A DNA stretch of 64,000 nucleotides. Source: Treponemataceae bacterium. Its GTDB lineage: Bacteria; Spirochaetota; Spirochaetia; Treponematales; Rectinemataceae. Within the stretch, counting starts at the first letter, position 1. Every line of letters starts with the position of its first letter. This document shows, in pieces, positions 1 through 64,000 of this stretch. Location: assembly GCA_963678065.2 (NCBI GenBank), contig CAXXVZ010000003.1:2240001-2304000 (forward strand), written 5' to 3'. Under the pieces are notes generated by a model, which had not been told where the DNA came from, did not search any database, and saw only the letters and a program-made list of their open reading frames with translations. The position numbers and the translations under genes are program-made.

Positions 1-533
1 TCGCCGAGGCCTTCAACGAAGGGCTCAAGGGTGTCTCGAGGATGGCGGCGCTCGACCTCGTCCTCTCCATCGGCGGAATCGCGGCGGACTCCGGCGAAAG
101 ACAGGCCTATGCAGATGCGAAAAACGGGTATTATCTCGAGTATATCTCGGCCATGAGCCGCGACGAGATCCTCCCCGGGGTGATCGAAATCCTCGAGGAC
201 ATCAAAGAGCGCGGATGCAAAAGCGCGATTGCGAGCGCAAGCAAGAACGCGCCACTGATTCTGGAATCCGTCGGGATCCGGACTCTCTTCGATGTTGTCG
301 TCGACGGGAACCGCGCGTCGCGGGCCAAGCCCGATCCGGAAGTTTTCCTTCTTGCTGCCGGCGACCTGGGAGCCGATCCTGGCCGCTGTGTAGTTTTCGA
401 AGACGCCGTCGCAGGTCTCGAGGGGGCAGCCCGCGCGGGTATGTACTGTGTCGGTGTCGGGAATCCGAGAGTTCTGACCGGGGCCGACCTTGTCATCCCG
501 GACTTTGCGGGTTTCTCTTTGAGGCGGATATAG
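1..533 (+). CDS. pgmB: Beta-phosphoglucomutase (HAD family), 5' end outside window
   Basis: Frame is open from position 3 (AEAFNEGLKGVSRM); motifs ASASKNA, KPDPEVF, VFEDA; adjacent to a GH65 phosphorylase locus. Confidence 0.9.
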   Translation, partial: AEAFNEGLKGVSRMAALDLVLSIGGIAADSGERQAYADAKNGYYLEYISAMSRDEILPGVIEILEDIKERGCKSAIASASKNAPLILESVGIRTLFDVVVDGNRASRAKPDPEVFLLAAGDLGADPGRCVVFEDAVAGLEGAARAGMYCVGVGNPRVLTGADLVIPDFAGFSLRRI

Positions 534-577
534 GGCGGAGCGAAAAAAGGCACTGCGCGAATTCGAAAAAATCGCAC

Positions 578-606
578 TTGCGGGCTTTGGAAAGCAGTGG
601 TATGAT
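578..606 (+). promoter_or_regulatory. Sigma70-type promoter of the sugar ABC operon
   Basis: TTGCGG (578-583), 17-bp spacer, TGn extended -10, TATGAT (601-606). Confidence 0.7.
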
Positions 607-613
607 TGCTTTA

Positions 614-640
614 GTATCACGTGTTAGTAACACATGATAC
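614..640. promoter_or_regulatory. 27-bp palindromic operator, probably bound by the LacI repressor at 3905-4930
   Basis: GTATCACGTGTTAGTAACACATGATAC is nearly its own reverse complement and lies just downstream of the -10 box. Confidence 0.75.
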
Positions 641-664
641 AGCATTCTTTCTATGGAGGTCACT

Positions 665-1948
665 GTGAAAAAACTCACGCTCGTGGCGATCGCAGCGCTC
701 CTTTTCGCCCTCTGCGCCATGCCACTCATCGCTCAGACCAAGGCTACGGTCAAGGTTCTTGGAGTCTGGGGAGGCCAGGAACTCGATGTCTTCAACGAGG
801 CGGTCAAGCCCTTCACCGAGCGAACCGGGATCAAGGTCGATTTCGAGGGAAGCCGCGACATCGACGCCATCCTCACGGCGCGCATCCAGGGTGGCAACTC
901 GCCCGACATCGCTCTCCTGACGGGCCCCGGCAAGATGATCGAGCTCGCCCAAGCCAAGAAGCTCGTGGACCTGACTCAGGTTCTGGACATGAAGGCCTAC
1001 GCCAAAAACTACAACGCTGGCTGGAAAGACCTGGGCTCTGTGGACGGCAAGCTCTACGGCCTGTTCCTGAAAGCCGCGGTCAAGGGCCTCATCTGGTACA
1101 ACCCCAAGACCCTGAAGGCGATGGGCATCGCCGAACTCCCGAAGACCTGGGACGATCTCCTCGCCCTGTCCAGGAAAATTGCGGCCTCCGGCACTGCTCC
1201 CTGGTCCCTGGGCATCGAGTCCGGCGGGGCGAGCGGCTGGGCGGGAACCGACTGGCTCGAGGATATCTTCCTCCGCATGTACGGCCCCCAGCTCTACCAG
1301 GACTGGTACAATGGCAAGGTCTCGTGGACGAGCCCCGAGATGAAGAAGGTCTGGCAGGAGTGGGGCAAGATCGTCGCCGACCCGGCCATGGCCTACGGAG
1401 GCAAGGAGTACATCAACTCCACCAACTTCGGCGCCGCGGGCAATCCCCTCTTCGCCAATCCCCCAAAAGCTGTCTTCCACCACCAGGCCAGCTTCATCAC
1501 CGGCTTCTTCGTCGATCAGAACCCCGGCGTGAAGGCGGGCGCGGACTTCGACTTCTTCGGATTCCCCGCCATCGACGCCCAGTACGCCAAAGCCGTCGAG
1601 GGCGCGGGCGATATCTGCGTCGTGCTCAAGAACAACGCCCAGACAAAGGCCTTCATGGAATACATGGCCTCCGCCGAGTTCCAGTCCTACTGGGCGGCCG
1701 GCACAGGCGCGCTCGCGACCAACAGGAATGTCTCCCTCACCTTCTACCCCGATCCCCTCATCAAGCGGGCCGCCGACATCCTGAACAAGGCCGAGATCGT
1801 CGTATTCGACGCCTCCGACATGATGAAGCCCGAGATGAACGCCGCGTTCTGGACCGCGATCGTCTCCTACGTGGACAACCCCGCCAATCTGGACGGGATT
1901 CTTGTCGGCCTGGAGAAAGTGCGCAAGGACGTGTATAAGGTCAAGTGA
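665..1948 (+). CDS. Sugar (alpha-glucoside) ABC transporter substrate-binding protein
   Basis: GTG start after GGAGG; signal peptide; SBP family 1 motifs (KGLIWYNP, PKTWDDL, GWAGTDWLED). Confidence 0.9.
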   Translation: MKKLTLVAIAALLFALCAMPLIAQTKATVKVLGVWGGQELDVFNEAVKPFTERTGIKVDFEGSRDIDAILTARIQGGNSPDIALLTGPGKMIELAQAKKLVDLTQVLDMKAYAKNYNAGWKDLGSVDGKLYGLFLKAAVKGLIWYNPKTLKAMGIAELPKTWDDLLALSRKIAASGTAPWSLGIESGGASGWAGTDWLEDIFLRMYGPQLYQDWYNGKVSWTSPEMKKVWQEWGKIVADPAMAYGGKEYINSTNFGAAGNPLFANPPKAVFHHQASFITGFFVDQNPGVKAGADFDFFGFPAIDAQYAKAVEGAGDICVVLKNNAQTKAFMEYMASAEFQSYWAAGTGALATNRNVSLTFYPDPLIKRAADILNKAEIVVFDASDMMKPEMNAAFWTAIVSYVDNPANLDGILVGLEKVRKDVYKVK

Positions 1949-1954
1949 AGGTTG

Positions 1955-1981
1955 CAGCCCCGGTCCTCGCGGCCGGGGCTG
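1955..1981 (+). other. Intercistronic GC stem-loop after the SBP gene (mRNA stabiliser/attenuator)
   Basis: CAGCCCCGG...CCGGGGCTG inverted repeat with no U-tract. Confidence 0.6.
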
Positions 1982-2019
1982 ACATTCCGCCCCGTCCATC
2001 CCGTCGACAAGGTGCCACG

Positions 2020-3036
2020 ATGAGCGTTCTACTTACGCTGGTGATAGCCGTGATCGGCATCCCGGCCGCGTTGATCTCGTATATTTATCTGAGCGAAGCC
2101 ATCGTCTCGATCGGAGGGTTGCGCCCTGCGGCAGGAAGCCCCGGCGGCCGGCCTTTCGCGGCGCGTTTGCCCGAGAGGCTCCGCCACTGGCTCTGGATCT
2201 TCCCCGCAGCCGTCCTTCTCGCGGTATTCCTCGCCTACCCCGTGGTGAACACCATCGCGATGAGCCTGCGGGGCAAGGATTCCAGCGAATTCGTCGGACT
2301 CGCGAATTACGCGAAAATATTCACCGATTCCGGGATGCTCATCGTGCTCCGGAACAACCTCCTGTGGCTCGTTCTCTTCACCGGAGGCACCCTCGTCTTC
2401 GGTCTCATAATCGCACTTCTGACCGACAGGGTGCGCTACGAAGCGGCTGCAAAGGCGCTGATCTTCGTCCCCATGGCCATCTCGTTCGTCGCGGCGGGGA
2501 TAATATGGAGCCTGGTTTTCGCCTACATGCCGGCAGGCGAGAAGCAGATCGGGATCGTCAACGCCATCATGACGGGGATCGACCCGGGCGCGCGGCCCCA
2601 GGCCTGGGTGAGCAACCGCGCGACGAACAACTACGTCCTCATCGCGGTGGGCGTGTGGATGTGGACCGGATTCTCCATGGTGATCCTGTCCGCCGGGCTC
2701 AAGTCGATATCCAATGAGCTGATCGAGGCGGCCCGCGTCGACGGGGCGACGGAGTGGCAGGTCCTGTTCCGGATAACGCTTCCGCTCCTCCTTCCGACGA
2801 TCGGAGTCGTGACGGTGACATTGATCATGAACGTGCTCAAGATCTTCGATGTCGTGTACGTCATGACCAACGGCAATCTGGGGACAGAGGTCATCGCGAA
2901 CCGGATGTACAAGGAGATGTTCAACTATCACGACTTCGGCACGGCCAGCGCCCTCGCGGTGGTGCTGATGCTCGCGATGATCCCATTCATGGTTGTCCGC
3001 GTGAGGGACTACAACAAGGGGAGAAAAAATGGCTAG
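2020..3036 (+). CDS. Carbohydrate ABC permease (MalF-like)
   Basis: Multiple TM helices; EAA motif EAARVDGA; start adjusted to ATG 2020. Confidence 0.9.
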   Translation: MSVLLTLVIAVIGIPAALISYIYLSEAIVSIGGLRPAAGSPGGRPFAARLPERLRHWLWIFPAAVLLAVFLAYPVVNTIAMSLRGKDSSEFVGLANYAKIFTDSGMLIVLRNNLLWLVLFTGGTLVFGLIIALLTDRVRYEAAAKALIFVPMAISFVAAGIIWSLVFAYMPAGEKQIGIVNAIMTGIDPGARPQAWVSNRATNNYVLIAVGVWMWTGFSMVILSAGLKSISNELIEAARVDGATEWQVLFRITLPLLLPTIGVVTVTLIMNVLKIFDVVYVMTNGNLGTEVIANRMYKEMFNYHDFGTASALAVVLMLAMIPFMVVRVRDYNKGRKNG

Positions 3037-3895
3037 ATTCGGTTCGGTCTCGAGTCGCGCCAGGGCCGGTGCACGACTTATTCTCCACCTCTCGCTCATC
3101 GTCATCTGTCTCGCCTGGCTTGCGCCGACCCTGGGCCTCCTTGTCAGCTCTTTCAGGCCCAAGAGCCTCATCAGCACGAGCGGCTGGTGGGAAGCATTCA
3201 CCCCACCCTTTAAATTCACGCTCGAAAACTATGCAAAAGTTCTGGGCCAGCAGAATATCGGACGCAGCTTCCTGAACAGCCTTATCATCGCCGTACCCTC
3301 GACGGTTCTCCCGATCAGCATCGCGGCTTTCGCCGCCTACGCCTTCGCGTGGATGCGCTTCAAGTCGAAGGAGCTGCTCTACTCCGCTGTCATCGTGATG
3401 CTCGTCGTCCCGATCCAGGTGACGCTGATCCCTGTCCTCAGGATATTCACGGGCCTCGGCATCAACGGGAGCTTCGCGGGAATCTGGCTGGCGCACACGG
3501 CTTTCGGCCTGCCTTTCTCGATCTTTCTTCTGCGCAATTCTTTCGAACAGATTCCTCCGAGCATGCTCGAGTCCGCCTTCATGGACGGTGCCAGTCATCC
3601 CGTGGTATTTCTCCGCCTCGTCCTGCCGACGACGATCCCGGGCATCGCCTCGCTGGCCATCTTCCAGTTCATGTGGGTCTGGAACGATCTCCTCGTCGCG
3701 ATGGTCTTCCTGGGGGGGACGGCCGACGTCGCCCCGCTCACGGTGCGCATCGCGAATCTCGTCAACTCCTACGGGCAAGGATGGCAGATTCTGACCTCGG
3801 CCGCCTTCATCTCGATGCTGCTGCCCCTCGTCGTGTTCTTCTCGTTGCAGAAGTACTATATCCGTGGTATAACCGCCGGGTCGGTGAAAGAATAG
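3029..3895 (+). CDS. Carbohydrate ABC permease (MalG-like)
   Basis: TM helices, ESAFMDGA, WNDLL, ITAGSVK C-terminus. Confidence 0.9.
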   Translation: MARFGSVSSRARAGARLILHLSLIVICLAWLAPTLGLLVSSFRPKSLISTSGWWEAFTPPFKFTLENYAKVLGQQNIGRSFLNSLIIAVPSTVLPISIAAFAAYAFAWMRFKSKELLYSAVIVMLVVPIQVTLIPVLRIFTGLGINGSFAGIWLAHTAFGLPFSIFLLRNSFEQIPPSMLESAFMDGASHPVVFLRLVLPTTIPGIASLAIFQFMWVWNDLLVAMVFLGGTADVAPLTVRIANLVNSYGQGWQILTSAAFISMLLPLVVFFSLQKYYIRGITAGSVKE

Positions 3896-3904
3896 GATGG
3901 CGGG

Positions 3905-4930
3905 TTGAAAAAGCGCGGTGTTTCGTCCGAGGAAGTCGCTCGCCTGGCGAAAGTCTCCAGGACGACAGTCTCCTTCGTCCTGAACAACACTCCCGGCAAG
4001 TTCATCTCCGAGGAGACCCGCACCCGGGTTTTAGAGGCTGCGAGCAGTCTGAACTATGTCCCCGACGCGGACGCGCGTCGCGTGGCCAAGACGACGCGTC
4101 GTACGGTGGGCCTCCTCATCAGCCACACCGGTTCGATCTATTCCGACGCCTACATCCTGAGGCTCCTCGAGGGGATCGGGCCGGTGCTCAACAAGCGGCG
4201 GTACCGGCTGATCCTCGTCCCCGTCAAGCGCGATTCCTGCGACCTCCTGAAGATCGTCCGCGAGTGTGAGCTCGACGGCGTCATCCTGACGAATATGCGC
4301 CAGGAAGACATGGACCTCTCCCCCCTCGTCAGCGAAGGGATACCGCTCGTGCTCGTCGGCGCCGTGCAGGACGCGTGCGTCGCGCAGATAGATATCGATA
4401 ACAGGCGCGCGGCCGCCGAGGCGACGCGTCATCTCGTCTCCCTGGGACATCGGGATATCGCCATGATCGTACACTCCAACCTCTCCTACATCGCGGCGAC
4501 TGACCGCCTTTCCGGCTACCGCGACGCGCTGTCGGAGGCGGACATCGCCTTCGACGAGAGCCGGGTGAGAATCGCGGACTTCAACGAGGAATCGGGTTAC
4601 GCCGCCATGAGGGCCCTGCTCTCCTGCTCGCCCAGGCCGAGCGCCATCTTCGCGGGCAACGATGCCGTAGCCTACGGCGCCATACAGGCGATCGCCGAGG
4701 CCGGGCTGCATATACCGCGCGACATCTCGATAGTCGGCTTCGACGACGATTATCCCTCGCGCTTCATGAACCCTCCCCTGACGAGCATGACCCTGCCCGC
4801 GATGTCCCTCGGGGAGCGGGCCGCGCGCATGGTCTCCGATATCATCGAAGGGAAAGACTTCGCCGCGGGTCTGATCCTTTTGCCGACATTCCTGACGGTC
4901 CGCGAATCCACCGCCGCGCGCCGCCCTTGA
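3905..4930 (+). CDS. LacI-family transcriptional regulator
   Basis: N-terminal HTH VARLAKVSRTTVSFVLN; GFDD and PPLTS in the sugar-binding domain. Confidence 0.93.
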   Translation: MKKRGVSSEEVARLAKVSRTTVSFVLNNTPGKFISEETRTRVLEAASSLNYVPDADARRVAKTTRRTVGLLISHTGSIYSDAYILRLLEGIGPVLNKRRYRLILVPVKRDSCDLLKIVRECELDGVILTNMRQEDMDLSPLVSEGIPLVLVGAVQDACVAQIDIDNRRAAAEATRHLVSLGHRDIAMIVHSNLSYIAATDRLSGYRDALSEADIAFDESRVRIADFNEESGYAAMRALLSCSPRPSAIFAGNDAVAYGAIQAIAEAGLHIPRDISIVGFDDDYPSRFMNPPLTSMTLPAMSLGERAARMVSDIIEGKDFAAGLILLPTFLTVRESTAARRP

Positions 4931-4977
4931 CCCCGTCCGCGCGCAGACGCACCAGACACCGATAACGAGGATTCCTT

Positions 4978-7395
4978 ATGTCCAGCATCCTGAAAACGAC
5001 GACATTCGACCCGGCGCGCCTTTCCCTCGAGGAGACTCTCTACCACACGGCCAATGGCTACCTGGGAGTCCGCGCCGCCTTCGAGGAAGGCTACGCCGCC
5101 GGGACCGCCACTGTGCGAGGCAGCTATATCAACGCCTTTTACGACACCCATCCGATTCGCCACCCCGAGAGTCTCTACGGTTTTCCCGAAACGGGCGAAC
5201 GGATCGTCGCCGTCACGGACGCCCAGACGATCGAACTCTACGTCGACGGCGAGAAGATGGTTCTCGAGCCGGGCAGGCTCGAGAGTTTCGAGCGAACGCT
5301 CGATATGGAGGCGGGCATCGCGCGGCGATCCTTCGTATGGAACACGGCCGCGGGCAAGCGTCTCGAGGTCACGGTCTCGAGGCTCTGCTCGCTCGCCCGT
5401 CCTGAGCTCTTTGCCGTGGAATACAGAGTCGCCTCACTGGGCGAGGGCGCCGAAATACGCCTCGCCTGCGTTCTGGACGGCGATGTGTCGAATTATCACG
5501 ACGAGTCCGATCCGCGCCTCTCGGGCAGCGCCTTCAAACCCCTCGAAGTCCTGGCCGTCGAGGCCGTCGTCGGGGACGGCTTCGATGTCGGGCCGGCTGC
5601 GCCACGCATGCAGACTGCTGTCGCGGCAACATCCACGGCGACGATCCGCGGCTCGCTGTACATCGAGTCGCGGACAAAGGTCACCGGATTCCGGCTCGGC
5701 GTCCTCTCGCTCGTCGAGTCCTCCGGGATGGGAACCTGGGCAGCGGAGGCGGGGCCCGCCGAAGCGCGGCTCGAGCTGAGCCGGAGTCTGTCGGCCGGCG
5801 AAGAGCTCGTCGTGCTCCGGAAGAATGTCTACGTGGACTCGGAGCGTCACGGGGAGGTCCGGGCGGCCGCGGGGCGCATCGCAAAAGCTCTCGGGGGCAT
5901 CGGATTCTCCGGGCTCGCCGCGGAGCAGGCGGAAACTTTCCGCGCCTATTGGGAGGCCGCCTCCGTGTCGGTCGAGGGAGACGAGCCAGTCGCCGAGGGG
6001 TTGCGCTTCGGGCTCTTCCAGCTCCTCCAATCCGCCCCGCGGGACGGGCGCTCGAACATCGCGGCCAAGGCACTCTCCGGCGAGGGCTACGAAGGGCACT
6101 ATTTCTGGGACACCGAGATCTACATGGCCCCCTTTTTTACCTACACGAACCCGGCGCTCGCCCGGGCCCTCCTCCTCTATAGGCACTCCATCCTGGACGG
6201 GGCGCGGGCCCATGCGCGGGAGATGGGCCAGACCCGCGGCGCGGCCTTCCCCTGGAGGACAATCGCCGGCAGGGAGTGTTCGGCCTACTACCCCTCGGGC
6301 AGCGCCCAGTACCACATCAACGCGGACATAGCCTACGCTGTCTGGCGCTACTACGAGGCCACAGGCGACCTCGCCTTCATCGCTGAAGAGGGGGCGGAAC
6401 TCCTCTTCGAGACTGCGCGGACCTGGCTCGACATCGGCCACTTCGACGGCTCCGAGTTCAGGATCGAATCTGTCACGGGCCCCGACGAATACACCTGTCT
6501 CGTCGACAACAATTATTACACCAACGCGATGGCCCGCTACGCGCTGGAGCGGGCGGTCGAAGCTCACGCCCTGCTCCGCGACCGCGATCCTCCGGCGCTC
6601 GCCGGCATCGCGCTCAGGATCAGGCTCGCGGAAGACGAGGTCGTTCAGTGGTCGAGGGCTGCAGCAGCCATGTACCTTCCCTACGACGCGGCCCGCGATA
6701 TCAGTCCTCAGGACGATGGATTCCTCCGCAAGGCGATCTGGGATCCGGCGGGCATTCCCGCGGAAGAGCGTCCCCTCCTCCTGCATTTCCACCATCTGGC
6801 TATTTCGCGGAGGCAGATCTGCAAGCAGGCCGACGTCGTGCTCGCCCACTTCCTTCTGCCCGGGATCGCCGCGTCCGGCACCATCAGGAAGAGCTACGAG
6901 TATTACGAGCGCATAACGACCCACGATTCATCTCTGTCCTACGCGGTGTTCAGCGCGATGGCCGCGAGACTAGGCGATGCCGAGAAGGCTTACCGCTACT
7001 TCGCCGAGACCGCGAGGCTCGACCTCGACGATCGCCACGGGAACGCCCGGGACGGCATCCACGCCGCGAATATGGGCGGAGCCTGGCTCGCTATCGTCTT
7101 CGGCTTCGGCGGATTCCAGCCTCTCGGCGACGCGGTCGCGCTCGAACCTGTCCTGCCGGCCCGATGGCGCTCGCTCTCATTCAGGATCGCCTATCGCGGA
7201 AGGTCCATCCGTGTCCGCGCGTCCCGTGAAGGGCAGTCCGGAGGGAGGCTGTCCAAAGAGGGCGAGGGGGGGATCGTCGTCCGGGTCGAGCTCGCCGCCG
7301 GGAATCCGATCGGGATAGAGTCCGGGGGACGCCGGTTTCTCCTCGTCGACCTGCTGGTCTTCATGGCTCAGGATCGCAGCCGGTCAGCTCCATGA
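4978..7395 (+). CDS. Glycoside hydrolase family 65 (trehalose/maltose/kojibiose phosphorylase)
   Basis: ANGYLGVR, GEGYEGHYFWDTE, GPDEY, KQADV, HDSSLS. Confidence 0.92.
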   Translation: MSSILKTTTFDPARLSLEETLYHTANGYLGVRAAFEEGYAAGTATVRGSYINAFYDTHPIRHPESLYGFPETGERIVAVTDAQTIELYVDGEKMVLEPGRLESFERTLDMEAGIARRSFVWNTAAGKRLEVTVSRLCSLARPELFAVEYRVASLGEGAEIRLACVLDGDVSNYHDESDPRLSGSAFKPLEVLAVEAVVGDGFDVGPAAPRMQTAVAATSTATIRGSLYIESRTKVTGFRLGVLSLVESSGMGTWAAEAGPAEARLELSRSLSAGEELVVLRKNVYVDSERHGEVRAAAGRIAKALGGIGFSGLAAEQAETFRAYWEAASVSVEGDEPVAEGLRFGLFQLLQSAPRDGRSNIAAKALSGEGYEGHYFWDTEIYMAPFFTYTNPALARALLLYRHSILDGARAHAREMGQTRGAAFPWRTIAGRECSAYYPSGSAQYHINADIAYAVWRYYEATGDLAFIAEEGAELLFETARTWLDIGHFDGSEFRIESVTGPDEYTCLVDNNYYTNAMARYALERAVEAHALLRDRDPPALAGIALRIRLAEDEVVQWSRAAAAMYLPYDAARDISPQDDGFLRKAIWDPAGIPAEERPLLLHFHHLAISRRQICKQADVVLAHFLLPGIAASGTIRKSYEYYERITTHDSSLSYAVFSAMAARLGDAEKAYRYFAETARLDLDDRHGNARDGIHAANMGGAWLAIVFGFGGFQPLGDAVALEPVLPARWRSLSFRIAYRGRSIRVRASREGQSGGRLSKEGEGGIVVRVELAAGNPIGIESGGRRFLLVDLLVFMAQDRSRSAP

Positions 7396-8013
7396 GGGCG
7401 GATACAGAAGCTCCGGCAGGCCAAGCAGCTTTCCGGGCAGCGGTTTCTTCATGTCGACAAGATCCATGAGGGTAGAAGGCCTTCCGCTTCCCTCGCCGGG
7501 GGCGGGCCAGGGCGGCGGCGGAGCCAGCCAGCGTCCGGAGGCGTCGAGCATGTGGGAACGATCGCTCACGAGTACCGAAAGGTACTCGGAGCCCGAGAGG
7601 AGGCGGAATACCGGCGCGTAGCGCGGAGGCAGGTCAGCGGGGAACGAAAGCCCGAGATATCGGGCGAAAGGACAGGGAAAGGCAAGAGTCGAGTCTGAAT
7701 CGCAGACAAAAAGTCCCTCGGTTGCGTCCGGCGCTGCAGCGGCGTCAGGCTGCACTACCGCAACGACGTGGTAATCCCAGACAACGACGCCTTCCGGACC
7801 GGATTTCTGACAGGCCATCGCGACGCTCCGTCCGGGGTTGGAGATGAAGAGGCCCCAGGCCCGGCCACTCCAGGCATGGCTGTCCACTGCAGTGCCATCC
7901 GAAACATGGTCGCCGGCATCCTGCAGATGAAAAAGCAAGCGGTACACGTTCTCCTCGCAATACATCGCCGCGTAGCCGGCGGCATCGCGGAGAAAAACCA
8001 AGTCTGTGGCCAT
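7384..8013 (-). CDS. Protein N-terminal glutamine amidohydrolase (NTAQ1/WDYHV family)
   Basis: YCEENV, FISN, WDYHVV, DSTLAFPCPF, SDRSHM, W-x-x-PPPP-W-P in the eukaryotic NTAQ1 order; start adjusted to ATG 8013. Confidence 0.88.
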   Translation of the reverse strand: MATDLVFLRDAAGYAAMYCEENVYRLLFHLQDAGDHVSDGTAVDSHAWSGRAWGLFISNPGRSVAMACQKSGPEGVVVWDYHVVAVVQPDAAAAPDATEGLFVCDSDSTLAFPCPFARYLGLSFPADLPPRYAPVFRLLSGSEYLSVLVSDRSHMLDASGRWLAPPPPWPAPGEGSGRPSTLMDLVDMKKPLPGKLLGLPELLYPPSWS

Positions 8014-8230
8014 ACGATACTCATGATATCCGCAACGAGACTTCCCGTGCGAGGGGCCTGTCCTGGTACGATTCTTGACGAAACAACACGGGGCGGCCTG
8101 TCTGCGGTGTGCGGCGGTGTGCCGCGATGTGCACACATAAGCATATGCGCCAGTCCGCGCGGAAGCGGAAGCTGAAGCGGACTGGGTTCCTCGTGAGGTT
8201 TTCTCAGTCATTGACCCGAAGAGGAGCGCG

Positions 8231-8818
8231 ATGCTAGCGTCTTCAGCGATGAACCACACCGCTTCCGGGTCCATGACCATGCCCGTGCTCGCCTGCCTTT
8301 TCGCCGCCCTCATCTCTGTCGGCGCCTACATCGCTGTCCCCGTGCCGGGCAGTCCCGTCCCCGTCGTCCTTCAGAACATGCTCATCCTGATAGCGGGACT
8401 CGTCCTCGGCCCCATCTGGGGATTGGCCGCGACAGCCCTCTACCTCATTCTCGGAGCCGTCGGACTGCCGGTCTTCGCGGGCGGCACTGGAGGAATCGCA
8501 AAGTTCCTGGGGCCGACCGGCGGTTACCTCTTAGGCTACCTCCCGGGCGTCCTCGTCACCGGCCTCGTCTCGCGTTTCGGCGCGATCAAAGTCTGGAAGA
8601 ACGCCCTCGCCGCCTTCCTGGGAATGACTGTCGTCTACATCTTCGGCATCGTCCGCCTCAAATTCGCCATCGACGCGACCTGGACCAAGGCGATCGCCTC
8701 GGGTCTCATTCCCTTCATCGCCGGCGACCTCGCGAAGATTGTCCTCGCGGCGATCGTCTCCGCGCGCCTCGCGGTCAGACTCGAGGCGATGAACCCCGAT
8801 GGCAGACGGCGTGGATGA
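8231..8818 (+). CDS. bioY: Biotin ECF transporter S component
   Basis: PVPVVLQ, GLPVFAGG, GPTGGYLLG, PFIAGD; an alternative start exists at 8249. Confidence 0.9.
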   Translation: MLASSAMNHTASGSMTMPVLACLFAALISVGAYIAVPVPGSPVPVVLQNMLILIAGLVLGPIWGLAATALYLILGAVGLPVFAGGTGGIAKFLGPTGGYLLGYLPGVLVTGLVSRFGAIKVWKNALAAFLGMTVVYIFGIVRLKFAIDATWTKAIASGLIPFIAGDLAKIVLAAIVSARLAVRLEAMNPDGRRRG

Positions 8819-9575
8819 GCCAGAGGAGCTGATCAGGGTCGAGGCTCTGACTCATCGCTTCCATGATGGCGTACTCGGCCTGGACAGAGTATCGCTCTCG
8901 GTCCGGCGCAGGGATTTTCTTGTCCTCGCGGGCCGGAACGGTTCAGGCAAGACCCTCCTGATGCGACACCTCATCGGACTCGTCCGGCCAAGCGCTGGCA
9001 GTATCCTGTACCTGGGCACGGAAATCGGGAAGGACTTGCGCAAGGTCAGGACGGGAATCGGACTCGTCTTCCAGGACTCCGAGGCCCAGATCATCGGCCA
9101 GACAGTCCGGGAGGATGTGGCCTTCGGCCCCTCGAACCTCGGCCTCTCCCTGCCGGAAATCGAAGGCCACACGAAAAAAGCTCTGAGCCTCCTCCATCTC
9201 GAAGATAAGGGAGACAGGATCCCCGACGGCCTCTCCGGCGGGGAAAGGCGACGTCTCGCCATAGCCGGCATCATGGCCATGGACCCCGATTGCGTCATCC
9301 TCGACGAACCATTCGCGAACCTCGACCTTCCCTCGATACGGCAAGTGCTTTCCGCGATGACGGAGCTGCACGCGGAAGGCAGAACGGTCATCGTCCTGAC
9401 CCACGAACTGGAGAAGGTGCTGGCCCACGCGACACGCCTCGTCGTGATGGAGGCAGGCTCCATCGTCTACGACGGCGATCCTGAACCGGCGGACCGGAGC
9501 CTGTTTTCCGAAAACGGCCTCGCCGACCCCTACCGCTTCGCGACGCGAAGGGCCGACCTGACCTGGCTCAGATGA
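8799..9575 (+). CDS. ECF transporter ATPase (BioM/CbiO-like)
   Basis: Walker A GRNGSGKT, LVFQD, LSGGE, DEPFANLD. Confidence 0.9.
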   Translation: MADGVDEPEELIRVEALTHRFHDGVLGLDRVSLSVRRRDFLVLAGRNGSGKTLLMRHLIGLVRPSAGSILYLGTEIGKDLRKVRTGIGLVFQDSEAQIIGQTVREDVAFGPSNLGLSLPEIEGHTKKALSLLHLEDKGDRIPDGLSGGERRRLAIAGIMAMDPDCVILDEPFANLDLPSIRQVLSAMTELHAEGRTVIVLTHELEKVLAHATRLVVMEAGSIVYDGDPEPADRSLFSENGLADPYRFATRRADLTWLR

Positions 9576-10330
9576 ACCCGTTCAGCTACAGACCTCCCGC
9601 GGGCTTGACGACGGGCGCAGGCTCCGGCCAGGCGGGCATGCCAGGTACGGGCACAAAACTGATCTGCCTCGTCCTCTGCTCCACCTCCGCGTCGATCTGT
9701 TTTCCGGGCCTCCTCGTTCCGATGGCTCTCGCCATGTTCGCCCTCCTTTTCCGGCTCGGCGAAAAACCGGCAGACATCGCGCGTGGCGCACGATTCCTCA
9801 TCCCGATGGGCATCCTCATCCTCGCCCTCAAGCTCCTCGCGCCTGGGGACGGAAGAATCTTCGCCCCGGAAGAGCTGATTCCCGCCCTCGTCTATCTCGG
9901 GAGACTCTTCGTTGTCTTTCTTCTCGCCCAGGCCTTCTTCAGGTCGACGAGTGTCGCGGACCTCGGCGCGACAGTGACGCGGGTCACGCGCCTCCTCCCA
10001 CTGTGGAGGAAGGGGAAGGCCCCCGATCCAGGGCTCTACATCGGCCTCGCGGCGGGCTTTTTGCCCAAGAGTTTCGACCGCTACGACAAGGTCAGGGAAG
10101 CGGCCGTGGCGCGCGGGTTCGGAGCCAGACGCCCCAAGGCGGGCAGCCTTCTCTGCCTCATGGAAACAGTGATCTTTTCCTCGATCAAATCGGCGGTCGG
10201 CACGGCGGGGGCGCTCGAAGCCCGATGCTACAGTCCCGCGCGGACCCTCCCAGCCGCCAGGCGCGGCCGGGCCGATGCCGGACTCCTCGCCGCAGCGATT
10301 CTTGTCTTCGCCCTTTCCATCCTACTCTGA
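9572..10330 (+). CDS. ECF transporter T component (BioN/CbiQ-like)
   Basis: TM helices; ARG and EARCY coupling motifs; follows the ATPase. Confidence 0.8.
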   Translation: MNPFSYRPPAGLTTGAGSGQAGMPGTGTKLICLVLCSTSASICFPGLLVPMALAMFALLFRLGEKPADIARGARFLIPMGILILALKLLAPGDGRIFAPEELIPALVYLGRLFVVFLLAQAFFRSTSVADLGATVTRVTRLLPLWRKGKAPDPGLYIGLAAGFLPKSFDRYDKVREAAVARGFGARRPKAGSLLCLMETVIFSSIKSAVGTAGALEARCYSPARTLPAARRGRADAGLLAAAILVFALSILL

Positions 10331-10380
10331 AAACAGGCTTCCGCGGTCCTTCGCGATCCTCCCCGGCAGGCCGGCGCCTA

Positions 10381-10408
10381 TTGACCGCGCCGACGCCACC
10401 GGTATCAT
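10381..10408 (+). promoter_or_regulatory. Sigma70-type promoter of the deaminase gene
   Basis: TTGACC (10381-10386), 16 bp, TATCAT (10403-10408). Confidence 0.6.
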
Positions 10409-10420
10409 GTATCCCGAAGC

Positions 10421-10500
10421 CCGGGCAGGCCAGGAGCGCGCTGCAAGAGGTCCGCCGGACCTGGCGTGGCCGGCGCCGTCCACCACGCCGACCTGTTCGG
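10421..10500 (+). ncRNA. Candidate structured 5' leader RNA (riboswitch-like, unassigned class)
   Basis: P1 CCGGGCAGG/CCUGUUCGG, P2 AGGUCC/GGACCU, P3 GGCGUGG/CCACGCC; fills the space between promoter and RBS. Confidence 0.55.
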
Positions 10501-10517
10501 ACATTGAAGGAAACATC

Positions 10518-11003
10518 ATGAGTACAACGGAAAGGGACAGAACTCTGCTCGAACGGGCAGTCGACCTCGCGCGGGAGGCGAGAGAATCGGGAAATCATCC
10601 CTTCGGCGCCCTTCTGGCAGACGCCGAAGGCGCGGTGCTCCTCGAGGCGCACAACAGCTCGGGTTCCACCCGCGACTGCACCGGACACGCGGAGACCAAC
10701 CTCGCCCGGCTCGCGTCGACGAGCTTTCCGCGCGAAAAACTCGCCTCCTGCACGCTGTATTCGAGCGCCGAACCATGCGCCATGTGCGCGGGAGCGATCT
10801 ACTGGGCCGGAATCGGGCGCGTCGTCTACGCCCTGTCCGAAAGCGAACTTCTCGGCATCACGGGCGACAGCCCCGAGAACCCGACTTTGAGCCTGCCCTG
10901 CCGCGAGGTCTTCGCGAGGGGACAGAAAAAGATCGAGGTCGAAGGTCCCGTCGATGGGGTCGCGGGAGCGCGCAAGGTGCACGAGGGTTTCTGGAGATCC
11001 TGA
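10518..11003 (+). CDS. Nucleoside/nucleobase deaminase (cytidine deaminase fold, guanine deaminase/TadA-like)
   Basis: PFGA, HAE, EPCAMCAGA zinc motifs; start adjusted to ATG 10518 after GAAGGA. Confidence 0.9.
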   Translation: MSTTERDRTLLERAVDLAREARESGNHPFGALLADAEGAVLLEAHNSSGSTRDCTGHAETNLARLASTSFPREKLASCTLYSSAEPCAMCAGAIYWAGIGRVVYALSESELLGITGDSPENPTLSLPCREVFARGQKKIEVEGPVDGVAGARKVHEGFWRS

Positions 11004-11045
11004 AGGCTTCCCATCTGGCCGCAATGAACGAATCCCGGAGAGTCT

Positions 11046-11861
11046 TCAGGGCAGGGCGCAGGTCCAGGCATCGGAGGCGAATTTTTCCACGGCGAGGGCG
11101 CGGGCGGCGGCCATTTCCTCCCCGGAGAGCCGCTCCTCTTCCAGGCCGAAGCGTCTCCCGAAAGACCCTGTCATCGCGCGGATGATCTCCTCGCGGGAGA
11201 GATCCGTCTGAAGACTCAGGGGCCCCACCCTCTTGTTTGCCGAGGCGATTCCCTTGTCGGAAAGCCTCTCTTTGCCCGTCCGCAGCACCGAAAGCATGAG
11301 GGGAATGTTCATGCGGTACGCCATGGTCGTGTGGTGGAGGACGATCCCGCCCCTGCGCGCCTGGGCCGCGCCGGCGATCTTTCCGTAGGCGGAGGTTATG
11401 TCGTTTACCGGCTTGTACCACGCGTCGATCCCGAGCTCGCGGAGCGCGTCTACAGCCCAGGAATCGAAGAATTCGTAAGACTCGATGAAATCGAGGTCCT
11501 TCACGAGGCTCTCGGGCGCGTAGATCGAGTAGGTGATGGCGCCTTCCGGTTCGATGAACATCGTCCCGCCTCCCGTGATCCGCCTCACGATGCCGACGCC
11601 GAGAGAGCGCGCGGCGTCCACCTCGATTTCGTTCCTGATGGACTGGAATCTCCCGAGCACCGCGCAGGTCTCGGTCCAGTCCCAGATCCGGATCGACGGC
11701 CCCCTCGCCCCGGAGGCCAGCGAGGCGACAAGCAGCTCTTCGAGCGCCTGGTTGACCGCGCCCGGAAGGGGTTCGGTGCGGATGAGCTTCCACTGAAGGG
11801 AGGACCAGCGCGGGCCATGTTCGACGGGGCGGACGAGAGGCGGCAGGGCGGACTTGGGCAT
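11046..11861 (-). CDS. Lipoate-protein ligase A family protein (catalytic domain only)
   Basis: VRRITGGGTMF, NDI, KIAGAAQ, HHTT; start adjusted to ATG 11861. Confidence 0.88.
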   Translation of the reverse strand: MPKSALPPLVRPVEHGPRWSSLQWKLIRTEPLPGAVNQALEELLVASLASGARGPSIRIWDWTETCAVLGRFQSIRNEIEVDAARSLGVGIVRRITGGGTMFIEPEGAITYSIYAPESLVKDLDFIESYEFFDSWAVDALRELGIDAWYKPVNDITSAYGKIAGAAQARRGGIVLHHTTMAYRMNIPLMLSVLRTGKERLSDKGIASANKRVGPLSLQTDLSREEIIRAMTGSFGRRFGLEEERLSGEEMAAARALAVEKFASDAWTCALP

Positions 11862-11872
11862 GGAAGACTCCT

Positions 11873-13990
11873 TCACTTCGAATCGAGGACCCAGACTCCG
11901 TCCCAGGGTTCCGGCCTTTCGGCCGCGAGCGAAGCGCACTTCCGGAGGTAGGCGGCCGAGACGGGATCGACGGGAGCAAGCTCCGCGAAGATCGAGGCCG
12001 CGGCGCCGAAATCGCCCTTCGCGAAGAGGGAGCGGGCTTCCGTGAAAGCGCCCAGGTCCGGAATATGCACTCCCCGGGCCGGGACGCGCGGCTCGTAGAC
12101 ATCGACGGCTCCGCTCCTGCCGAGGACGGCGATCCGTGCGACGTACCGCATCGAATCAAGCCCGAAGGCTTCGGCGACGGCGCCTGAGACGAGAATGGAA
12201 GTTCCGAACACCTTGTTCGCCCCCTCGAGCCGGGACGCGAGGTTCACTGTATCCCCGAGAACAGTATAGTTGAAACGCATGCGCGAGCCCATGTTCCCCA
12301 CGACAGCCATGCCCGAGTGGACTCCGATGCGCATCCTGAATCCGTGAGATCCGGCGGTCAGCTCCGCGAGACGCGGGCGCAGCGACTTCAGCTTGTCCCC
12401 ACAGCGGAGGGCTGCATTCACCGCCCTGCGGATATGATCCTCCTGTTCCAGGGGGGCGTTCCAGAACGCGATGATCGCGTCGCCCTCGTATTTGTCGATC
12501 GTCCCGCCCTCTTCGAAGATGATCTCGCTCATCGCGGATAGGTATTCATTGAGGACAGCGGCCAGACGCGACGGGTCGAGCTTTTCAGCGAGCGCCGTGA
12601 AGCCTTCCAGATCGGTGAACATGACGGAAATCCCGCGCCTTTCGCCGCCGAGCCTCAGCGTTTCCGGTCTCTCGATGATTCTCTCGATGACGGCCGGGCT
12701 GAGATAGTGGCCGAAAGCGTTTCTCAGGAATGCCCTCTGCCTGCCCACCCTGACATATTCCGCGACAAGTATGGAAGCTATCGAGGCGAATACGGAAAAA
12801 CCGGATTCGACTATCCCGATCCAGTATCCGCCAGAGTAGGCGAGAAAGCCCGCGGCCGGCACCATGAGAAGGCCGGCAATCGCGACCAATGACTGGGAAA
12901 GCCGCGAGCGGGCGCGGGAAAACAGCAGCCCGAGAGCCAGACCGGCGGCCGCGGCGACAAGGTGGTCGAGCCAGGCCGGCAGCCTTTTCAGGAAGGAAGA
13001 ATCGAGGAGGCTCCGCAGGAAAAAGGCGTGGACATCGACGCCGGGGCCAGAGGCGGAAACCGGGGTTGCCTGTCTGTCATAGAGCCCCGGCGCGCTGAAA
13101 CCGAAGAACACGAAGGACCCCTCGAAAACGGCTGGATCGAGCTGGGGTTTGGACCCCGCGCGCAGGCTGATGGCCGAGGCTATCACCTCGGCGGCGTTGT
13201 ACCGCCGGAAGACCTTCTCGCGGAGCCCGAAGCGGGGCACAGCCCCTGTTTTCGCGTCCAACTTGAAGACAGCGCCCGAGCCGTCCCGAGCCCCGACAGT
13301 CACGAGGCCTGTCCCGGCATCGTAGCCGACAGGATTTTTCCCCGCCAGGGCCGCCAGTCCCAGAGAAGGATGCAGGCGATCCGTGCTATCCGCGAATGGC
13401 CGGTAATGCCTGAACACTCCATCCCGGTCCGGTTTCAGGGTCACGGAGCCTACGGGGGCTCCGGTCTGGGCGAGTTCGGGCGCAGGCAGAGCCCCGAGCG
13501 TCTTCTTCTCCGACAGGGGCGACACGCTCCCGCCCGGCGCCTGGTCCGTCGTCACCTCCGGCATTTCCGACAACACCACGTTGTCGGCCTTCCGTATGGC
13601 GGCGGCGAAGGCTCTGTCGTCGTCGACGCCATAGGATGAGGGTCCCGGGAACAGCACATCGAAAGAGGTGGATCGGGCCCGCGAACAGAATTCCGTCACG
13701 AGCCCGTACATCTCCCGGGGCCAGGGCCAGGTGACGTCGAGCTCTTTCTCGGCCCAATCCAGACTGTATTGATCGAGATAGATGAGGGTGATTTTCCCAT
13801 CGCCCCGGACTGAGCCTGAAAAAAACCTCGCGCGGAGGTCGAAGGCCATGTTTTCGAAACGGTCCAGCGCGCCCGCGAGTCCGAGGAGGAGAGCAAAAAG
13901 GATGCCTGGAAGGACGGCGAGCGCCGCACGGTGAGGAGGCAGAGATTTGCCGGAAACCGGTTCCCCGGTTCTTGCCTTTCTGTCCTTCAC
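11873..13990 (-). CDS. CHASE2-domain class III adenylate cyclase
   Basis: N-terminal TM; CHASE2 motifs WPWPR, FDVLF, DRDGVFR, GVDVHA; three TMs; cyclase motifs FTDLEGFT, DKYEGDA, GDTVNLASRLEG. Confidence 0.92.
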   Translation of the reverse strand: MKDRKARTGEPVSGKSLPPHRAALAVLPGILFALLLGLAGALDRFENMAFDLRARFFSGSVRGDGKITLIYLDQYSLDWAEKELDVTWPWPREMYGLVTEFCSRARSTSFDVLFPGPSSYGVDDDRAFAAAIRKADNVVLSEMPEVTTDQAPGGSVSPLSEKKTLGALPAPELAQTGAPVGSVTLKPDRDGVFRHYRPFADSTDRLHPSLGLAALAGKNPVGYDAGTGLVTVGARDGSGAVFKLDAKTGAVPRFGLREKVFRRYNAAEVIASAISLRAGSKPQLDPAVFEGSFVFFGFSAPGLYDRQATPVSASGPGVDVHAFFLRSLLDSSFLKRLPAWLDHLVAAAAGLALGLLFSRARSRLSQSLVAIAGLLMVPAAGFLAYSGGYWIGIVESGFSVFASIASILVAEYVRVGRQRAFLRNAFGHYLSPAVIERIIERPETLRLGGERRGISVMFTDLEGFTALAEKLDPSRLAAVLNEYLSAMSEIIFEEGGTIDKYEGDAIIAFWNAPLEQEDHIRRAVNAALRCGDKLKSLRPRLAELTAGSHGFRMRIGVHSGMAVVGNMGSRMRFNYTVLGDTVNLASRLEGANKVFGTSILVSGAVAEAFGLDSMRYVARIAVLGRSGAVDVYEPRVPARGVHIPDLGAFTEARSLFAKGDFGAAASIFAELAPVDPVSAAYLRKCASLAAERPEPWDGVWVLDSK

Positions 13991-13999
13991 TCGCTCATC

Positions 14000-14962
14000 T
14001 CACAGGAGGCCGACCATGAGCCTGAACCGCGCGCCGCGCACAGCGTCCCTCCGCGCGGTCTCCGGTGTGGATACGTCCTGCGCGGCGCCCGCCGCGGCGG
14101 TCTTGGCGGGGTACTTCGGTTGCCTGAGGTTGGCAAGACGGAGATCCGGGCTCGGATGTGTCGCCCCGAAACCCCTTTCCCCGGAACGGAGCACCGCCCT
14201 CATGGTCACGAGCAGCGATTCCAGGGCGGCCGGGTTATAGCCCGCGGCGATCAGAATGGATCGGGCCTCGAGATCGGCGTCGAATTCCGTAATCTGCGAG
14301 TAGCCGGATTTCACGAGAGTGGTCGTTATGTCCTGGATCGAATCCCCGAACACTTCCGAAAAGCGCGCGACGTCGGCGCCGCCCATTTTGCCAGCCTCGA
14401 CCGCGAGCTTACCCACCGCCTCGCCGAAACGGGCGCTCCTTATCGAGTTCACGCCGTGCCTGTGCGCGACATGGGCGATTTCGTGGGCGAGGATGGCGGC
14501 GAGCTCGTCCTCGCTGCGCGCGCAGGACAGAAGCCCCCTCGTGACGAGTATGTGCCCGCCCGGAGTCGCGAAGGCGTTTATCTCGAGACTGTCGAGAGCG
14601 AGGAAGCGGTAGCCCTTGTAGATTTCCGGCCTGTCCGAGAACTGCGCGAGCCCTTGGCCGAGCAGGTTCAGATAGCGGTTGACCTCCGGAACGTCGAAGA
14701 CGGAGTACTGTTCCAGGACCTTGGCTCCGACGGACCTGCCGATGTAGTACTCCTGCTCCGGCGTGATATCCTTGGCCACCGACTGCAAGGCGCTGGCGGC
14801 GTTCCCGAGAAAGGAGGCCTGCTGACTTGTCAGCACAGCCTGCCGACCCGCCTCCGTGCCCACCTCGCCTAACACCTTGATCACGCTCTGACAGCCGAAA
14901 AACAGCGCCGAAACCAGAAAGAAAGCCAGCGTCGACGCGAGAAGGATGCGCGGCCGCCTCAT
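14000..14962 (-). CDS. M48-family metallopeptidase lipoprotein
   Basis: Lipobox FFGC, INAFATPGG, HEIAH, EFDAD, THP; start adjusted to ATG 14962. Confidence 0.88.
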   Translation of the reverse strand: MRRPRILLASTLAFFLVSALFFGCQSVIKVLGEVGTEAGRQAVLTSQQASFLGNAASALQSVAKDITPEQEYYIGRSVGAKVLEQYSVFDVPEVNRYLNLLGQGLAQFSDRPEIYKGYRFLALDSLEINAFATPGGHILVTRGLLSCARSEDELAAILAHEIAHVAHRHGVNSIRSARFGEAVGKLAVEAGKMGGADVARFSEVFGDSIQDITTTLVKSGYSQITEFDADLEARSILIAAGYNPAALESLLVTMRAVLRSGERGFGATHPSPDLRLANLRQPKYPAKTAAAGAAQDVSTPETARRDAVRGARFRLMVGLL

Positions 14963-15546
14963 TCTTTCCCCCCGATGAAATCGAGGGTCGCTGCCTCGTC
15001 GAATCCGAAACCTTCCATTTTGTCGATCCAGGAATAATCGAGGAGGGAGGACTCCCTGTACGAATCCTCTATGGACTTGTTGAAGCCCCGCCCCGCGAGT
15101 ACGATCTCGGACTCGGTGACTCCTGACTTGGCAGGGCCCGGAATCACTCCGGACTTCACGGAACCCGCGGCCACGCCGGGGATCTTCTTCGCGGCAAGGG
15201 CCGAAGCGCGCACCCACCCATAGCCCGTTCCCTTGTCGAGGGCGACCATGATACGTGACCATCCGTCCTTCGTCTCGACGACGCTGACCCGCACCCCGTA
15301 TCCGAGGTATCCCAGAATCGCCCCGGCCACGGAAGCCGTCTCCCGCACCGCGGTCCTGGCCACCTGGACGCTCATCCCTGTCGACGAAAGCGCGCCGGCC
15401 GACTGCGCGATTATCTTCCCGGAAAAGACGAAGCAGAGAACCAAAAACAAGGAGACGAGGACGGCCGCGCGGCTCCGGTCGCCACATGCCCGCGGCCCGC
15501 ATGTCGGTCTTCCGGAGGAGATAGTGCCCGCAAAGCGTCCGCCCAT
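14959..15546 (-). CDS. Secreted SH3-domain protein (start uncertain)
   Basis: Signal-like hydrophobic stretch; VR...G..V.V...DGW..I...GWV SH3b pattern; C-terminal LAGRGF. Confidence 0.7.
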   Translation of the reverse strand: MGGRFAGTISSGRPTCGPRACGDRSRAAVLVSLFLVLCFVFSGKIIAQSAGALSSTGMSVQVARTAVRETASVAGAILGYLGYGVRVSVVETKDGWSRIMVALDKGTGYGWVRASALAAKKIPGVAAGSVKSGVIPGPAKSGVTESEIVLAGRGFNKSIEDSYRESSLLDYSWIDKMEGFGFDEAATLDFIGGKE

Positions 15547-15695
15547 TCCTGAAATCACAGAGTGGCCCAACATACTCCTACCATATCGCGGATCCGCGAT
15601 TTTTCCAGATCCCTCTTGCGGATAAGCCATGTATTCACAGTGCATACACATTATGCCCTATGTGCCCGAGATCCCGGCGGCCATCCCGGGCCGTC

Positions 15696-15926
15696 TCAGT
15701 AGTGCGGTGGTCTTTCATTCACAGGAAGGGAGGGTTCCTTCTCCTGGGCTATCTCTTTCAGCTTCTCGGCCATCTTTCCGACGATTTTTTCGAGCCGCGC
15801 GACCCGCTGGGAGAGTTCGAAAATCTGGGCGCCCGATTCGTCGAGAGCCCGCTGATGATATGCATCCATCGTTTCGAGGCCGATGAGCCTCTCCTCGATC
15901 CCGGATTCGATCCCGTCTGTGTTCAC
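15696..15926 (-). CDS. slyX: SlyX family protein
   Basis: RLIGLE..AYHQ coiled coil and C-terminal ERPPHY; GTG start overlaps the sbcB stop. Confidence 0.85.
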   Translation of the reverse strand: MNTDGIESGIEERLIGLETMDAYHQRALDESGAQIFELSQRVARLEKIVGKMAEKLKEIAQEKEPSLPVNERPPHY

Positions 15927-17398
15927 GATTCCTCCCCGTAGGAGAGCACTTCCCGCTCGATGGCCGATTTCCAGTCCAGAAGGGCGTGCAGGATACTCCT
16001 CTCCCGGGCCGGCACCGACCTGTCCGCGATCCGGCCCTCTATGAATTGCGCATATTCGGAGATCCCGAAAACTCCCGCGACAGGCGGCAGCTGCATCCTC
16101 CCCGCGCAGAAGGCGCGCCACTGGGCGGCCTCCGCGACCGAGAGGGTCTCGGGAAAATTTCTTGCGTAAAGCCTGCGCACGAGGACGGGAATCCGCTCGT
16201 CCCGGAACTCGGCCTTGTAGGCGACTTCCTTGGCGAGCGCGGCGCCCTTCGCGGCGATCGCCTCGTGGATACGCGTCATCTTCACCTTGTCGCCGTCGGG
16301 GTAGAAGCCGCCCGAGTATATTCTCAGTTCCGGATCCGCCGAGTCCGGAGTCTGGACGGGCCCCGCGAACACAGCCACGAGCTTCTGCACCAGTTCGGGA
16401 TGCGAGGCGATGAAGGCGAGCCGCCTGCCACAGAGGCCGGTATCGATGCCGAGCCTCTGGGACGCCGCCGCGCCAAGAGTGGAGACAGGAGCGAGGAATG
16501 GGCAGCGGTTGAGCCTGATGCGCGACAGGGGGACCCTATCCGTATCCAACTCCGCCGCCTTCGTGAAGACTCGCCTTCTGATCTCGTCGACATCCAGGTC
16601 GACGAGAGGCTCCGGGTCGTAGCGCAGGTCGATGGCGACGAGCTGATTGCCGTTCTCGGGGTCCATCGCGACGGGGGCTACGAGCGTCGTGCAGCCCCGC
16701 TCCGAAGTGTACTCCGCGGCGGCGTGGACGAGCATCTTCCGGTCGGCCAGATCGACGAGGGGCCGCAGACTTCCCCGGAAGCGGTGGGTGAAGTACCAGT
16801 CGTAGAGCTTGGGCTGCCTCGCCTTCACGAGACGCGCGAGACCAATCGTCGCGCCGACATCGTAGAGCGCGTCGTGGGCCACCCCGTGGGCTATCCCGTT
16901 TGCCTTGGCCAGCACCTCCAGCTTGAAGATCGGCCGGCCGGCCGCGTCCTCCGGCCAGACAATGCCCTCCGGGCGCAGATCGCGCGCAGCCCGCATAAGG
17001 TCGATGATATCCCAGCGACTGTTCCCATCCTTCCACTCCCGCTCGTACACATCGTAGAGGTTCCTGTAAAACAGGTTGCGGATGAACTCGTCGTCGAACT
17101 GGAGGGAGTTGAAACCCGCCGTAGTCGTGGATGCCACGCTCATCTCGGCGCGGATGCGGGTCGCGAACTCGTATTCGGACAGGCCTTGTTCGAGCGCGTG
17201 CTGAGGGATGATGCCGTGGACGAGGCAGGACTGGGGGCTCGGGAGATAGTCGGGCGTCGGCTTGCAGTACAGGACGACAGGTTCCCCGATCTGGTTCAGG
17301 TTTTCATCCGTCCGGATACAGGCGAACTGCGCTATCCGGTCGTAGCGGGAATCGAGTCCGAAAGTTTCGAGGTCGTACCAGAGAATGCTTGCCGCCAT
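15923..17398 (-). CDS. sbcB: Exodeoxyribonuclease I
   Basis: WYDLETFG, DRIAQFA, FDDE, AHDALYDV, IYSGGF. Confidence 0.93.
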   Translation of the reverse strand: MAASILWYDLETFGLDSRYDRIAQFACIRTDENLNQIGEPVVLYCKPTPDYLPSPQSCLVHGIIPQHALEQGLSEYEFATRIRAEMSVASTTTAGFNSLQFDDEFIRNLFYRNLYDVYEREWKDGNSRWDIIDLMRAARDLRPEGIVWPEDAAGRPIFKLEVLAKANGIAHGVAHDALYDVGATIGLARLVKARQPKLYDWYFTHRFRGSLRPLVDLADRKMLVHAAAEYTSERGCTTLVAPVAMDPENGNQLVAIDLRYDPEPLVDLDVDEIRRRVFTKAAELDTDRVPLSRIRLNRCPFLAPVSTLGAAASQRLGIDTGLCGRRLAFIASHPELVQKLVAVFAGPVQTPDSADPELRIYSGGFYPDGDKVKMTRIHEAIAAKGAALAKEVAYKAEFRDERIPVLVRRLYARNFPETLSVAEAAQWRAFCAGRMQLPPVAGVFGISEYAQFIEGRIADRSVPARERSILHALLDWKSAIEREVLSYGEES

Positions 17399-17405
17399 GT
17401 CCTAG

Positions 17406-17434
17406 ACTATACCGACCACGGCGCCGACCGGCAA
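17406..17434 (-). promoter_or_regulatory. Promoter of sbcB (probably a leaderless mRNA)
   Basis: Minus strand TTGCCG, 17 bp, TATAGT, then 7 nt to the ATG. Confidence 0.7.
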
Positions 17435-17593
17435 CACCGCCGATTGCCGGCCTGCCACGAGGACTGCCGGGTCCGGCGCATTCTCCGGCCCTCCGCCCTC
17501 GTGTTCCGGCCCCGGGACCGACCCTGAACCCCTTCCGCGGCAAGCCCCAGTCTTGACCATCCGGGCTCTCCCGTGCGAGTACATCACCCATAC

Positions 17594-18385
17594 ATGAACA
17601 ACTACCACACCCACACGTTCCGCTGCCGCCACGCGGAGGGAGAAGTCGACGAGTACGTACGGCAGGCTGTAAAAGCGAAAATGGCCGAAATCGGCTTCTC
17701 CGACCACGCAGCCCTGCCCGACGACCGCTGGACCGACATGCGCATGTACCACTCCGAACTCAAGGACTACCTCTACGCCATCGCCGAGGCCCGGCAGGAG
17801 CAGGGCTCCATGATCCGCATCCTCTCCGGCTTCGAGGCGGAGTGGATTCCAGAGTACGCCGAGTATTTCCGCGAGGAATATCTCGGCAGGCTCGGCATGG
17901 ACTATCTCGCCGCGGGAATCCACTACTACCGCTTCCGCGGCGAGTGGGAAGACAGCTTCGCCCTCAGAACCCCGGCCATGCTCGCCGCCTTCGCGGCGCA
18001 CACTCAGAAAGCCCTCGCCTCCGGACTCTTTTCCTTCCTCGCCCACCCCGACGTATTCTGCTACAGCTGGCTTCCCTGGGACGCGAATGCCGTCGCCTGC
18101 GCCCGGGATATTCTCGCCGCCGCCGAGGAGACCCGCATTCCCCTCGAGATCAATGGCTACGGCCTGCGGAAACCCAAAATCCACACCCCCGAAGGTAGGC
18201 GGCCGCCCTACCCCCACAGCGAATTCTGGCGCCTCGCCTCCGCGTACAAGGTCCGCGTCATCGTCAACTCCGACGCCCACAGGCCGGCCGACGTCGCCGC
18301 AAAAATCGAGGAAGGACGCGCGCTCGCCGCGGAGTGCGGCCTGACCGTCCTCGAAACCCTCGACCCCTCCGTCGTCCGATCCTGA
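17594..18385 (+). CDS. PHP-family phosphatase (HisJ-type histidinol-phosphatase-like)
   Basis: NYHTHT..C.HA, GFSDH, AHPD, EING, NSDAH. Confidence 0.85.
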   Translation: MNNYHTHTFRCRHAEGEVDEYVRQAVKAKMAEIGFSDHAALPDDRWTDMRMYHSELKDYLYAIAEARQEQGSMIRILSGFEAEWIPEYAEYFREEYLGRLGMDYLAAGIHYYRFRGEWEDSFALRTPAMLAAFAAHTQKALASGLFSFLAHPDVFCYSWLPWDANAVACARDILAAAEETRIPLEINGYGLRKPKIHTPEGRRPPYPHSEFWRLASAYKVRVIVNSDAHRPADVAAKIEEGRALAAECGLTVLETLDPSVVRS

Positions 18386-18404
18386 GCGAGGGCGGCCCCA
18401 CCTC

Positions 18405-18446
18405 TTGCCGCGTTCAAACTCTTTTCAATATAATTCATATATCGAA
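18405..18446 (+). promoter_or_regulatory. Promoter with an overlapping AT-rich inverted repeat (MarR operator candidate)
   Basis: TTGCCG, 18 bp, TATAAT (18429-18434); TTCAATATA-5-TATATCGAA at 18424-18446. Confidence 0.65.
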
Positions 18447-18466
18447 TCATTCAGTAGGGGAATAAA

Positions 18467-18928
18467 ACGAACTCCGAACTGCTTCACCGTCTGATCCGGC
18501 TCTTCGATGAAAAACGGCATCTCCAGAAAGAGAGCTCGGGACTCAAGACCGTCCCCGTCCACATTCTTCAGCTGATAGTGGAAAGGAAGGCGGCCAAGAC
18601 GCTCGATCTGGGCAGGGAGGCCGGAATTCCGCCCGCAACCCTCATCGGCATCCTGGACGAGCTGGAAAAGAGAGGACTTGTGGCCCGCGTCCGGTCTCCG
18701 GAGGACAAGCGCGTCGTCATGGTGACGCCGACTCCCGGGGCCTCCGCGATCGTCGAACGCCACCGCATGGAAGACTGCAATTTCATGGAGAACCTGGCTT
18801 GCACTCTCGAACCGGAAGAAATGGCCGAGCTGGACAGGCTTCTCGTCAAGCTGCTGGATTCCATAGAGGATATCCGGGCGCTTCTCGAAGCCCCACACAG
18901 CCCAAGAGTTGAGGAAGGAAAGACATGA
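18467..18928 (+). CDS. MarR-family transcriptional regulator (apparent non-canonical ACG start)
   Basis: LDELEKRGLVAR..SPEDKR winged helix; frame is open back to in-frame TAG at 18455; AGGGGA RBS precedes ACG 18467. Confidence 0.8.
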   Translation, partial: TNSELLHRLIRLFDEKRHLQKESSGLKTVPVHILQLIVERKAAKTLDLGREAGIPPATLIGILDELEKRGLVARVRSPEDKRVVMVTPTPGASAIVERHRMEDCNFMENLACTLEPEEMAELDRLLVKLLDSIEDIRALLEAPHSPRVEEGKT

Positions 18929-20181
18929 CAGCGAAGACCCGTTTAAAGGACTTTCTTGCCCGCAACACCAGCATGACGGCCATGCTCGTCATGGTCATCT
19001 TCGTCGGCATGGGGGAGAAGATGGCCGAGCGCTTTCTCCCCCTCTACCTCATAGCCCTCGGCGGATCGACCTGGTCGGTAGGCTTTCTCAACGCCATGGA
19101 CAATCTGCTCGGAGCCCTCTACTCCGTGCCCGGCGGCTATCTCGCCGACAGGATAGGCTACAAGCGATCGCTCCAGCTCTTCACCCTCGTCGCCATGGCC
19201 GGCTACACCATCGTCATCCTGATACCGGCCTGGCAGGCCGTCCTCATCGGAGCCGTCTTCTTCATCTCCTGGACGGCGGTTTCCCTTCCCGCGATCATGA
19301 GCCTCGTCTCAAAGGCCGTACCCAAGGAGCGCAGGACACTCGGCGTCTCCATCCATTCCTTCGTCAAGCGCATACCCATGTCTCTGGGGCCGATCGTCGG
19401 CGGCATCCTCATCGGAGCATTCGGCAAGGTCAGGGGTGTGAAGATAGCCTTCTCGGTCGCCTTCGCCATGGGCCTCCTCTCTCTCTACATCGTCGAGCGC
19501 TACATGACGGTAGACAAGCCCGCCGCGAAGGCCGGCGATCAGGCGCGAAAACCTTCCATTTCAGACTGGAAGGGGCTCTTCAGCGCAGACTTGCGAAGCC
19601 TCCTCGCGAGCGACATCCTCATCCGCTTCGCGGAGCAGATACCCTACGCCTTCGTCGTTATCTGGGCGGTGAGCAACAACGGCCTCTCTCCTCTCCAGTT
19701 CGGCCTCCTGACCACGATAGAGATGGTCACCGCGATGCTCGTCTACATCCCTGTAGCCTGGATGGCGGACAAATACGGCAAAAAGCGCTTCGTCCTCATC
19801 ACTTTCTGCTTCTTTACGGTCTTCCCTCTCATCCTTCTCGTGTCGCACTCGTTCTGGATGTTCGTGCTCGCCTTCATCATCAGGGGGCTCAAGGAATTCG
19901 GAGAGCCGACCCGGAAGGCCCTCATCATGGATCTCGCGCCCGAGGACGCGAAGGCGCGGACCTTCGGCGCCTACTACCTCATCAGGGACGTCATCGTCTC
20001 GATCGCCGCCCTCTCCAGCGCGTGGCTCTGGAACATCTCGCCCGCGGCCAATTTCCTCACTGCCTTCGGTTTCGGAGTCCTGGGAACGGTACAGTTCGCC
20101 ATCTTCGGCAGGGATATACATACGAACGCCGCGGGCCGCCACGATCCGGGTCAGACTTCCCGGAGCAATCCCACTCAGTGA
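18925..20181 (+). CDS. MFS transporter
   Basis: About 12 TM segments; GYLADRIGYKR and ADKYGKKR motif A copies. Confidence 0.9.
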   Translation: MTAKTRLKDFLARNTSMTAMLVMVIFVGMGEKMAERFLPLYLIALGGSTWSVGFLNAMDNLLGALYSVPGGYLADRIGYKRSLQLFTLVAMAGYTIVILIPAWQAVLIGAVFFISWTAVSLPAIMSLVSKAVPKERRTLGVSIHSFVKRIPMSLGPIVGGILIGAFGKVRGVKIAFSVAFAMGLLSLYIVERYMTVDKPAAKAGDQARKPSISDWKGLFSADLRSLLASDILIRFAEQIPYAFVVIWAVSNNGLSPLQFGLLTTIEMVTAMLVYIPVAWMADKYGKKRFVLITFCFFTVFPLILLVSHSFWMFVLAFIIRGLKEFGEPTRKALIMDLAPEDAKARTFGAYYLIRDVIVSIAALSSAWLWNISPAANFLTAFGFGVLGTVQFAIFGRDIHTNAAGRHDPGQTSRSNPTQ

Positions 20182-20233
20182 GAAAGGCGCACGGCATCGT
20201 CCCGCCGCGATTGGCAGGACGGCCGCCCGCGCC

Positions 20234-21955
20234 CTACTTCCTCAGCAGTTTGCGCTCCCCGTCGGGGAGATCCAGCGCCAGGGTACCGCCCGGGTTCATG
20301 ATGTCGTGCGGGTCGAAGTGGCGCTTCAGGGCCCGCAGGACGGCCATCGCCTCGGGGCCGATGTCGCCCTCGAGCCAGGGGGCGGTCATCTTGCCGATGC
20401 CGTGGTGGTGGCTCATCGTTGCGCCGTACCTCTGGATGTTGTCGAGGATGCCGCCCTGGTAGGCGAGGTATTCCTCCGGCGTATTCATCTTGGCGATGAA
20501 GATAAAGTAGAGGTTGCAGCCCTGCGGGTAGAAGTGAGACATGTGGGTCATGCAGATCGTGCCGGGCCGTGAGTGGCAGTACGCGCGGACCCCGGTGTGG
20601 ACTTCCTCGAGATTGGTCCAGTTCACCGAGCACTCCAGGGTGTCGATCATGATGCCATAGTCCTGGAGGTCTTCGCGCATGTAGGGGTCGCGAAAGCGCC
20701 CGTGCTCCCAGGCACGCTGGACGAAGCCCGTGGTAGACATGGCGCCGTGGCGCGCACATATCCGTTTCACCATACGGGCGACGTGCCGCGAGAAGCCCGC
20801 CTCGCCGTCGGCCGTGCCGAGCATGAGACAGCGCTCGCCCTTTTTGAAGCCGCGGGCGGTCATGAGAGTGTCGATCACCGTCCCCTCGACGCCGTAAAGC
20901 TTGAGCGCCAGATCGGATTCCTCGGGGTCGGAGAGCCGGAAGACTGAAGGGTACCCGAACTCGCCCTGCATGATCTCGCGGGCCGCCTCCTTGGCGTCCT
21001 CCCAGTTCCTGAAGATGAAGGAGTAGCGGCGGGTGTTCAGAGGCTCGTAGTGTTTCACCTTGAGGGTGGCCGCGTAGAGGATGCCGAAAGTCCCTTCGGC
21101 GCCCATCATGAGCTGGTCCATGTCGGGGCCGTCGGCGGCGGCGGGGTAGTCGCCCGTGCGGAGGTCAAAGGAGGGGCAGACATAGTCCTGGGCGATGACG
21201 ATGTCCTCGATCTTTCCGTAGTACGTCGAGTTCTGGCCAGCGCCGCGCGTGACCACCCAGCCGCCGACCACGCTGTACTCGAAGCTCTGCGGCAGGTGCC
21301 CACAGGTGTAGGCCCGCGCGGCCTTGAGCGTCTCCGGAGCGCCGCGCAGCACGCGCTCGAGCTCGGGGCCGCTCATGCCAGCCTCGACCGTGATGGTGTG
21401 GTTCTTCTCGTCGAAGGAGAGCACCTTGTTGAGGTGGACCCGCATATCGAGCGTGACGCCGCCCTTCACCGCCTCGACGCCGCGCGTGACGGAGGAGCCG
21501 CCGCCGTAGACGTAAACGGAGATCAGGTTCGAGTCGCAGTAGTCCACGATCGCGCGGAGCTCGACCCTGGTCCTGGGATGGAGGACGAGGTCGGGAATGT
21601 TCTCCACGATCCCTTTCCTGAGACGCATGAGATCGATCATCGTCTTTCCGTAGGCGACCTGGAGTCGGTGATAGGCGTCCGTGAAAGCGTTGCCCTCCCC
21701 GACTATGGCGGAGAGCGCCTCGACGTGGCGTCCGTCGAGGTGGCAGGGGATCTCCTTTGGCACCGTCTCCATGCCCATCTCCTGTCTCTCGGCGAAATAG
21801 GAGTCGTCGAGACCGAAGACGCGCTTCATCTCGCGGTAAAGGCGTTTGTTGGGGTGCTTGTACTCCTTGGGGTCTCCCCACTTGAGGATGGAGCGGAAGC
21901 TTTTCGCGGGGAGATCACCTTCGAACCACGCGGGGACGAATTCGTTCTTTGCCAT
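20234..21955 (-). CDS. FAD-binding oxidoreductase, alkyl-DHAP synthase (AGPS)-like
   Basis: GGGSSVT, GHLPQSFEYS.VGGW, GAEGTFGI, SHHHGIGK, MNPG. Confidence 0.85.
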   Translation of the reverse strand: MAKNEFVPAWFEGDLPAKSFRSILKWGDPKEYKHPNKRLYREMKRVFGLDDSYFAERQEMGMETVPKEIPCHLDGRHVEALSAIVGEGNAFTDAYHRLQVAYGKTMIDLMRLRKGIVENIPDLVLHPRTRVELRAIVDYCDSNLISVYVYGGGSSVTRGVEAVKGGVTLDMRVHLNKVLSFDEKNHTITVEAGMSGPELERVLRGAPETLKAARAYTCGHLPQSFEYSVVGGWVVTRGAGQNSTYYGKIEDIVIAQDYVCPSFDLRTGDYPAAADGPDMDQLMMGAEGTFGILYAATLKVKHYEPLNTRRYSFIFRNWEDAKEAAREIMQGEFGYPSVFRLSDPEESDLALKLYGVEGTVIDTLMTARGFKKGERCLMLGTADGEAGFSRHVARMVKRICARHGAMSTTGFVQRAWEHGRFRDPYMREDLQDYGIMIDTLECSVNWTNLEEVHTGVRAYCHSRPGTICMTHMSHFYPQGCNLYFIFIAKMNTPEEYLAYQGGILDNIQRYGATMSHHHGIGKMTAPWLEGDIGPEAMAVLRALKRHFDPHDIMNPGGTLALDLPDGERKLLRK

Positions 21956-22017
21956 GATCTTCTCCTTGATCCCGAAGTGGGTTTCATATCCCGCAGCTCG
22001 CTGCGAAGATTGTGATT

Positions 22018-23580
22018 TCAGCCGTGCCCGGGGCGCTCCGGGTAGTTGGTGATGTCGCGTATCGCCTCGTAGAGGGGCGCGAGGGCCGTGTACATCTTCC
22101 TGTAGACCCGGTGGTAGAGCTCGCCGTAGAGTTCGGCCTTCGCAGGATCGGGCTCGAAGGTCGTGGATCTCGCCGACATGGCCTTGACCGCGTCATCGAC
22201 TGAGGCGTACATGCCGAGACCCGCCGCTGCGACCATGGCCGCCCCGAGGCCGCCCGTCTCGTAGGTCTCGCCCCTGACGAGGGGGAGGTTGAAGACATCG
22301 GCGGTGATGCGGCAGATCTCTTCGCTCTGGCTCGCGCCGCCCGAGACGGCAAGCTCCGACACCTTCACCTTTCCCGCCTTCTCGATCGCGTGGAGGCCGT
22401 CCTTCAGTCCGAACGCGAGTCCCTCGATGATCGCCCGGTAGAGGTGCGCGCGGTCGTGGACGTCGCCGAAGCCTATGATCGCGCCTTTGGCCGAGGGCAT
22501 CTTGAGCATGGGCGTCCAGTAGGGCTGCATGACGAGGCCGTGGCCGCCCGCGGGGGTCTTTCTCAGGAGTTCGTTGAGCATGACCTCGGGCACGATGCCG
22601 CGCTCTTGCGCCTCGAGGACTTCCTCGTACGCGAACTGGTTCTTGAACCAGGTGATCATCCAGTACCCCCGGAATATTTCGACCTCGGGGTTGAAGGCTC
22701 CGGGGATCGGCGCGGGGTAGGCGGGCATGAAGGGGATGGGCTCGAAGTACCGGGAGCTGGTGGTCTGGATCGTCGCCGTAGTCCCGAAGGACAAGGAGGC
22801 CATCGCGCTATCGCGGACCCCCATGCCGATGGTCTCGCATCCCTTGTCCGAACCGGCTGCGACGACGGGAATACCTTTCCGGAGCCCTGTCTCCGCGGCG
22901 GCCTGCGCTGTGAGGTGCCCGAGAACGGTACCCGGGACGACGAGTTCGCACAACTTCTCCGCGGGCACAGGAAAGAGCCTGGCGTTGAGAGCGCCGGCCC
23001 CGCACCATTCCTGTCTTCTGTAATCGAAGGGCATGTGGCCTATCTGCGAGGCCGCTGAATCGGCGAAGCGCCCCGTAAGTTTGTGATTCAGGTAACCCGA
23101 AACCTGGGCGAACTTGGCGGTGCGCTCCCAGATGTCGGGCTCGCGCTCCATGATCCAGTTGCACTTCCCCTCTTCCTGTATCCTGATCACCGCCTCGCCC
23201 ATGCCCACGAGGGCGAGCATTGCCCTCATGGCGGGTCCGGGCCTGAATCTCGGGGCCGCCTTGCGCAGGTCGAGCCAGAGGATGGCCGGGCGGAGCGGCT
23301 CCCCTTCTGCGTCGAGGCAGATCATAGTGTCCCGCTGCGTGGTCACGCCGATGCCCGCGACGGCCGCCGCCAGCTCCGGCCGCCTGGCGGCGAGATCGCG
23401 GCAGGCGGCCGCGGCGGCGTTCCAGTACACGCGCGCATCCTGTTCGGCCCTGCCGGGTTCGCCCGCAGTGTACGGCTCGTACTCTACCTTCTTCTTGTCG
23501 AGGAGACGTCCGTCCCTGTCGAATATGAGAGCCCTGGTGCTCTGGGTCCCGCAATCTATGCTCAGTATGAGTGATTCCAC
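22018..23580 (-). CDS. FGGY-family carbohydrate kinase
   Basis: IDCGTQS, TTQRDT, SFGTTA, VSGGASQS; start adjusted to GTG 23580. Confidence 0.88.
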   Translation of the reverse strand: MESLILSIDCGTQSTRALIFDRDGRLLDKKKVEYEPYTAGEPGRAEQDARVYWNAAAAACRDLAARRPELAAAVAGIGVTTQRDTMICLDAEGEPLRPAILWLDLRKAAPRFRPGPAMRAMLALVGMGEAVIRIQEEGKCNWIMEREPDIWERTAKFAQVSGYLNHKLTGRFADSAASQIGHMPFDYRRQEWCGAGALNARLFPVPAEKLCELVVPGTVLGHLTAQAAAETGLRKGIPVVAAGSDKGCETIGMGVRDSAMASLSFGTTATIQTTSSRYFEPIPFMPAYPAPIPGAFNPEVEIFRGYWMITWFKNQFAYEEVLEAQERGIVPEVMLNELLRKTPAGGHGLVMQPYWTPMLKMPSAKGAIIGFGDVHDRAHLYRAIIEGLAFGLKDGLHAIEKAGKVKVSELAVSGGASQSEEICRITADVFNLPLVRGETYETGGLGAAMVAAAGLGMYASVDDAVKAMSARSTTFEPDPAKAELYGELYHRVYRKMYTALAPLYEAIRDITNYPERPGHG

Positions 23581-23621
23581 GCCTGCATCCTTTCTAACCG
23601 GCGCATGCGCCGCATCCTGTC

Positions 23622-24065
23622 TTAAACATCGAGATCGTCGGTGGCGACGACCTCGACGCCGAGTCCCAGAAAGTCCCTCGCGAGAACTTCGCCGCACGTG
23701 ACCGGGCGCGTCACCACCAAGGAATCCAGAACCCTCGCGGCCTCTCTGAGGCGGCCGAGGGGAATCTCGCCCGAACTGCGCACCGGCAGGCGCCGCCGCG
23801 AGAACCCTTCGACCCGCACTGTGCTCGTGAGGCTCCTCCGGGGGTCGAGGACTTCGCCGCGGCCGTAGACTTCGCCCCGTTTGCAGGCGTTGCCGCGCAC
23901 CGCGACGACCGAGAGCGCTCCGACGCCGGATGACGCACCAGCCGCAGAGCCAGCTTCAGCGTCGCCTGCGCGCAGGTCGGCTCCGGCGGAGATCATCGCG
24001 ACGTCGACCTCGAGTGCGCAGCCGCGGGGGCAGACGATGCAGACGAATTTGCGCGTTTCAGACAC
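23622..24065 (-). CDS. DUF1667 family small CxxC protein
   Basis: CIVCPRGC, GNACKRG, PRRSLTSTV; GTG start at 24065. Confidence 0.82.
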   Translation of the reverse strand: MSETRKFVCIVCPRGCALEVDVAMISAGADLRAGDAEAGSAAGASSGVGALSVVAVRGNACKRGEVYGRGEVLDPRRSLTSTVRVEGFSRRRLPVRSSGEIPLGRLREAARVLDSLVVTRPVTCGEVLARDFLGLGVEVVATDDLDV

Positions 24066-25374
24066 GGCTGCCCTCCTTTCGCTCCATTTCGAGGAAGACC
24101 GAGTCGGCGTCCGGGGGAATCGCCGCAAGATCGATTTCCACTCTTTCCATCTCGGGCGGGCGCAGCGCCGCATAGCGCTTGTCGAGAACGGTGGCATCCC
24201 CCGCCCGCGCCGTCACGCGGACTCCGTCCTTGATTGTGGAGTTCGAGCGGAAATAGACGACTGCCGGCCCGGGGCGGGAGAGATCGAGCGACTGGGGCAC
24301 TGCGTAGAGGAAACCCGGCCCGGTCTTGAGCGGAATGGTCCGCCGCCCGGCACCGCGCCCACGGTTTGATTCCAGTCCGAGAGCAAATTCCGCCGCGGCG
24401 CGGCCCGCAGTCTCGCCCGACTCAGAGACATAATCGACGAGATCGTTCACGTGGAGCGCGTTACCGCACACGAAGACGCCGTCGACCGCGCTCGCCCCGC
24501 TCTGGTCCACGCGGGGGCCGCGGGTGGAGAGGTCGAGGGCGAGGCCGAGGGACTGCGCTATCTCGTTCTCGGGAATGAGGCCCACGGAGAGGATGAGGGT
24601 GTCGCAGGGCACCCTGCGCTCCGTCCCGGCCCGGACCTGCCCCCGGCTGTCGACAAAGGCCACGGTGACTGCCTCGACGCGGCGCTGGCCGTGGACCTCG
24701 GTCACCGTCGTGGAGAGGTGGAGCGGAATGCCGAAGTCTTCGAGGCACTGCCGCAGATTGCGCGAGAGCCCCGAAGGCTCGCCCTTTATCTCGTACACCC
24801 CCTCGATCTCCATGCCTTCGAGCGTCAGGCGCCTGGCCATGATGAGGCCGATGTCGCCCGAGCCGAGCACGACGGCTCTGTGGCCGGGGAGGAGTCCCTC
24901 GATGTTCACGAGGTGCTGGGCGAGCCCCGCAGTCAGGATACCCGCGGGGCGGTCGCCATGGATGAAGGCCTGCCTGTCCGTGCGCTCGCGGCAGCCCGTG
25001 GCCAGGACGAGGGCCCGGGCGGCCGCCTCGTAGACGCCTCTCTCCTTACTCACACACTCGAGGACGAAGCGCGTGCGCCCGCTCGCCACCTCCGTCTTCC
25101 TGACTCGGTGGACAAAGGTTTTCAGGTGGACTTCCATCGGGGTTTTCGCCACGAGTTCGATGAATCGCCGCGCATATTCGGGGCCCGCGAGCTGCTCGCC
25201 GAAGCGGACAAGGCCGAAGCCGTCGTGGACGCACTGTTTGAGGATGCCACCGAGGCGCTCCTCGCGCTCGACGAGACCCACCTTCGCGCCCTCCCCGTAG
25301 GCGGCGACCGCGGCGGCGAGACCCGCCGGTCCGCCCCCGAGCACGATCACGTCGTAATCGCTGCGCGGTATCAT
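24058..25374 (-). CDS. FAD-dependent pyridine nucleotide-disulfide oxidoreductase
   Basis: GGGPAG, GGILKQCVHDGFG, ATGCRER, GSGDIGLIMARR. Confidence 0.88.
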   Translation of the reverse strand: MIPRSDYDVIVLGGGPAGLAAAVAAYGEGAKVGLVEREERLGGILKQCVHDGFGLVRFGEQLAGPEYARRFIELVAKTPMEVHLKTFVHRVRKTEVASGRTRFVLECVSKERGVYEAAARALVLATGCRERTDRQAFIHGDRPAGILTAGLAQHLVNIEGLLPGHRAVVLGSGDIGLIMARRLTLEGMEIEGVYEIKGEPSGLSRNLRQCLEDFGIPLHLSTTVTEVHGQRRVEAVTVAFVDSRGQVRAGTERRVPCDTLILSVGLIPENEIAQSLGLALDLSTRGPRVDQSGASAVDGVFVCGNALHVNDLVDYVSESGETAGRAAAEFALGLESNRGRGAGRRTIPLKTGPGFLYAVPQSLDLSRPGPAVVYFRSNSTIKDGVRVTARAGDATVLDKRYAALRPPEMERVEIDLAAIPPDADSVFLEMERKEGSRV

Positions 25375-27161
25375 GCCCCGCCTCCTTCCGCTCCCGCCCC
25401 TCGTCGGCCATCTGCGACTTCTATCCCGCCAGGGATCGCATGCGCAACCCTGCTCTTCGTCTCGCCGAGCACGATACGTGATCCCGCCCCCTTCTTCGTG
25501 ACTTCGTCGAGGCCGATCCCGAGTTCGTCGGCCACTATCTCCATCACGCGGGGCGTGCAGAATCCGCCGTGGCAGCGGCCCATGCCCGAGCGGGTGCGTC
25601 GCTTGACCGCATCGAGGTTCCGGGCAGGAACCGCCGAGCGGAGCGCGTCCCGGATCTCGCCCTCAGAGACCTCCTCGCAGCGACACACGATGCGGCCGTA
25701 CGAGGGGTTCTTCGCGATGGCGCGCGCTCTCTCCTCCAAGGGAAGGCGCTTGAGTTCGATGGGGGCGTCGCGGACCGCGGTGAAGGACTCGTTGGGCAAC
25801 ACCTTCTTGGTCTCTTCGAGAATTTCGACCGCGAGGCGCGCGACTTCGGCCGCGATGGCCGGGGCCGAGGCGAGGCCGGGCGACTGGATGCCCGCCGCGT
25901 GCACGAGGTTCGCGACTCTGGCCGAGCGCTCGACGACGAAGTCTTCCTCGTAGGTGCAGGGGCGGACGCCAGCGAAGTAGGTGATGGCCATCGACGGCGA
26001 GAGTCGCCTGTTGATGCGGAAGTGCTTCTCGAGTTCCCTGAGCTCGGCGGGATGAGTGTCGTAGGCCTCGCGGCCCGGGGCTTCGGAGGCAGTGGGCCCC
26101 ACGAGTATGTTGCCCTCGACAGTCTTCACGAGGCCGCCCCCCTTGGTCCTGGCCTTGGACTGCGTCAGGGCGGGCATGCCGAGGATGTGGTTCTGAAGCC
26201 TGCCAGTGGTCTCGTCGAGGATCATGTCGACCCCGCGGCGCTGGTGGAGGCTGAAGAAACGGTCGTCAGCCCAAGACGCCACGACATCGGCCCAGTTGCC
26301 CGCGGCGTTCACGACTGCGCCGACGCGGAAATCGCCTTGCGTCGAGAGGACACGCACGACGCGCCCATGCTCGCGCTCGAAGCCAGTCGCGCAGGCGTTG
26401 AGGACGATGCGTGCGCCGTTTATCGCGGCGCTCTCTGCGAGGGCTGCCGTAGCCTTGTAGGGGGAAATAATGCCCGCGCTCGGGAGGAAGAAGCCGCCCT
26501 TCTGGTCTCCTGTGATGTTGGGTTCCTCAGCGCGGAGACGCCGGGGACTCCAGTACTCCCAGCCGTCGACGCCGTTCTTCTTCGCCCGCGCGGCGAGCAC
26601 CGGGTAGAGGGCGGCCACCGCCGCGCTGCGGAAGACAATGAGAGAGCCAGGCCGCTCAAAATCCAGGCCGAGTTCGCGGGCGAGCGGCTCCCAGAGCCTG
26701 TTTCCGAGGACATTGTACTTCGCCTTGAGCGTCCCCGGCTTGGCGGCGAAGCCGTCGTGGATCATGCCGTCGTTCCGGCTCGACGTGTGGACAGCGACAT
26801 CCTCCTCTTTCTCGAGGAGAACCGTCGAGATCCGCCACGTGGCGAGTTCGCGGGCAATGGCGCAGCCGATCACGCCTCCCCCCACGATGGCGACATCGAA
26901 GCAGCCTCCCTCGAGGGGCCTGTCCCCCGTCGTCGGGTCGGAGGGGGCCGGCGCCTCGCGCCCTGCCCACTCGAGTCCCTTCACCGCGATATCGTTGACG
27001 ACGCCCTTGAACCCGGCTCCTGCGGCGTACCAGCCGAGCTCCATCTTCTCCTGCCAGGAATCCGCCCGGCCTTCGAGCACTATGCTCCCTCGGTCCTCCC
27101 TGGCGTCGACCGCGTCGCCGGCCCTCTTCCGCAAGCCCTTTCTGAGCTTTTCGAGGCTCAC
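25371..27161 (-). CDS. GlpA/LhgO-like FAD dehydrogenase with C-terminal BFD-type [2Fe-2S] domain and N-terminal BON-like domain
   Basis: GGGVIG, SPGLASAPA, CRCE...GRCHGGFC. Confidence 0.85.
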   Translation of the reverse strand: MSLEKLRKGLRKRAGDAVDAREDRGSIVLEGRADSWQEKMELGWYAAGAGFKGVVNDIAVKGLEWAGREAPAPSDPTTGDRPLEGGCFDVAIVGGGVIGCAIARELATWRISTVLLEKEEDVAVHTSSRNDGMIHDGFAAKPGTLKAKYNVLGNRLWEPLARELGLDFERPGSLIVFRSAAVAALYPVLAARAKKNGVDGWEYWSPRRLRAEEPNITGDQKGGFFLPSAGIISPYKATAALAESAAINGARIVLNACATGFEREHGRVVRVLSTQGDFRVGAVVNAAGNWADVVASWADDRFFSLHQRRGVDMILDETTGRLQNHILGMPALTQSKARTKGGGLVKTVEGNILVGPTASEAPGREAYDTHPAELRELEKHFRINRRLSPSMAITYFAGVRPCTYEEDFVVERSARVANLVHAAGIQSPGLASAPAIAAEVARLAVEILEETKKVLPNESFTAVRDAPIELKRLPLEERARAIAKNPSYGRIVCRCEEVSEGEIRDALRSAVPARNLDAVKRRTRSGMGRCHGGFCTPRVMEIVADELGIGLDEVTKKGAGSRIVLGETKSRVAHAIPGGIEVADGRRGAGAEGGGA

Positions 27162-27925
27162 CGCGACGCCTCCCCCTGTTCCGCGACGGCGCCCAGTATG
27201 CGCCGCAGGTTCTTTTCCCCGTACTCGAGGATGCTTCGCATCGTGTCCGCCGCTTTTTTCTCCCTGCGCGCCGCGATCGCGGACGCGAGCTCCCTGTGGA
27301 GGCGGAAAACCTCGGGGACGACGGAGGGATCCGTGTAGAAGCGGTCGAGTATCTTCTCGTATATCCGCTTCATCGAATTCATGATGAGGGGATACATGTC
27401 ATTGCCCGAGGCTATGGCAACCGCGAGGTGGAAATCGTAGTCGAGCGCCGTCACATCGTGCGGCTCCCGGTACTCCAGAAGCCGTTCCCTCGCCACGATC
27501 CGCTCCAACTCCTCCACGCGCTCGTCGGTGCGCCTCGTGGCCGCAAGCCTCGCGGTCTCCGTCTCGAAGAGGATGCGCAGCTCGAGGATGCTGTCGAAAA
27601 AGTGAGGGGATATCTCGCCCCCCGAGTAGCTCATGAGCGAGAGGAGCATCTCGACCGAGCCCTCGCGCCGCCAGTCCGCAACGAAGACACCGCGTCTGCT
27701 CTCTATATGCACGAGACCCCGGCCGGCGAGTTCGCCGAGGGCCGCGTGAACCACCGGCCTGGAAGCCTGGAGGGACTCGGCGAGTTCCCGTTCGGGGGGG
27801 AGCCTCTCGCCCGGAGAGAATCGGCCCGAGAGGATGAGCTCCTCGAAGCGGGCGATGAAGTTCTCTTTTTTGCTCCGTGGCCTCGCGCCGCCGTCTGACT
27901 CGGAAACAGGCTGCTTTTCTTTCAT
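27158..27925 (-). CDS. GntR family (FadR subfamily) regulator
   Basis: PGERLPPERELA..L.ASR; FCD domain DYDFH. Confidence 0.92.
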   Translation of the reverse strand: MKEKQPVSESDGGARPRSKKENFIARFEELILSGRFSPGERLPPERELAESLQASRPVVHAALGELAGRGLVHIESRRGVFVADWRREGSVEMLLSLMSYSGGEISPHFFDSILELRILFETETARLAATRRTDERVEELERIVARERLLEYREPHDVTALDYDFHLAVAIASGNDMYPLIMNSMKRIYEKILDRFYTDPSVVPEVFRLHRELASAIAARREKKAADTMRSILEYGEKNLRRILGAVAEQGEASR

Positions 27926-27926
27926 C

Positions 27927-27958
27927 TGGTCAATCCAATAATTCTCGTGGTATTACCA
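27927..27958. promoter_or_regulatory. Two FadR-type operator boxes
   Basis: TGGTATTACCA (27948-27958, perfect palindrome) and TGGTCAATCCA (27927-27937), 21 bp apart, just upstream of the regulator. Confidence 0.7.
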
Positions 27959-28187
27959 GAGTAGTAAAGAGCCGTTTTTTGAAACTGTCAAGAAAATAGT
28001 GAGCCATCGTGATGAAGAAGTCGCCCTTCGCGAGAATCTGGTACACCTTGTGCCCCGCGTCGGTCATCGCTCGTGAATTCTCCTTGACAAGGGATGATCC
28101 GATCCTCCGTCTTTCCATTGGTTTAGTGTCAAGGATCCATGAAAAAAGGGACAATCGCGCCCTCTCTGGATGAGTCCACTGTCGGGA

Positions 28188-29036
28188 TCAGTTTTGTTGA
28201 TGGATTTTTCGATAGAGTGAAGGCGGAAGTCCTGTACATTTATGAAAGACACGTGAAAAGTGGAATTCACTTTCGAAACCAAAAATCTCGGAGGTTTCTC
28301 TTATAGTTTTGTCATCCCGGATGAGATACTCAGCAGCCACCATTATTTTCAGTCTGGTAAAATACTGATGAGGGGATATTTTCATCTGCTTCCTGAAAAG
28401 GCGGATAAGATATTCTTCGCTTAAACCGATTTCTCCGGCCAATACGGCGATTGAAAGTTTTGATTTCACTTCCCGGCGCATTATGCTTAGCGCTCGATTT
28501 ACATGCACATGGATGTGCATATCAAGCTGGCTATGTTCAGATTCTTTTGGATTCCTGTGCTTCACTCCATAAAATCCATACAGAAACGACAACAATTGAT
28601 GAGTCGCGGCTTTTTGCGAAAAAGCATCGTTTTTAGGTGAGAGGTGTATTATTTCATCAAAAATGACATGGTATCCATTGTCGAGCGGGAGGGGAGCGCC
28701 GTCGCTGCGTGAATGCAAAGTCAGCAAGTCCAGAAGTTCATGATCGCTTTTTTTGAGGAAGAATTTGACAGTGTAATATGATGTTGTCATCAGATTTTTG
28801 GGTTCTGCTGGGAAAAGCTGATGGAATTCATAGGGGCCAGTCAGAAAAATCATTTGCTGCTGAATGGGATACCGGATGTTATTATTCAGAAAAAAGCCGT
28901 CTCCTTCGATGAAAAAATGAAGTTCGAATTCTCCTTCGTTGTGTGCGTGATAAATGGGATTTAATGCCCGCAGATCTCTGCTAGACAGTAAATGCCTGAA
29001 GAATGCTTCTAGAATAAGCATATAAAATCGTATCAA
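28188..29036 (-). CDS. AraC-family transcriptional regulator
   Basis: N-terminal cupin (H-A-H, ELHFF); C-terminal double HTH GFESEFHFSRVFHK; start 29036 or 29021. Confidence 0.88.
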   Translation of the reverse strand: MIRFYMLILEAFFRHLLSSRDLRALNPIYHAHNEGEFELHFFIEGDGFFLNNNIRYPIQQQMIFLTGPYEFHQLFPAEPKNLMTTSYYTVKFFLKKSDHELLDLLTLHSRSDGAPLPLDNGYHVIFDEIIHLSPKNDAFSQKAATHQLLSFLYGFYGVKHRNPKESEHSQLDMHIHVHVNRALSIMRREVKSKLSIAVLAGEIGLSEEYLIRLFRKQMKISPHQYFTRLKIMVAAEYLIRDDKTIRETSEIFGFESEFHFSRVFHKCTGLPPSLYRKIHQQN

Positions 29037-29167
29037 TTTTAGACATGGGATGTCAAGTTTTTCTATGGTGCGATCAAAACATCGGGTTTATAAATATCCA
29101 CAAGAATCGTCAATCTTGGTTGGTTATGGCTGGTGTGCCATAAAATAGGAATGAGGAGGGTGTGAGG

Positions 29168-30421
29168 ATGAAAAGAAAGGCGTGGCTGTTTTTTGTTTCC
29201 GTGCTGATGATGACGGGCATTCCCGCGTACATATGTGGCGGGCAGGTGAATGCAAAACCTGTTGAGGTATCTCTGTGGTACTGGGACAATGCCAACAATT
29301 GTGTAACTACCGTCATTGACATGTTCAACAAGTCTCAGTCTGAGATAGTGGTAAAGGGAGAACAGATCGGCTGGGACGTGATGTACCAGAAACTTGTAAC
29401 TGCCTGTATTGCCGGCACCGGCCCCGATGGTTTTCTTGCGGTTGTTCAGTGGATGGCTGAGCTGAATCAAATGAAAGCTGTCGCTGACTTGACTAAACTT
29501 TACAACGCGTGGCCCGATCACACAGATGTTCTGCCGGGAGTAAAGCGTTTCCTGCATGCTGATGAAAATAGCCCGATTATGGCCATGCCCTCAGCCAACA
29601 CACCGCTTTATTTGTATTGCCGAAAAGATTTATTTGATAAATACAATGTCAAGCTTCCGGAGACCATGGATGAGTTTTATGATGCTTGTAAAAAACTTAC
29701 GCGAGATACGGATGGCGATGGAAAGATTGATCTGTACGGATTTGGATTGCGGGGAGCGCGGGGAGGAAGCGACCCGTGGCAAAGTTTCATTATGGCCGAG
29801 ATCGGCGGATCGATGCTCGACAGCGAAGGAAAGGTCAGGTTCAATTCTCCTGCCGGTATAAAAGCAAATCAGAGATACCTTGATATTTTCTATAACGGCT
29901 GGGCTCCGCCGACCGCGCCAAGAGATGGTTTTGCAGAACTGATTCAGAACATGAAGGCGAATGTGACGGCGATGATGGTGCATCATTTTGGATCATATGC
30001 TGACATGCAGAAATTTTTCGGAGACAAAATCGTGGCGATTCCATTGCCCAAAGGTTCAAAGGGCAGATGGGTCCCGAATATTCCCAGCATCAATGTCATT
30101 AATGCCAAGAGCAAAAAAATCAACGAAGTTTTCAAGTTCTACGAGTACTGGGCATCCCCGGAAGCCGGAGGCAAGTATTGTGAGCTTTATGGCCAGGCTC
30201 CAACAACCAACAAGATAGCGCAAATGGATTTCTTTAAGAATAACCGTTTTGCGAAGGTCTCTGTCGCATCGGCCGATGATTCGTACGTTCTTCCCTGGAG
30301 CAAAAAATCGGGGCAATATATGGAGGTCGTGTGGCCGCAGATAATGCAACGCGCATTGTTGAAGCAAATCACGGGCTCGCAAATGATCGATGAATTGACC
30401 AGATTTTTCGAACAGCCGTAA
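29168..30421 (+). CDS. Sugar ABC transporter substrate-binding protein
   Basis: GAGGAGG RBS, signal peptide, LYCRKDLF, PETMDEF, DTDGDGKIDLYG. Confidence 0.88.
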   Translation: MKRKAWLFFVSVLMMTGIPAYICGGQVNAKPVEVSLWYWDNANNCVTTVIDMFNKSQSEIVVKGEQIGWDVMYQKLVTACIAGTGPDGFLAVVQWMAELNQMKAVADLTKLYNAWPDHTDVLPGVKRFLHADENSPIMAMPSANTPLYLYCRKDLFDKYNVKLPETMDEFYDACKKLTRDTDGDGKIDLYGFGLRGARGGSDPWQSFIMAEIGGSMLDSEGKVRFNSPAGIKANQRYLDIFYNGWAPPTAPRDGFAELIQNMKANVTAMMVHHFGSYADMQKFFGDKIVAIPLPKGSKGRWVPNIPSINVINAKSKKINEVFKFYEYWASPEAGGKYCELYGQAPTTNKIAQMDFFKNNRFAKVSVASADDSYVLPWSKKSGQYMEVVWPQIMQRALLKQITGSQMIDELTRFFEQP

Positions 30422-30521
30422 AAGAAGATAGCGCTGAAAGATTATGCATATCAGCATCAATGTCGCAAAGCATACAATGCGATATGCATAATCGCGGCGC
30501 GAATGGAGTGATATTCGAATC

Positions 30522-31427
30522 ATGAAGACAAGCCGCTTAACTAGATTACAGAAGAGAAAACGATACATCCCGTATCTTCTTATCATGCCGGCAGTATTAT
30601 TCGCGGCTTTAGTTGTCGTTTACCCGCTAGTCAATTGCCTTATCCTCAGTACAAAACAGTATTTTCTGGTTGATCCGGATAATGTCAAATTCATCGGCCT
30701 GAAAAATTTTGTCAATTTATTTTCAGACAAGCAATTCTTGGCGGCTTCGTCTGTGACTGCGATTTGGACGGTGGTGATTGTCTTGTTTCAGCTGCTTCTG
30801 GGTCTTGGGATATCGCTTGTTTTGAACCGACATTTTTTTGGGAGAGGATTCGTACGTGGAGTGGTGCTCATCCCTTGGGTGACCACGCCGGTCTTGGTGG
30901 CATTGATGTGGGTATTGATGTATGACGGGAATTATGGCGTTTTCAATGATTTGTTGATGAAATTCGGAATAATTCAAAATAAAGTCCCTTGGTTGAGCCA
31001 GATATCAACGGCTCTGATATGCGTAATGATCGTGATGATTTGGACTGGAGTTCCATTCTTCGTCCTGATGCTGCTTGCTTCCTTGCAAAGCATACCACTC
31101 GAATTGTATGAATCTGCTTCCGTGGACGGCGCCAGTTGTATTAAAAAATTCTTTTACATCACTTTACCGCTGATTATGCCAACCTTGCTCATCACTACAT
31201 TGCTGAGAATTATCTGGGTATCAAATAATGTCGATGTACTCAATGTCATGACCGGAGGCGGTCCGGGATATGCCACGCAGACTTTGTCTTTATATGCCTA
31301 TTTAACGGCTCAGAAGTCGTATAACTTCGGCTATGCATCCTCGATGGCAGTTGTGTGGTCGATGATCCTGGGTCTGTTTCTGGTTTTATACAACATTCTT
31401 TCGGAAAAACTGGAAAAGGTGGGTTGA
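30522..31427 (+). CDS. Carbohydrate ABC permease
   Basis: TM helices; ELYESASVDGA. Confidence 0.9.
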   Translation: MKTSRLTRLQKRKRYIPYLLIMPAVLFAALVVVYPLVNCLILSTKQYFLVDPDNVKFIGLKNFVNLFSDKQFLAASSVTAIWTVVIVLFQLLLGLGISLVLNRHFFGRGFVRGVVLIPWVTTPVLVALMWVLMYDGNYGVFNDLLMKFGIIQNKVPWLSQISTALICVMIVMIWTGVPFFVLMLLASLQSIPLELYESASVDGASCIKKFFYITLPLIMPTLLITTLLRIIWVSNNVDVLNVMTGGGPGYATQTLSLYAYLTAQKSYNFGYASSMAVVWSMILGLFLVLYNILSEKLEKVG

Positions 31428-31431
31428 TAAA

Positions 31432-32271
31432 GTGCTTAAGAATTTAAGACACTATTCGTTCGAATTTTTGATGTGGGCGATAATTCTCATTTTGCTTGTT
31501 GTCGTCTGTTTTCCCTTTATATGGACCTTCCTGACTTCCATTAAATTTTCGGACGATTTCTATACCTCAAAACTCATATATTTTCCCAAGCGAATAACGT
31601 TCAGCAGCTACTCTACTCTGATGAAAAACCACAATTTCCTCAAAAACATGGGAAACTCCTCGGTCGTTGCTATTTGTACCGCTACCATAAGCATAACTAT
31701 ATCAACTATGGCCGCCTACAGTTTTGCCAGGTTCACTTTCAGGGGAAGAAAAACAATTATGTCCGGGCTCATTCTGATTTATATGTTCCCGCAGGTCTTG
31801 TTGATGATTCCCATGTATCTGATCATGAGATCACTGGGCCTCCTTAATACCTTCTGGAGCCTCGTTTTGGCATACAGCACCTTTTCCATACCTTTCGCGA
31901 CTTGGTTGATGACGGGTTTCCTGAAACAGATTCCCGTCGAACTTGAAGAAGCTGCGAAGATAGACGGCTGCAACGGCATACAAAGTTTTTTTTCGGTGAC
32001 GTTCCCGGTTTTGCTGCCGGGTTTGGTGGCGACCGGCGCATATATAATCATAACTTCATGGAACGAATACCTTTATGCCGTCATGTTTACCAATAACGCG
32101 ACTGAGACAATAACAGTCGCGCTGACAACAAAATTCATAACGATGATAGATATAAAATGGGATGTTTTGAGTGCGGGCATTGTTGTTTCGGTGATTCCGA
32201 TCATTACGATCTTCATCATTTTTCAGAAGAACATCATTTCTGGATTAACTGAAGGAGCTGTGAAAGGGTGA
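31432..32271 (+). CDS. Carbohydrate ABC permease
   Basis: ELEEAAKIDG, WNEY, GLTEGAVKG. Confidence 0.9.
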   Translation: MLKNLRHYSFEFLMWAIILILLVVVCFPFIWTFLTSIKFSDDFYTSKLIYFPKRITFSSYSTLMKNHNFLKNMGNSSVVAICTATISITISTMAAYSFARFTFRGRKTIMSGLILIYMFPQVLLMIPMYLIMRSLGLLNTFWSLVLAYSTFSIPFATWLMTGFLKQIPVELEEAAKIDGCNGIQSFFSVTFPVLLPGLVATGAYIIITSWNEYLYAVMFTNNATETITVALTTKFITMIDIKWDVLSAGIVVSVIPIITIFIIFQKNIISGLTEGAVKG

Positions 32272-32328
32272 TTGTGTGTTTCTATGGCACAATAAAACAT
32301 TTATTTGACAGAAAGGAGAAACCGAGAA

Positions 32329-33537
32329 ATGCAGAAAATCGAAAAATTCAGGATTGATTGGGGAAAAGAAGAGATCGAGGATACAATGAGACGCGTCCGC
32401 AATGTCCGTTGGCCGCCTGAAATTCCGGGACAAGGGTGGGATTATGGTACAAATGTAGGTTACATGAAAGAGCTTGTCGATCATTGGCTCACTAAATACA
32501 ATTGGCAGGAACAACTCGATTATCTAAACCAGTACCCTCACTATAAAGCCAAAATCGACGATATCGGAATTCATTATCTTGTGGCGGAAGGCAAGGGAAA
32601 AAATCCAAAGCCGCTCATGATTTTGCACGGCTACCCATGGTCGGTGCTTACGCTGTACCGCATTATCCCGATGTTGACCGATCCCGCGAAATACGGGGGT
32701 GATCCGGATAATTCATTTACGGTAATTGCACCTTCGCTGTGCGGTTTCTGTCTGTCCGATAATATCCCCGTACGCGGATTCAATGTTCCCAAGCATGCTG
32801 AGTATTATCATCGGCTTATGACCGAAGTGCTTGGTTACAGAAAATACGCACTTCAGGGTGGAGATTGGGGAGGCATAACCGGTTGGTGCCTGGCAAAAAT
32901 GTATCCGGAAGACTTATTCGGCGCGCATTTTCACTATATGGGCATGCGCATGAGGGACGAGCGCCCTGCCGATGAGATGGATCCCGATATCATCCGCGGC
33001 ATTGGTTTACAAACAGCGCCGCTTCGCCCCAAAGAAGCCGATTCACTGCGCTATTGGAAAGCTGCAGAAAAATACTGGATGTATGAAGGTGCCTACGCGC
33101 ATGTCAATATGACGCGGCCGCAGAGTTTTTCTTTCTCCATGTGTGATTCGCCGGTCGGAATGCTTGCCTGGTTTACGGAAAAATTCAGGTCCTGGAGTGA
33201 TTGGGATAACACTTTTGAAGAGAATTTTTCAAAAGATCATTTAATCACCAATGCTTTGCTCTACTATATTCCCAGGAGTTTTGCTTCTGCGATCAAGATC
33301 TATTATGAGTCTCACGCCAAGCCATGGTTTGTGAAACCAGGCGACAAGGTAACGGTTCCTACGGCTTTTGTGGCATTCCCGAAGGATATTGTGCCAATCA
33401 TCAAATCACGAGTGGAAATGTATTACAACTTAGTGCGTTTTCATGATTCTCCGCGCGGTGGTCATTTTGGCATTCATGAGCAGGCTGAGTATATGGCCAA
33501 AGACATTCGCGAATTCTATTTTGAGGATATCAAATAA
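32329..33537 (+). CDS. Epoxide hydrolase (microsomal-type alpha/beta hydrolase with EHN domain)
   Basis: HGYP, QGGDWG, DSPVG, FPKD, GGHF. Confidence 0.87.
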   Translation: MQKIEKFRIDWGKEEIEDTMRRVRNVRWPPEIPGQGWDYGTNVGYMKELVDHWLTKYNWQEQLDYLNQYPHYKAKIDDIGIHYLVAEGKGKNPKPLMILHGYPWSVLTLYRIIPMLTDPAKYGGDPDNSFTVIAPSLCGFCLSDNIPVRGFNVPKHAEYYHRLMTEVLGYRKYALQGGDWGGITGWCLAKMYPEDLFGAHFHYMGMRMRDERPADEMDPDIIRGIGLQTAPLRPKEADSLRYWKAAEKYWMYEGAYAHVNMTRPQSFSFSMCDSPVGMLAWFTEKFRSWSDWDNTFEENFSKDHLITNALLYYIPRSFASAIKIYYESHAKPWFVKPGDKVTVPTAFVAFPKDIVPIIKSRVEMYYNLVRFHDSPRGGHFGIHEQAEYMAKDIREFYFEDIK

Positions 33538-33552
33538 AACGATGGAGGATCT

Positions 33553-34497
33553 GTGATGAGGCAAAGCGCTTTGTACGGTCTTATTGTGCCGATAATCACT
33601 CCTGTGGACGATGAGGAAAAAGTTGACGAAGTCTCTTTTCGGAAGATTGTTGGACGGCTAATCGGATGCGGAGTGCAGGGGTTGTTTATCGGGGGATCTG
33701 CGGGAGAAGGATCGCTGTTGTCCATGAAAGAATGGAGCAGGATGGTTGAAACGGCCTTTCAGGAAAACAAAAGCCGAGTTCATCTTCTCGGCGGAGTGAT
33801 GGACACGTCCACGGCGAGAGTCAAAGAAAAAATCAGAATTCTGAAAAACATTGGTTATAAAAATATTGTTTTAACACCGAGTTATTATTATACGCTTCGG
33901 TGTGATGATGAATTCATCAGGCTCTTCGGTGAAGCCAAGGAAGCATCAGGTGATATGGAGTTAATTGCTTATAATATTCCTAGCTGCACTGTGGCAAGAA
34001 TACCCGTAGAAGTTCTTTCCGAAATGACGCAGAGAGGTTGGATTCATTATTGCAAGGAAAGTTCCGGTGATCTGGTGTACTTGAAGGAAGTTATACAAAA
34101 ATGTGGAGAGCTTGGTTTGAAGGTTTTTATGGGCGATGAGGCGACAATGGATCAAGGCCTCCTTGCCGGTGCCTGCGGTGTTGTTCCCGTTTGTGCAAAT
34201 TATGACCCGGAGACGTTTATTAAAATCTATCAAGCTTCCGTTGGCGGGAACATCACTGAAGTACGGCGTTTGCAGGGGCGTATTAATGATCTGCGGGCAA
34301 ATCTCGTAAATGCAGGAGTGTGCTGGTTGGCAGGTTTGAAATACGCGGTAGCTTGCCTCGGAATGGGAGAGGGAGAGCCGGTTTCACCCCTCCAGCCACT
34401 TAGTGCAGAACAAAAGAAAAAGGTAAAAGCTTTTGTCGCTTCCGAAAATGGAAAAGGAGTTGTCTGCTTTGGAGACGACAAGAATACTTCCTCGTGA
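33553..34497 (+). CDS. DapA/NanA-family class I aldolase or dehydratase
   Basis: PIITP, GSAGEG, YNIP, KESSGD. Confidence 0.87.
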   Translation: MMRQSALYGLIVPIITPVDDEEKVDEVSFRKIVGRLIGCGVQGLFIGGSAGEGSLLSMKEWSRMVETAFQENKSRVHLLGGVMDTSTARVKEKIRILKNIGYKNIVLTPSYYYTLRCDDEFIRLFGEAKEASGDMELIAYNIPSCTVARIPVEVLSEMTQRGWIHYCKESSGDLVYLKEVIQKCGELGLKVFMGDEATMDQGLLAGACGVVPVCANYDPETFIKIYQASVGGNITEVRRLQGRINDLRANLVNAGVCWLAGLKYAVACLGMGEGEPVSPLQPLSAEQKKKVKAFVASENGKGVVCFGDDKNTSS

Positions 34498-34530
34498 TTT
34501 ACCTCGTTTTGCGTCGAAGTCATTACGAAT

Positions 34531-35019
34531 ATGATGGCGCCCGGGGCGCGGGGATCCGTTATCGGAAATAATCCCTTCGCTTTCGCCGCGCCGGCAGGGG
34601 AAGAACGACCGGTATTTCTAGATATGGCCTTGAGCACGGTCGCCGCCGGCAAGATATACGCCGCTCAAAGCCACGGCAGCGTGATTCCCGACAATTGGTT
34701 AGTTGATGAGGAAGGTCTGCCGACTCAGGATATCAGCCGCTATCCTTTGGCTGGTTCGCTGTTGCCCATGGCTGGCCACAAAGGTTATGGACTTGCTGTC
34801 ATGGTGGAAGTACTGGCCGCAGTGCTTACGGGAGCTGCCATTACTAAGGAAGTGAAAAGCTGGATGTTGGATATGGAAAGTCACACCGATGAAGGGTATG
34901 CATTTGTCACCACTGATGTAGGAGCGACATACGGAATTCCTCTGCCACCGGAAGTAATCGCCAATCTGAATAGGTTGTCCGCCGAATTTGATATCGGCCA
35001 AATATGCCGATCCGAATAG
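34531..35019 (+). pseudogene. Truncated Ldh_2 (type-2 malate/L-lactate dehydrogenase family) gene
   Basis: GNNP, LDMA.S.VA.GK, GHKGYGLA present; only 162 aa with the N-terminal part missing and an apparent internal deletion near the C-terminus. Confidence 0.75.
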
Positions 35020-35045
35020 ACCCTAAAAAAGGGAGTCAATAAAGC

Positions 35046-36020
35046 ATGACATCAAAAGAAAGAGTTCTGGCCAGCCTTAATCTAAAAAAGCCTGACAGAG
35101 TGCCATTCATTGACAACATCGATGCCGAAATGGAACAGAAAATTACAGGGAAAAAAGAATATAGCAGACTGGAAGTGGCAGAGGCTTTTGGGCTTGATGC
35201 CATGGGGTATGACGGCTTTTTCCCACCTATTTTCGCCGAACAGGCAATCTCCGATGGAATAACATATTATACGCGAGGACTCATTAATTCGCGCGAGAAT
35301 TTGGATATCGTAAAAATGCCTGATCTTTCCGATACGAATTACTTTGACGAGGCCAAAAAATTCGTCGATCAAAACGGCGGAAAGAACTACGCTCTGTATG
35401 CGCGCACGAGGCTAGGGGCATCGGCTGTATTGCTCAGCATGGGACTGGAAAATTTCGCCTTCGATATTTCTGATGATACTGGCATTACTCAAGCGCTCTT
35501 GGAGATTTACTGCGGATGGACTGAGCGACTCATGGAGAAAATAAAGGATTGCGGGTTTGATTTTGTCTGGTGTTTTGATGACATTGCGTACAACAACGGC
35601 CCGATGATGTCTCCAGATGTTTTTCGCTCGCTTTTTATTCCCAACATGAAAAAAGCTGCGGATGCCTGCACATTGCCGTGGATATATCACAGCGACGGCA
35701 ACCTTATGCCTGTGCTTGATGATCTCCTTGTTTTGGGTATGAACGGACTTCATCCATTGGAGCCAGGGCCCATGGATATAAACGCAGTTAAAAAGAAATA
35801 CGGGAAATGTTTGTGTTTAATTGGAAATATCGATCTAGCATATACCCTGACGCGCGGTACAGTGGAAGAAGTCGACGCGGAAGTAAAGAAACGTATTTTG
35901 GAAATAGGAATAGACGGCGGCTATATGATCGCCAGTGCCAATACCATAACGAAGTATTGCAAACCGGAAAATGTTCGGTCGATGATCAATGCAATAAAAA
36001 AATATGCACCATTAGCGTAA
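35046..36020 (+). CDS. Uroporphyrinogen decarboxylase-family protein
   Basis: MTSKERV...PDRVP, DDIAY, HSDG, GNID, GGYM. Confidence 0.85.
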   Translation: MTSKERVLASLNLKKPDRVPFIDNIDAEMEQKITGKKEYSRLEVAEAFGLDAMGYDGFFPPIFAEQAISDGITYYTRGLINSRENLDIVKMPDLSDTNYFDEAKKFVDQNGGKNYALYARTRLGASAVLLSMGLENFAFDISDDTGITQALLEIYCGWTERLMEKIKDCGFDFVWCFDDIAYNNGPMMSPDVFRSLFIPNMKKAADACTLPWIYHSDGNLMPVLDDLLVLGMNGLHPLEPGPMDINAVKKKYGKCLCLIGNIDLAYTLTRGTVEEVDAEVKKRILEIGIDGGYMIASANTITKYCKPENVRSMINAIKKYAPLA

Positions 36021-36046
36021 AAGCATATAGAGGTTGAGAGTGACTT

Positions 36047-36721
36047 ATGAAGAGAAACGAAATCAATCAGCTGATTCGGAGTGCGGAGATTTTTTTTCGT
36101 GAGAATAAATTTATGCTACCGCCATGGGCGGGAAGAAGTCCCGGTGAATGGAAAGGTAAATATGCTGAGGAATCCGAGATCATTGACAACATGCTTGGCT
36201 GGGATCTTACCGATTTCGGTTCGGGCGATTTTTTCAAAAGAGGGCTTTTGCTTTTTACTATTCGCAATGGAGATATAATAAACAATAAAAAAACATATGC
36301 AGAAAAAATAATGATCGTTGAAGAAGAACAGGAGACGCCTTTGCACTTTCACTGGCAGAAAATGGAAGACATTGTCGTGCGTAACGGCGGCAATCTTATT
36401 CTCCAGCTTTACAATTCAACGCTTGATGAGAAACTGGCGTACACAGATGTTGAGTTACGTGTTGACGGCATTCTGAGAAGATTCCCGGCTGGCGGAAAAC
36501 TCGTACTCGGTCCCGGCGAAAGTGTATGCTTACCACAGCGAGTTTATCACCGTTTTTACGGTGAAAAAGGTAAAGGTAAAATTTTGGTTGGTGAAGTGAG
36601 CATGGTAAATGATGACACCACAGATAACCGTTTTTTCGAGGAAGCAGGACGTTTCCCCATAATCCACGAAGATGAAAAACCTTATCGTCTTCTGGCTTCC
36701 GATTACTCGAATTTCATTTGA
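36047..36721 (+). CDS. D-lyxose/D-mannose family sugar isomerase (cupin)
   Basis: MKRNEIN, GWDLTDFG, YAEK, PLHFHW.KMEDI, EVSMVNDD..DN.F. Confidence 0.9.
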   Translation: MKRNEINQLIRSAEIFFRENKFMLPPWAGRSPGEWKGKYAEESEIIDNMLGWDLTDFGSGDFFKRGLLLFTIRNGDIINNKKTYAEKIMIVEEEQETPLHFHWQKMEDIVVRNGGNLILQLYNSTLDEKLAYTDVELRVDGILRRFPAGGKLVLGPGESVCLPQRVYHRFYGEKGKGKILVGEVSMVNDDTTDNRFFEEAGRFPIIHEDEKPYRLLASDYSNFI

Positions 36722-36782
36722 TGGAATCGAGCAGGAAACTTTATTTCGCTAACGGCAGGAAAGGAACAATTAAGGAACAATT

Positions 36783-37136
36783 GTGGAAAAGCAAGGGTTG
36801 TCGCGAACATGCTACATTGTGTCGGAAAAAGATAATGTGGCTACGGTTATTGGGGAAATCAGCCCAGGCAGGATTGCCTTAACCGGCAAGGTAGTCGGTA
36901 ACAGAACTTTGGAAGTGAAACAGAAAATACAATACGGACACAAGGTTGCCATTCATGCCATAAAGAAAAATGAGGCTATTGTGAAATATGGCGTGACTAT
37001 TGGGGTCGCAACCGCTGACATAGCAAGTGGCGAACATGTGCACCTGCACAATATCAAAAGTCTTTATGATGAACGGGCCGCTACAAGGGATCCGGTGACT
37101 GCAGTCGCCACGGATATGGAATATGACCTCTATTGA
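36783..37136 (+). CDS. UxaA-family dehydratase small (SAF) subunit
   Basis: DNVA, GHKVA, KYG..IG, GEHVHLHN. Confidence 0.88.
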   Translation: MEKQGLSRTCYIVSEKDNVATVIGEISPGRIALTGKVVGNRTLEVKQKIQYGHKVAIHAIKKNEAIVKYGVTIGVATADIASGEHVHLHNIKSLYDERAATRDPVTAVATDMEYDLY

Positions 37137-37168
37137 TGAAATAGCTTGAAACTAATGACTGCATCAAT

Positions 37169-37256
37169 ACGGTAACATTACCGTTTTGCATATTCAATAG
37201 TTATTGGTTTTGCTAGTTTTCCTTTTATTAACGATGGCAATAGCATATTTGCCATC
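37169..37256. promoter_or_regulatory. Two palindromic operator-like sites between the UxaA subunit genes
   Basis: ACGGTAA-CA-TTACCGT (37169-37184) and GATGGCAA-8-TTGCCATC (37233-37256). Confidence 0.5.
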
Positions 37257-37270
37257 ACAAGGACATTGCG

Positions 37271-38503
37271 ATGAAATCTGATGATTTTCTCTGCACGGGA
37301 TATGAGAGAGCCGACGGAACGAAAGGGATACGGAATAAAATATTAATTATTTATACCGTCGAATGTAGCATGCATGTGTGTCAAAGAGTAGCGGAATATT
37401 TTCAGACAAAAAACGAGGATGTCGAAGTGGTCGGATCGATTGCCTGTCTCGACAATCAGGTGATCATCAGAAGACTGTTACGTTACAGCATTCATCCGAA
37501 TGTGGGGGCAACACTTGTTATCGGTATGGGGTGCGAACATACTCAGCCGCACCTAATTTCGGAATTCGCTCGAAAAAACGGACGCCTATCCGAATGGTTT
37601 AACATTCAGGAAGTCGGAGGTACTGCAAAAGGGATTGAGCTTGGTATAAGAATTATCAGCGACCAGTTTACTAAAATAAAAAAAACCAAAAGTGTACCGA
37701 TGGTAGTGGGCGATTTGATTGTCGGCGGTGAGTGTGGTGGTTCTGATTTTACGTCGGGTCTGGCGGGGAATGCATTGGTTGGCAGTTTTTTTGACCGTTT
37801 GGTGGATTGCCATGCGACAGCCATATTTGAGGAGCTTTGCGAGGCAATAGGCCTTTGTGATTATTTAGTTTCCAGGGGAGTCAATGAAGATGTCGGGCGT
37901 CAAATTGCTTTGACCTACAAAAAAACTGTGGATTACTGCAAAGCATACGGGGTTTTTTCAATTTCACCAGGGAATATGACCGGAGGCCTCAGCACTATAG
38001 AAGAAAAAAGCATGGGTTCTACGGCAAAAAGCGGAACAAGGCCAATTCAGGGTGTTCTTAAAATAGCAGAAACACCGAAAAAAAAGGGCCTGTGGCTTCT
38101 TGATATGATCCCGGATGAAAGACTTGAGCCCTGTTGTTTCTTGCAGGCGGGTGATGCCACCGATATGCTCGAACTGATCGCATCCAATTGTCACATTGTT
38201 TTGCTGGTAACGGGTCGCGGACATGTTGTTGGCGCGCCGATCAGCCCCGTAATTAAGATAACGGGAAATCCCCGTACCTACGCTGCCATGAGCGATGATA
38301 TCGACATAAATGCGAGTGCAGTGCTGTGTAGTGAAAAAACAATGGATGCTCTGACTGACGAGCTTTTTGCGTATGTCAAAGCTGTGTGCAACGGAACACG
38401 AAGTCACGCGGAACGTCTCGGACATCGTGAAGGTAGCATGTTTTTTAATTACCAAGCGCCAAATCAGGTTTTATCTGGCTGCTGTTTCACGAAGAATGGA
38501 TAG
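37271..38503 (+). CDS. UxaA-family (altronate/galactarate-type) dehydratase large subunit
   Basis: GIRN, HPNVG, ECGGSD, SPGN..GGLSTIEEKSMG, TGRG. Confidence 0.9.
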   Translation: MKSDDFLCTGYERADGTKGIRNKILIIYTVECSMHVCQRVAEYFQTKNEDVEVVGSIACLDNQVIIRRLLRYSIHPNVGATLVIGMGCEHTQPHLISEFARKNGRLSEWFNIQEVGGTAKGIELGIRIISDQFTKIKKTKSVPMVVGDLIVGGECGGSDFTSGLAGNALVGSFFDRLVDCHATAIFEELCEAIGLCDYLVSRGVNEDVGRQIALTYKKTVDYCKAYGVFSISPGNMTGGLSTIEEKSMGSTAKSGTRPIQGVLKIAETPKKKGLWLLDMIPDERLEPCCFLQAGDATDMLELIASNCHIVLLVTGRGHVVGAPISPVIKITGNPRTYAAMSDDIDINASAVLCSEKTMDALTDELFAYVKAVCNGTRSHAERLGHREGSMFFNYQAPNQVLSGCCFTKNG

Positions 38504-38687
38504 AAAATTCGGGACAATTATCGTCGACAAAATTTTCTCCATGAATTCCATATCTGATTCTGTTGTATTCAATTTGATTTCTGTTCTCATTCCCGAAGCA
38601 TATCATACGATTACTACACTGTCTGCTCTGGACAGAACAGTAGACATGAATCCGCTATTTTGGAGATCCTTCCGGCAAGTCATGGCT

Positions 38688-38975
38688 TCATTTATGGTTT
38701 TGGTGCGTTTTGTAGAAAGCGTGCCGGTATTGTGTCGGACTGATGCCTTCTACCAGTTTGAATATTCGCATGAAATATTTCTCATCGTCGAATCCGACTT
38801 CATACGCAATTTCCTTTACGCTCGAATCGGATTCGTACAGCAGTATCTTTGCCTTCGATACCCGCACTGTGTTGATGTATTCCAACAGACGCATCCCGGT
38901 ATGCATATGGAATATTTTGGAATAATAATTTGAATTGTAGTGGTACCTGGAGGCGACTTCTTTGGTGGATTTATC
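38688..38975 (-). pseudogene. AraC-family regulator remnant (C-terminal HTH only)
   Basis: Frame reads EVASRYHYNSNYYSKIFHMHTGM...VGFDDEKYFMRIFK; an in-frame stop lies just upstream and there is no N-terminal domain. Confidence 0.8.
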
Positions 38976-39321
38976 TGTCGATCACGGTTTTCCTCTGGTA
39001 GCATACTCACCCCTTCTGCGCGGATTCTATACTGATTTGACACAAGCACTTCCGAAAGAGTTCGACAATACATACAACCGGGAGCGTATCACCGCGCTCA
39101 AACATGTGTTGGATGAAATCGGGGGAATTACGGCGAACCAATTGGTTCTAGCCTGGATGCGGGCGCAGAAAGCGGAAATAATTCCAATTGTTTCCGGCAG
39201 CACGATAGATCAAATTGAGGGTAATCTGAAAGCAAGCGAAATCAGCCTGACAACTGCTCAAATGGACTTGCTCAATCAGCCCGGAAAATTCGGTAGGGGG
39301 ACATGCTTATGCGAAAAATAG
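38962..39321 (+). pseudogene. Aldo/keto reductase remnant (C-terminal third)
   Basis: AYSPLLRG, QLVLAW, IPI.S.S.IDQI..NL; catalytic N-terminal part absent. Confidence 0.8.
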
Positions 39322-40202
39322 GTTTTATCGGTTTGGGGATAATGGGCAAGCCGATGGCGGCAAACTTGACCAGGAAGGGTTGTGATCTTGTCGTCTATGA
39401 TCTGAATGGCGGCGCGGTTTCCGGGATGATTTCAATGGGAGCAGGGACGGGGATGGTCGAGTCTATCGGCGAATCGTGCAAAATAGTTTTCACGATTCTG
39501 CCGACCGGCGCCATCGTAAAGGATATTCTTTTCGGAAATAACGGTATCGCACAGCGCATGGCGCCGGGCGGCCTGATTGTCGATATGAGTTCGGTCACGC
39601 CCGGAGAATCGAGATTCTGCGCGGAAAAACTCAAAGAAAAAGGCATTGCCTTTCTCGACGCGCCGGTCAGCGGTGGAGAGCCCAAGGCAATCGATGGGAC
39701 CCTGTCGTTCATGGTCGGCGGCAAAACAAGCGCTTTCGAAACCGCACTCCCGTATTTCAGGATGATGGGGACCTCCGCCATCCTGGTAGGGGAAAACGGC
39801 AGCGGTTCCGTTGCGAAGCTCGTAAACCAGATCATCGTCAACAATACCATCGCGATTGTCTCGGAGGCCTTCGTTTTTGCCGCGAAGGCTGATGTCGATC
39901 CGATAAAAGTTTTCGAGGCGATAAAAGGCGGACTCGCTGCGAGCGAGATCCTGAACAGAAAAATCCCGATGATTGTAGAACGGAATTTTGCCCCTGGAGG
40001 GAAAATGTCCATCAATCTGAAGGATATCAAGAATGTGATGGAGACCGCGCACGAGATAGACGTTCCCCTTCCGTATACCGCCCAATTGCTCGAGATCATA
40101 CAAGGCTTGAAAATATCAGATGGATTGGATCTGGACCATTGCCCCATCATCCATCATTTCGAGAAACTCGCGGGTGTCGAGGTGAGAAAGAGAAACTTAT
40201 AA
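39309..40202 (+). CDS. garR: 2-hydroxy-3-oxopropionate reductase / beta-hydroxyacid dehydrogenase
   Basis: GFIGLGIMGKPMA, DAPVSGGEPKA, KLVNQ, KDI. Confidence 0.8.
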   Translation: MRKIGFIGLGIMGKPMAANLTRKGCDLVVYDLNGGAVSGMISMGAGTGMVESIGESCKIVFTILPTGAIVKDILFGNNGIAQRMAPGGLIVDMSSVTPGESRFCAEKLKEKGIAFLDAPVSGGEPKAIDGTLSFMVGGKTSAFETALPYFRMMGTSAILVGENGSGSVAKLVNQIIVNNTIAIVSEAFVFAAKADVDPIKVFEAIKGGLAASEILNRKIPMIVERNFAPGGKMSINLKDIKNVMETAHEIDVPLPYTAQLLEIIQGLKISDGLDLDHCPIIHHFEKLAGVEVRKRNL

Positions 40203-40254
40203 TGTCCCTTGATGGAAAATGTAATTCATTGTTGAAACAGTCAGGAGATCTACG

Positions 40255-41697
40255 ATGAGCGAGTTGCCTGTCTTGGAGATCGGCGTTCTGGAAAAATATG
40301 CCAAGCCCGATGAAGTTTCCGTCGATGCCGAGTTGAGAATCGCGCTCGGCAAATTGAACCGGAAAATCGTCGTGCTCGACGACGACCCTACCGGTGTGCA
40401 GACCGTCCATGGCATATCGGTCTATACGAGCTGGGATCCGCAAGCCATTGCGGCCGGCTTTGCTGAAAGCAATTCAATGTTTTTCATCCTTACCAACTCG
40501 CGCAGTTTTACGAGTGAAGAAACCAGGCGGGCGCATACGGAAATGGCTGAAAATATTGCCGCGATTTCAAAGGAAACCGGTAAGAAATATATCCTTGTCA
40601 GCCGGAGCGATTCGACGATGCGGGGGCATTTCCCCCTGGAAACCGGTACGCTGTGCAAGACTACCGAGGCGGGAACCGACAAAAAAATCGACGGGGAAAT
40701 AATCTTCCCCTTCTTCAAGGAAGGCGGCCGCTTCACCATCGACAACGTACATTATGTCAAGGAAAAGGGCGGCCTCGTTCCCGCAGGGCAGACGGAATTC
40801 GCCAAGGATAAAACCTTTGGCTATCGCAGTTCCCACCTGGGCGACTGGGTGGAAGAAAAGACCAAGGGTGCTTTCAGGAAGGAAGCGTGCATCTATATTG
40901 CCCTGGACGACCTTCGTTCACGTTCAGTTCAAAAGATCGCGGACCAATTGAGGCAGGCCTGCGATTTCAACAAAGTCATCGTGAACGCGATCGGCTATGT
41001 TGACGTGAAGGTATTCATGCTCGCCTTTATTGAAGCGATACTTTCCGGCAAGGAATTCATTTTCCGTAGCGCCGCAGCGGTGACAAAAGTCATTGGGGGT
41101 GTTCCCGATCACCCTCTTTTATCCAAGGCCGAACTCATTGACAGGGATAACCGGAATGGCGGCATCGTGCTGATCGGTTCGCACGTAAACAAGACGACAC
41201 AACAATTCGAGGCACTCAGGACTTTGAACGGAAAGGTCGAGTTCATCGAGTTCGATCAGCATCTTGTGATGAAGGAAGGCGGACTCGAGGGCGAAGTAGA
41301 ACGGGTGATCGATCTGGTGGAAAAATACATTCCGAAGGGAAAGGCCGTCATAGTTTACACTCGGCGTGAGCGTTTCGATTTGGATACTGATGACAAGGAG
41401 AAGCAGTTGGTCGTATCGGTCAGAATCTCCGACGCGATAACCGGCATCATCGGAAAACTGAAGGTGCGGCCCTCCTACATAATCGCCAAGGGCGGCATAA
41501 CATCCAGCGACATAGGTACGAAAGCACTGAAGGTGAAAAAAGCCACCGTCATGGGGCAGATCAGGCCGGGCATCCCCGTCTGGATGACAGGCGACGAAAG
41601 CAAATTCCCTCGCATGCCATATATCATCTTTCCCGGGAATGTCGGAGAGATCGAAACCCTTGAGCAGATTGTGGATGAATTGAGCTCGCTCCCGTAG
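40255..41697 (+). CDS. Four-carbon acid sugar kinase family (DUF1537)
   Basis: LDDDPTG.QTVH, RSDSTMRGH, KGGITSSD, FPGNVG. Confidence 0.88.
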   Translation: MSELPVLEIGVLEKYAKPDEVSVDAELRIALGKLNRKIVVLDDDPTGVQTVHGISVYTSWDPQAIAAGFAESNSMFFILTNSRSFTSEETRRAHTEMAENIAAISKETGKKYILVSRSDSTMRGHFPLETGTLCKTTEAGTDKKIDGEIIFPFFKEGGRFTIDNVHYVKEKGGLVPAGQTEFAKDKTFGYRSSHLGDWVEEKTKGAFRKEACIYIALDDLRSRSVQKIADQLRQACDFNKVIVNAIGYVDVKVFMLAFIEAILSGKEFIFRSAAAVTKVIGGVPDHPLLSKAELIDRDNRNGGIVLIGSHVNKTTQQFEALRTLNGKVEFIEFDQHLVMKEGGLEGEVERVIDLVEKYIPKGKAVIVYTRRERFDLDTDDKEKQLVVSVRISDAITGIIGKLKVRPSYIIAKGGITSSDIGTKALKVKKATVMGQIRPGIPVWMTGDESKFPRMPYIIFPGNVGEIETLEQIVDELSSLP

Positions 41698-41994
41698 GTT
41701 GTTGAAATATCCTCAATGGTCACCCTCATGACCTAATGAGCACGGAGGATGTTCCATGCGAGCGAGCGATGGCATTCTGTGGCCATCAAATTTCGTTTAC
41801 CGATCCAAGCCAGCGTACGACGAAAGGCCACAGATGTTCTAAATCTTGATGAATCGGGCCTATATTCAGTCCGGGTATCATAACATTATCGTCACGATGC
41901 CCCTCAAGAGCGCCAACAGTGAACGCTCGAAGATCAAGACCGAGCTTCTGCAAATCCTCCTGAAAGAGACAGATAGCTGGGCTGGCGTTGTACA

Positions 41995-42091
41995 ACGCCA
42001 GTTGAGATCGGCACTCAACCAATTTGCTGACTTGTACGGTGCGAGAGTACCGTTATGATTCGGCCGTTTACACAAAATTTGTTACAGGCCC
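41995..42091 (+). mobile_element. IS256-family remnant: transposase C-terminus plus terminal IR
   Basis: Peptide ..SALNQFADLYGARVPL* resembles IS256 transposase C-termini and is directly followed by an IR reading GGGCCTGTAACAAATTTTGTGTAAAC on the minus strand. Confidence 0.65.
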
Positions 42092-42129
42092 TTGTGATGG
42101 CCGTTTATACAAAAATATGATACAGGCCC
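42062..42129. repeat. Tandem direct repeat of an IS256-like end
   Basis: GGCCGTTTACACAAAATTTGTTACAGGCCC (42062-42091) and GGCCGTTTATACAAAAATATGATACAGGCCC (42099-42129). Confidence 0.85.
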
Positions 42130-42149
42130 GTCTTGAAGTCTTTCCGTTA

Positions 42150-42506
42150 TTATATCCACTCGATTTTTTCTTTTGTAAATTCGTTTGTTTTATCGCCGGT
42201 ATTCACTACGTCGACTCGTTCCAAGAGTATTATTTCACATCCATCTTCCGAAAAAGGCTTGTGCTCTTTTCCTTTTTGAACAACAAACATTTCATCTTTA
42301 TTAAGCTCTACAGATTCATTCCGAAAGTCTATTCTCATCTTTCCTTTATGAACAATAAATATTTCATCACAATCTGCATGTGTATGCCACGTAAAATGAC
42401 CTTTAATTTTTACTACTTTTACCAAATAGTTATCCAATTGAGCTATACATTTGGGAGACCAATAGTCATCAAACAAGGAAAATTTTTCAATAAAATTTAT
42501 TGCCAT
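42150..42506 (-). CDS. Cupin domain protein (cassette-like gene)
   Basis: WSPK, KGHFTWHTH..DE.F.V, GKEHKP, NTGD; start 42506 or 42515. Confidence 0.85.
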   Translation of the reverse strand: MAINFIEKFSLFDDYWSPKCIAQLDNYLVKVVKIKGHFTWHTHADCDEIFIVHKGKMRIDFRNESVELNKDEMFVVQKGKEHKPFSEDGCEIILLERVDVVNTGDKTNEFTKEKIEWI

Positions 42507-42538
42507 TAATTGCATCCTTTTCTCCTCCATATTGGTTC

Positions 42539-42683
42539 TTCTATCTGCTGTTAACCACATGCTGTTGTTTTGATCTTTCCAGTCAATCACGTATCTTCCT
42601 CAGCCGTCAAATGACGGCTTCTTCATGATCTTCTTGGTCGCCGCATGGGCCATAGTCCTGTCCGATTGAAGCGGTTGATCGAC
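42539..42683 (-). repeat. Degenerate attC-like site 3
   Basis: Minus strand AACCGC-TTCAATCGGA shortly after the stop codon; central hairpin AGCCGTCA/TGACGGCT; distal GGTTAA. Confidence 0.4.
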
Positions 42684-43334
42684 GAAATCATCATTGGCAA
42701 ATTTCCATTATTTTTTTCACACGTTCTTGTGTCTTTTTCCTTGGAAATCTTTCATACTCATTAGCAAATTTAATAATTTGTTTTTTTTGCTCATTTGTAA
42801 GATGCTTTGAAATCTTAATAAACGATTCAAGTATCCAATCATGTTCATTCATTATGACGTTGTTACATGATTCCAGCAGTATTGGATATACTTCTCCGGC
42901 AGCTTCTTCTGATGTTTCTCCATAATCCCCAAGAAATAGGTCTGCAGAACTTACTAAACACAATTGTCCATCGCATTTTTCCCGTATATACTTTTGTGCA
43001 AATGTAATCGCTTTCTGTGCTATTGCCGGCTTTTCTTTTGCACAGAATCCAAATGTCCTTATTATCATCCATCTCGTCTGTGGCTCATCTACGTCAAGTG
43101 CAGGTAATAGATCTTCCAAAAGGGGAGAAACCATATCAGGCTTTCCCATGGCAACGCATTCAACTATTTTTGAAGCCCCTGACCTGACGTTTTTTTCTTT
43201 TTTGTTTTTTGAACAATAACTTGCAAATTCAACAGCCTCTTTTAGTATTTCGATTTTTCCATTAAGTACCTCATCAGCAAGTTTTTTGCCTAATTCACTT
43301 GATACTGTCCCTTTATTCGTTTTGAGTTGTTCTA

Positions 43335-44475
43335 GTGTTCCGTCTTTTACAGATTGCCTAATAGCCCTTGGCAGTTGCAATGCTCGAAGAAATTTGTTCA
43401 GCAGATTTTACCCATTTGAATTTACGACCTGATGTATTCCAGCCTTTGATGAAATCGTCTATCGCCTTTTCAAGTTCATCAACACTGGTCCAACTATCGC
43501 GCCGAATTCGCTTAGTGGTGATTTCTCCAAACCAGCGTTCAACAAGATTCAGCCATGAAGAATGTGTCGGTATGAAGTGCTCAACAAATCGACCATTCAT
43601 CGAATCCAGATATTTCCTGACCTCTTGAGTTTTATGTGCAGAATAATTATCCGCAACGATATGAAGCGTCTTTCCCTTAGGGCTCTTGCGATTGACCATC
43701 TTCAAGAAAGAAATATAGTCAGCTGCCTTGTGTTGTTCCTTGCAGTCGCCGATTACTTTCCCGCTCACGACATTTAATGCTGCAAAAAGCGTTGTTGTAC
43801 CATGGCGATAGTAGTCGTGAGATTGACGTTCAGGAACACCGGGAAGCAACGGTAGAATCGGCTGCGATCGCTCTACGGCTTGAATCTGTGATTTCTCGTC
43901 CACACAAAGAACTATCGAGTTCTCGGGAGGATTGAGATACAAGCCGACGACATCTTCCAGCTTCTTTTCAAAATCAGGATCGGTGCTGAATTGAAAATGC
44001 TTCACCAGATGGGGCTTTAGTCCTCGTTCGCGAAGAATGGTATTCACCGAGGAATGCCCTATGCCAAGTTTTTTTGCCAACTCTCTCGTACTCCAATGCG
44101 TTCCCTGTTCAGGTTTTTCATTGCAGACAAGCGTACAAAGCTCATTCTTTACTTCGAGTGGAATTGGCTGTTTCCCTGGTTTTCTTGTTTTGTCAGTGAG
44201 TAAGGACTTTAATCCGCCCTCATTGTACCGGTGGACATACCGACTCACCGTGACATTATTAATCCCAAGAAACGCTGCTGTGTCGTTCGTTGATCGGTTA
44301 TGGGCTCTGCTTAGGACGGTTTGAAGACGTACAGCATATTTGTGCTGAATATCCCCGATAGCTAAAATCTTTTCCATAAGGATAACGTCTTCTTTGGTCG
44401 TGTTCGGTTTTACTTCTTTCGCCATGTGGTAAGTATAGCATACTTTTATTAGGTTGTCTGTATTGGACAGTACAC
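43335..44475 (-). mobile_element. IS630-family insertion sequence, apparently intact
   Basis: Imperfect IRs CTAGTGTTCCGTCTTTTACAGA / CTAGTGTACTGTCCAATACAGA; TA duplicated in a CTAG target (43333-34, 44476-77). Confidence 0.92.
43358..44425 (-). CDS. IS630-family transposase
   Basis: WSTRELA, CVDEKSQIQA, YYRHGT, ADNYSAHK, SWLNLVERWF; start adjusted to ATG 44425. Confidence 0.95.
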   Translation of the reverse strand: MAKEVKPNTTKEDVILMEKILAIGDIQHKYAVRLQTVLSRAHNRSTNDTAAFLGINNVTVSRYVHRYNEGGLKSLLTDKTRKPGKQPIPLEVKNELCTLVCNEKPEQGTHWSTRELAKKLGIGHSSVNTILRERGLKPHLVKHFQFSTDPDFEKKLEDVVGLYLNPPENSIVLCVDEKSQIQAVERSQPILPLLPGVPERQSHDYYRHGTTTLFAALNVVSGKVIGDCKEQHKAADYISFLKMVNRKSPKGKTLHIVADNYSAHKTQEVRKYLDSMNGRFVEHFIPTHSSWLNLVERWFGEITTKRIRRDSWTSVDELEKAIDDFIKGWNTSGRKFKWVKSAEQISSSIATAKGY

Positions 44476-44525
44476 TAGAATAGACATTGCTGGCCTCCAA
44501 ACACCATTCTCTTCCTGCGTCGTCC

Positions 44526-44623
44526 ACTTAGCATACGCTTAACCGGCACGGCATTCATTGACACGCGTTTTGGTGCATACAAACCGTGGCAATAGCCATG
44601 CCCGGTTGAAGTGTTTACTTGGC
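44526..44623 (-). repeat. attC-like site 2 (98 bp)
   Basis: Minus strand AAACAC-TTCAACCGGGCATGGC...GCCGTGCCGGTTAA-GCGTAT-GCTAAGT; long imperfect hairpin with one extra base in the L'' arm. Confidence 0.6.
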
Positions 44624-44633
44624 GCTTATCTTT

Positions 44634-45179
44634 TCACAAGTATTTCCTTGCGACAATTCGATTCCCGACTTTTTCATCAATGAATCCATTTTTTCTGTAC
44701 ATTGCGTATACTCCATGGTAGTTACTGTATTCATCTTCCGCTCTCTTATTTGGATACGCTTCGACTATTTTAAATTTCTCTTCCTTTGCATCATCGAGTG
44801 CTTGTCTCAGCAGCGCAGATGCAATCCCTTTCCCTCTGTAATTCTTTTCAACAATAAAACAGACTATTGATTTTACATACTCGTCTTCGTTTGGGTTTGA
44901 TATTTTTAATCTCGGATAACTATTCTTGCTATTTGCGTTGCACCATGCAATTGCATTGTCGTCATCGTAAGCCAGATAGCCCTGCATAATTCTGTTTTCG
45001 ATCAACCAAATTGCATAATCTCTCTTGCTGGAACTCAGTTTTTGATAGTTCTCGAATTTAGGTTGATAAAAAAAAGTACAATAGCATGTTCCCCATTCTT
45101 TGTGATCAAAAAATGCTCTATTGTCAAAAAAATCCAGCCAATCTCCGGCATTGGATGTATCTAGTTTTTCTATCCTCAT
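44634..45179 (-). CDS. GNAT-family N-acetyltransferase (cassette-like gene)
   Basis: WGTCYC, IVCFIV...YRGKGIASALL, VEAYP, YHG; start MRIEKL approximate. Confidence 0.87.
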   Translation of the reverse strand: MRIEKLDTSNAGDWLDFFDNRAFFDHKEWGTCYCTFFYQPKFENYQKLSSSKRDYAIWLIENRIMQGYLAYDDDNAIAWCNANSKNSYPRLKISNPNEDEYVKSIVCFIVEKNYRGKGIASALLRQALDDAKEEKFKIVEAYPNKRAEDEYSNYHGVYAMYRKNGFIDEKVGNRIVARKYL

Positions 45180-45209
45180 TTGCTTCTTCCTTCTTTGCGC
45201 GGTGCATCC

Positions 45210-45272
45210 ACCTATCAAAAGATTAACCGGCGGAGGGCTTGTCCCCGATGTCCGGTTAAGCGGTTGTCAGAT
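45210..45272 (-). repeat. attC-like site 1 (63 bp)
   Basis: Minus strand ATCTGAC-AACCGC-TTAACCGG...CCGGTTAA-TCTTTT-GATAGGT, overlapping the DUF488 stop codon. Confidence 0.62.
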
Positions 45273-45722
45273 ATGGAATATGTCTATGTTATCATAGATA
45301 TCCTTAAAGTACTCTGCAACAATTCTCCTGTGGCATTTTGTGGCAGTCGATTCACTACAAAGAAGGCATGCTGAATCTAGTTGTTCGACAGAGATATTGC
45401 GCTCAGGTCTGCGTTCGATCAGCAATTGTTTAAATAGTTGTTCAAATTCTTTCCATGCAATTTCATTTTTTCTGTATCTCTTCAACAGTTCATTTTTGGG
45501 TGCCAAATCAGTGATATGCAGATAATTGATTTTACAGATCTTTTCCAGGAAATATTTCAGATCTTCTTTTTTTGTATATCCAGCCAGCTGTGATACGTTA
45601 TTAAGTCGGATATCTATAACTACTTTGACATTATTTTCCATCAGTTTTTCAAAAAACTCTTTAGCATTCTTCTTGGTAAACCCAATTGTATAAAGTTTTG
45701 CTCTGGTATTCATCGAAACCAC
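45267..45722 (-). CDS. DUF488 family protein (cassette-like gene)
   Basis: LYTIGFT, DIRLNN.SQLAG, LAP, CLLCSE...CHR. Confidence 0.88.
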   Translation of the reverse strand: MVSMNTRAKLYTIGFTKKNAKEFFEKLMENNVKVVIDIRLNNVSQLAGYTKKEDLKYFLEKICKINYLHITDLAPKNELLKRYRKNEIAWKEFEQLFKQLLIERRPERNISVEQLDSACLLCSESTATKCHRRIVAEYFKDIYDNIDIFHI

Positions 45723-45856
45723 CTCCTCTCCATAAGCAGCACTCTCTTTGTTTTCTATTATTTTAACCTAAGCCTATTCCATGTTGATATAGGAACGACA
45801 ATAAGTGTCTGTATACCCGAATCTTTCAGAAATTTACATGCAGTGTGTAGAGAACA

Positions 45857-46068
45857 ATGAGGAACATCGGTACGTCAAACAAGAAGGATGTCATCGAGAT
45901 TGCAGCCGGTACCGGCGGGATTATCTTGCCCCGCCCCGCTTCAAAGATCAGCCTGCTTGATATATATCGCGCATCGGAAGCGGTGAAAGAAGGACAGTTC
46001 TTCAAGATACATGAGGATACACAGCCCTCCGGTGTCCGGTTGGCGGAAATATCAAAGTCATTCTATAG
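45857..46068 (+). pseudogene. Rrf2-family regulator remnant with frameshift
   Basis: AGTGG...ISLLDIYRA...FKIH; the conserved CPVGGNI lies in a shifted frame (46033) followed by an early stop; N-terminus missing. Confidence 0.72.
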
Positions 46069-46151
46069 TTACTGATCTTTTCAATTATGGTAATCGGAAT
46101 CAGTTCCTATGAATGGATATTACGTCTTATTGATGAACAAATCATTTACCC

Positions 46152-48533
46152 TCATCGAAGTCGATCAAGCGCTTCGCCGAGTTTCTGGAGGCGTAGAGGC
46201 CGATCGTGCGCGAAGCGTGCAATCCTCTCCCTGATGTGGAATGGGGTGAGGTGGGCTTCATCGAGCACCTCATCGAGAGTGCCTCCCGTTCGCCAGCGGT
46301 TATCCCAGTCAGCCGACACTGAATACTCCTCACTGGTCTTTGAAAACAGCCAGTCGTGCATGAGCCATCGTGCCTGTGTGGTTATCACCATGGAATCGAT
46401 GCGGTCCGCATCGGAAAGAACAGATTCTCGGTATTGCGGCGACTGAAGCGAGAACAGTTGGTAACTGACCGCGCATACAACCTTTATACCGAGTTCATCC
46501 ATTTCCGGCAGAAGGGAGAGTATCGCATTCATGGCGCTCGTGCCCTGGATTATTACAGTTCCATTGTGTGGCCGTCCTGGAGCCGGAGACCGTACTACAT
46601 AGGCCCCCCGCGCTGCTTCAGTATGTGAGGGCATTCCCAATTTCTGCCGGTCGGGAATTTCTATGGCAGGACGTGTCAAGTGCAGTGCCACGATCGGAGC
46701 CTTCTGGCGAAAGGCCGCTGCCAGGACTACCGGGACCTCGTTGAACTCCCATGGATGGAGATTGATGACCTGCCCTTCGGGGAAAAGCTGCGTGACGCCG
46801 GGCTCGAATATTCCGAAATGAGTCCTGCTGTCATCGGCTGTTTCCGGTCCGGAGTGGCTCGCCACCCAAAGCACTTTCCCGATTTTCAGATCGCAATCTT
46901 GCGCCAACTGACTGAATAATCTGAATGGGCCGTAGAGGAGGTAGGAAAAAGAACCGTACGTCGATGTGGCGCCCCAAAATCCTTCGAATTCTTCAGCCGG
47001 GGTTCTGGCGATATTGCACGAGGCGATGCCGGCCATGATGCCGGCGTTTGCGAACTCAGTGATTTCCTGTGGCAGGAGCACGCCTTCTTCCGTGCCGGAA
47101 CGCTCATACCATCCATATCCGCGGAAATTGCCCTGAGGCCCGCCGAAACCGGCGATGTTGGTCGATCCCGCCAGATCGGCCGAGCTTGCAAGGAACAAGG
47201 GTTGGTCATAATTGGAGGCTCCAAAGCTGTTCACCCAGGCACCCCAACGCCCCAATGCCTCGCGATTGGCTCTCTTTTCGCCCGGCCTCGCGAAGAGCTC
47301 GGCGGGATAATTCGAAAAATCGTACAGTCTTCCGTCAAGGAATGGATTCCCGCGTTTTCCAAGTCTGTAGGTGGGGATTCTTTCCGGTACGCTCTCGCCG
47401 ATCGCCAGGAGGCGTTTGGCCAGTCTGTCGACGAGCGCCTCGTCTTCCCGGAGGACTTCGATCACTGTTTCCAGATTGGCCTTGAACTCGGCGCTCACGG
47501 CTTCTGGGCCGACTGGAGGCTCCCCTCCGAAATTGATGAAACGGGCTCCATATTTCCTGACGAACTCAGCCTTTGTCCGCCAGAAAATCTCGCTGTTCAT
47601 CGCATGCGGAGTTCCGTGCGAAGCATTGTCGTACTTCAGGTATCCGCGTCCTTTTCTCGTCTTGACCCAGATCGCTGTCGGCAGTTTCTTCGGGTTTTCC
47701 GCGCGCATCGTTTCCAGTAGCAGGTCGCATATCACATTGTAGTCTTCGCCTGCCTCCGTTCCAGCGACGCGCCACCCATGCGAACCAAACCAGTCTGTCG
47801 GCGATCCGTAGACCACGCTGCTCACCGGGTGATCATCTATCCCGAAATCGTTCCAATCGATGAGGAAAACCAGGTTGTTCAGCGCCAGTCCCCAGGCAGA
47901 GTTCATCGTTTCATGTGTCGCTCCGGGGGTGAGTCCCCCCTCTCCTTCCAGGACAAAGACTTTCACTTCATCGGCTCCGGCGCGCTTCAGCGCCACAGCG
48001 AGTCCCGCCGCAACGGGACTCCCATGACCTGATGCGCCGGTATTTGCCTTCACGAACAGCGATCGGCCCTGCATTTCCGGATGACCAGACAATCCTCCCC
48101 TTCTTCTGAAGCCGAGAAGATGTTCCACATACAAGGCGCGATGATCGGCATCAGCGATTTCATATCGCGGATCTCCGGTTCTGGAAAACTTGAGTCGCAT
48201 CGCTTCGTTCAAGACCGCCAAAGTGCAATAGACAAGAGGTGCGGTATGCCCGGCTCCCAGGACAAAACGGTCCGAAAATTGCTTCGTGAGATCACGTATA
48301 TCCCATCTCATGACACCACTGAGAAGTGTAGCGAGAAACAGCGGAAGTTTCGAACGGGATCCCCCGGGATGCCCGCTCTGTCGATAATTCAGGACGACAT
48401 CCATGAGCTGGTCGATTATATCTCTCAGCTTTTCCCATCCGGCGAAGTCGGGAAAAATCTCGCCAGCAAGTTCCCAATTTTTCGAGTCGCTTTCTTTCGT
48501 GTTAATTTCAGCACCTCGCTTTTCAATCACCAT
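46152..48533 (-). CDS. Transketolase-family ThDP enzyme (long, atypical)
   Basis: SGHPGGS, DRFVLGAGH, GHP, GEG...DWN ThDP motif, SADL, H.GP..ADDSRTH. Confidence 0.85.
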   Translation of the reverse strand: MVIEKRGAEINTKESDSKNWELAGEIFPDFAGWEKLRDIIDQLMDVVLNYRQSGHPGGSRSKLPLFLATLLSGVMRWDIRDLTKQFSDRFVLGAGHTAPLVYCTLAVLNEAMRLKFSRTGDPRYEIADADHRALYVEHLLGFRRRGGLSGHPEMQGRSLFVKANTGASGHGSPVAAGLAVALKRAGADEVKVFVLEGEGGLTPGATHETMNSAWGLALNNLVFLIDWNDFGIDDHPVSSVVYGSPTDWFGSHGWRVAGTEAGEDYNVICDLLLETMRAENPKKLPTAIWVKTRKGRGYLKYDNASHGTPHAMNSEIFWRTKAEFVRKYGARFINFGGEPPVGPEAVSAEFKANLETVIEVLREDEALVDRLAKRLLAIGESVPERIPTYRLGKRGNPFLDGRLYDFSNYPAELFARPGEKRANREALGRWGAWVNSFGASNYDQPLFLASSADLAGSTNIAGFGGPQGNFRGYGWYERSGTEEGVLLPQEITEFANAGIMAGIASCNIARTPAEEFEGFWGATSTYGSFSYLLYGPFRLFSQLAQDCDLKIGKVLWVASHSGPETADDSRTHFGIFEPGVTQLFPEGQVINLHPWEFNEVPVVLAAAFRQKAPIVALHLTRPAIEIPDRQKLGMPSHTEAARGAYVVRSPAPGRPHNGTVIIQGTSAMNAILSLLPEMDELGIKVVCAVSYQLFSLQSPQYRESVLSDADRIDSMVITTQARWLMHDWLFSKTSEEYSVSADWDNRWRTGGTLDEVLDEAHLTPFHIRERIARFAHDRPLRLQKLGEALDRLR

Positions 48534-49593
48534 CGTAGGTCAAAATCACTTTGATGGCTTCACGGCCGAGCATCAGTTTGAATCCTTCTTCCCACTTCGA
48601 TAGCGGGAGTCTGTGGGTGATCAACGACTTGGCGTCCAGCATGCCCCTTTTAAGAAGGTTGATGCTGTTCTTCCATGACACCGTGTTGTAGGCCATATGT
48701 CCCGTCAGCGTTACGCCCTTCATGGAAAGGTCGTTGATGGAGAATTCGAGAGGGGCGTATCCCATGCCAACCCTGACGATCTGGCCATTCGTCCTGATGA
48801 TTCCGAGCGACTGCTTCAGGACTGACGGGGCTCCCGCGCAATCGATGATCAGGGGAATTTCGTTCTTGCCGGCGATTTCTAGAATTCTCGCGGATGTGTC
48901 ATCCTCATCCCCGACGATCAGATGCGTCGCACCAAGTTTCTCCGCGACCTTGAAACGGACTTGTTTGTCCACACCCAACCCGACGAGTATGATATTGGCC
49001 GCCCCCATCAGTTTCGCCATCTGCAACGAAAACAAACCCAATGGTCCGGCGCCGAAGATGACCACATTCTCGCCTGGAAGCAACTGTGAACGCTGAGCCA
49101 CAGCCATGTATGCGTTGCTGATGGGATCGAGCAGCGCCGCTTCCTCGAACGAGATGTTATCGGGAATCCTGAACAAACAGTTCTTGTAGACTCGCATGAC
49201 CTGGCCCGGTATCTTCACGTATTTGGTGAATCCGCCGTCCATTCCCAAGCCTAGAGATTTCTTGTCCGGACACGTAAGGAAATTGCCGACGGAACAGGCG
49301 TAGCATTTCCCGCAGACGTATCCTGTGTTGTCGGATACGACCCTGTCGCCGATTTTCCAGTCGACAACATTCTTGCCGGCTTTGACTACGACGCCTGAAA
49401 ATTCGTGTCCCCATACCGAGAGTAGATCATTCGACCCGTTCTGGACCCCGAAATGCTTCAGGTCCGCTCCGCAGATCGCGGATGCCTTCACTTCCAGAAG
49501 CAGATCTTCGTCGCCGACCGCAGGTTCCGGGACGTCGATGTATTTGTATCCACCGAATAATGCAGGTGTGCCGTATCGTGCGAGAGCTTTCAC
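48523..49593 (-). CDS. ydjL: Zinc-binding dehydrogenase, YdjL homologue
   Basis: MKALARYG..FGGYK.IDVP, AICGAD.KH, GHEF closely match E. coli YdjL as recalled. Confidence 0.82.
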   Translation of the reverse strand: MKALARYGTPALFGGYKYIDVPEPAVGDEDLLLEVKASAICGADLKHFGVQNGSNDLLSVWGHEFSGVVVKAGKNVVDWKIGDRVVSDNTGYVCGKCYACSVGNFLTCPDKKSLGLGMDGGFTKYVKIPGQVMRVYKNCLFRIPDNISFEEAALLDPISNAYMAVAQRSQLLPGENVVIFGAGPLGLFSLQMAKLMGAANIILVGLGVDKQVRFKVAEKLGATHLIVGDEDDTSARILEIAGKNEIPLIIDCAGAPSVLKQSLGIIRTNGQIVRVGMGYAPLEFSINDLSMKGVTLTGHMAYNTVSWKNSINLLKRGMLDAKSLITHRLPLSKWEEGFKLMLGREAIKVILTYDGD

Positions 49594-49700
49594 AACAACC
49601 TCCTCCGATATAATCTATGACGCCATCCCTATCGGATGCGCCTTTGCCGTATCTTGCAAACACCATCAGAGCGGCAGTTTCACGAAATCAGGACGAGGCA

Positions 49701-50564
49701 TCAAATCCCCGCAGCCCGGAAAACTGTCCCAAGGCAGGCTGCAGCATCCGCCACCGCCTGATCTAACGGCATGCTGGCGTATCGGTCCGTCGTCGGCCGC
49801 ATCGGTTCGACTATCACTGGTCCATCGTATCCACCACGGCACAGTTCCTTCAGTACCGACACGGAATCGATGATACCGTTCTCCATCGGCATCCCACGCT
49901 CGCTGTCGATCTGATCTTCCCGCGAATACTTCGGGCAGGCATCGTTGATATGAACATTCACTATTCTGCCGGTGTTGCGGGCGGCCAGATAGAGATCGTC
50001 CATCCTCCCCCCGGAACAGTACCAGTGGATGGTATCGAAGACGAATCCGATCCGCCTGTCGACGTAGTCCGCCAGGGCCATTATTCCCCCCAGAGAATGG
50101 ATAAATGGATTCCTGAAACTCGCGCGTACGGTTCTCGGTCCCATGAATTCGAGACCGTATTGTATTCCGCTGTCATCGAGGATTGCATACACCTTGCGCA
50201 TCCGCGCCGCGTGCCACCCGAAGTTTTCTTCGTATCCTCTTTCATCGTTCCCTGGCCAAATGTGGTTGTAAGCCCTTGTACAACCGGCGGCCTTTGCCCT
50301 CTGAGCCCATTGCGCAAGGAGCCGAAGCGCATCGTTGAAGGCATCATCAGGAACCTTGTACAAGTCGCAGGGTGTCATGATCAGGCCCCACCTCATGCCG
50401 AGAGCGGCCAGTCGCGCGCCCGCCTCCTTCGCCCCCTCGATCGTGTCGAAGGCTCCAGCTGGCATCTCTATCCCCTCGAAGCCGTTTTTTGCGGCCGCGA
50501 CAAGCAGATCCTCGAAGCCATACTTCGTAAGTCCCATCGTCCTTGGATTCAAGTTCATGTACAT
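49701..50564 (-). CDS. Sugar phosphate isomerase/epimerase (xylose isomerase-like TIM barrel)
   Basis: GFEGIE, GLEF, D..HW, VHIND, R.MP..G.ID, GYDG...VE; start adjusted to ATG 50564. Confidence 0.85.
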   Translation of the reverse strand: MYMNLNPRTMGLTKYGFEDLLVAAAKNGFEGIEMPAGAFDTIEGAKEAGARLAALGMRWGLIMTPCDLYKVPDDAFNDALRLLAQWAQRAKAAGCTRAYNHIWPGNDERGYEENFGWHAARMRKVYAILDDSGIQYGLEFMGPRTVRASFRNPFIHSLGGIMALADYVDRRIGFVFDTIHWYCSGGRMDDLYLAARNTGRIVNVHINDACPKYSREDQIDSERGMPMENGIIDSVSVLKELCRGGYDGPVIVEPMRPTTDRYASMPLDQAVADAAACLGTVFRAAGI

Positions 50565-50596
50565 TCGACGATCCCCTCTGGTTACTGTCTGCCGAC

Positions 50597-51235
50597 TTAT
50601 GTCACGACCTTGATGGCAAGTATCCGCTCGATCTCCGACTGGGGAATATCGACCATTGGTCCGAGTTGTTTCGCGATCGATGCAATCCGCGCGAATTTCT
50701 CCGCGGATTCGATTCTCTGGAACGCCTTTTCCAGCGTCGAAGCTACGGCAAGAATGCCATGATTTCCCAGCAACACGAGGTTGCGATCCTTTAACAGACC
50801 TTTCGCTTGATCGAGAATGTCGTCCGAACCCGGTTTGCCATAAGGTGCCACAGGAATATCCTTGAAATGGAACAGGATTTCCGGATGGCATTTGTAATCG
50901 ATCGGTATGTGGCAAATCGCATACGCAGTGAGATATACGGGATGGCAGTGTATTACAGCGCATATATCGTCGCGCACCTGGTAGGCTCCCTTATGCATCA
51001 GCAGTTCCGACGAAGCCTTCTTGGTTCCGGAAATCTGGACTCCTTCCTGATCGAATACTACGATCAATTCCTCCGTGAGTTCGCTCTTCCTCGTGCGTGC
51101 GGGCGTGATATACAGTAACCCGTCTTTTTTCGTCGAAAGGTTGCCCTCGAAGGTGTTCACCAACTGGGCTTCTTCCATCTTTTTGGCAACCCTTATAATT
51201 TCCTTGATGACTTCCGTATCTATCCGTGCGTTCAC
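50597..51235 (-). CDS. Class II aldolase/adducin family protein (FucA-like)
   Basis: EGNLS, ITP, SSELLMH, HCHP, NHG. Confidence 0.88.
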   Translation of the reverse strand: MNARIDTEVIKEIIRVAKKMEEAQLVNTFEGNLSTKKDGLLYITPARTRKSELTEELIVVFDQEGVQISGTKKASSELLMHKGAYQVRDDICAVIHCHPVYLTAYAICHIPIDYKCHPEILFHFKDIPVAPYGKPGSDDILDQAKGLLKDRNLVLLGNHGILAVASTLEKAFQRIESAEKFARIASIAKQLGPMVDIPQSEIERILAIKVVT

Positions 51236-51285
51236 TGTGGTCCTCCTGGTACCTGCCCTGGCCGGGCTCTATTCACACATCTGCC

Positions 51286-52770
51286 TCATGAATGGAACAG
51301 CCCCAGATTCTTCATTGATTCCAGCGCATCATTCCATCTGCTGTTCTGTTTACCTGTAAACTCGCGGACATCACAGGAATGCGATGCGACTTCCCTTATT
51401 TCGTCGGGGGAAGAGAGCTCCCCCGAAGCGTACAATTGCGTCAGTACATTCCCCATGGATGAAGCGATGTGGCTTCCACTCAAGACAGTCATCCCGAGCG
51501 CATCCGCAATCATCTGCAAGAGTGCGGAGTTCATGGTCCCGCCGCCTATCGCGACCAGCCCCCTATAGTTCACCTTCCCGGTTATCTTCTTCAGACACTC
51601 CAGACTCCACTTGATCTGCAGCGCGAAGCTCTCAAACAAACAACGGATAATTTCTCCCTTCGCGCTCACATCAGCTTGCCCCGTCTTCCTGCAATATTCA
51701 CGTATGGTCAACACCATATCGTCAGAATCGTGTCGGAAAACCGGATCATTGACATTCAGGTACGTCGAATTGACCGCATTTTCCGAAGCAAGAATATTCA
51801 GGTCCTGCTGACGAACTACCTCGCCATGCCTTTTCCACACCTCGATGCATTTGTTCACTATCCAGAAACCGGGGAAGTCTTTGCACAGCGAATTGGTACC
51901 GAAAGCGCCGGCGACATTCTTGAAATGGAATGTGTACCCTTCGTCGTTCACTATCGGCCCATCGGTCCGAGTACCGAATATTATGGATGTTCCGAGGCTC
52001 GCGAACAGCATCGAGTCGTCGAGAAAGGGAGCTGCAAGCAGAGCCGACTCGGTATCATGAGCGAACACATGTACGATTGCAGTTCCCTTGCCGCCGACTC
52101 CTCCGATCTCCGGGTCGTCGATCACTCCCGAAACCGTACCCCCCTCTACGAGCGGGGGAAACAGTCTCCGGGGAATGGACAGTCTCTCCATCAGTCGATG
52201 ATTCCAACCTGAATTCCCGATCTCCAGGAGACTGCTCACCGACGCTATTGTCTTTTCCGCCGTCTTCTCACCGGAAAAGAAATAGGTCAACAGATTTGCC
52301 AACGGAAGGAAGGTGACTCCTTCTTTCAGGGCAGGACTGTCCTCTCGGACATCGCGATACAGTTGCGCCAGGACACGCGACCTTACGGGGTAGATTCCTG
52401 TTTCCCGGTAAAGCTCGTCCATCGGCATTATCTCCGACATCTTCTCGAGTATTCCGCTCGTTCCATCATCCCTGTAGTGATATGGCATACCGATCAAACG
52501 GCCCCTTCCGTCGAGCACCCCGTAGCCGTTGCCGTATGTATCGATACCGAGCGATCTACACCCCCCCGAGTTGCATGTCAGACTTGCGATACTCTTCCTG
52601 ATCCCTTTGTAAATACCCAGGACATCTATATAGAGCGAGCCGAGCATCTTTATGGGCTCATCGCCGAACTCGATGGTTCCCATGGTAACTATTTTGTTGC
52701 CGTCAAACTGCGCCGCAAGAATTTTTACGCTTCCGGCCCCGACGTCGACAGCAACGGTGATATCGCCCAT
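51286..52770 (-). CDS. Rhamnulokinase-like FGGY kinase
   Basis: AVDVGAGS, GIDTYG, YHYRD, HDTESA, IGGG. Confidence 0.85.
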   Translation of the reverse strand: MGDITVAVDVGAGSVKILAAQFDGNKIVTMGTIEFGDEPIKMLGSLYIDVLGIYKGIRKSIASLTCNSGGCRSLGIDTYGNGYGVLDGRGRLIGMPYHYRDDGTSGILEKMSEIMPMDELYRETGIYPVRSRVLAQLYRDVREDSPALKEGVTFLPLANLLTYFFSGEKTAEKTIASVSSLLEIGNSGWNHRLMERLSIPRRLFPPLVEGGTVSGVIDDPEIGGVGGKGTAIVHVFAHDTESALLAAPFLDDSMLFASLGTSIIFGTRTDGPIVNDEGYTFHFKNVAGAFGTNSLCKDFPGFWIVNKCIEVWKRHGEVVRQQDLNILASENAVNSTYLNVNDPVFRHDSDDMVLTIREYCRKTGQADVSAKGEIIRCLFESFALQIKWSLECLKKITGKVNYRGLVAIGGGTMNSALLQMIADALGMTVLSGSHIASSMGNVLTQLYASGELSSPDEIREVASHSCDVREFTGKQNSRWNDALESMKNLGLFHS

Positions 52771-52804
52771 GCCTGTTCATCCAACCGATGGTACATTGCG
52801 ACGT

Positions 52805-53791
52805 TCACACGTCGATCGCCTCGGCTGCCTCCCTCATTGCGCGCACGTCGGTATCGGATAGCTCGAGGTCCGCCGCTTTTGCGTTTTCCGCGAGCTGATC
52901 GATGGTAGTCGCCCCGCTAAGTACATTGATGTTGTCGCCCTGGGCCAGTATCCATGCGATTGCCAAGTCCGGGATCGAACAATGATACTTTCCGCACAGA
53001 CCTGCCCAGCCCCGCATCATCGCCAAGGCTTTACGCATATTCTCCCGCTCGAACCACCGCTTGCCATTCTGGGCAGAACCTTTCGGCGGAACATAATCAT
53101 CGCCGATGGTTCCGGTCAGGAGTCCCTGCTCAAGCGGAGAATATGCCTGGAAAGTAATGGACCGCCTTCTGCATGCGGGCAGGATCTCACGCTCCACTTT
53201 CCGATCGAGGATACTGTACTTGCACTGGACAATATCGAGTTCGCCGTATTTCAAATACTCCGCGATATGCTCCGATGTCACGTTGGCAGCCCCGATTGCC
53301 CTGATCAGCCCTTCATCCTTCAGCTCGTTCAGTGCTTCCATCGTTTTCGATATAGGTGTGAAGAAGGGTTCGACGCTTTGCCAGTGAGTCATGTATACGT
53401 CGATGAAATCCGTCCCGAGTCGTTCGAGGCTCTCCTTGATCTCATCTTTTATCGATTCTTTCGAGAGATTCTTGTAGAGCTGCACATCACCGACTTTGTT
53501 GAAGAGGCTCCCGACACCTTTCCATGTGATGCCGCATTTCGTTATGAGCACGACGTCGTCTCTCTTGATCCTGGCAAAGGCAGCACCGACTACTTTTTCA
53601 CTGTTGCCGAAATTGTAGGCCGGAGCTGTATCGACGAGGTTGATCCCCAGAGCTTTGCAGCCCGCGATGGTCCTTATGCTTTCTTCGAGATTCGCGTCCC
53701 CGCCCCAGGCCGGTCCTCCCCCGATCGCCCAGGTTCCCAACCCGATCCTGGAAATTTCCATCTGCGTCTTTCCGAGTTTCATTGTATTCAT
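52805..53791 (-). CDS. ydjG: Aldo/keto reductase, YdjG homologue
   Basis: LGTWAIGGGPAW, GSLFNKVGD.QLYKNLS, YMTHWQSV.PFFTPI. Confidence 0.88.
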   Translation of the reverse strand: MNTMKLGKTQMEISRIGLGTWAIGGGPAWGGDANLEESIRTIAGCKALGINLVDTAPAYNFGNSEKVVGAAFARIKRDDVVLITKCGITWKGVGSLFNKVGDVQLYKNLSKESIKDEIKESLERLGTDFIDVYMTHWQSVEPFFTPISKTMEALNELKDEGLIRAIGAANVTSEHIAEYLKYGELDIVQCKYSILDRKVEREILPACRRRSITFQAYSPLEQGLLTGTIGDDYVPPKGSAQNGKRWFERENMRKALAMMRGWAGLCGKYHCSIPDLAIAWILAQGDNINVLSGATTIDQLAENAKAADLELSDTDVRAMREAAEAIDV

Positions 53792-53860
53792 CGAGGATTC
53801 CTCCAATCCGGTTTTCCGTAATCGATGCCTTTCCGCTTCACATCGTGCTCCGGAGACTCG

Positions 53861-54703
53861 TCACGCATTGGCCTTGCCGTCGCTCCCGAACAGGTGAATT
53901 TTCTCCATTGCCCGTCCTTTGATTGCCTTCCTGATCTCTTGCTGCAGAGCGAGGTAATTCAGTTTCCCCGCGTTATCCCCGATCGCGATCATCGCGGCCT
54001 GACCGAGTTCGGTATGGATGTTGATCTTTGTGCAGCCCAGCGAAATCGCTTTCCGCACATCCGCATCGCCGATTCCGGAAGCGCCATGCAGGACGAGGGG
54101 CACGTCGATGGCATTCCTGACCCTTTCCAGTATCGCGAAATCTATCTTCGGCTCCGAGCTGTACACGCCGTGCATGTTGCCTATCGCGACGGCGAGCGCA
54201 TCAGCACCCGTACCATCGATGAACTCCTTCGCCTGGTCCGGATCAGTGTATCCGTAACTTGCAAGAGCGTCCTCGTATTTCGTCTCCGCCCCCACATGGC
54301 CGAGCTCCGCCTCTACCGGGATTCCCCTGTGCTGGAATGCGTCGACGACTTCCTTCGTGAGCCTGATATTGATGTCGAGAGGATTCGCCGAGGCATCGAT
54401 CATCACGGATGTGAATCCAAGGTCAACTGCATGCTGGACGATTCCGAAATTTCTCCCGTGGTCCCAGTGGACTGCGGCCGGCACTGTGGCGGCTCGCGCC
54501 ATGGATATCATCATCGAAGCGAAATGGTCGATGTCAGTGTTTTTAACGAATCCTGTTCCGAACGAGAGAATGACGGGAGAAGCGCATTCCTCCGCCGCAT
54601 CCCTCGCTCCTTCGAGCATCTCCACGTTCCACACATTGAAGTGAGGAACTGCGTAGCGGCCTTTTTGCGCCTTGAGGAGCATTTCCTTCATAGATACGAG
54701 CAT
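53861..54703 (-). CDS. ydjI: Class II ketose-phosphate aldolase, YdjI homologue
   Basis: HFNVWN.EML, SFGTGFV, HWDHGR, AELGHVG.ET.YE.AL, KINIHTEL. Confidence 0.88.
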   Translation of the reverse strand: MLVSMKEMLLKAQKGRYAVPHFNVWNVEMLEGARDAAEECASPVILSFGTGFVKNTDIDHFASMMISMARAATVPAAVHWDHGRNFGIVQHAVDLGFTSVMIDASANPLDINIRLTKEVVDAFQHRGIPVEAELGHVGAETKYEDALASYGYTDPDQAKEFIDGTGADALAVAIGNMHGVYSSEPKIDFAILERVRNAIDVPLVLHGASGIGDADVRKAISLGCTKINIHTELGQAAMIAIGDNAGKLNYLALQQEIRKAIKGRAMEKIHLFGSDGKANA

Positions 54704-54740
54704 TCTCGCCTCCCTATGGCAGAACCCTGGACTACTTGCA

Positions 54741-55778
54741 TCACATTCTTATGACAGATTTGATGATCTCGTTTTTCCTGTCGACCGATTCGCGGAAAGC
54801 TCTCCGGACATCCTCGAATCCGTATATGTCCGTTACCATCGACTTGCCATCTATGCGACCCGAAGCTATCGCGGCTATGGTCGCTGGATACCTGTTCGCG
54901 TACCTGAAGACGGTCTGAATGCTTACTTCCCTGTTTATCTTCAGGAAATTTATCGGGGTATCGCCCGGTATGGTCCCGACAATCATGATCCTTCCGCCAC
55001 GCATGATCAGAGCGGGCGCAAGGCTCGCCGTCACGCGGGAACCCGCTGTCTCGAATACTATGTCGGCTCCCGGTTCCCCCAGGTATGCCTTGGCCGATTC
55101 GACGGTATCGGATTCCTTCGCATTCACTACGCAGGCGGCCCCGAGTTTCTTCGCCATCTCGAGCCTCTTTTCGATTACATCGACCACGACGATTTCGGAA
55201 GCGCCAAGCGCCCTGCATGCCTGAAGTGTCATGAGCCCGATGCATCCCGATCCGAGTATCACGATTTTCCTTCCCGGCCTCACGTCCGCCTGGAAGGCGG
55301 CGTGCATGCCGACCGCCGCAGGTTCGACCAATGCTCCTTCGATGTCATCCATACCTTCGGGAAGTTTGAACGTCATGCTCTGCGGATACGTGATATATCT
55401 CGCAAGGGCGCCTCGGTAGTTCGGGGAAGTGGCGAGAAAATCCATTTCCACGCAGAGGTTGTATCTCCCTTCCCTGCAGAATCTACACTTCCCGCAGGGC
55501 AGCCCCGGTTCTATGGTGACTCGATCCCCGACACGGAATGCGTCGCTTCCCGGACCGAGAGCCTCGATCACTCCGCAGCATTCGTGACCCAATCCGATCT
55601 TGGTTCCGGGATCTTTGGGTGGGATGTAGGGGCCTGATTCGAATGCGTGTATATCGGACCCGCAGATTCCCACACAGCCGACCTTTATCAGGACTTCGCC
55701 GTGCGCAGGAACCGGGATTTCAGATTCTTCGACGACGATCGATCCCGGCGACGACAGAATTGCTTTTACGTTATTCAT
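54741..55778 (-). CDS. ydjJ: Zinc-binding dehydrogenase, YdjJ homologue
   Basis: GICGSD.H.FESGP.IPPKDP...IGLGHEC, INFLKINREV.IQTVFRYANRYP. Confidence 0.88.
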   Translation of the reverse strand: MNNVKAILSSPGSIVVEESEIPVPAHGEVLIKVGCVGICGSDIHAFESGPYIPPKDPGTKIGLGHECCGVIEALGPGSDAFRVGDRVTIEPGLPCGKCRFCREGRYNLCVEMDFLATSPNYRGALARYITYPQSMTFKLPEGMDDIEGALVEPAAVGMHAAFQADVRPGRKIVILGSGCIGLMTLQACRALGASEIVVVDVIEKRLEMAKKLGAACVVNAKESDTVESAKAYLGEPGADIVFETAGSRVTASLAPALIMRGGRIMIVGTIPGDTPINFLKINREVSIQTVFRYANRYPATIAAIASGRIDGKSMVTDIYGFEDVRRAFRESVDRKNEIIKSVIRM

Positions 55779-55829
55779 GACTTTGAGGTTCCTCCCGATC
55801 GGTCCCGGATTGGATCACAATAGATTCTT

Positions 55830-56801
55830 TCAATGTGTCAGGAACTCGCGACAGTCCTCTCTCTTTCGCATGACCTCGAGTACCTGTGCCTTGTTCCGCA
55901 CACCGTTCGTGGCTCCCGACGCACCGACAGAAATCGACGCGACAGCGTTTGCGAATCGGCCGCATTCAACGATATCCGCTCCATCCAGGATTGCGGTTAT
56001 GAAGCCCGCGACAAAATTGTCGCCCGCTCCGATAGTGTCGACCGGCTCTTCATTCCTGTATGCCGGGACGATCAGGCGGAGATCGGCGTTCTTCACGAAG
56101 CAGCCAAGCTTTCCATTCTTGATGACAACGTTCTTGACGCCGGATCCCAGGAGCGCATCGGCGATTTCGTCGATATCCGTCAGTCCGGTCAAGTCCGAGG
56201 CTTCATCGTAGTTCGGAAAGAAATAATCGAGGTAGGCGAGCGCTTCTCGAATGTCAGCCAAACGCTTGCCGTCCCTGCTCTTCATCATATCCGCGCAGAT
56301 AATCAGTTTATGTTTTCTCGCTTCCCCGAACACAGTCATCAATCCATCGCGATCCAGTCTGGGGTTGATGAATATACTCGCGATATCGAGCAGCCGTGCG
56401 TCCTTGATGCGCGCGAGGTCGATATCCGCGGCACTGAACTTGAACGTGCTGCTGGACCGGCTGACGACGAATGTCCGTTCTCCGTCAGCGCGTACGAGCC
56501 CCACGCTGAGCGGTGTGTCGACATTTCTGTCGATGGCGACGCTGGAGATGTCGATCCCGTTTTCGTCACAATGGGAAAGAATGTATTTTCCCATCATATC
56601 ATCGCCCAGCAGAGTGATGAGGGCGACTCTCACTCCAAGCCTTGTCGCGATGACCGATACATTTGTGGCGCTTCCGCCTATGGTCGGGAATATTCTGTCT
56701 ATCGGGTACGAATCAATGCCGAATACGCTTGAATCCATAGGCTTCAAGGGAACGTCCAGCGCTGAATTCCCTATGCAGATCACATCGACTTTCTCGCCCA
56801 T
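55830..56801 (-). CDS. ydjH: PfkB-family sugar kinase, YdjH homologue
   Basis: DSYP.DRI, GERTFV, ASIF..P.LD, DTIGAGDNF. Confidence 0.85.
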   Translation of the reverse strand: MGEKVDVICIGNSALDVPLKPMDSSVFGIDSYPIDRIFPTIGGSATNVSVIATRLGVRVALITLLGDDMMGKYILSHCDENGIDISSVAIDRNVDTPLSVGLVRADGERTFVVSRSSSTFKFSAADIDLARIKDARLLDIASIFINPRLDRDGLMTVFGEARKHKLIICADMMKSRDGKRLADIREALAYLDYFFPNYDEASDLTGLTDIDEIADALLGSGVKNVVIKNGKLGCFVKNADLRLIVPAYRNEEPVDTIGAGDNFVAGFITAILDGADIVECGRFANAVASISVGASGATNGVRNKAQVLEVMRKREDCREFLTH

Positions 56802-56839
56802 CTACGAAAACCTCCGTCATTGGCAAGGGGGAATGCGAA

Positions 56840-57667
56840 TCAAAACCCCAGCAATCCGAGCTTGTGCAATACAATTTCCTCGACCGCTTTCTTCGGCCTG
56901 GCGAGCAACTCCGTGTAGACATAATTATCCGGATTCTCGTTCAAGGACTCGCGCAGGGAACGGTTGAAGGCAATCCTGAGCGCCGTGCCGATGTTTACTT
57001 TGCAGACGTTTGTATTCCGCATCCTCACAATATCGGCATCCACGAGCCCGGTAGATCCGTGTATGACCAAGGGGATCGGAACGGCTTCCCCGATTCTTGA
57101 GAGGAGATCGAAGTCGATATGCGATGCCTGACGCTCCATCCTGTGAAGCGTCCCGACTGCGACGGCGACAGCGTCTATTCCCGTATCGCGTACGAATCGC
57201 GCAGTCTCTTCCGGATCTGAAAGCACGGCTTTGTGGGATGATGTACCAGAGTATGCGACTGAGCCTATCTCAGCCTCCACACTCACCCCTTTCTCCTTGG
57301 CCCTGGATACGATGTCGCGCGTCACCTCCACGTTCTGGTCGTACGGAAACTGGGAAGCATCTATCATCACGGAGGAGAAACCGGAATCGATCGCCTTTTG
57401 TATGTCCTCGACCCTGGTGGCATGGTCAAGATGAACACACACCGGTACGCTCGACCTTCTTGCCATTTCGCAGAGAAGCAATCCCCAGAGTCCGATATCC
57501 ATGAACGCCGTGGCCATGGACCCGATCTGGACTATCACAGGCGCTCCCAGTTTCTCCGCTGCGGTGATGATCGGCTGTGCATCGGCGTACGTCGTTGCAT
57601 TGAAAGCGCCTACGGCGGCGTCCCGGCTCATATATTGAGGCAGTAGTTTCGCGAGTGTGACCAGCAT
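56840..57667 (-). CDS. Second class II fructose/tagatose-bisphosphate aldolase-family protein
   Basis: GAFN, HLDH, SVMIDAS, EAEIG, GTLH, HGSTG, KVNIGT. Confidence 0.87.
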   Translation of the reverse strand: MLVTLAKLLPQYMSRDAAVGAFNATTYADAQPIITAAEKLGAPVIVQIGSMATAFMDIGLWGLLLCEMARRSSVPVCVHLDHATRVEDIQKAIDSGFSSVMIDASQFPYDQNVEVTRDIVSRAKEKGVSVEAEIGSVAYSGTSSHKAVLSDPEETARFVRDTGIDAVAVAVGTLHRMERQASHIDFDLLSRIGEAVPIPLVIHGSTGLVDADIVRMRNTNVCKVNIGTALRIAFNRSLRESLNENPDNYVYTELLARPKKAVEEIVLHKLGLLGF

Positions 57668-57754
57668 CTTCCGCTCCTATCCGGCATTCTCAACGATCCG
57701 TGATTCCAGGATCCCATCGGGGTGGACCTGTTCACGCACGCGACGACCATCCTC

Positions 57755-58429
57755 TCATAAATGGTCTCCAGTCAGATTCATCAATCCATTCAGGATGTTT
57801 TTCTCAACCGCGTCGATAAAAAGATCCTTATTATTGCTGATCAAGGCATCGATAATCGCTTTATGCTCCTCGAGACTTTTCTGGAGACGCCCTTTATTTT
57901 TGCATGATTCCAGTCCAAGAAGGTACGATTTATCCATTACATCATCGATGACATGGAGAAATTGTGAATTCTTCCTTATTGAGAGCAGATACTTGTGAAA
58001 GGAAAGGTCTTCTTTCATGAATCTTTTGCTGTCGGCCTTCTCGACGTACTCTTTCTGCTTTTCATAGGAGATCTTCAGGTTGGCGATGTCTTTTTCGGAA
58101 ACATAATCGAAGGCTCTCTTTGCGGAATATGTTTCTACCGCGGCTCTCAGTTCGTAAACCTCACGCGCGTCGATTATGGAGACTGAATTGATGACGACGC
58201 CCTGTTTCGGTATTATCGTCACCAATCTATCCCGTTCCAGCCTTTGACATGCGTTGGCCAACGGCGTCCTTGAGATATTGAGCTCCCTGGACATGGCAGC
58301 TATGCTGATGACCTCTCCCTGCCTGAGCTCGCCGCTTACGATCTTCTCCTTGAGAGTCACATAAGCGTCCTTCGTCAAACTGCTCTCTTCCTTCATGCCG
58401 ATCTGTTTGTCTTCCATTTCTCCGCTCAT
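57755..58429 (-). CDS. GntR-family regulator (FCD domain)
   Basis: AY..LKEKI, ISRTP, YELR, D.SFH, EEH. Confidence 0.9.
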   Translation of the reverse strand: MSGEMEDKQIGMKEESSLTKDAYVTLKEKIVSGELRQGEVISIAAMSRELNISRTPLANACQRLERDRLVTIIPKQGVVINSVSIIDAREVYELRAAVETYSAKRAFDYVSEKDIANLKISYEKQKEYVEKADSKRFMKEDLSFHKYLLSIRKNSQFLHVIDDVMDKSYLLGLESCKNKGRLQKSLEEHKAIIDALISNNKDLFIDAVEKNILNGLMNLTGDHL

Positions 58430-58521
58430 TTATTCATACGTAGAGACTCTCTGCCGATCGGGAACTCTACGAGCAAACGCTCGAACCATCAAGAATTATA
58501 ACCGCAATGACATTCCTGGTC

Positions 58522-59802
58522 TCAAAGCCGGGATATCTCCAGCGTGGCAAGCAGGAATTTCTCGATATCGAGAATATCGTTGCAGTGGAGAGGGGATACA
58601 CGGATGGCTCCGTCCAGACCGAATGAATTGAGCATTCTCTTCGAGTACAGACTGGTCGCGAGCCTGTCATATACGATGATGTTCCTTCTCTCGTACTCTC
58701 TGACAGCCTTTGTATAGCCGATATTCTTGAATCCGATCGCCATGATGAAATCCCTGATGGTAAGGTCGGGATTATCCAGGAATACAAGAACATTGTCCAT
58801 TTTCCTGAGTCCTGGCACCCCACCCGAACCGTCGAGCATCCTGGCCATGAGCGCCCGCTCGTGCAGCTTGATCCTCTCCATACCCGCGACGAACAATTCC
58901 CTTCGGGACTTCGAATCGGTAAAATGGCCGCCGACCCACGCAACATAGTTAACGATCTCCGTGATGACCGCGAACTGGGATGGGGCCGGGCTGCCCAAGG
59001 ACCAATCCTCGATGTTTTTTGCAGAAAGCTTATGATGAGGCAGTCTGGAAAGGCGCTCGGAGACATAGCCGATTCCGGAACCACGGCAGCCATAGAACTT
59101 GTATGGTGCGAAATTGATGCCGTCGACGGGCATTTTTTCCAAGTCGAGGATCCCGTGAGGAGCGTGTTGGACTGCGTCGCAGATAATGTACAAATCCGGC
59201 TTGACCGACCGGGCTTCCCGTACGATGGACTCCATGTCATAGATCGCGCCGGTTATGTTGGAGGCGTACATCACGCTGAGCAATACGGTGTCCTTGTCGA
59301 TCAGCTTGACGATCGAGTCGACGTCGACTCCGCCTGTATTGCGATTGCTCTGCGCCACCCGTAGCTCGCGACCCGTCTTCTGGGCATAGTATTCCATACA
59401 GTCATATGCCGACGGATGCTCCAGGACCGAAGTTACCATATTTTTGCCTGGCACGTTTTCCGCCACCGCGCGTACCATGTCGAACATGGTTTGGGACGCG
59501 GTAAGGTGGGTGAGGATGCTGCCGCCGGCGGGGGCATTGAAAATCAACCTCGTATCGTCCGTGCCATCGTCCTGAATTTTCTGGAGCTTCAGCGCCATCT
59601 TGTGGACGCGCTCCGGACAGTCAGGAACGGAGTCGACCTCGATCGCCCTCTCCACGGCCTTTTTGAGCCTGAAAGCCCCGCCTGCGTTGTCGAACATCAG
59701 TCTCTCGCCGATATCCGGATCCCTGTCCACATAAAGAAATTTGTCCTTGATCTCCCGCTGCAGGGTTTCGGGGAAGAGAATGCCTTCTGGATGGTTGGCC
59801 AT
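58522..59802 (-). CDS. Class V PLP-dependent enzyme (SufS-like fold)
   Basis: FDNAGG, LEHPS, ASNITG, DAVQ, PYKFYG, IRVS..H.N; start adjusted to ATG 59802. Confidence 0.85.
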   Translation of the reverse strand: MANHPEGILFPETLQREIKDKFLYVDRDPDIGERLMFDNAGGAFRLKKAVERAIEVDSVPDCPERVHKMALKLQKIQDDGTDDTRLIFNAPAGGSILTHLTASQTMFDMVRAVAENVPGKNMVTSVLEHPSAYDCMEYYAQKTGRELRVAQSNRNTGGVDVDSIVKLIDKDTVLLSVMYASNITGAIYDMESIVREARSVKPDLYIICDAVQHAPHGILDLEKMPVDGINFAPYKFYGCRGSGIGYVSERLSRLPHHKLSAKNIEDWSLGSPAPSQFAVITEIVNYVAWVGGHFTDSKSRRELFVAGMERIKLHERALMARMLDGSGGVPGLRKMDNVLVFLDNPDLTIRDFIMAIGFKNIGYTKAVREYERRNIIVYDRLATSLYSKRMLNSFGLDGAIRVSPLHCNDILDIEKFLLATLEISRL

Positions 59803-59833
59803 ATCGGATGCCTCCTTGGTTGATTTTACTAGC

Positions 59834-60841
59834 TCAAACAATGACTTCCCCCTCGCGGAGCAGGAATCTTCCGTCGACTTCGATGCTTGGTTTCTTGATA
59901 ACCATATCGAGATGGTATGCGCTCTCGATCGTCCCGAAGAAGCCGGTATTGCTTCCGAACCCGAAATGCATGGTCCCTGCACAACCTTCGTCTTCGAGCA
60001 TGCGCCCGTTGAGTTCGCACTTCGTGTTAAGCCCGATTCCGATTTCCCCGACGCAATATGCTTTTTCGTCGTTGAAATCCTTGAGGATCCTCGCGAGAGT
60101 TCGAGCCTGCGGCCCGCCGCTTATGTCGACGATTACGCTATTGTGTATCATCAGTTTTATCTCGTCGTGTATGAGGCCAAGCTGGGGATGGGGGATGCTT
60201 CCGTCGACGAATACGACGCCATTCGCCGTGCCTTCGATGGCGCCGATGGCGCACTCGATATCCGGCGGCGAAGAAGACGATCCCGGCACGAGACTTCGCC
60301 CGTACTGCGGCACGGTGGGTCTTCCGGCTATGTTCGCGGAAAACTCTGTTCCCCTTTCGGTAGCGACATGGATTCTCTGGCCCACCATCGCCTTTGACAT
60401 GCGCTCGCAGACCTTCCCCTCTTCGATGAAATCGGCGTACATTCCGCCTTTGCGAAGCATCGATGCGGTATAGTCCACCATGTTGACGAACCGGGCTCCT
60501 CCGGCCACCGCTTCTCTCCTCGCGCGGCTATGGAACAGTGAAAACTTCGTCGCTCCGAATATTACATCGGCCTTGGCCATAGCCTCGGCGACCACTCTGT
60601 TGGGATCTTGTCCGTGCATCGTCCGCTCATCCATCATGACGATCGACTTGTTGGGGAAATCACTCGCGACCGCCCACATCGTTTCAGCCACCTCGAGACT
60701 CGTGGGGTCGGTGACAATAAGGATATGTTCGTCCTTTCTGCAATTCGAACAGGTGGTCAACAGCACACGACAAGCCTGATGGCCCTCGCTATCCTGCTCT
60801 CCAACGAGTTTGCTGACGCTGCCCTCCGGATTTATCTGCAC
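59834..60841 (-). CDS. M29-like aminopeptidase / NicX-like metalloenzyme
   Basis: T..GT, DGSI, GEIGIGLN, LEDE, HFGFG.N, HLD. Confidence 0.75.
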   Translation of the reverse strand: MQINPEGSVSKLVGEQDSEGHQACRVLLTTCSNCRKDEHILIVTDPTSLEVAETMWAVASDFPNKSIVMMDERTMHGQDPNRVVAEAMAKADVIFGATKFSLFHSRARREAVAGGARFVNMVDYTASMLRKGGMYADFIEEGKVCERMSKAMVGQRIHVATERGTEFSANIAGRPTVPQYGRSLVPGSSSSPPDIECAIGAIEGTANGVVFVDGSIPHPQLGLIHDEIKLMIHNSVIVDISGGPQARTLARILKDFNDEKAYCVGEIGIGLNTKCELNGRMLEDEGCAGTMHFGFGSNTGFFGTIESAYHLDMVIKKPSIEVDGRFLLREGEVIV

Positions 60842-60845
60842 GGAT

Positions 60846-61550
60846 TTATCCTCCCAAATAGGCTTTTTTCACTTCTTCATTTTCGAGAAGCTCGGATCCG
60901 GTCCCTTCGATCACAGTCTCCCCGTTCTGGATCACATATGCGTAATCGCAGATCGCAAGCGTATCAACAGCATTCTGCTCAACCAGTACGACGGTCACTC
61001 CGCTCTTGCTGATCGTTTTGACAAACTCAAATATCTCGGCGACAAGTATAGGCATCAAGCCGAGAGAGGGCTCGTCGAGGATCAACAACTTGGGATTCGA
61101 CATCAATCCTCTTGCGATCGCCACCATCTGTTGTTCGCCCCCGGACAGGGTATCGGCCTGCTGCCGCAGCCTCTCCTTTACCCTCGGGAACAGAGTGAAG
61201 ACCTGTTCGAGTCGATCGCTGACAGTCTTCTTGTCCCTCGTCAAGTAAGCGCCCATCAGAAGGTTGTCTTTAACGGAAAGCTTTCCGAACAGATGGCGTC
61301 CTTCGGGGACCATGGATATGCCCAGTTCAGCTAGTTTGTAGGTAGGCATGCCCAGGATTGACTTCCCCTCGTAGAGAATGTCACCGCTCATGGCCTTTAC
61401 CGAACCTGTCACAGCCTTCAGGGTCGTTGTCTTCCCTGCCCCGTTGGATCCCAGAATTGCTATGATCTTTCCCTTGTCGACTTTGAACGAAACATCGTGG
61501 ACTACGGGCACACCACCGTATCCGGTTTTTAGGTTCTTCACTTCGAGCAT
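60846..61550 (-). CDS. Branched-chain amino acid-type ABC ATPase (LivF-like)
   Basis: GSNGAGKTT, VPEGR, LSGGEQQM, DEPSLGL, EQN. Confidence 0.93.
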   Translation of the reverse strand: MLEVKNLKTGYGGVPVVHDVSFKVDKGKIIAILGSNGAGKTTTLKAVTGSVKAMSGDILYEGKSILGMPTYKLAELGISMVPEGRHLFGKLSVKDNLLMGAYLTRDKKTVSDRLEQVFTLFPRVKERLRQQADTLSGGEQQMVAIARGLMSNPKLLILDEPSLGLMPILVAEIFEFVKTISKSGVTVVLVEQNAVDTLAICDYAYVIQNGETVIEGTGSELLENEEVKKAYLGG

Positions 61551-62266
61551 GTATTGCCCCTCAGGTATGCATTGATCACTGCCTCATTGCTGCAGACTTC
61601 AGTCGGCGTCCCCTCAAACAAGACCTTCCCCGATGTCAGCACTACTACGCGATTCGATACCTTCATCACTACATCCATGTTGTGCTCGATGGTAAGGATC
61701 GTGATCCCGGAATCGTTGATCCGTCTGATGAACTCCACAGAATCTTTGCGCTCCGTAGCCGTGAGCCCGGCCATGGTCTCATCGAGCAACAGGAGCTTTG
61801 GCTCCGTCGCCAATGCCCTGGCGATTTCCAGCCGTTTTTTCTGACCGACATTCAGTTTGCCCGCGCTTACTTCCCTCAGGTGAGTTATTTGGCTCTGCTC
61901 CATGATCGCATTCGCCAATGCCTCCGCCTTCTCCATGTCGCCATGGTGGCAGAGCGCCCCGACGAGCACGTTCTCGAATACCGTCAATTCATTGATCGAT
62001 TGCGGAATCTGGAATGTGCGGCCTATTCCCAGCTTGCATATCTGAAACGACTTCTTTCCGGAGATTTCCTGGCCGTCGAAAACTATCGTGCCCCTCGACA
62101 GTGGGTGGACGCCGCTGATCGAGTTGAACAATGTCGTCTTGCCGGCCCCGTTCGGCCCCACGATCCCTACTATCTCGCCTTCTGTGACGTCGAAAGTGAT
62201 GGCTTCGTTGGCGATCAGTCCGCCGAATTTTTTCGTGGCGTCATTGACCTCGAGAATCTTGTTCAT
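61538..62266 (-). CDS. Branched-chain amino acid-type ABC ATPase (LivG-like)
   Basis: FGGLIAN, GPNGAGKTT, RTFQ, LEIARAL, EHNM; start adjusted to ATG 62266. Confidence 0.92.
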   Translation of the reverse strand: MNKILEVNDATKKFGGLIANEAITFDVTEGEIVGIVGPNGAGKTTLFNSISGVHPLSRGTIVFDGQEISGKKSFQICKLGIGRTFQIPQSINELTVFENVLVGALCHHGDMEKAEALANAIMEQSQITHLREVSAGKLNVGQKKRLEIARALATEPKLLLLDETMAGLTATERKDSVEFIRRINDSGITILTIEHNMDVVMKVSNRVVVLTSGKVLFEGTPTEVCSNEAVINAYLRGNTCSK

Positions 62267-63255
62267 GCTGCCGTCCTTTCTCCGGCGCGTGGTTTCCCTG
62301 TCTTCTTCTTGATGAGGGAGAGCACGCCGTTGGGGAGGAACAATACAATGAAGATCACCAGGATGCCGTACAGGACCATGTCGAAACCACCGTACTTGCC
62401 GAGCTTCGCTCTTGAGTATTCGGATATGAACGTCAGTATGATGGCCCCTACGATGGGTCCTATGACCGTGCCCAATCCGCCCATGACAACGACCAATACA
62501 ATCATCATCGATACCTTCAGTGTCATCAGCATGGAGGGATCGATATACAGTATGAACTGCGCGTAGAGGCTCCCACCAAGGCTCACGATCCCTGCGCTCA
62601 GCATGTATGCGAGCATTTTGTACTTCGGCGTATCGATGCCCATGCTCTGAGCCGCCATCTCGTTGCCCTTGATCGCACGCAGGTAGTAACAAAATTTGGA
62701 TTTATCGAGATACTTCGTGAGCAGAAGCACGATGAGCGCGAAGCACAGGTATACATAATAGTATTGCAGATTGTTCTGGAACTGCATCGCGAATACTCGA
62801 TTGAGGTTCTTGTTGAAGAAGTAGACTCCGGTCGCCCCTCCGAGGGCTTTGGTGTTGAGGAATATTATTCGTGCGCATTCCGAGACCGCCATTGTGGCTA
62901 TCGCAAAAATATGGTCGCGCAAGCGCAGCAAGGGTTTTCCGATCAGGAACGCGATGATGACCGATATGAGCACGCCGATCCACATGGATATCCACGGAGT
63001 CAACTGGAACCATTGCATGGAGAGCGCGCAGGAATATGCCCCGAGCCCGAAGAAAAGCGAATGACCGTTGGAAATCTGCCCCGCGTAGCCGCCGATAAAG
63101 TTCCATCCCAGTCCCAGGATAGTCCATATGACCATCATCGTCATGACATGACGGGGAAAATTGCCGCTCAGCACCAAGGGGAGCGCGATGGCGGCCAGAA
63201 TAACCAGACCGATCAGAAGTACCTGGTTCTTTGTTCCGAAAATCGTTTTCCTCAT
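62263..63255 (-). CDS. Branched-chain amino acid-type ABC permease (LivM-like)
   Basis: GYAGQIS.GH..FFG.GAY, GGLGT..GP. Confidence 0.9.
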   Translation of the reverse strand: MRKTIFGTKNQVLLIGLVILAAIALPLVLSGNFPRHVMTMMVIWTILGLGWNFIGGYAGQISNGHSLFFGLGAYSCALSMQWFQLTPWISMWIGVLISVIIAFLIGKPLLRLRDHIFAIATMAVSECARIIFLNTKALGGATGVYFFNKNLNRVFAMQFQNNLQYYYVYLCFALIVLLLTKYLDKSKFCYYLRAIKGNEMAAQSMGIDTPKYKMLAYMLSAGIVSLGGSLYAQFILYIDPSMLMTLKVSMMIVLVVVMGGLGTVIGPIVGAIILTFISEYSRAKLGKYGGFDMVLYGILVIFIVLFLPNGVLSLIKKKTGKPRAGERTAA

Positions 63256-63259
63256 TCCA

Positions 63260-64000
63260 TCACCTCCCGAAAATCCCTTTTGGCCTGAAGGAAACGACGA
63301 CGATGAAAGCGACGCATACGCCGAGGTATTTGAAAGCGGTACTCAGGTAGACACCCGTGAAAGTATCGACGATCCCCATTATCAAGCCCCCGAGGAATGC
63401 GCCGGTGATGCTGCCGAAGCCGCCCATCGAAACCACGATAAAACCGAAAAGTTGAAAATTCGCTCCCACGCCGGGAAAAATGTAGTAGAAATACGTTAGC
63501 GCGCATCCCGCGGCTCCGGCGATCGCGCTCGCGAGCGAAAATGCGAGGGCGTACGAGCGCTCCGTATTGATTCCGACCAGCGCGGCGGCTTCCTTGTCCA
63601 TCGCCGTCGCCTTTATCGCCTTGCCTGTCCTGGTGTTGCCGAGGAAATAAAACATGCAGCCGGCTATGACCATGGCGGCAACGAACGGAACAAGCTTCTG
63701 CTTCGAGACCATGAGCCATCCCAGGTTGATCGTGCCTTTGAACGCGACGTTTCTTATCGTCTTGAATTCTCCACCCAGAAGAAGAAGTACCAGGTTTATC
63801 AACACCATGCTCAAGGCGAATGTGATCAATCGCTGCGACAGTACGGGACCTTTGAGAGCCTTGACGATTATCGTCTTGTAGATCACGTATCCGAACAGGA
63901 ACATCACGACCGCGCATATCGGAAGGGCGACGAGCGGATCCATCTTGAAGAATTTGTTGAGGTAGAAAGACAGGAACATTCCGATCATCAGGAACTCGCC
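63260..64000 (-). CDS. Branched-chain amino acid-type ABC permease (LivH-like), 5' end outside window
   Basis: TRTGKAIKA..D.EAA.LVGI, GGFGS..GA..GG, RPKGIFG. Confidence 0.9.
   Translation of the reverse strand, partial: GEFLMIGMFLSFYLNKFFKMDPLVALPICAVVMFLFGYVIYKTIIVKALKGPVLSQRLITFALSMVLINLVLLLLGGEFKTIRNVAFKGTINLGWLMVSKQKLVPFVAAMVIAGCMFYFLGNTRTGKAIKATAMDKEAAALVGINTERSYALAFSLASAIAGAAGCALTYFYYIFPGVGANFQLFGFIVVSMGGFGSITGAFLGGLIMGIVDTFTGVYLSTAFKYLGVCVAFIVVVSFRPKGIFGR

Follow-up and report, generated by a model that had tools for sequence, protein, structure and literature searches.

A predicted spirochaete operon joining ydj sugar enzymes to a putative lactam-degrading module: a candidate pathway for ascorbalamic acid

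The sulfoquinovose EMP (Yih) pathway of E. coli consists of a PfkB kinase, a DHAP-releasing aldolase and a reductase, and the fragment that it excretes is eaten by other bacteria. Ascorbalamic acid is a plant compound in which vitamin C is joined to alanine, giving a 4-hydroxy-pyroglutamate that bears the C3-C6 portion of ascorbate. The ydj cluster is widespread in E. coli. Ydj enzymes favour long chains, and their best known substrate is described as an 8-carbon ketose acid without natural abundance (PMC9602453); the results of Huddleston on these enzymes are used here as relayed by PMC9602453 and PMC11194214. Fgm3 is a retro-aldolase of gamma-hydroxy-arginine, and PDB entry 8WCH is given as SAR11_0655 with L-pyroglutamate bound (PMC11485210).

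Layout of the predicted operon

A genuine run of 18 genes, livKHMGF–M29-like–PLP–gntR and onwards to a transketolase-like gene, was identified in Treponemataceae DNA, with 17 genes in the window (the whole stretch of 64,000 nucleotides that was analysed) and livK outside it (Table 1). The initial annotation had described a co-oriented, tightly packed run with a binding protein upstream of the window. All of the named ORFs are indeed on the minus strand at the given places, with intergenic gaps of -13 to 139 bp, and livK was found at window-equivalent positions 64251-65522. A TTGACA-16-TATACT site is located 5' of livK. The serC-like gene was excluded from the operon because a GC-rich terminator-like hairpin, located after it and 5' of livK, separates the two genes. 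The two gntR junctions contain no terminator-like fold (z of 1.18 and 0.12), and promoter and terminator counts inside the predicted operon were no more than chance level. On this layout, the whole run is predicted to form one operon that joins the ydj sugar enzymes to the N-module (LIV, M29, PLP and GntR).

An assembly artefact was ruled out, as an independent contig from another study covers 49675-59088 and spans both gntR junctions. Plasmid searches added nothing useful on context. Short contigs of RNA run X20 reached just 8 of 30 bins, and the run is uninformative for transcription.

Table 1. Genes of the predicted operon, in order of transcription.
Feature	Coordinates	Strand	Basis
livK, 423-aa solute-binding protein, pyroglutamate-binder class	L001:2251-3522 (outside window)	-	PDB match
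livH permease	63260..64000 (start at window-equivalent 64111, beyond window)	-	PF02653
livM permease	62263..63255	-	PF02653
livG ATPase	61538..62266	-	profile matches
livF ATPase	60846..61550	-	profile matches
M29/NicX-fold metallohydrolase, predicted lactamase for substituted pyroglutamate	59834..60841	-	fold and motifs
Class V PLP enzyme, predicted Cbeta-Cgamma retro-aldolase, without desulfurase Cys	58522..59802	-	motifs
GntR/FCD regulator	57755..58429	-	domain match; orthologues accompany M29+PLP
Second class II ketose-phosphate aldolase	56840..57667	-	32% to YdjI; orthologues in L008, L116
YdjH PfkB kinase	55830..56801	-	50% to E. coli K-12 YdjH; PDB 3h49 (YdjH) E=1e-98
YdjJ Zn dehydrogenase	54741..55778	-	65% to E. 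coli K-12 YdjJ
YdjI class II aldolase	53861..54703	-	62% to E. coli K-12 YdjI; PDB 6ofu (YdjI) E=2e-109
YdjG aldo-keto reductase	52805..53791	-	61% to E. coli K-12 YdjG; NF049922
FGGY kinase, rhamnulokinase-like	51286..52770	-	NCBIfam score below cut-off
FucA-like class II aldolase	50597..51235	-	NCBIfam score below cut-off
AP_endonuc_2 TIM-barrel isomerase/epimerase (predicted)	49701..50558	-	domain match
YdjL Zn dehydrogenase	48523..49593	-	52% to E. coli K-12 YdjL
Divergent transketolase-like protein, 793 aa	46152..48533	-	PF00456 E=2e-18

The ydj names given earlier are correct, as YdjG, YdjH, YdjI, YdjJ and YdjL are true orthologues of the E. coli proteins (50–65% identity), with YdjG barely over the NF049922 cut-off (550.2 versus 550). 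The rhamnulokinase-, FucA- and transketolase-like labels are loose, since all three proteins score under the NCBIfam cut-offs. The transketolase-like protein reached 91-112 bits against canonical equivalog cut-offs of 488-788 (top three models). Its gene is also found 3' of ydjL in G803, the family is widespread, and the protein is a possible hydroxypyruvate sink. The sole PDB match of the TIM-barrel protein is an uncharacterised structure.

The M29-like protein, the PLP enzyme and the transporter

The M29-like protein has no Pfam match at 1e-3 (Peptidase_M29 scores 15.3 bits against a gathering threshold of 27), and 18 of 20 members of its family match Peptidase_M29 at 0.01. Its closest fold is NicX (TM 0.83), followed by PepS/AmpT/AmpS. 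Invariant residues are E196, E266, E283-D284-E285, H292, H310 and D312 (positions +14), and the protein has the M29 fold with Glu/His/Asp dimetal ligands, assigned by reference to the ligands of AmpS. The HX52HXD iron motif of the NicX/Hpo dioxygenase is not present, with Glu at the first His position. The peptidase role originally assigned is unsupported, and the gene context suggests lactam hydrolysis instead: M29 homologues adjoin D-glutamate cyclase and NRAMP-family transporter genes at three loci (L105, L106 and L110), and the NRAMP-family protein YcsG/PxpT is described as required for pyroglutamate use (PMC13274462). The same source puts the opening of pyroglutamate without ATP as unfavourable (Keq about 0.035). 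Because ATP-independent opening is uphill, the M29 step would need to be pulled by the PLP step.

The PLP enzyme is predicted from its motifs to be a Cbeta-Cgamma retro-aldolase. An alignment with Fgm3 revealed DNAGG, YK and SKR motifs common to both, so that the enzyme shows the marks of the UstD/Fgm3 type: a Tyr preceding the PLP Lys, both DNAGG and SKR, and no catalytic Cys; Y234, K235, S387 and R389 are invariant. SufS/IscS hallmarks are absent (RLATSLYSKR occupies the Cys-loop site, and PYK forms the Lys motif), and scores against SufS/IscS desulfurase models are far under their cut-offs. The best NCBIfam model is TIGR01976, at 121 bits against a cut-off of 352. An aminotransferase role finds no support. 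The Tyr may be the published Y225, from which its numbering differs by 4.

These motifs also bear on whether the PLP enzyme is instead a C-S lyase that, with M29 as a peptidase, frees a sugar from a cysteine S-conjugate. Structural comparison places the enzyme nearest the desulfurase/C-S lyase group, with VIA Z scores of 40.0 for Rv3778c, 37.5 for SufS and 36.3 for UstD (SufS +1.2 over UstD), and the best 50 Foldseek matches are desulfurases nearly throughout. Foldseek alone does not place the enzyme, and fold does not separate SufS from UstD; the presence of UstD among the three highest-scoring folds agrees with a retro-aldolase. A TauE exporter gene adjoins one PLP homologue (L014). However, beta-elimination would yield pyruvate rather than alanine and hydroxypyruvate, the three motifs match Fgm3, and there are no sulfur-handling genes among the annotated M29+PLP neighbours except for one PALP-family gene each in L010 and L125. 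We regard a C-S lyase as the least probable of the explanations considered.

LivK is most similar to 8WCH in the PDB (E=3e-69, with the runner-up at 2e-13). Its binding loops are partly diverged in the alignment, and the LivK of an M29+PLP locus that lacks ydj is nearer to 8WCH than that of the operon (372 versus 237 bits). The transporter is therefore likely to be of the pyroglutamate-binding class and a candidate lactam importer, and no sugar transporter is encoded by the run within the window. A binding protein of this class, together with several ketose kinases and aldolases, could also serve an N-linked Amadori or opine conjugate (e.g. deoxyfructosyl-pyroglutamate) whose cleavage after uptake would supply the kinases. 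However, the 17 genes of the run inside the window encode neither a SIS deglycase nor a flavin amine oxidase, a PLP enzyme requires a primary amine, and the alanine and hydroxypyruvate genes would be left unexplained, making such a conjugate highly improbable. The earlier proposal of a nitrogen-containing conjugate is likely to be right in that the substrate is a sugar-amino acid hybrid, but an Amadori/opine compound or the trimming of an amino sugar acid is not supported; the findings favour a lactam linked through carbon.

Recurrence of the linkage and the proposed route

Co-occurrence of LIV, M29 and class V genes with ydj, which had been set as a check on the first reading, was found in a second spirochete, Christensenellales, Clostridium and metagenomes. 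A ydj orthologue is present at 3 of 11 genome loci with M29+PLP, compared to 0 of 69 PLP loci without M29, and at 4 of 17 metagenome M29+PLP loci (two of the four are probably one organism); the remaining 8 and 13 M29+PLP loci have no visible ydj orthologue, many of these contigs being short. YdjH-homologue contigs of at least 5 kb were identical in length to a contig with a PLP or M29 homologue in 16 of 70 cases, a proxy only, for which a shifted control gave a mean of 0.36 and a maximum of 4. Matches in genome sets (M29 in 2 of 400 Clostridia genomes, YdjI in 3 of 401 genomes of its own phylum and the PLP enzyme in 2 of 61 relatives) were too scarce to support a genome-wide statistic.

Each half stands alone in most of the genomes examined. 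In these searches, M29 or the PLP enzyme was not detected in five genomes with ydj clusters (E. coli K-12, G184, G259, G609 and G735), and G401 has no orthologues of YdjI, YdjJ or the second aldolase; both observations count against the route proposed below. With each half able to stand alone, the locus might hold two separate modules, a LIV, M29, PLP and GntR set handling small hydroxylated pyroglutamates and a ydj set handling an unrelated long sugar acid. This reading is also favoured by L116, where ydjH and the second aldolase gene run divergently to LIV-M29-PLP, and by a perfect TATAAT in the plp-gntR spacer. However, this TATAAT is not conserved in L008, the run lacks a sugar transporter within the window, and the linkage recurs with reshuffled gene order (L008, L009 and L116) and extends over two M29 clades and no fewer than two phyla. 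The two halves also share YdjE and a rare SDF subfamily: an MFS protein adjoining a clostridial M29+PLP pair is 51% identical to YdjE (43% to YdjK), and the SDF symporter adjoining M29+PLP has matches in 3 of 399 Clostridia genomes, two within ydj clusters and the third alone. Unrelated modules are unlikely on this evidence. The occurrence of either half by itself in other genomes suggests that the kinase/aldolase step precedes the action of the N-module and does not follow it.

We propose, with a probability of roughly 0.5, that the compound broken down by the operon is ascorbalamic acid, or else one of its close stereoisomers or a reduced form of it. LivKHMGF would take up the lactam, YdjL would reduce the side-chain ketone and YdjJ would oxidise the carbon beside the terminal CH2OH, giving a 2-ketose with an 8-carbon main chain and a carboxylate end. 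YdjH would phosphorylate C1, YdjI would release DHAP and 4-formyl-4-hydroxy-pyroglutamate, and YdjG would reduce the latter to the hydroxymethyl compound C6H9NO5. The M29-like enzyme would then open the lactam ring, the PLP enzyme would cut Cbeta-Cgamma to give L-alanine and hydroxypyruvate, and the transketolase-like enzyme would consume the hydroxypyruvate. The TIM-barrel protein, FGGY kinase, FucA-like enzyme and second aldolase may form a parallel route for epimers. We infer every reaction from gene content, orthology, recurrence, motifs and atom balance, which closes (C9H13NO8 minus DHAP, plus the redox and hydrolysis steps, equals alanine and hydroxypyruvate). In the stereochemical matching to the Ydj route that we assume, the mapped L-amino-acid centre would have the opposite hand to the C7 hydroxyl of octuluronate, which counts against the route. 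The 8-carbon ketose acid expected from YdjL and YdjJ has the same length as the known in vitro Ydj substrate. In the accessible portions of literature outside subscription journals, ascorbalamic acid appears only as metabolomics mass annotations, without structure or catabolism, and no link to it from ydj or the M29 or PLP families was found there.

Neighbouring genes at other loci would use up both products. An alanine dehydrogenase gene is located 3' of the M29+PLP module in L104 and L112, 2-hydroxyacid dehydrogenase and glycerate kinase genes in L062, L092/L093 and L094, and aminotransferase and serine dehydratase genes in L060. The order of steps could be reversed, or the substrate could be another C-linked polyol lactam: M29 and PLP, which come first in gene order, would release alanine (freed whichever the order) together with a keto-sugar acid for the sugar enzymes, which in the case of ascorbalamate would be 2,3-diketogulonate. 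This is very unlikely, as glycerate kinase and serine dehydratase at ydj-free loci fit a 3-carbon and not a 6-carbon product, E. coli has ydj without M29, and Ydj enzymes favour long chains.

With ascorbalamic acid as substrate, organisms with ydj only would retain DHAP and release the C6 lactam, which those with M29+PLP only would consume. More tentatively than for the operon itself, we suggest that ascorbalamic acid is also the natural substrate of ydj in E. coli, which would keep DHAP and export 4-hydroxy-4-(hydroxymethyl)pyroglutamate via YdjE, and that its conversion to alanine and hydroxypyruvate is completed by anaerobes in which an M29-family lactamase working without ATP is paired with the PLP retro-aldolase, in a cross-feeding chain derived from vitamin C. 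The operon thus offers a downstream half for a cluster common in E. coli, with a named candidate molecule, a route in which the atoms balance and an expected marker of excretion, C6H9NO5 ([M-H]- 174.041). If correct, two widespread unannotated families would gain functions: one as a NicX-fold ATP-free lactamase, the other as a PLP retro-aldolase of bacteria that currently carries the wrong label of cysteine desulfurase. Microbes would also be shown to turn over an ascorbate conjugate from plants, and the chain in E. coli would parallel that of sulfoquinovose/DHPS.

Comparison with known systems

The operon shares YdjG, YdjH, YdjI, YdjJ and YdjL with ydjLKJIHG-ydjF-ydjE of E. coli K-12. It is a ydj variant, as the MFS transporters YdjE and YdjK and the DeoR regulator YdjF are absent, with LIV and GntR in their places, and it adds the M29-like and PLP enzymes, a second kinase/aldolase set, the TIM barrel and the transketolase-like gene. 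The SIS-domain deglycase that is the hallmark of Amadori (Frl/Fra) systems is not among the 17 window genes.

The M29-like protein shares its fold and HxD metal motif with NicX/Hpo and with the M29 aminopeptidases AmpS, AmpT and PepS, and the substrate of NicX, like the lactam predicted here, is a cyclic amide; it differs in that it has 335 aa compared to about 410 aa in AmpS-type peptidases and Glu for the first His of HX52HXD. The PLP enzyme has the same fold as Fgm3/UstD, the Tyr before the PLP Lys, no desulfurase Cys, and N- and C-terminal motifs in common with Fgm3; it differs in being bacterial and catabolic, with 18% identity to UstD and a predicted tertiary-alcohol cleavage. LivK is of the same binding-protein class as the SAR11_0655 pyroglutamate ABC transporter, but its binding loops have diverged and, unlike systems with PxpABC, the operon has no ATP-dependent oxoprolinase. 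The proposed route resembles the sulfoquinovose EMP pathway in logic, with the predicted leftover being an amino-acid lactam and not a sulfonate, but its aldolase is class II and its ketose would be set up by two Zn dehydrogenases.

Organisation and surroundings of the operon

The initial annotation described a co-oriented, tightly packed run of genes related to the ydj sugar-enzyme cluster of E. coli K-12. The run is real, comprising 17 minus-strand genes with gaps of -13 to 139 bp, and five of these are true ydj orthologues (50% to 65% identity to E. coli K-12). The livK gene, encoding the solute-binding protein of the LIV transporter, sits immediately outside the window next to the run, with a near-consensus promoter-like site upstream and a terminator-like hairpin between it and a serC-like gene. 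Folding of the two gntR junctions revealed no terminator-like fold at either. A TATAAT sequence is present in the spacer between gntR and the gene for the class V PLP enzyme, and is not conserved in the nearest relative.

The operon region has a GC content of about 53% to 55%, against about 59% for the contig, and the PLP gene was found in only 2 of the 61 related genomes searched; the region therefore looks acquired. The transposases on both sides are consistent with a mobile region.

Coordinates of the operon and other features (L001 extends the window beyond its livK end; other L numbers are loci extracted elsewhere)
Feature	Position	Remarks
17-gene run	window 46152-64000	
PLP gene	window 58522-59802	
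M29-like gene	window 59834-60841	
Span bridged by a contig of an independent study	window 49675-59088	
Stable hairpin before ydjL	window 49594-49700	z -2.5; scored not terminator-like
Stable hairpin after livK	L001:2112-2250	z -3.4; scored not terminator-like
DDE_3 transposase	window 43358-44527	Downstream of operon
Transposase/ATPase pair	L001:11836-14120	Upstream of operon; presumably IS21-like
Genes upstream of serC-like gene	L001:5583-11622	Amidohydrolase-like, tripartite transporter-like, GntR-like (labels by sequence reading); opine-dehydrogenase-domain protein
Second low-GC catabolic island	window 28188-41697	AraC, sugar ABC transporter, epoxide-hydrolase-like protein, DHDPS-family enzyme, URO-D-like protein, lyxose isomerase, galactarate dehydratase-like protein, NAD dehydrogenase, acid-sugar kinase (SBD_N/NBD_C)
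Extra ribulose-phosphate 3-epimerase	L135:9154-9855; L136:5024-5731	Clostridial ydj clusters, between ydjL and ydjK
D-glutamate cyclase, M29 homologue, NRAMP-type transporter	L105:3268-6442	In a row; L106 alike, without cyclase seen
M29 homologue, threonine-aldolase-fold enzyme	L107:1727-9352	Also LIV, tartronate semialdehyde reductase
M29 homologue, threonine-aldolase-fold enzyme	L110:251-4454	

Recurrence with ydj genes and shared transporters

Among the PLP-family genome loci compared (the best 80 of at least 469 relatives), 11 contain the M29-like gene, and a ydj orthologue occurs in three of these 11 M29+PLP loci versus none of the remaining 69. Both genes are present in 17 of 37 metagenome loci, four of which (L092, L093, L094, and L116) have a ydj orthologue, with L092 and L093 probably representing one organism. 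The neighbourhood of LIV, M29-like, PLP and ydj genes proposed from the window recurs elsewhere. L008 (Rectinemataceae) carries the entire operon including the transketolase-like gene; L009 (Christensenellales) carries ydjG, ydjF, FGGY, FucA-like, TIM barrel, LIV, M29, PLP, gntR, and ydjH genes in a different order; and L044 (Clostridium) carries M29, PLP, a YdjE orthologue, a 2-hydroxyacid dehydrogenase, and gntR. Two M29 clades contain ydj-linked members. As a proxy only, among the 70 YdjH-homologue contigs that reach 5 kb, 16 are exactly as long as a contig carrying a PLP or M29 homologue (shifted control: mean 0.36, maximum 4). Source labels were discordant in one match; in another, both proteins were labelled Anaerolineaceae. 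The link does not look obligatory: genome searches did not detect M29-like and PLP genes in five ydj genomes (E. coli K-12, G184, G259, G609, and G735) and the majority of M29+PLP loci have no visible ydj gene. A record labelled fungal (P0036) has M29 and PLP fused in a single 668-aa chain, which probably stems from contaminating bacterial DNA in which the gene calls were joined.

The MFS transporter adjoining clostridial M29+PLP genes matches YdjE at 51% versus YdjK at 43%. The SDF transporters following ydjF in G184 and G259 are 35% to 44% identical to SDFs adjoining M29+PLP, compared with 22% to 26% for other SDFs in the loci. An SDF from an M29+PLP locus had matches in 3 of 399 Clostridia genomes; one stands alone and two lie inside ydj clusters, in genomes that may be kin and are the only ones besides the centre genome with a YdjH match. 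These shared transporters fit a single metabolite exiting ydj-only cells and entering M29+PLP cells. In the clostridial ydj clusters L135 and L136, an SDF symporter replaces ydjE. The additional epimerase of these clusters, together with the extra kinase/aldolase set in the window, suggests that ydj pathways must deal with epimers. G401, a perhaps incomplete genome, may use the extra set instead of YdjI/YdjJ.

Predicted functions of the PLP enzyme, M29-like protein and LivK

The PLP enzyme, for which fold comparison alone is not decisive as to class, lacks the desulfurase cysteine and in alignment shares DNAGG, YK, and SKR motifs with Fgm3, a retro-aldolase of gamma-hydroxy-arginine according to bioRxiv 2023.03.21.533663. 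UstD is described in PMC11976203 as forming gamma-hydroxy amino acids, and alanine upon protonation. The M29+PLP module is followed by alanine dehydrogenase in L104 and L112, by 2-hydroxyacid dehydrogenase and glycerate kinase in L062, L092/L093, and L094, and by aminotransferase and serine dehydratase in L060. These neighbours point to alanine and hydroxypyruvate as products, and the PLP substrate would therefore be 4-hydroxy-4-(hydroxymethyl)glutamate. Glycerate kinase, alanine dehydrogenase, and serine dehydratase queries had no match in the window genome at E 1e-30; the transketolase-like gene remains as a candidate hydroxypyruvate sink. Within L019-L087 (Variovorax, Collimonas, Clostridium, and others), the wider PLP family (61% to 66% identity) also turns up where M29 is absent, and in several of these loci its neighbours are genes for a LysR regulator and for transport of amino acids. 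Such enzymes, now labelled cysteine desulfurase, may in fact act on their own as retro-aldolases of 4-hydroxy-4-methylglutamate or a similar compound.

The best solved relative of LivK is 8WCH (E = 3e-69; next match 2e-13), which is SAR11_0655, an L-pyroglutamate binder according to PMC11485210. LivK of the ydj-free locus L097 is nearer to 8WCH (372 bits) than the LivK beside the run. The M29-like protein shares the NicX/M29 fold, with invariant Glu, His, and Asp residues, but sequence comparison did not find the HX52HXD motif that PMC3831237 gives as a NicX feature. Some homologues at 52% to 54% identity have a D-glutamate cyclase and an NRAMP-family gene as neighbours, and others adjoin threonine-aldolase-fold enzymes together with tartronate semialdehyde reductase; according to PMC13274462, pyroglutamate is taken up by way of NRAMP-family YcsG/PxpT. 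We infer that the M29-like protein is a lactamase for substituted pyroglutamates. Because ATP-free pyroglutamate opening has a Keq of about 0.035 (PMC13274462), this step must be pulled. The L105/L106 set is a candidate ATP-independent pyroglutamate utilisation cassette, and the L107 and L110 sets may handle 3-hydroxy- or 3,4-dihydroxy-pyroglutamate.

Ascorbalamic acid as a candidate substrate

We take ascorbalamic acid to be alanine C-linked to C2 of ascorbate and cyclised into a 4-hydroxy-pyroglutamate that bears the C3 ketone and a tail of three hydroxyls. Reduction at C3 and oxidation at C5 would yield a 2-ketose with an 8-carbon chain and a carboxylate end. YdjI would set free an aldehyde, from which YdjG would make the lactam of 4-hydroxy-4-(hydroxymethyl)glutamate; the M29-like enzyme would open this substituted pyroglutamate, and the PLP enzyme would split the product by retro-aldol cleavage into alanine and hydroxypyruvate. 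By computed formula balance, adding back DHAP to the predicted YdjI product leads to C9H13NO8, which PMC3976912 and PMC10563677 list for ascorbalamic acid. The best in vitro Ydj substrate, L-glycero-L-galacto-octuluronate, is without natural abundance according to PMC9602453 and PMC11194214. The proposed ketose matches it in length. In terms of configuration, ascorbate C4 would give the 3S centre required by YdjI's aldolase class, the chain after reduction would resemble glucitol in the pattern oxidised by sorbitol-type dehydrogenases, and the amino-acid centre would mismatch C7 of the octuluronate mimic. We put the probability that the substrate is ascorbalamate or a close isomer, processed in this order, at about 0.5. 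A search of the open-access literature and of bioRxiv texts without their supplements found no paper tying ydj or the M29 or PLP family to ascorbalamic acid. The locus is a variant of the known ydj cluster and provides a specific, testable substrate hypothesis.
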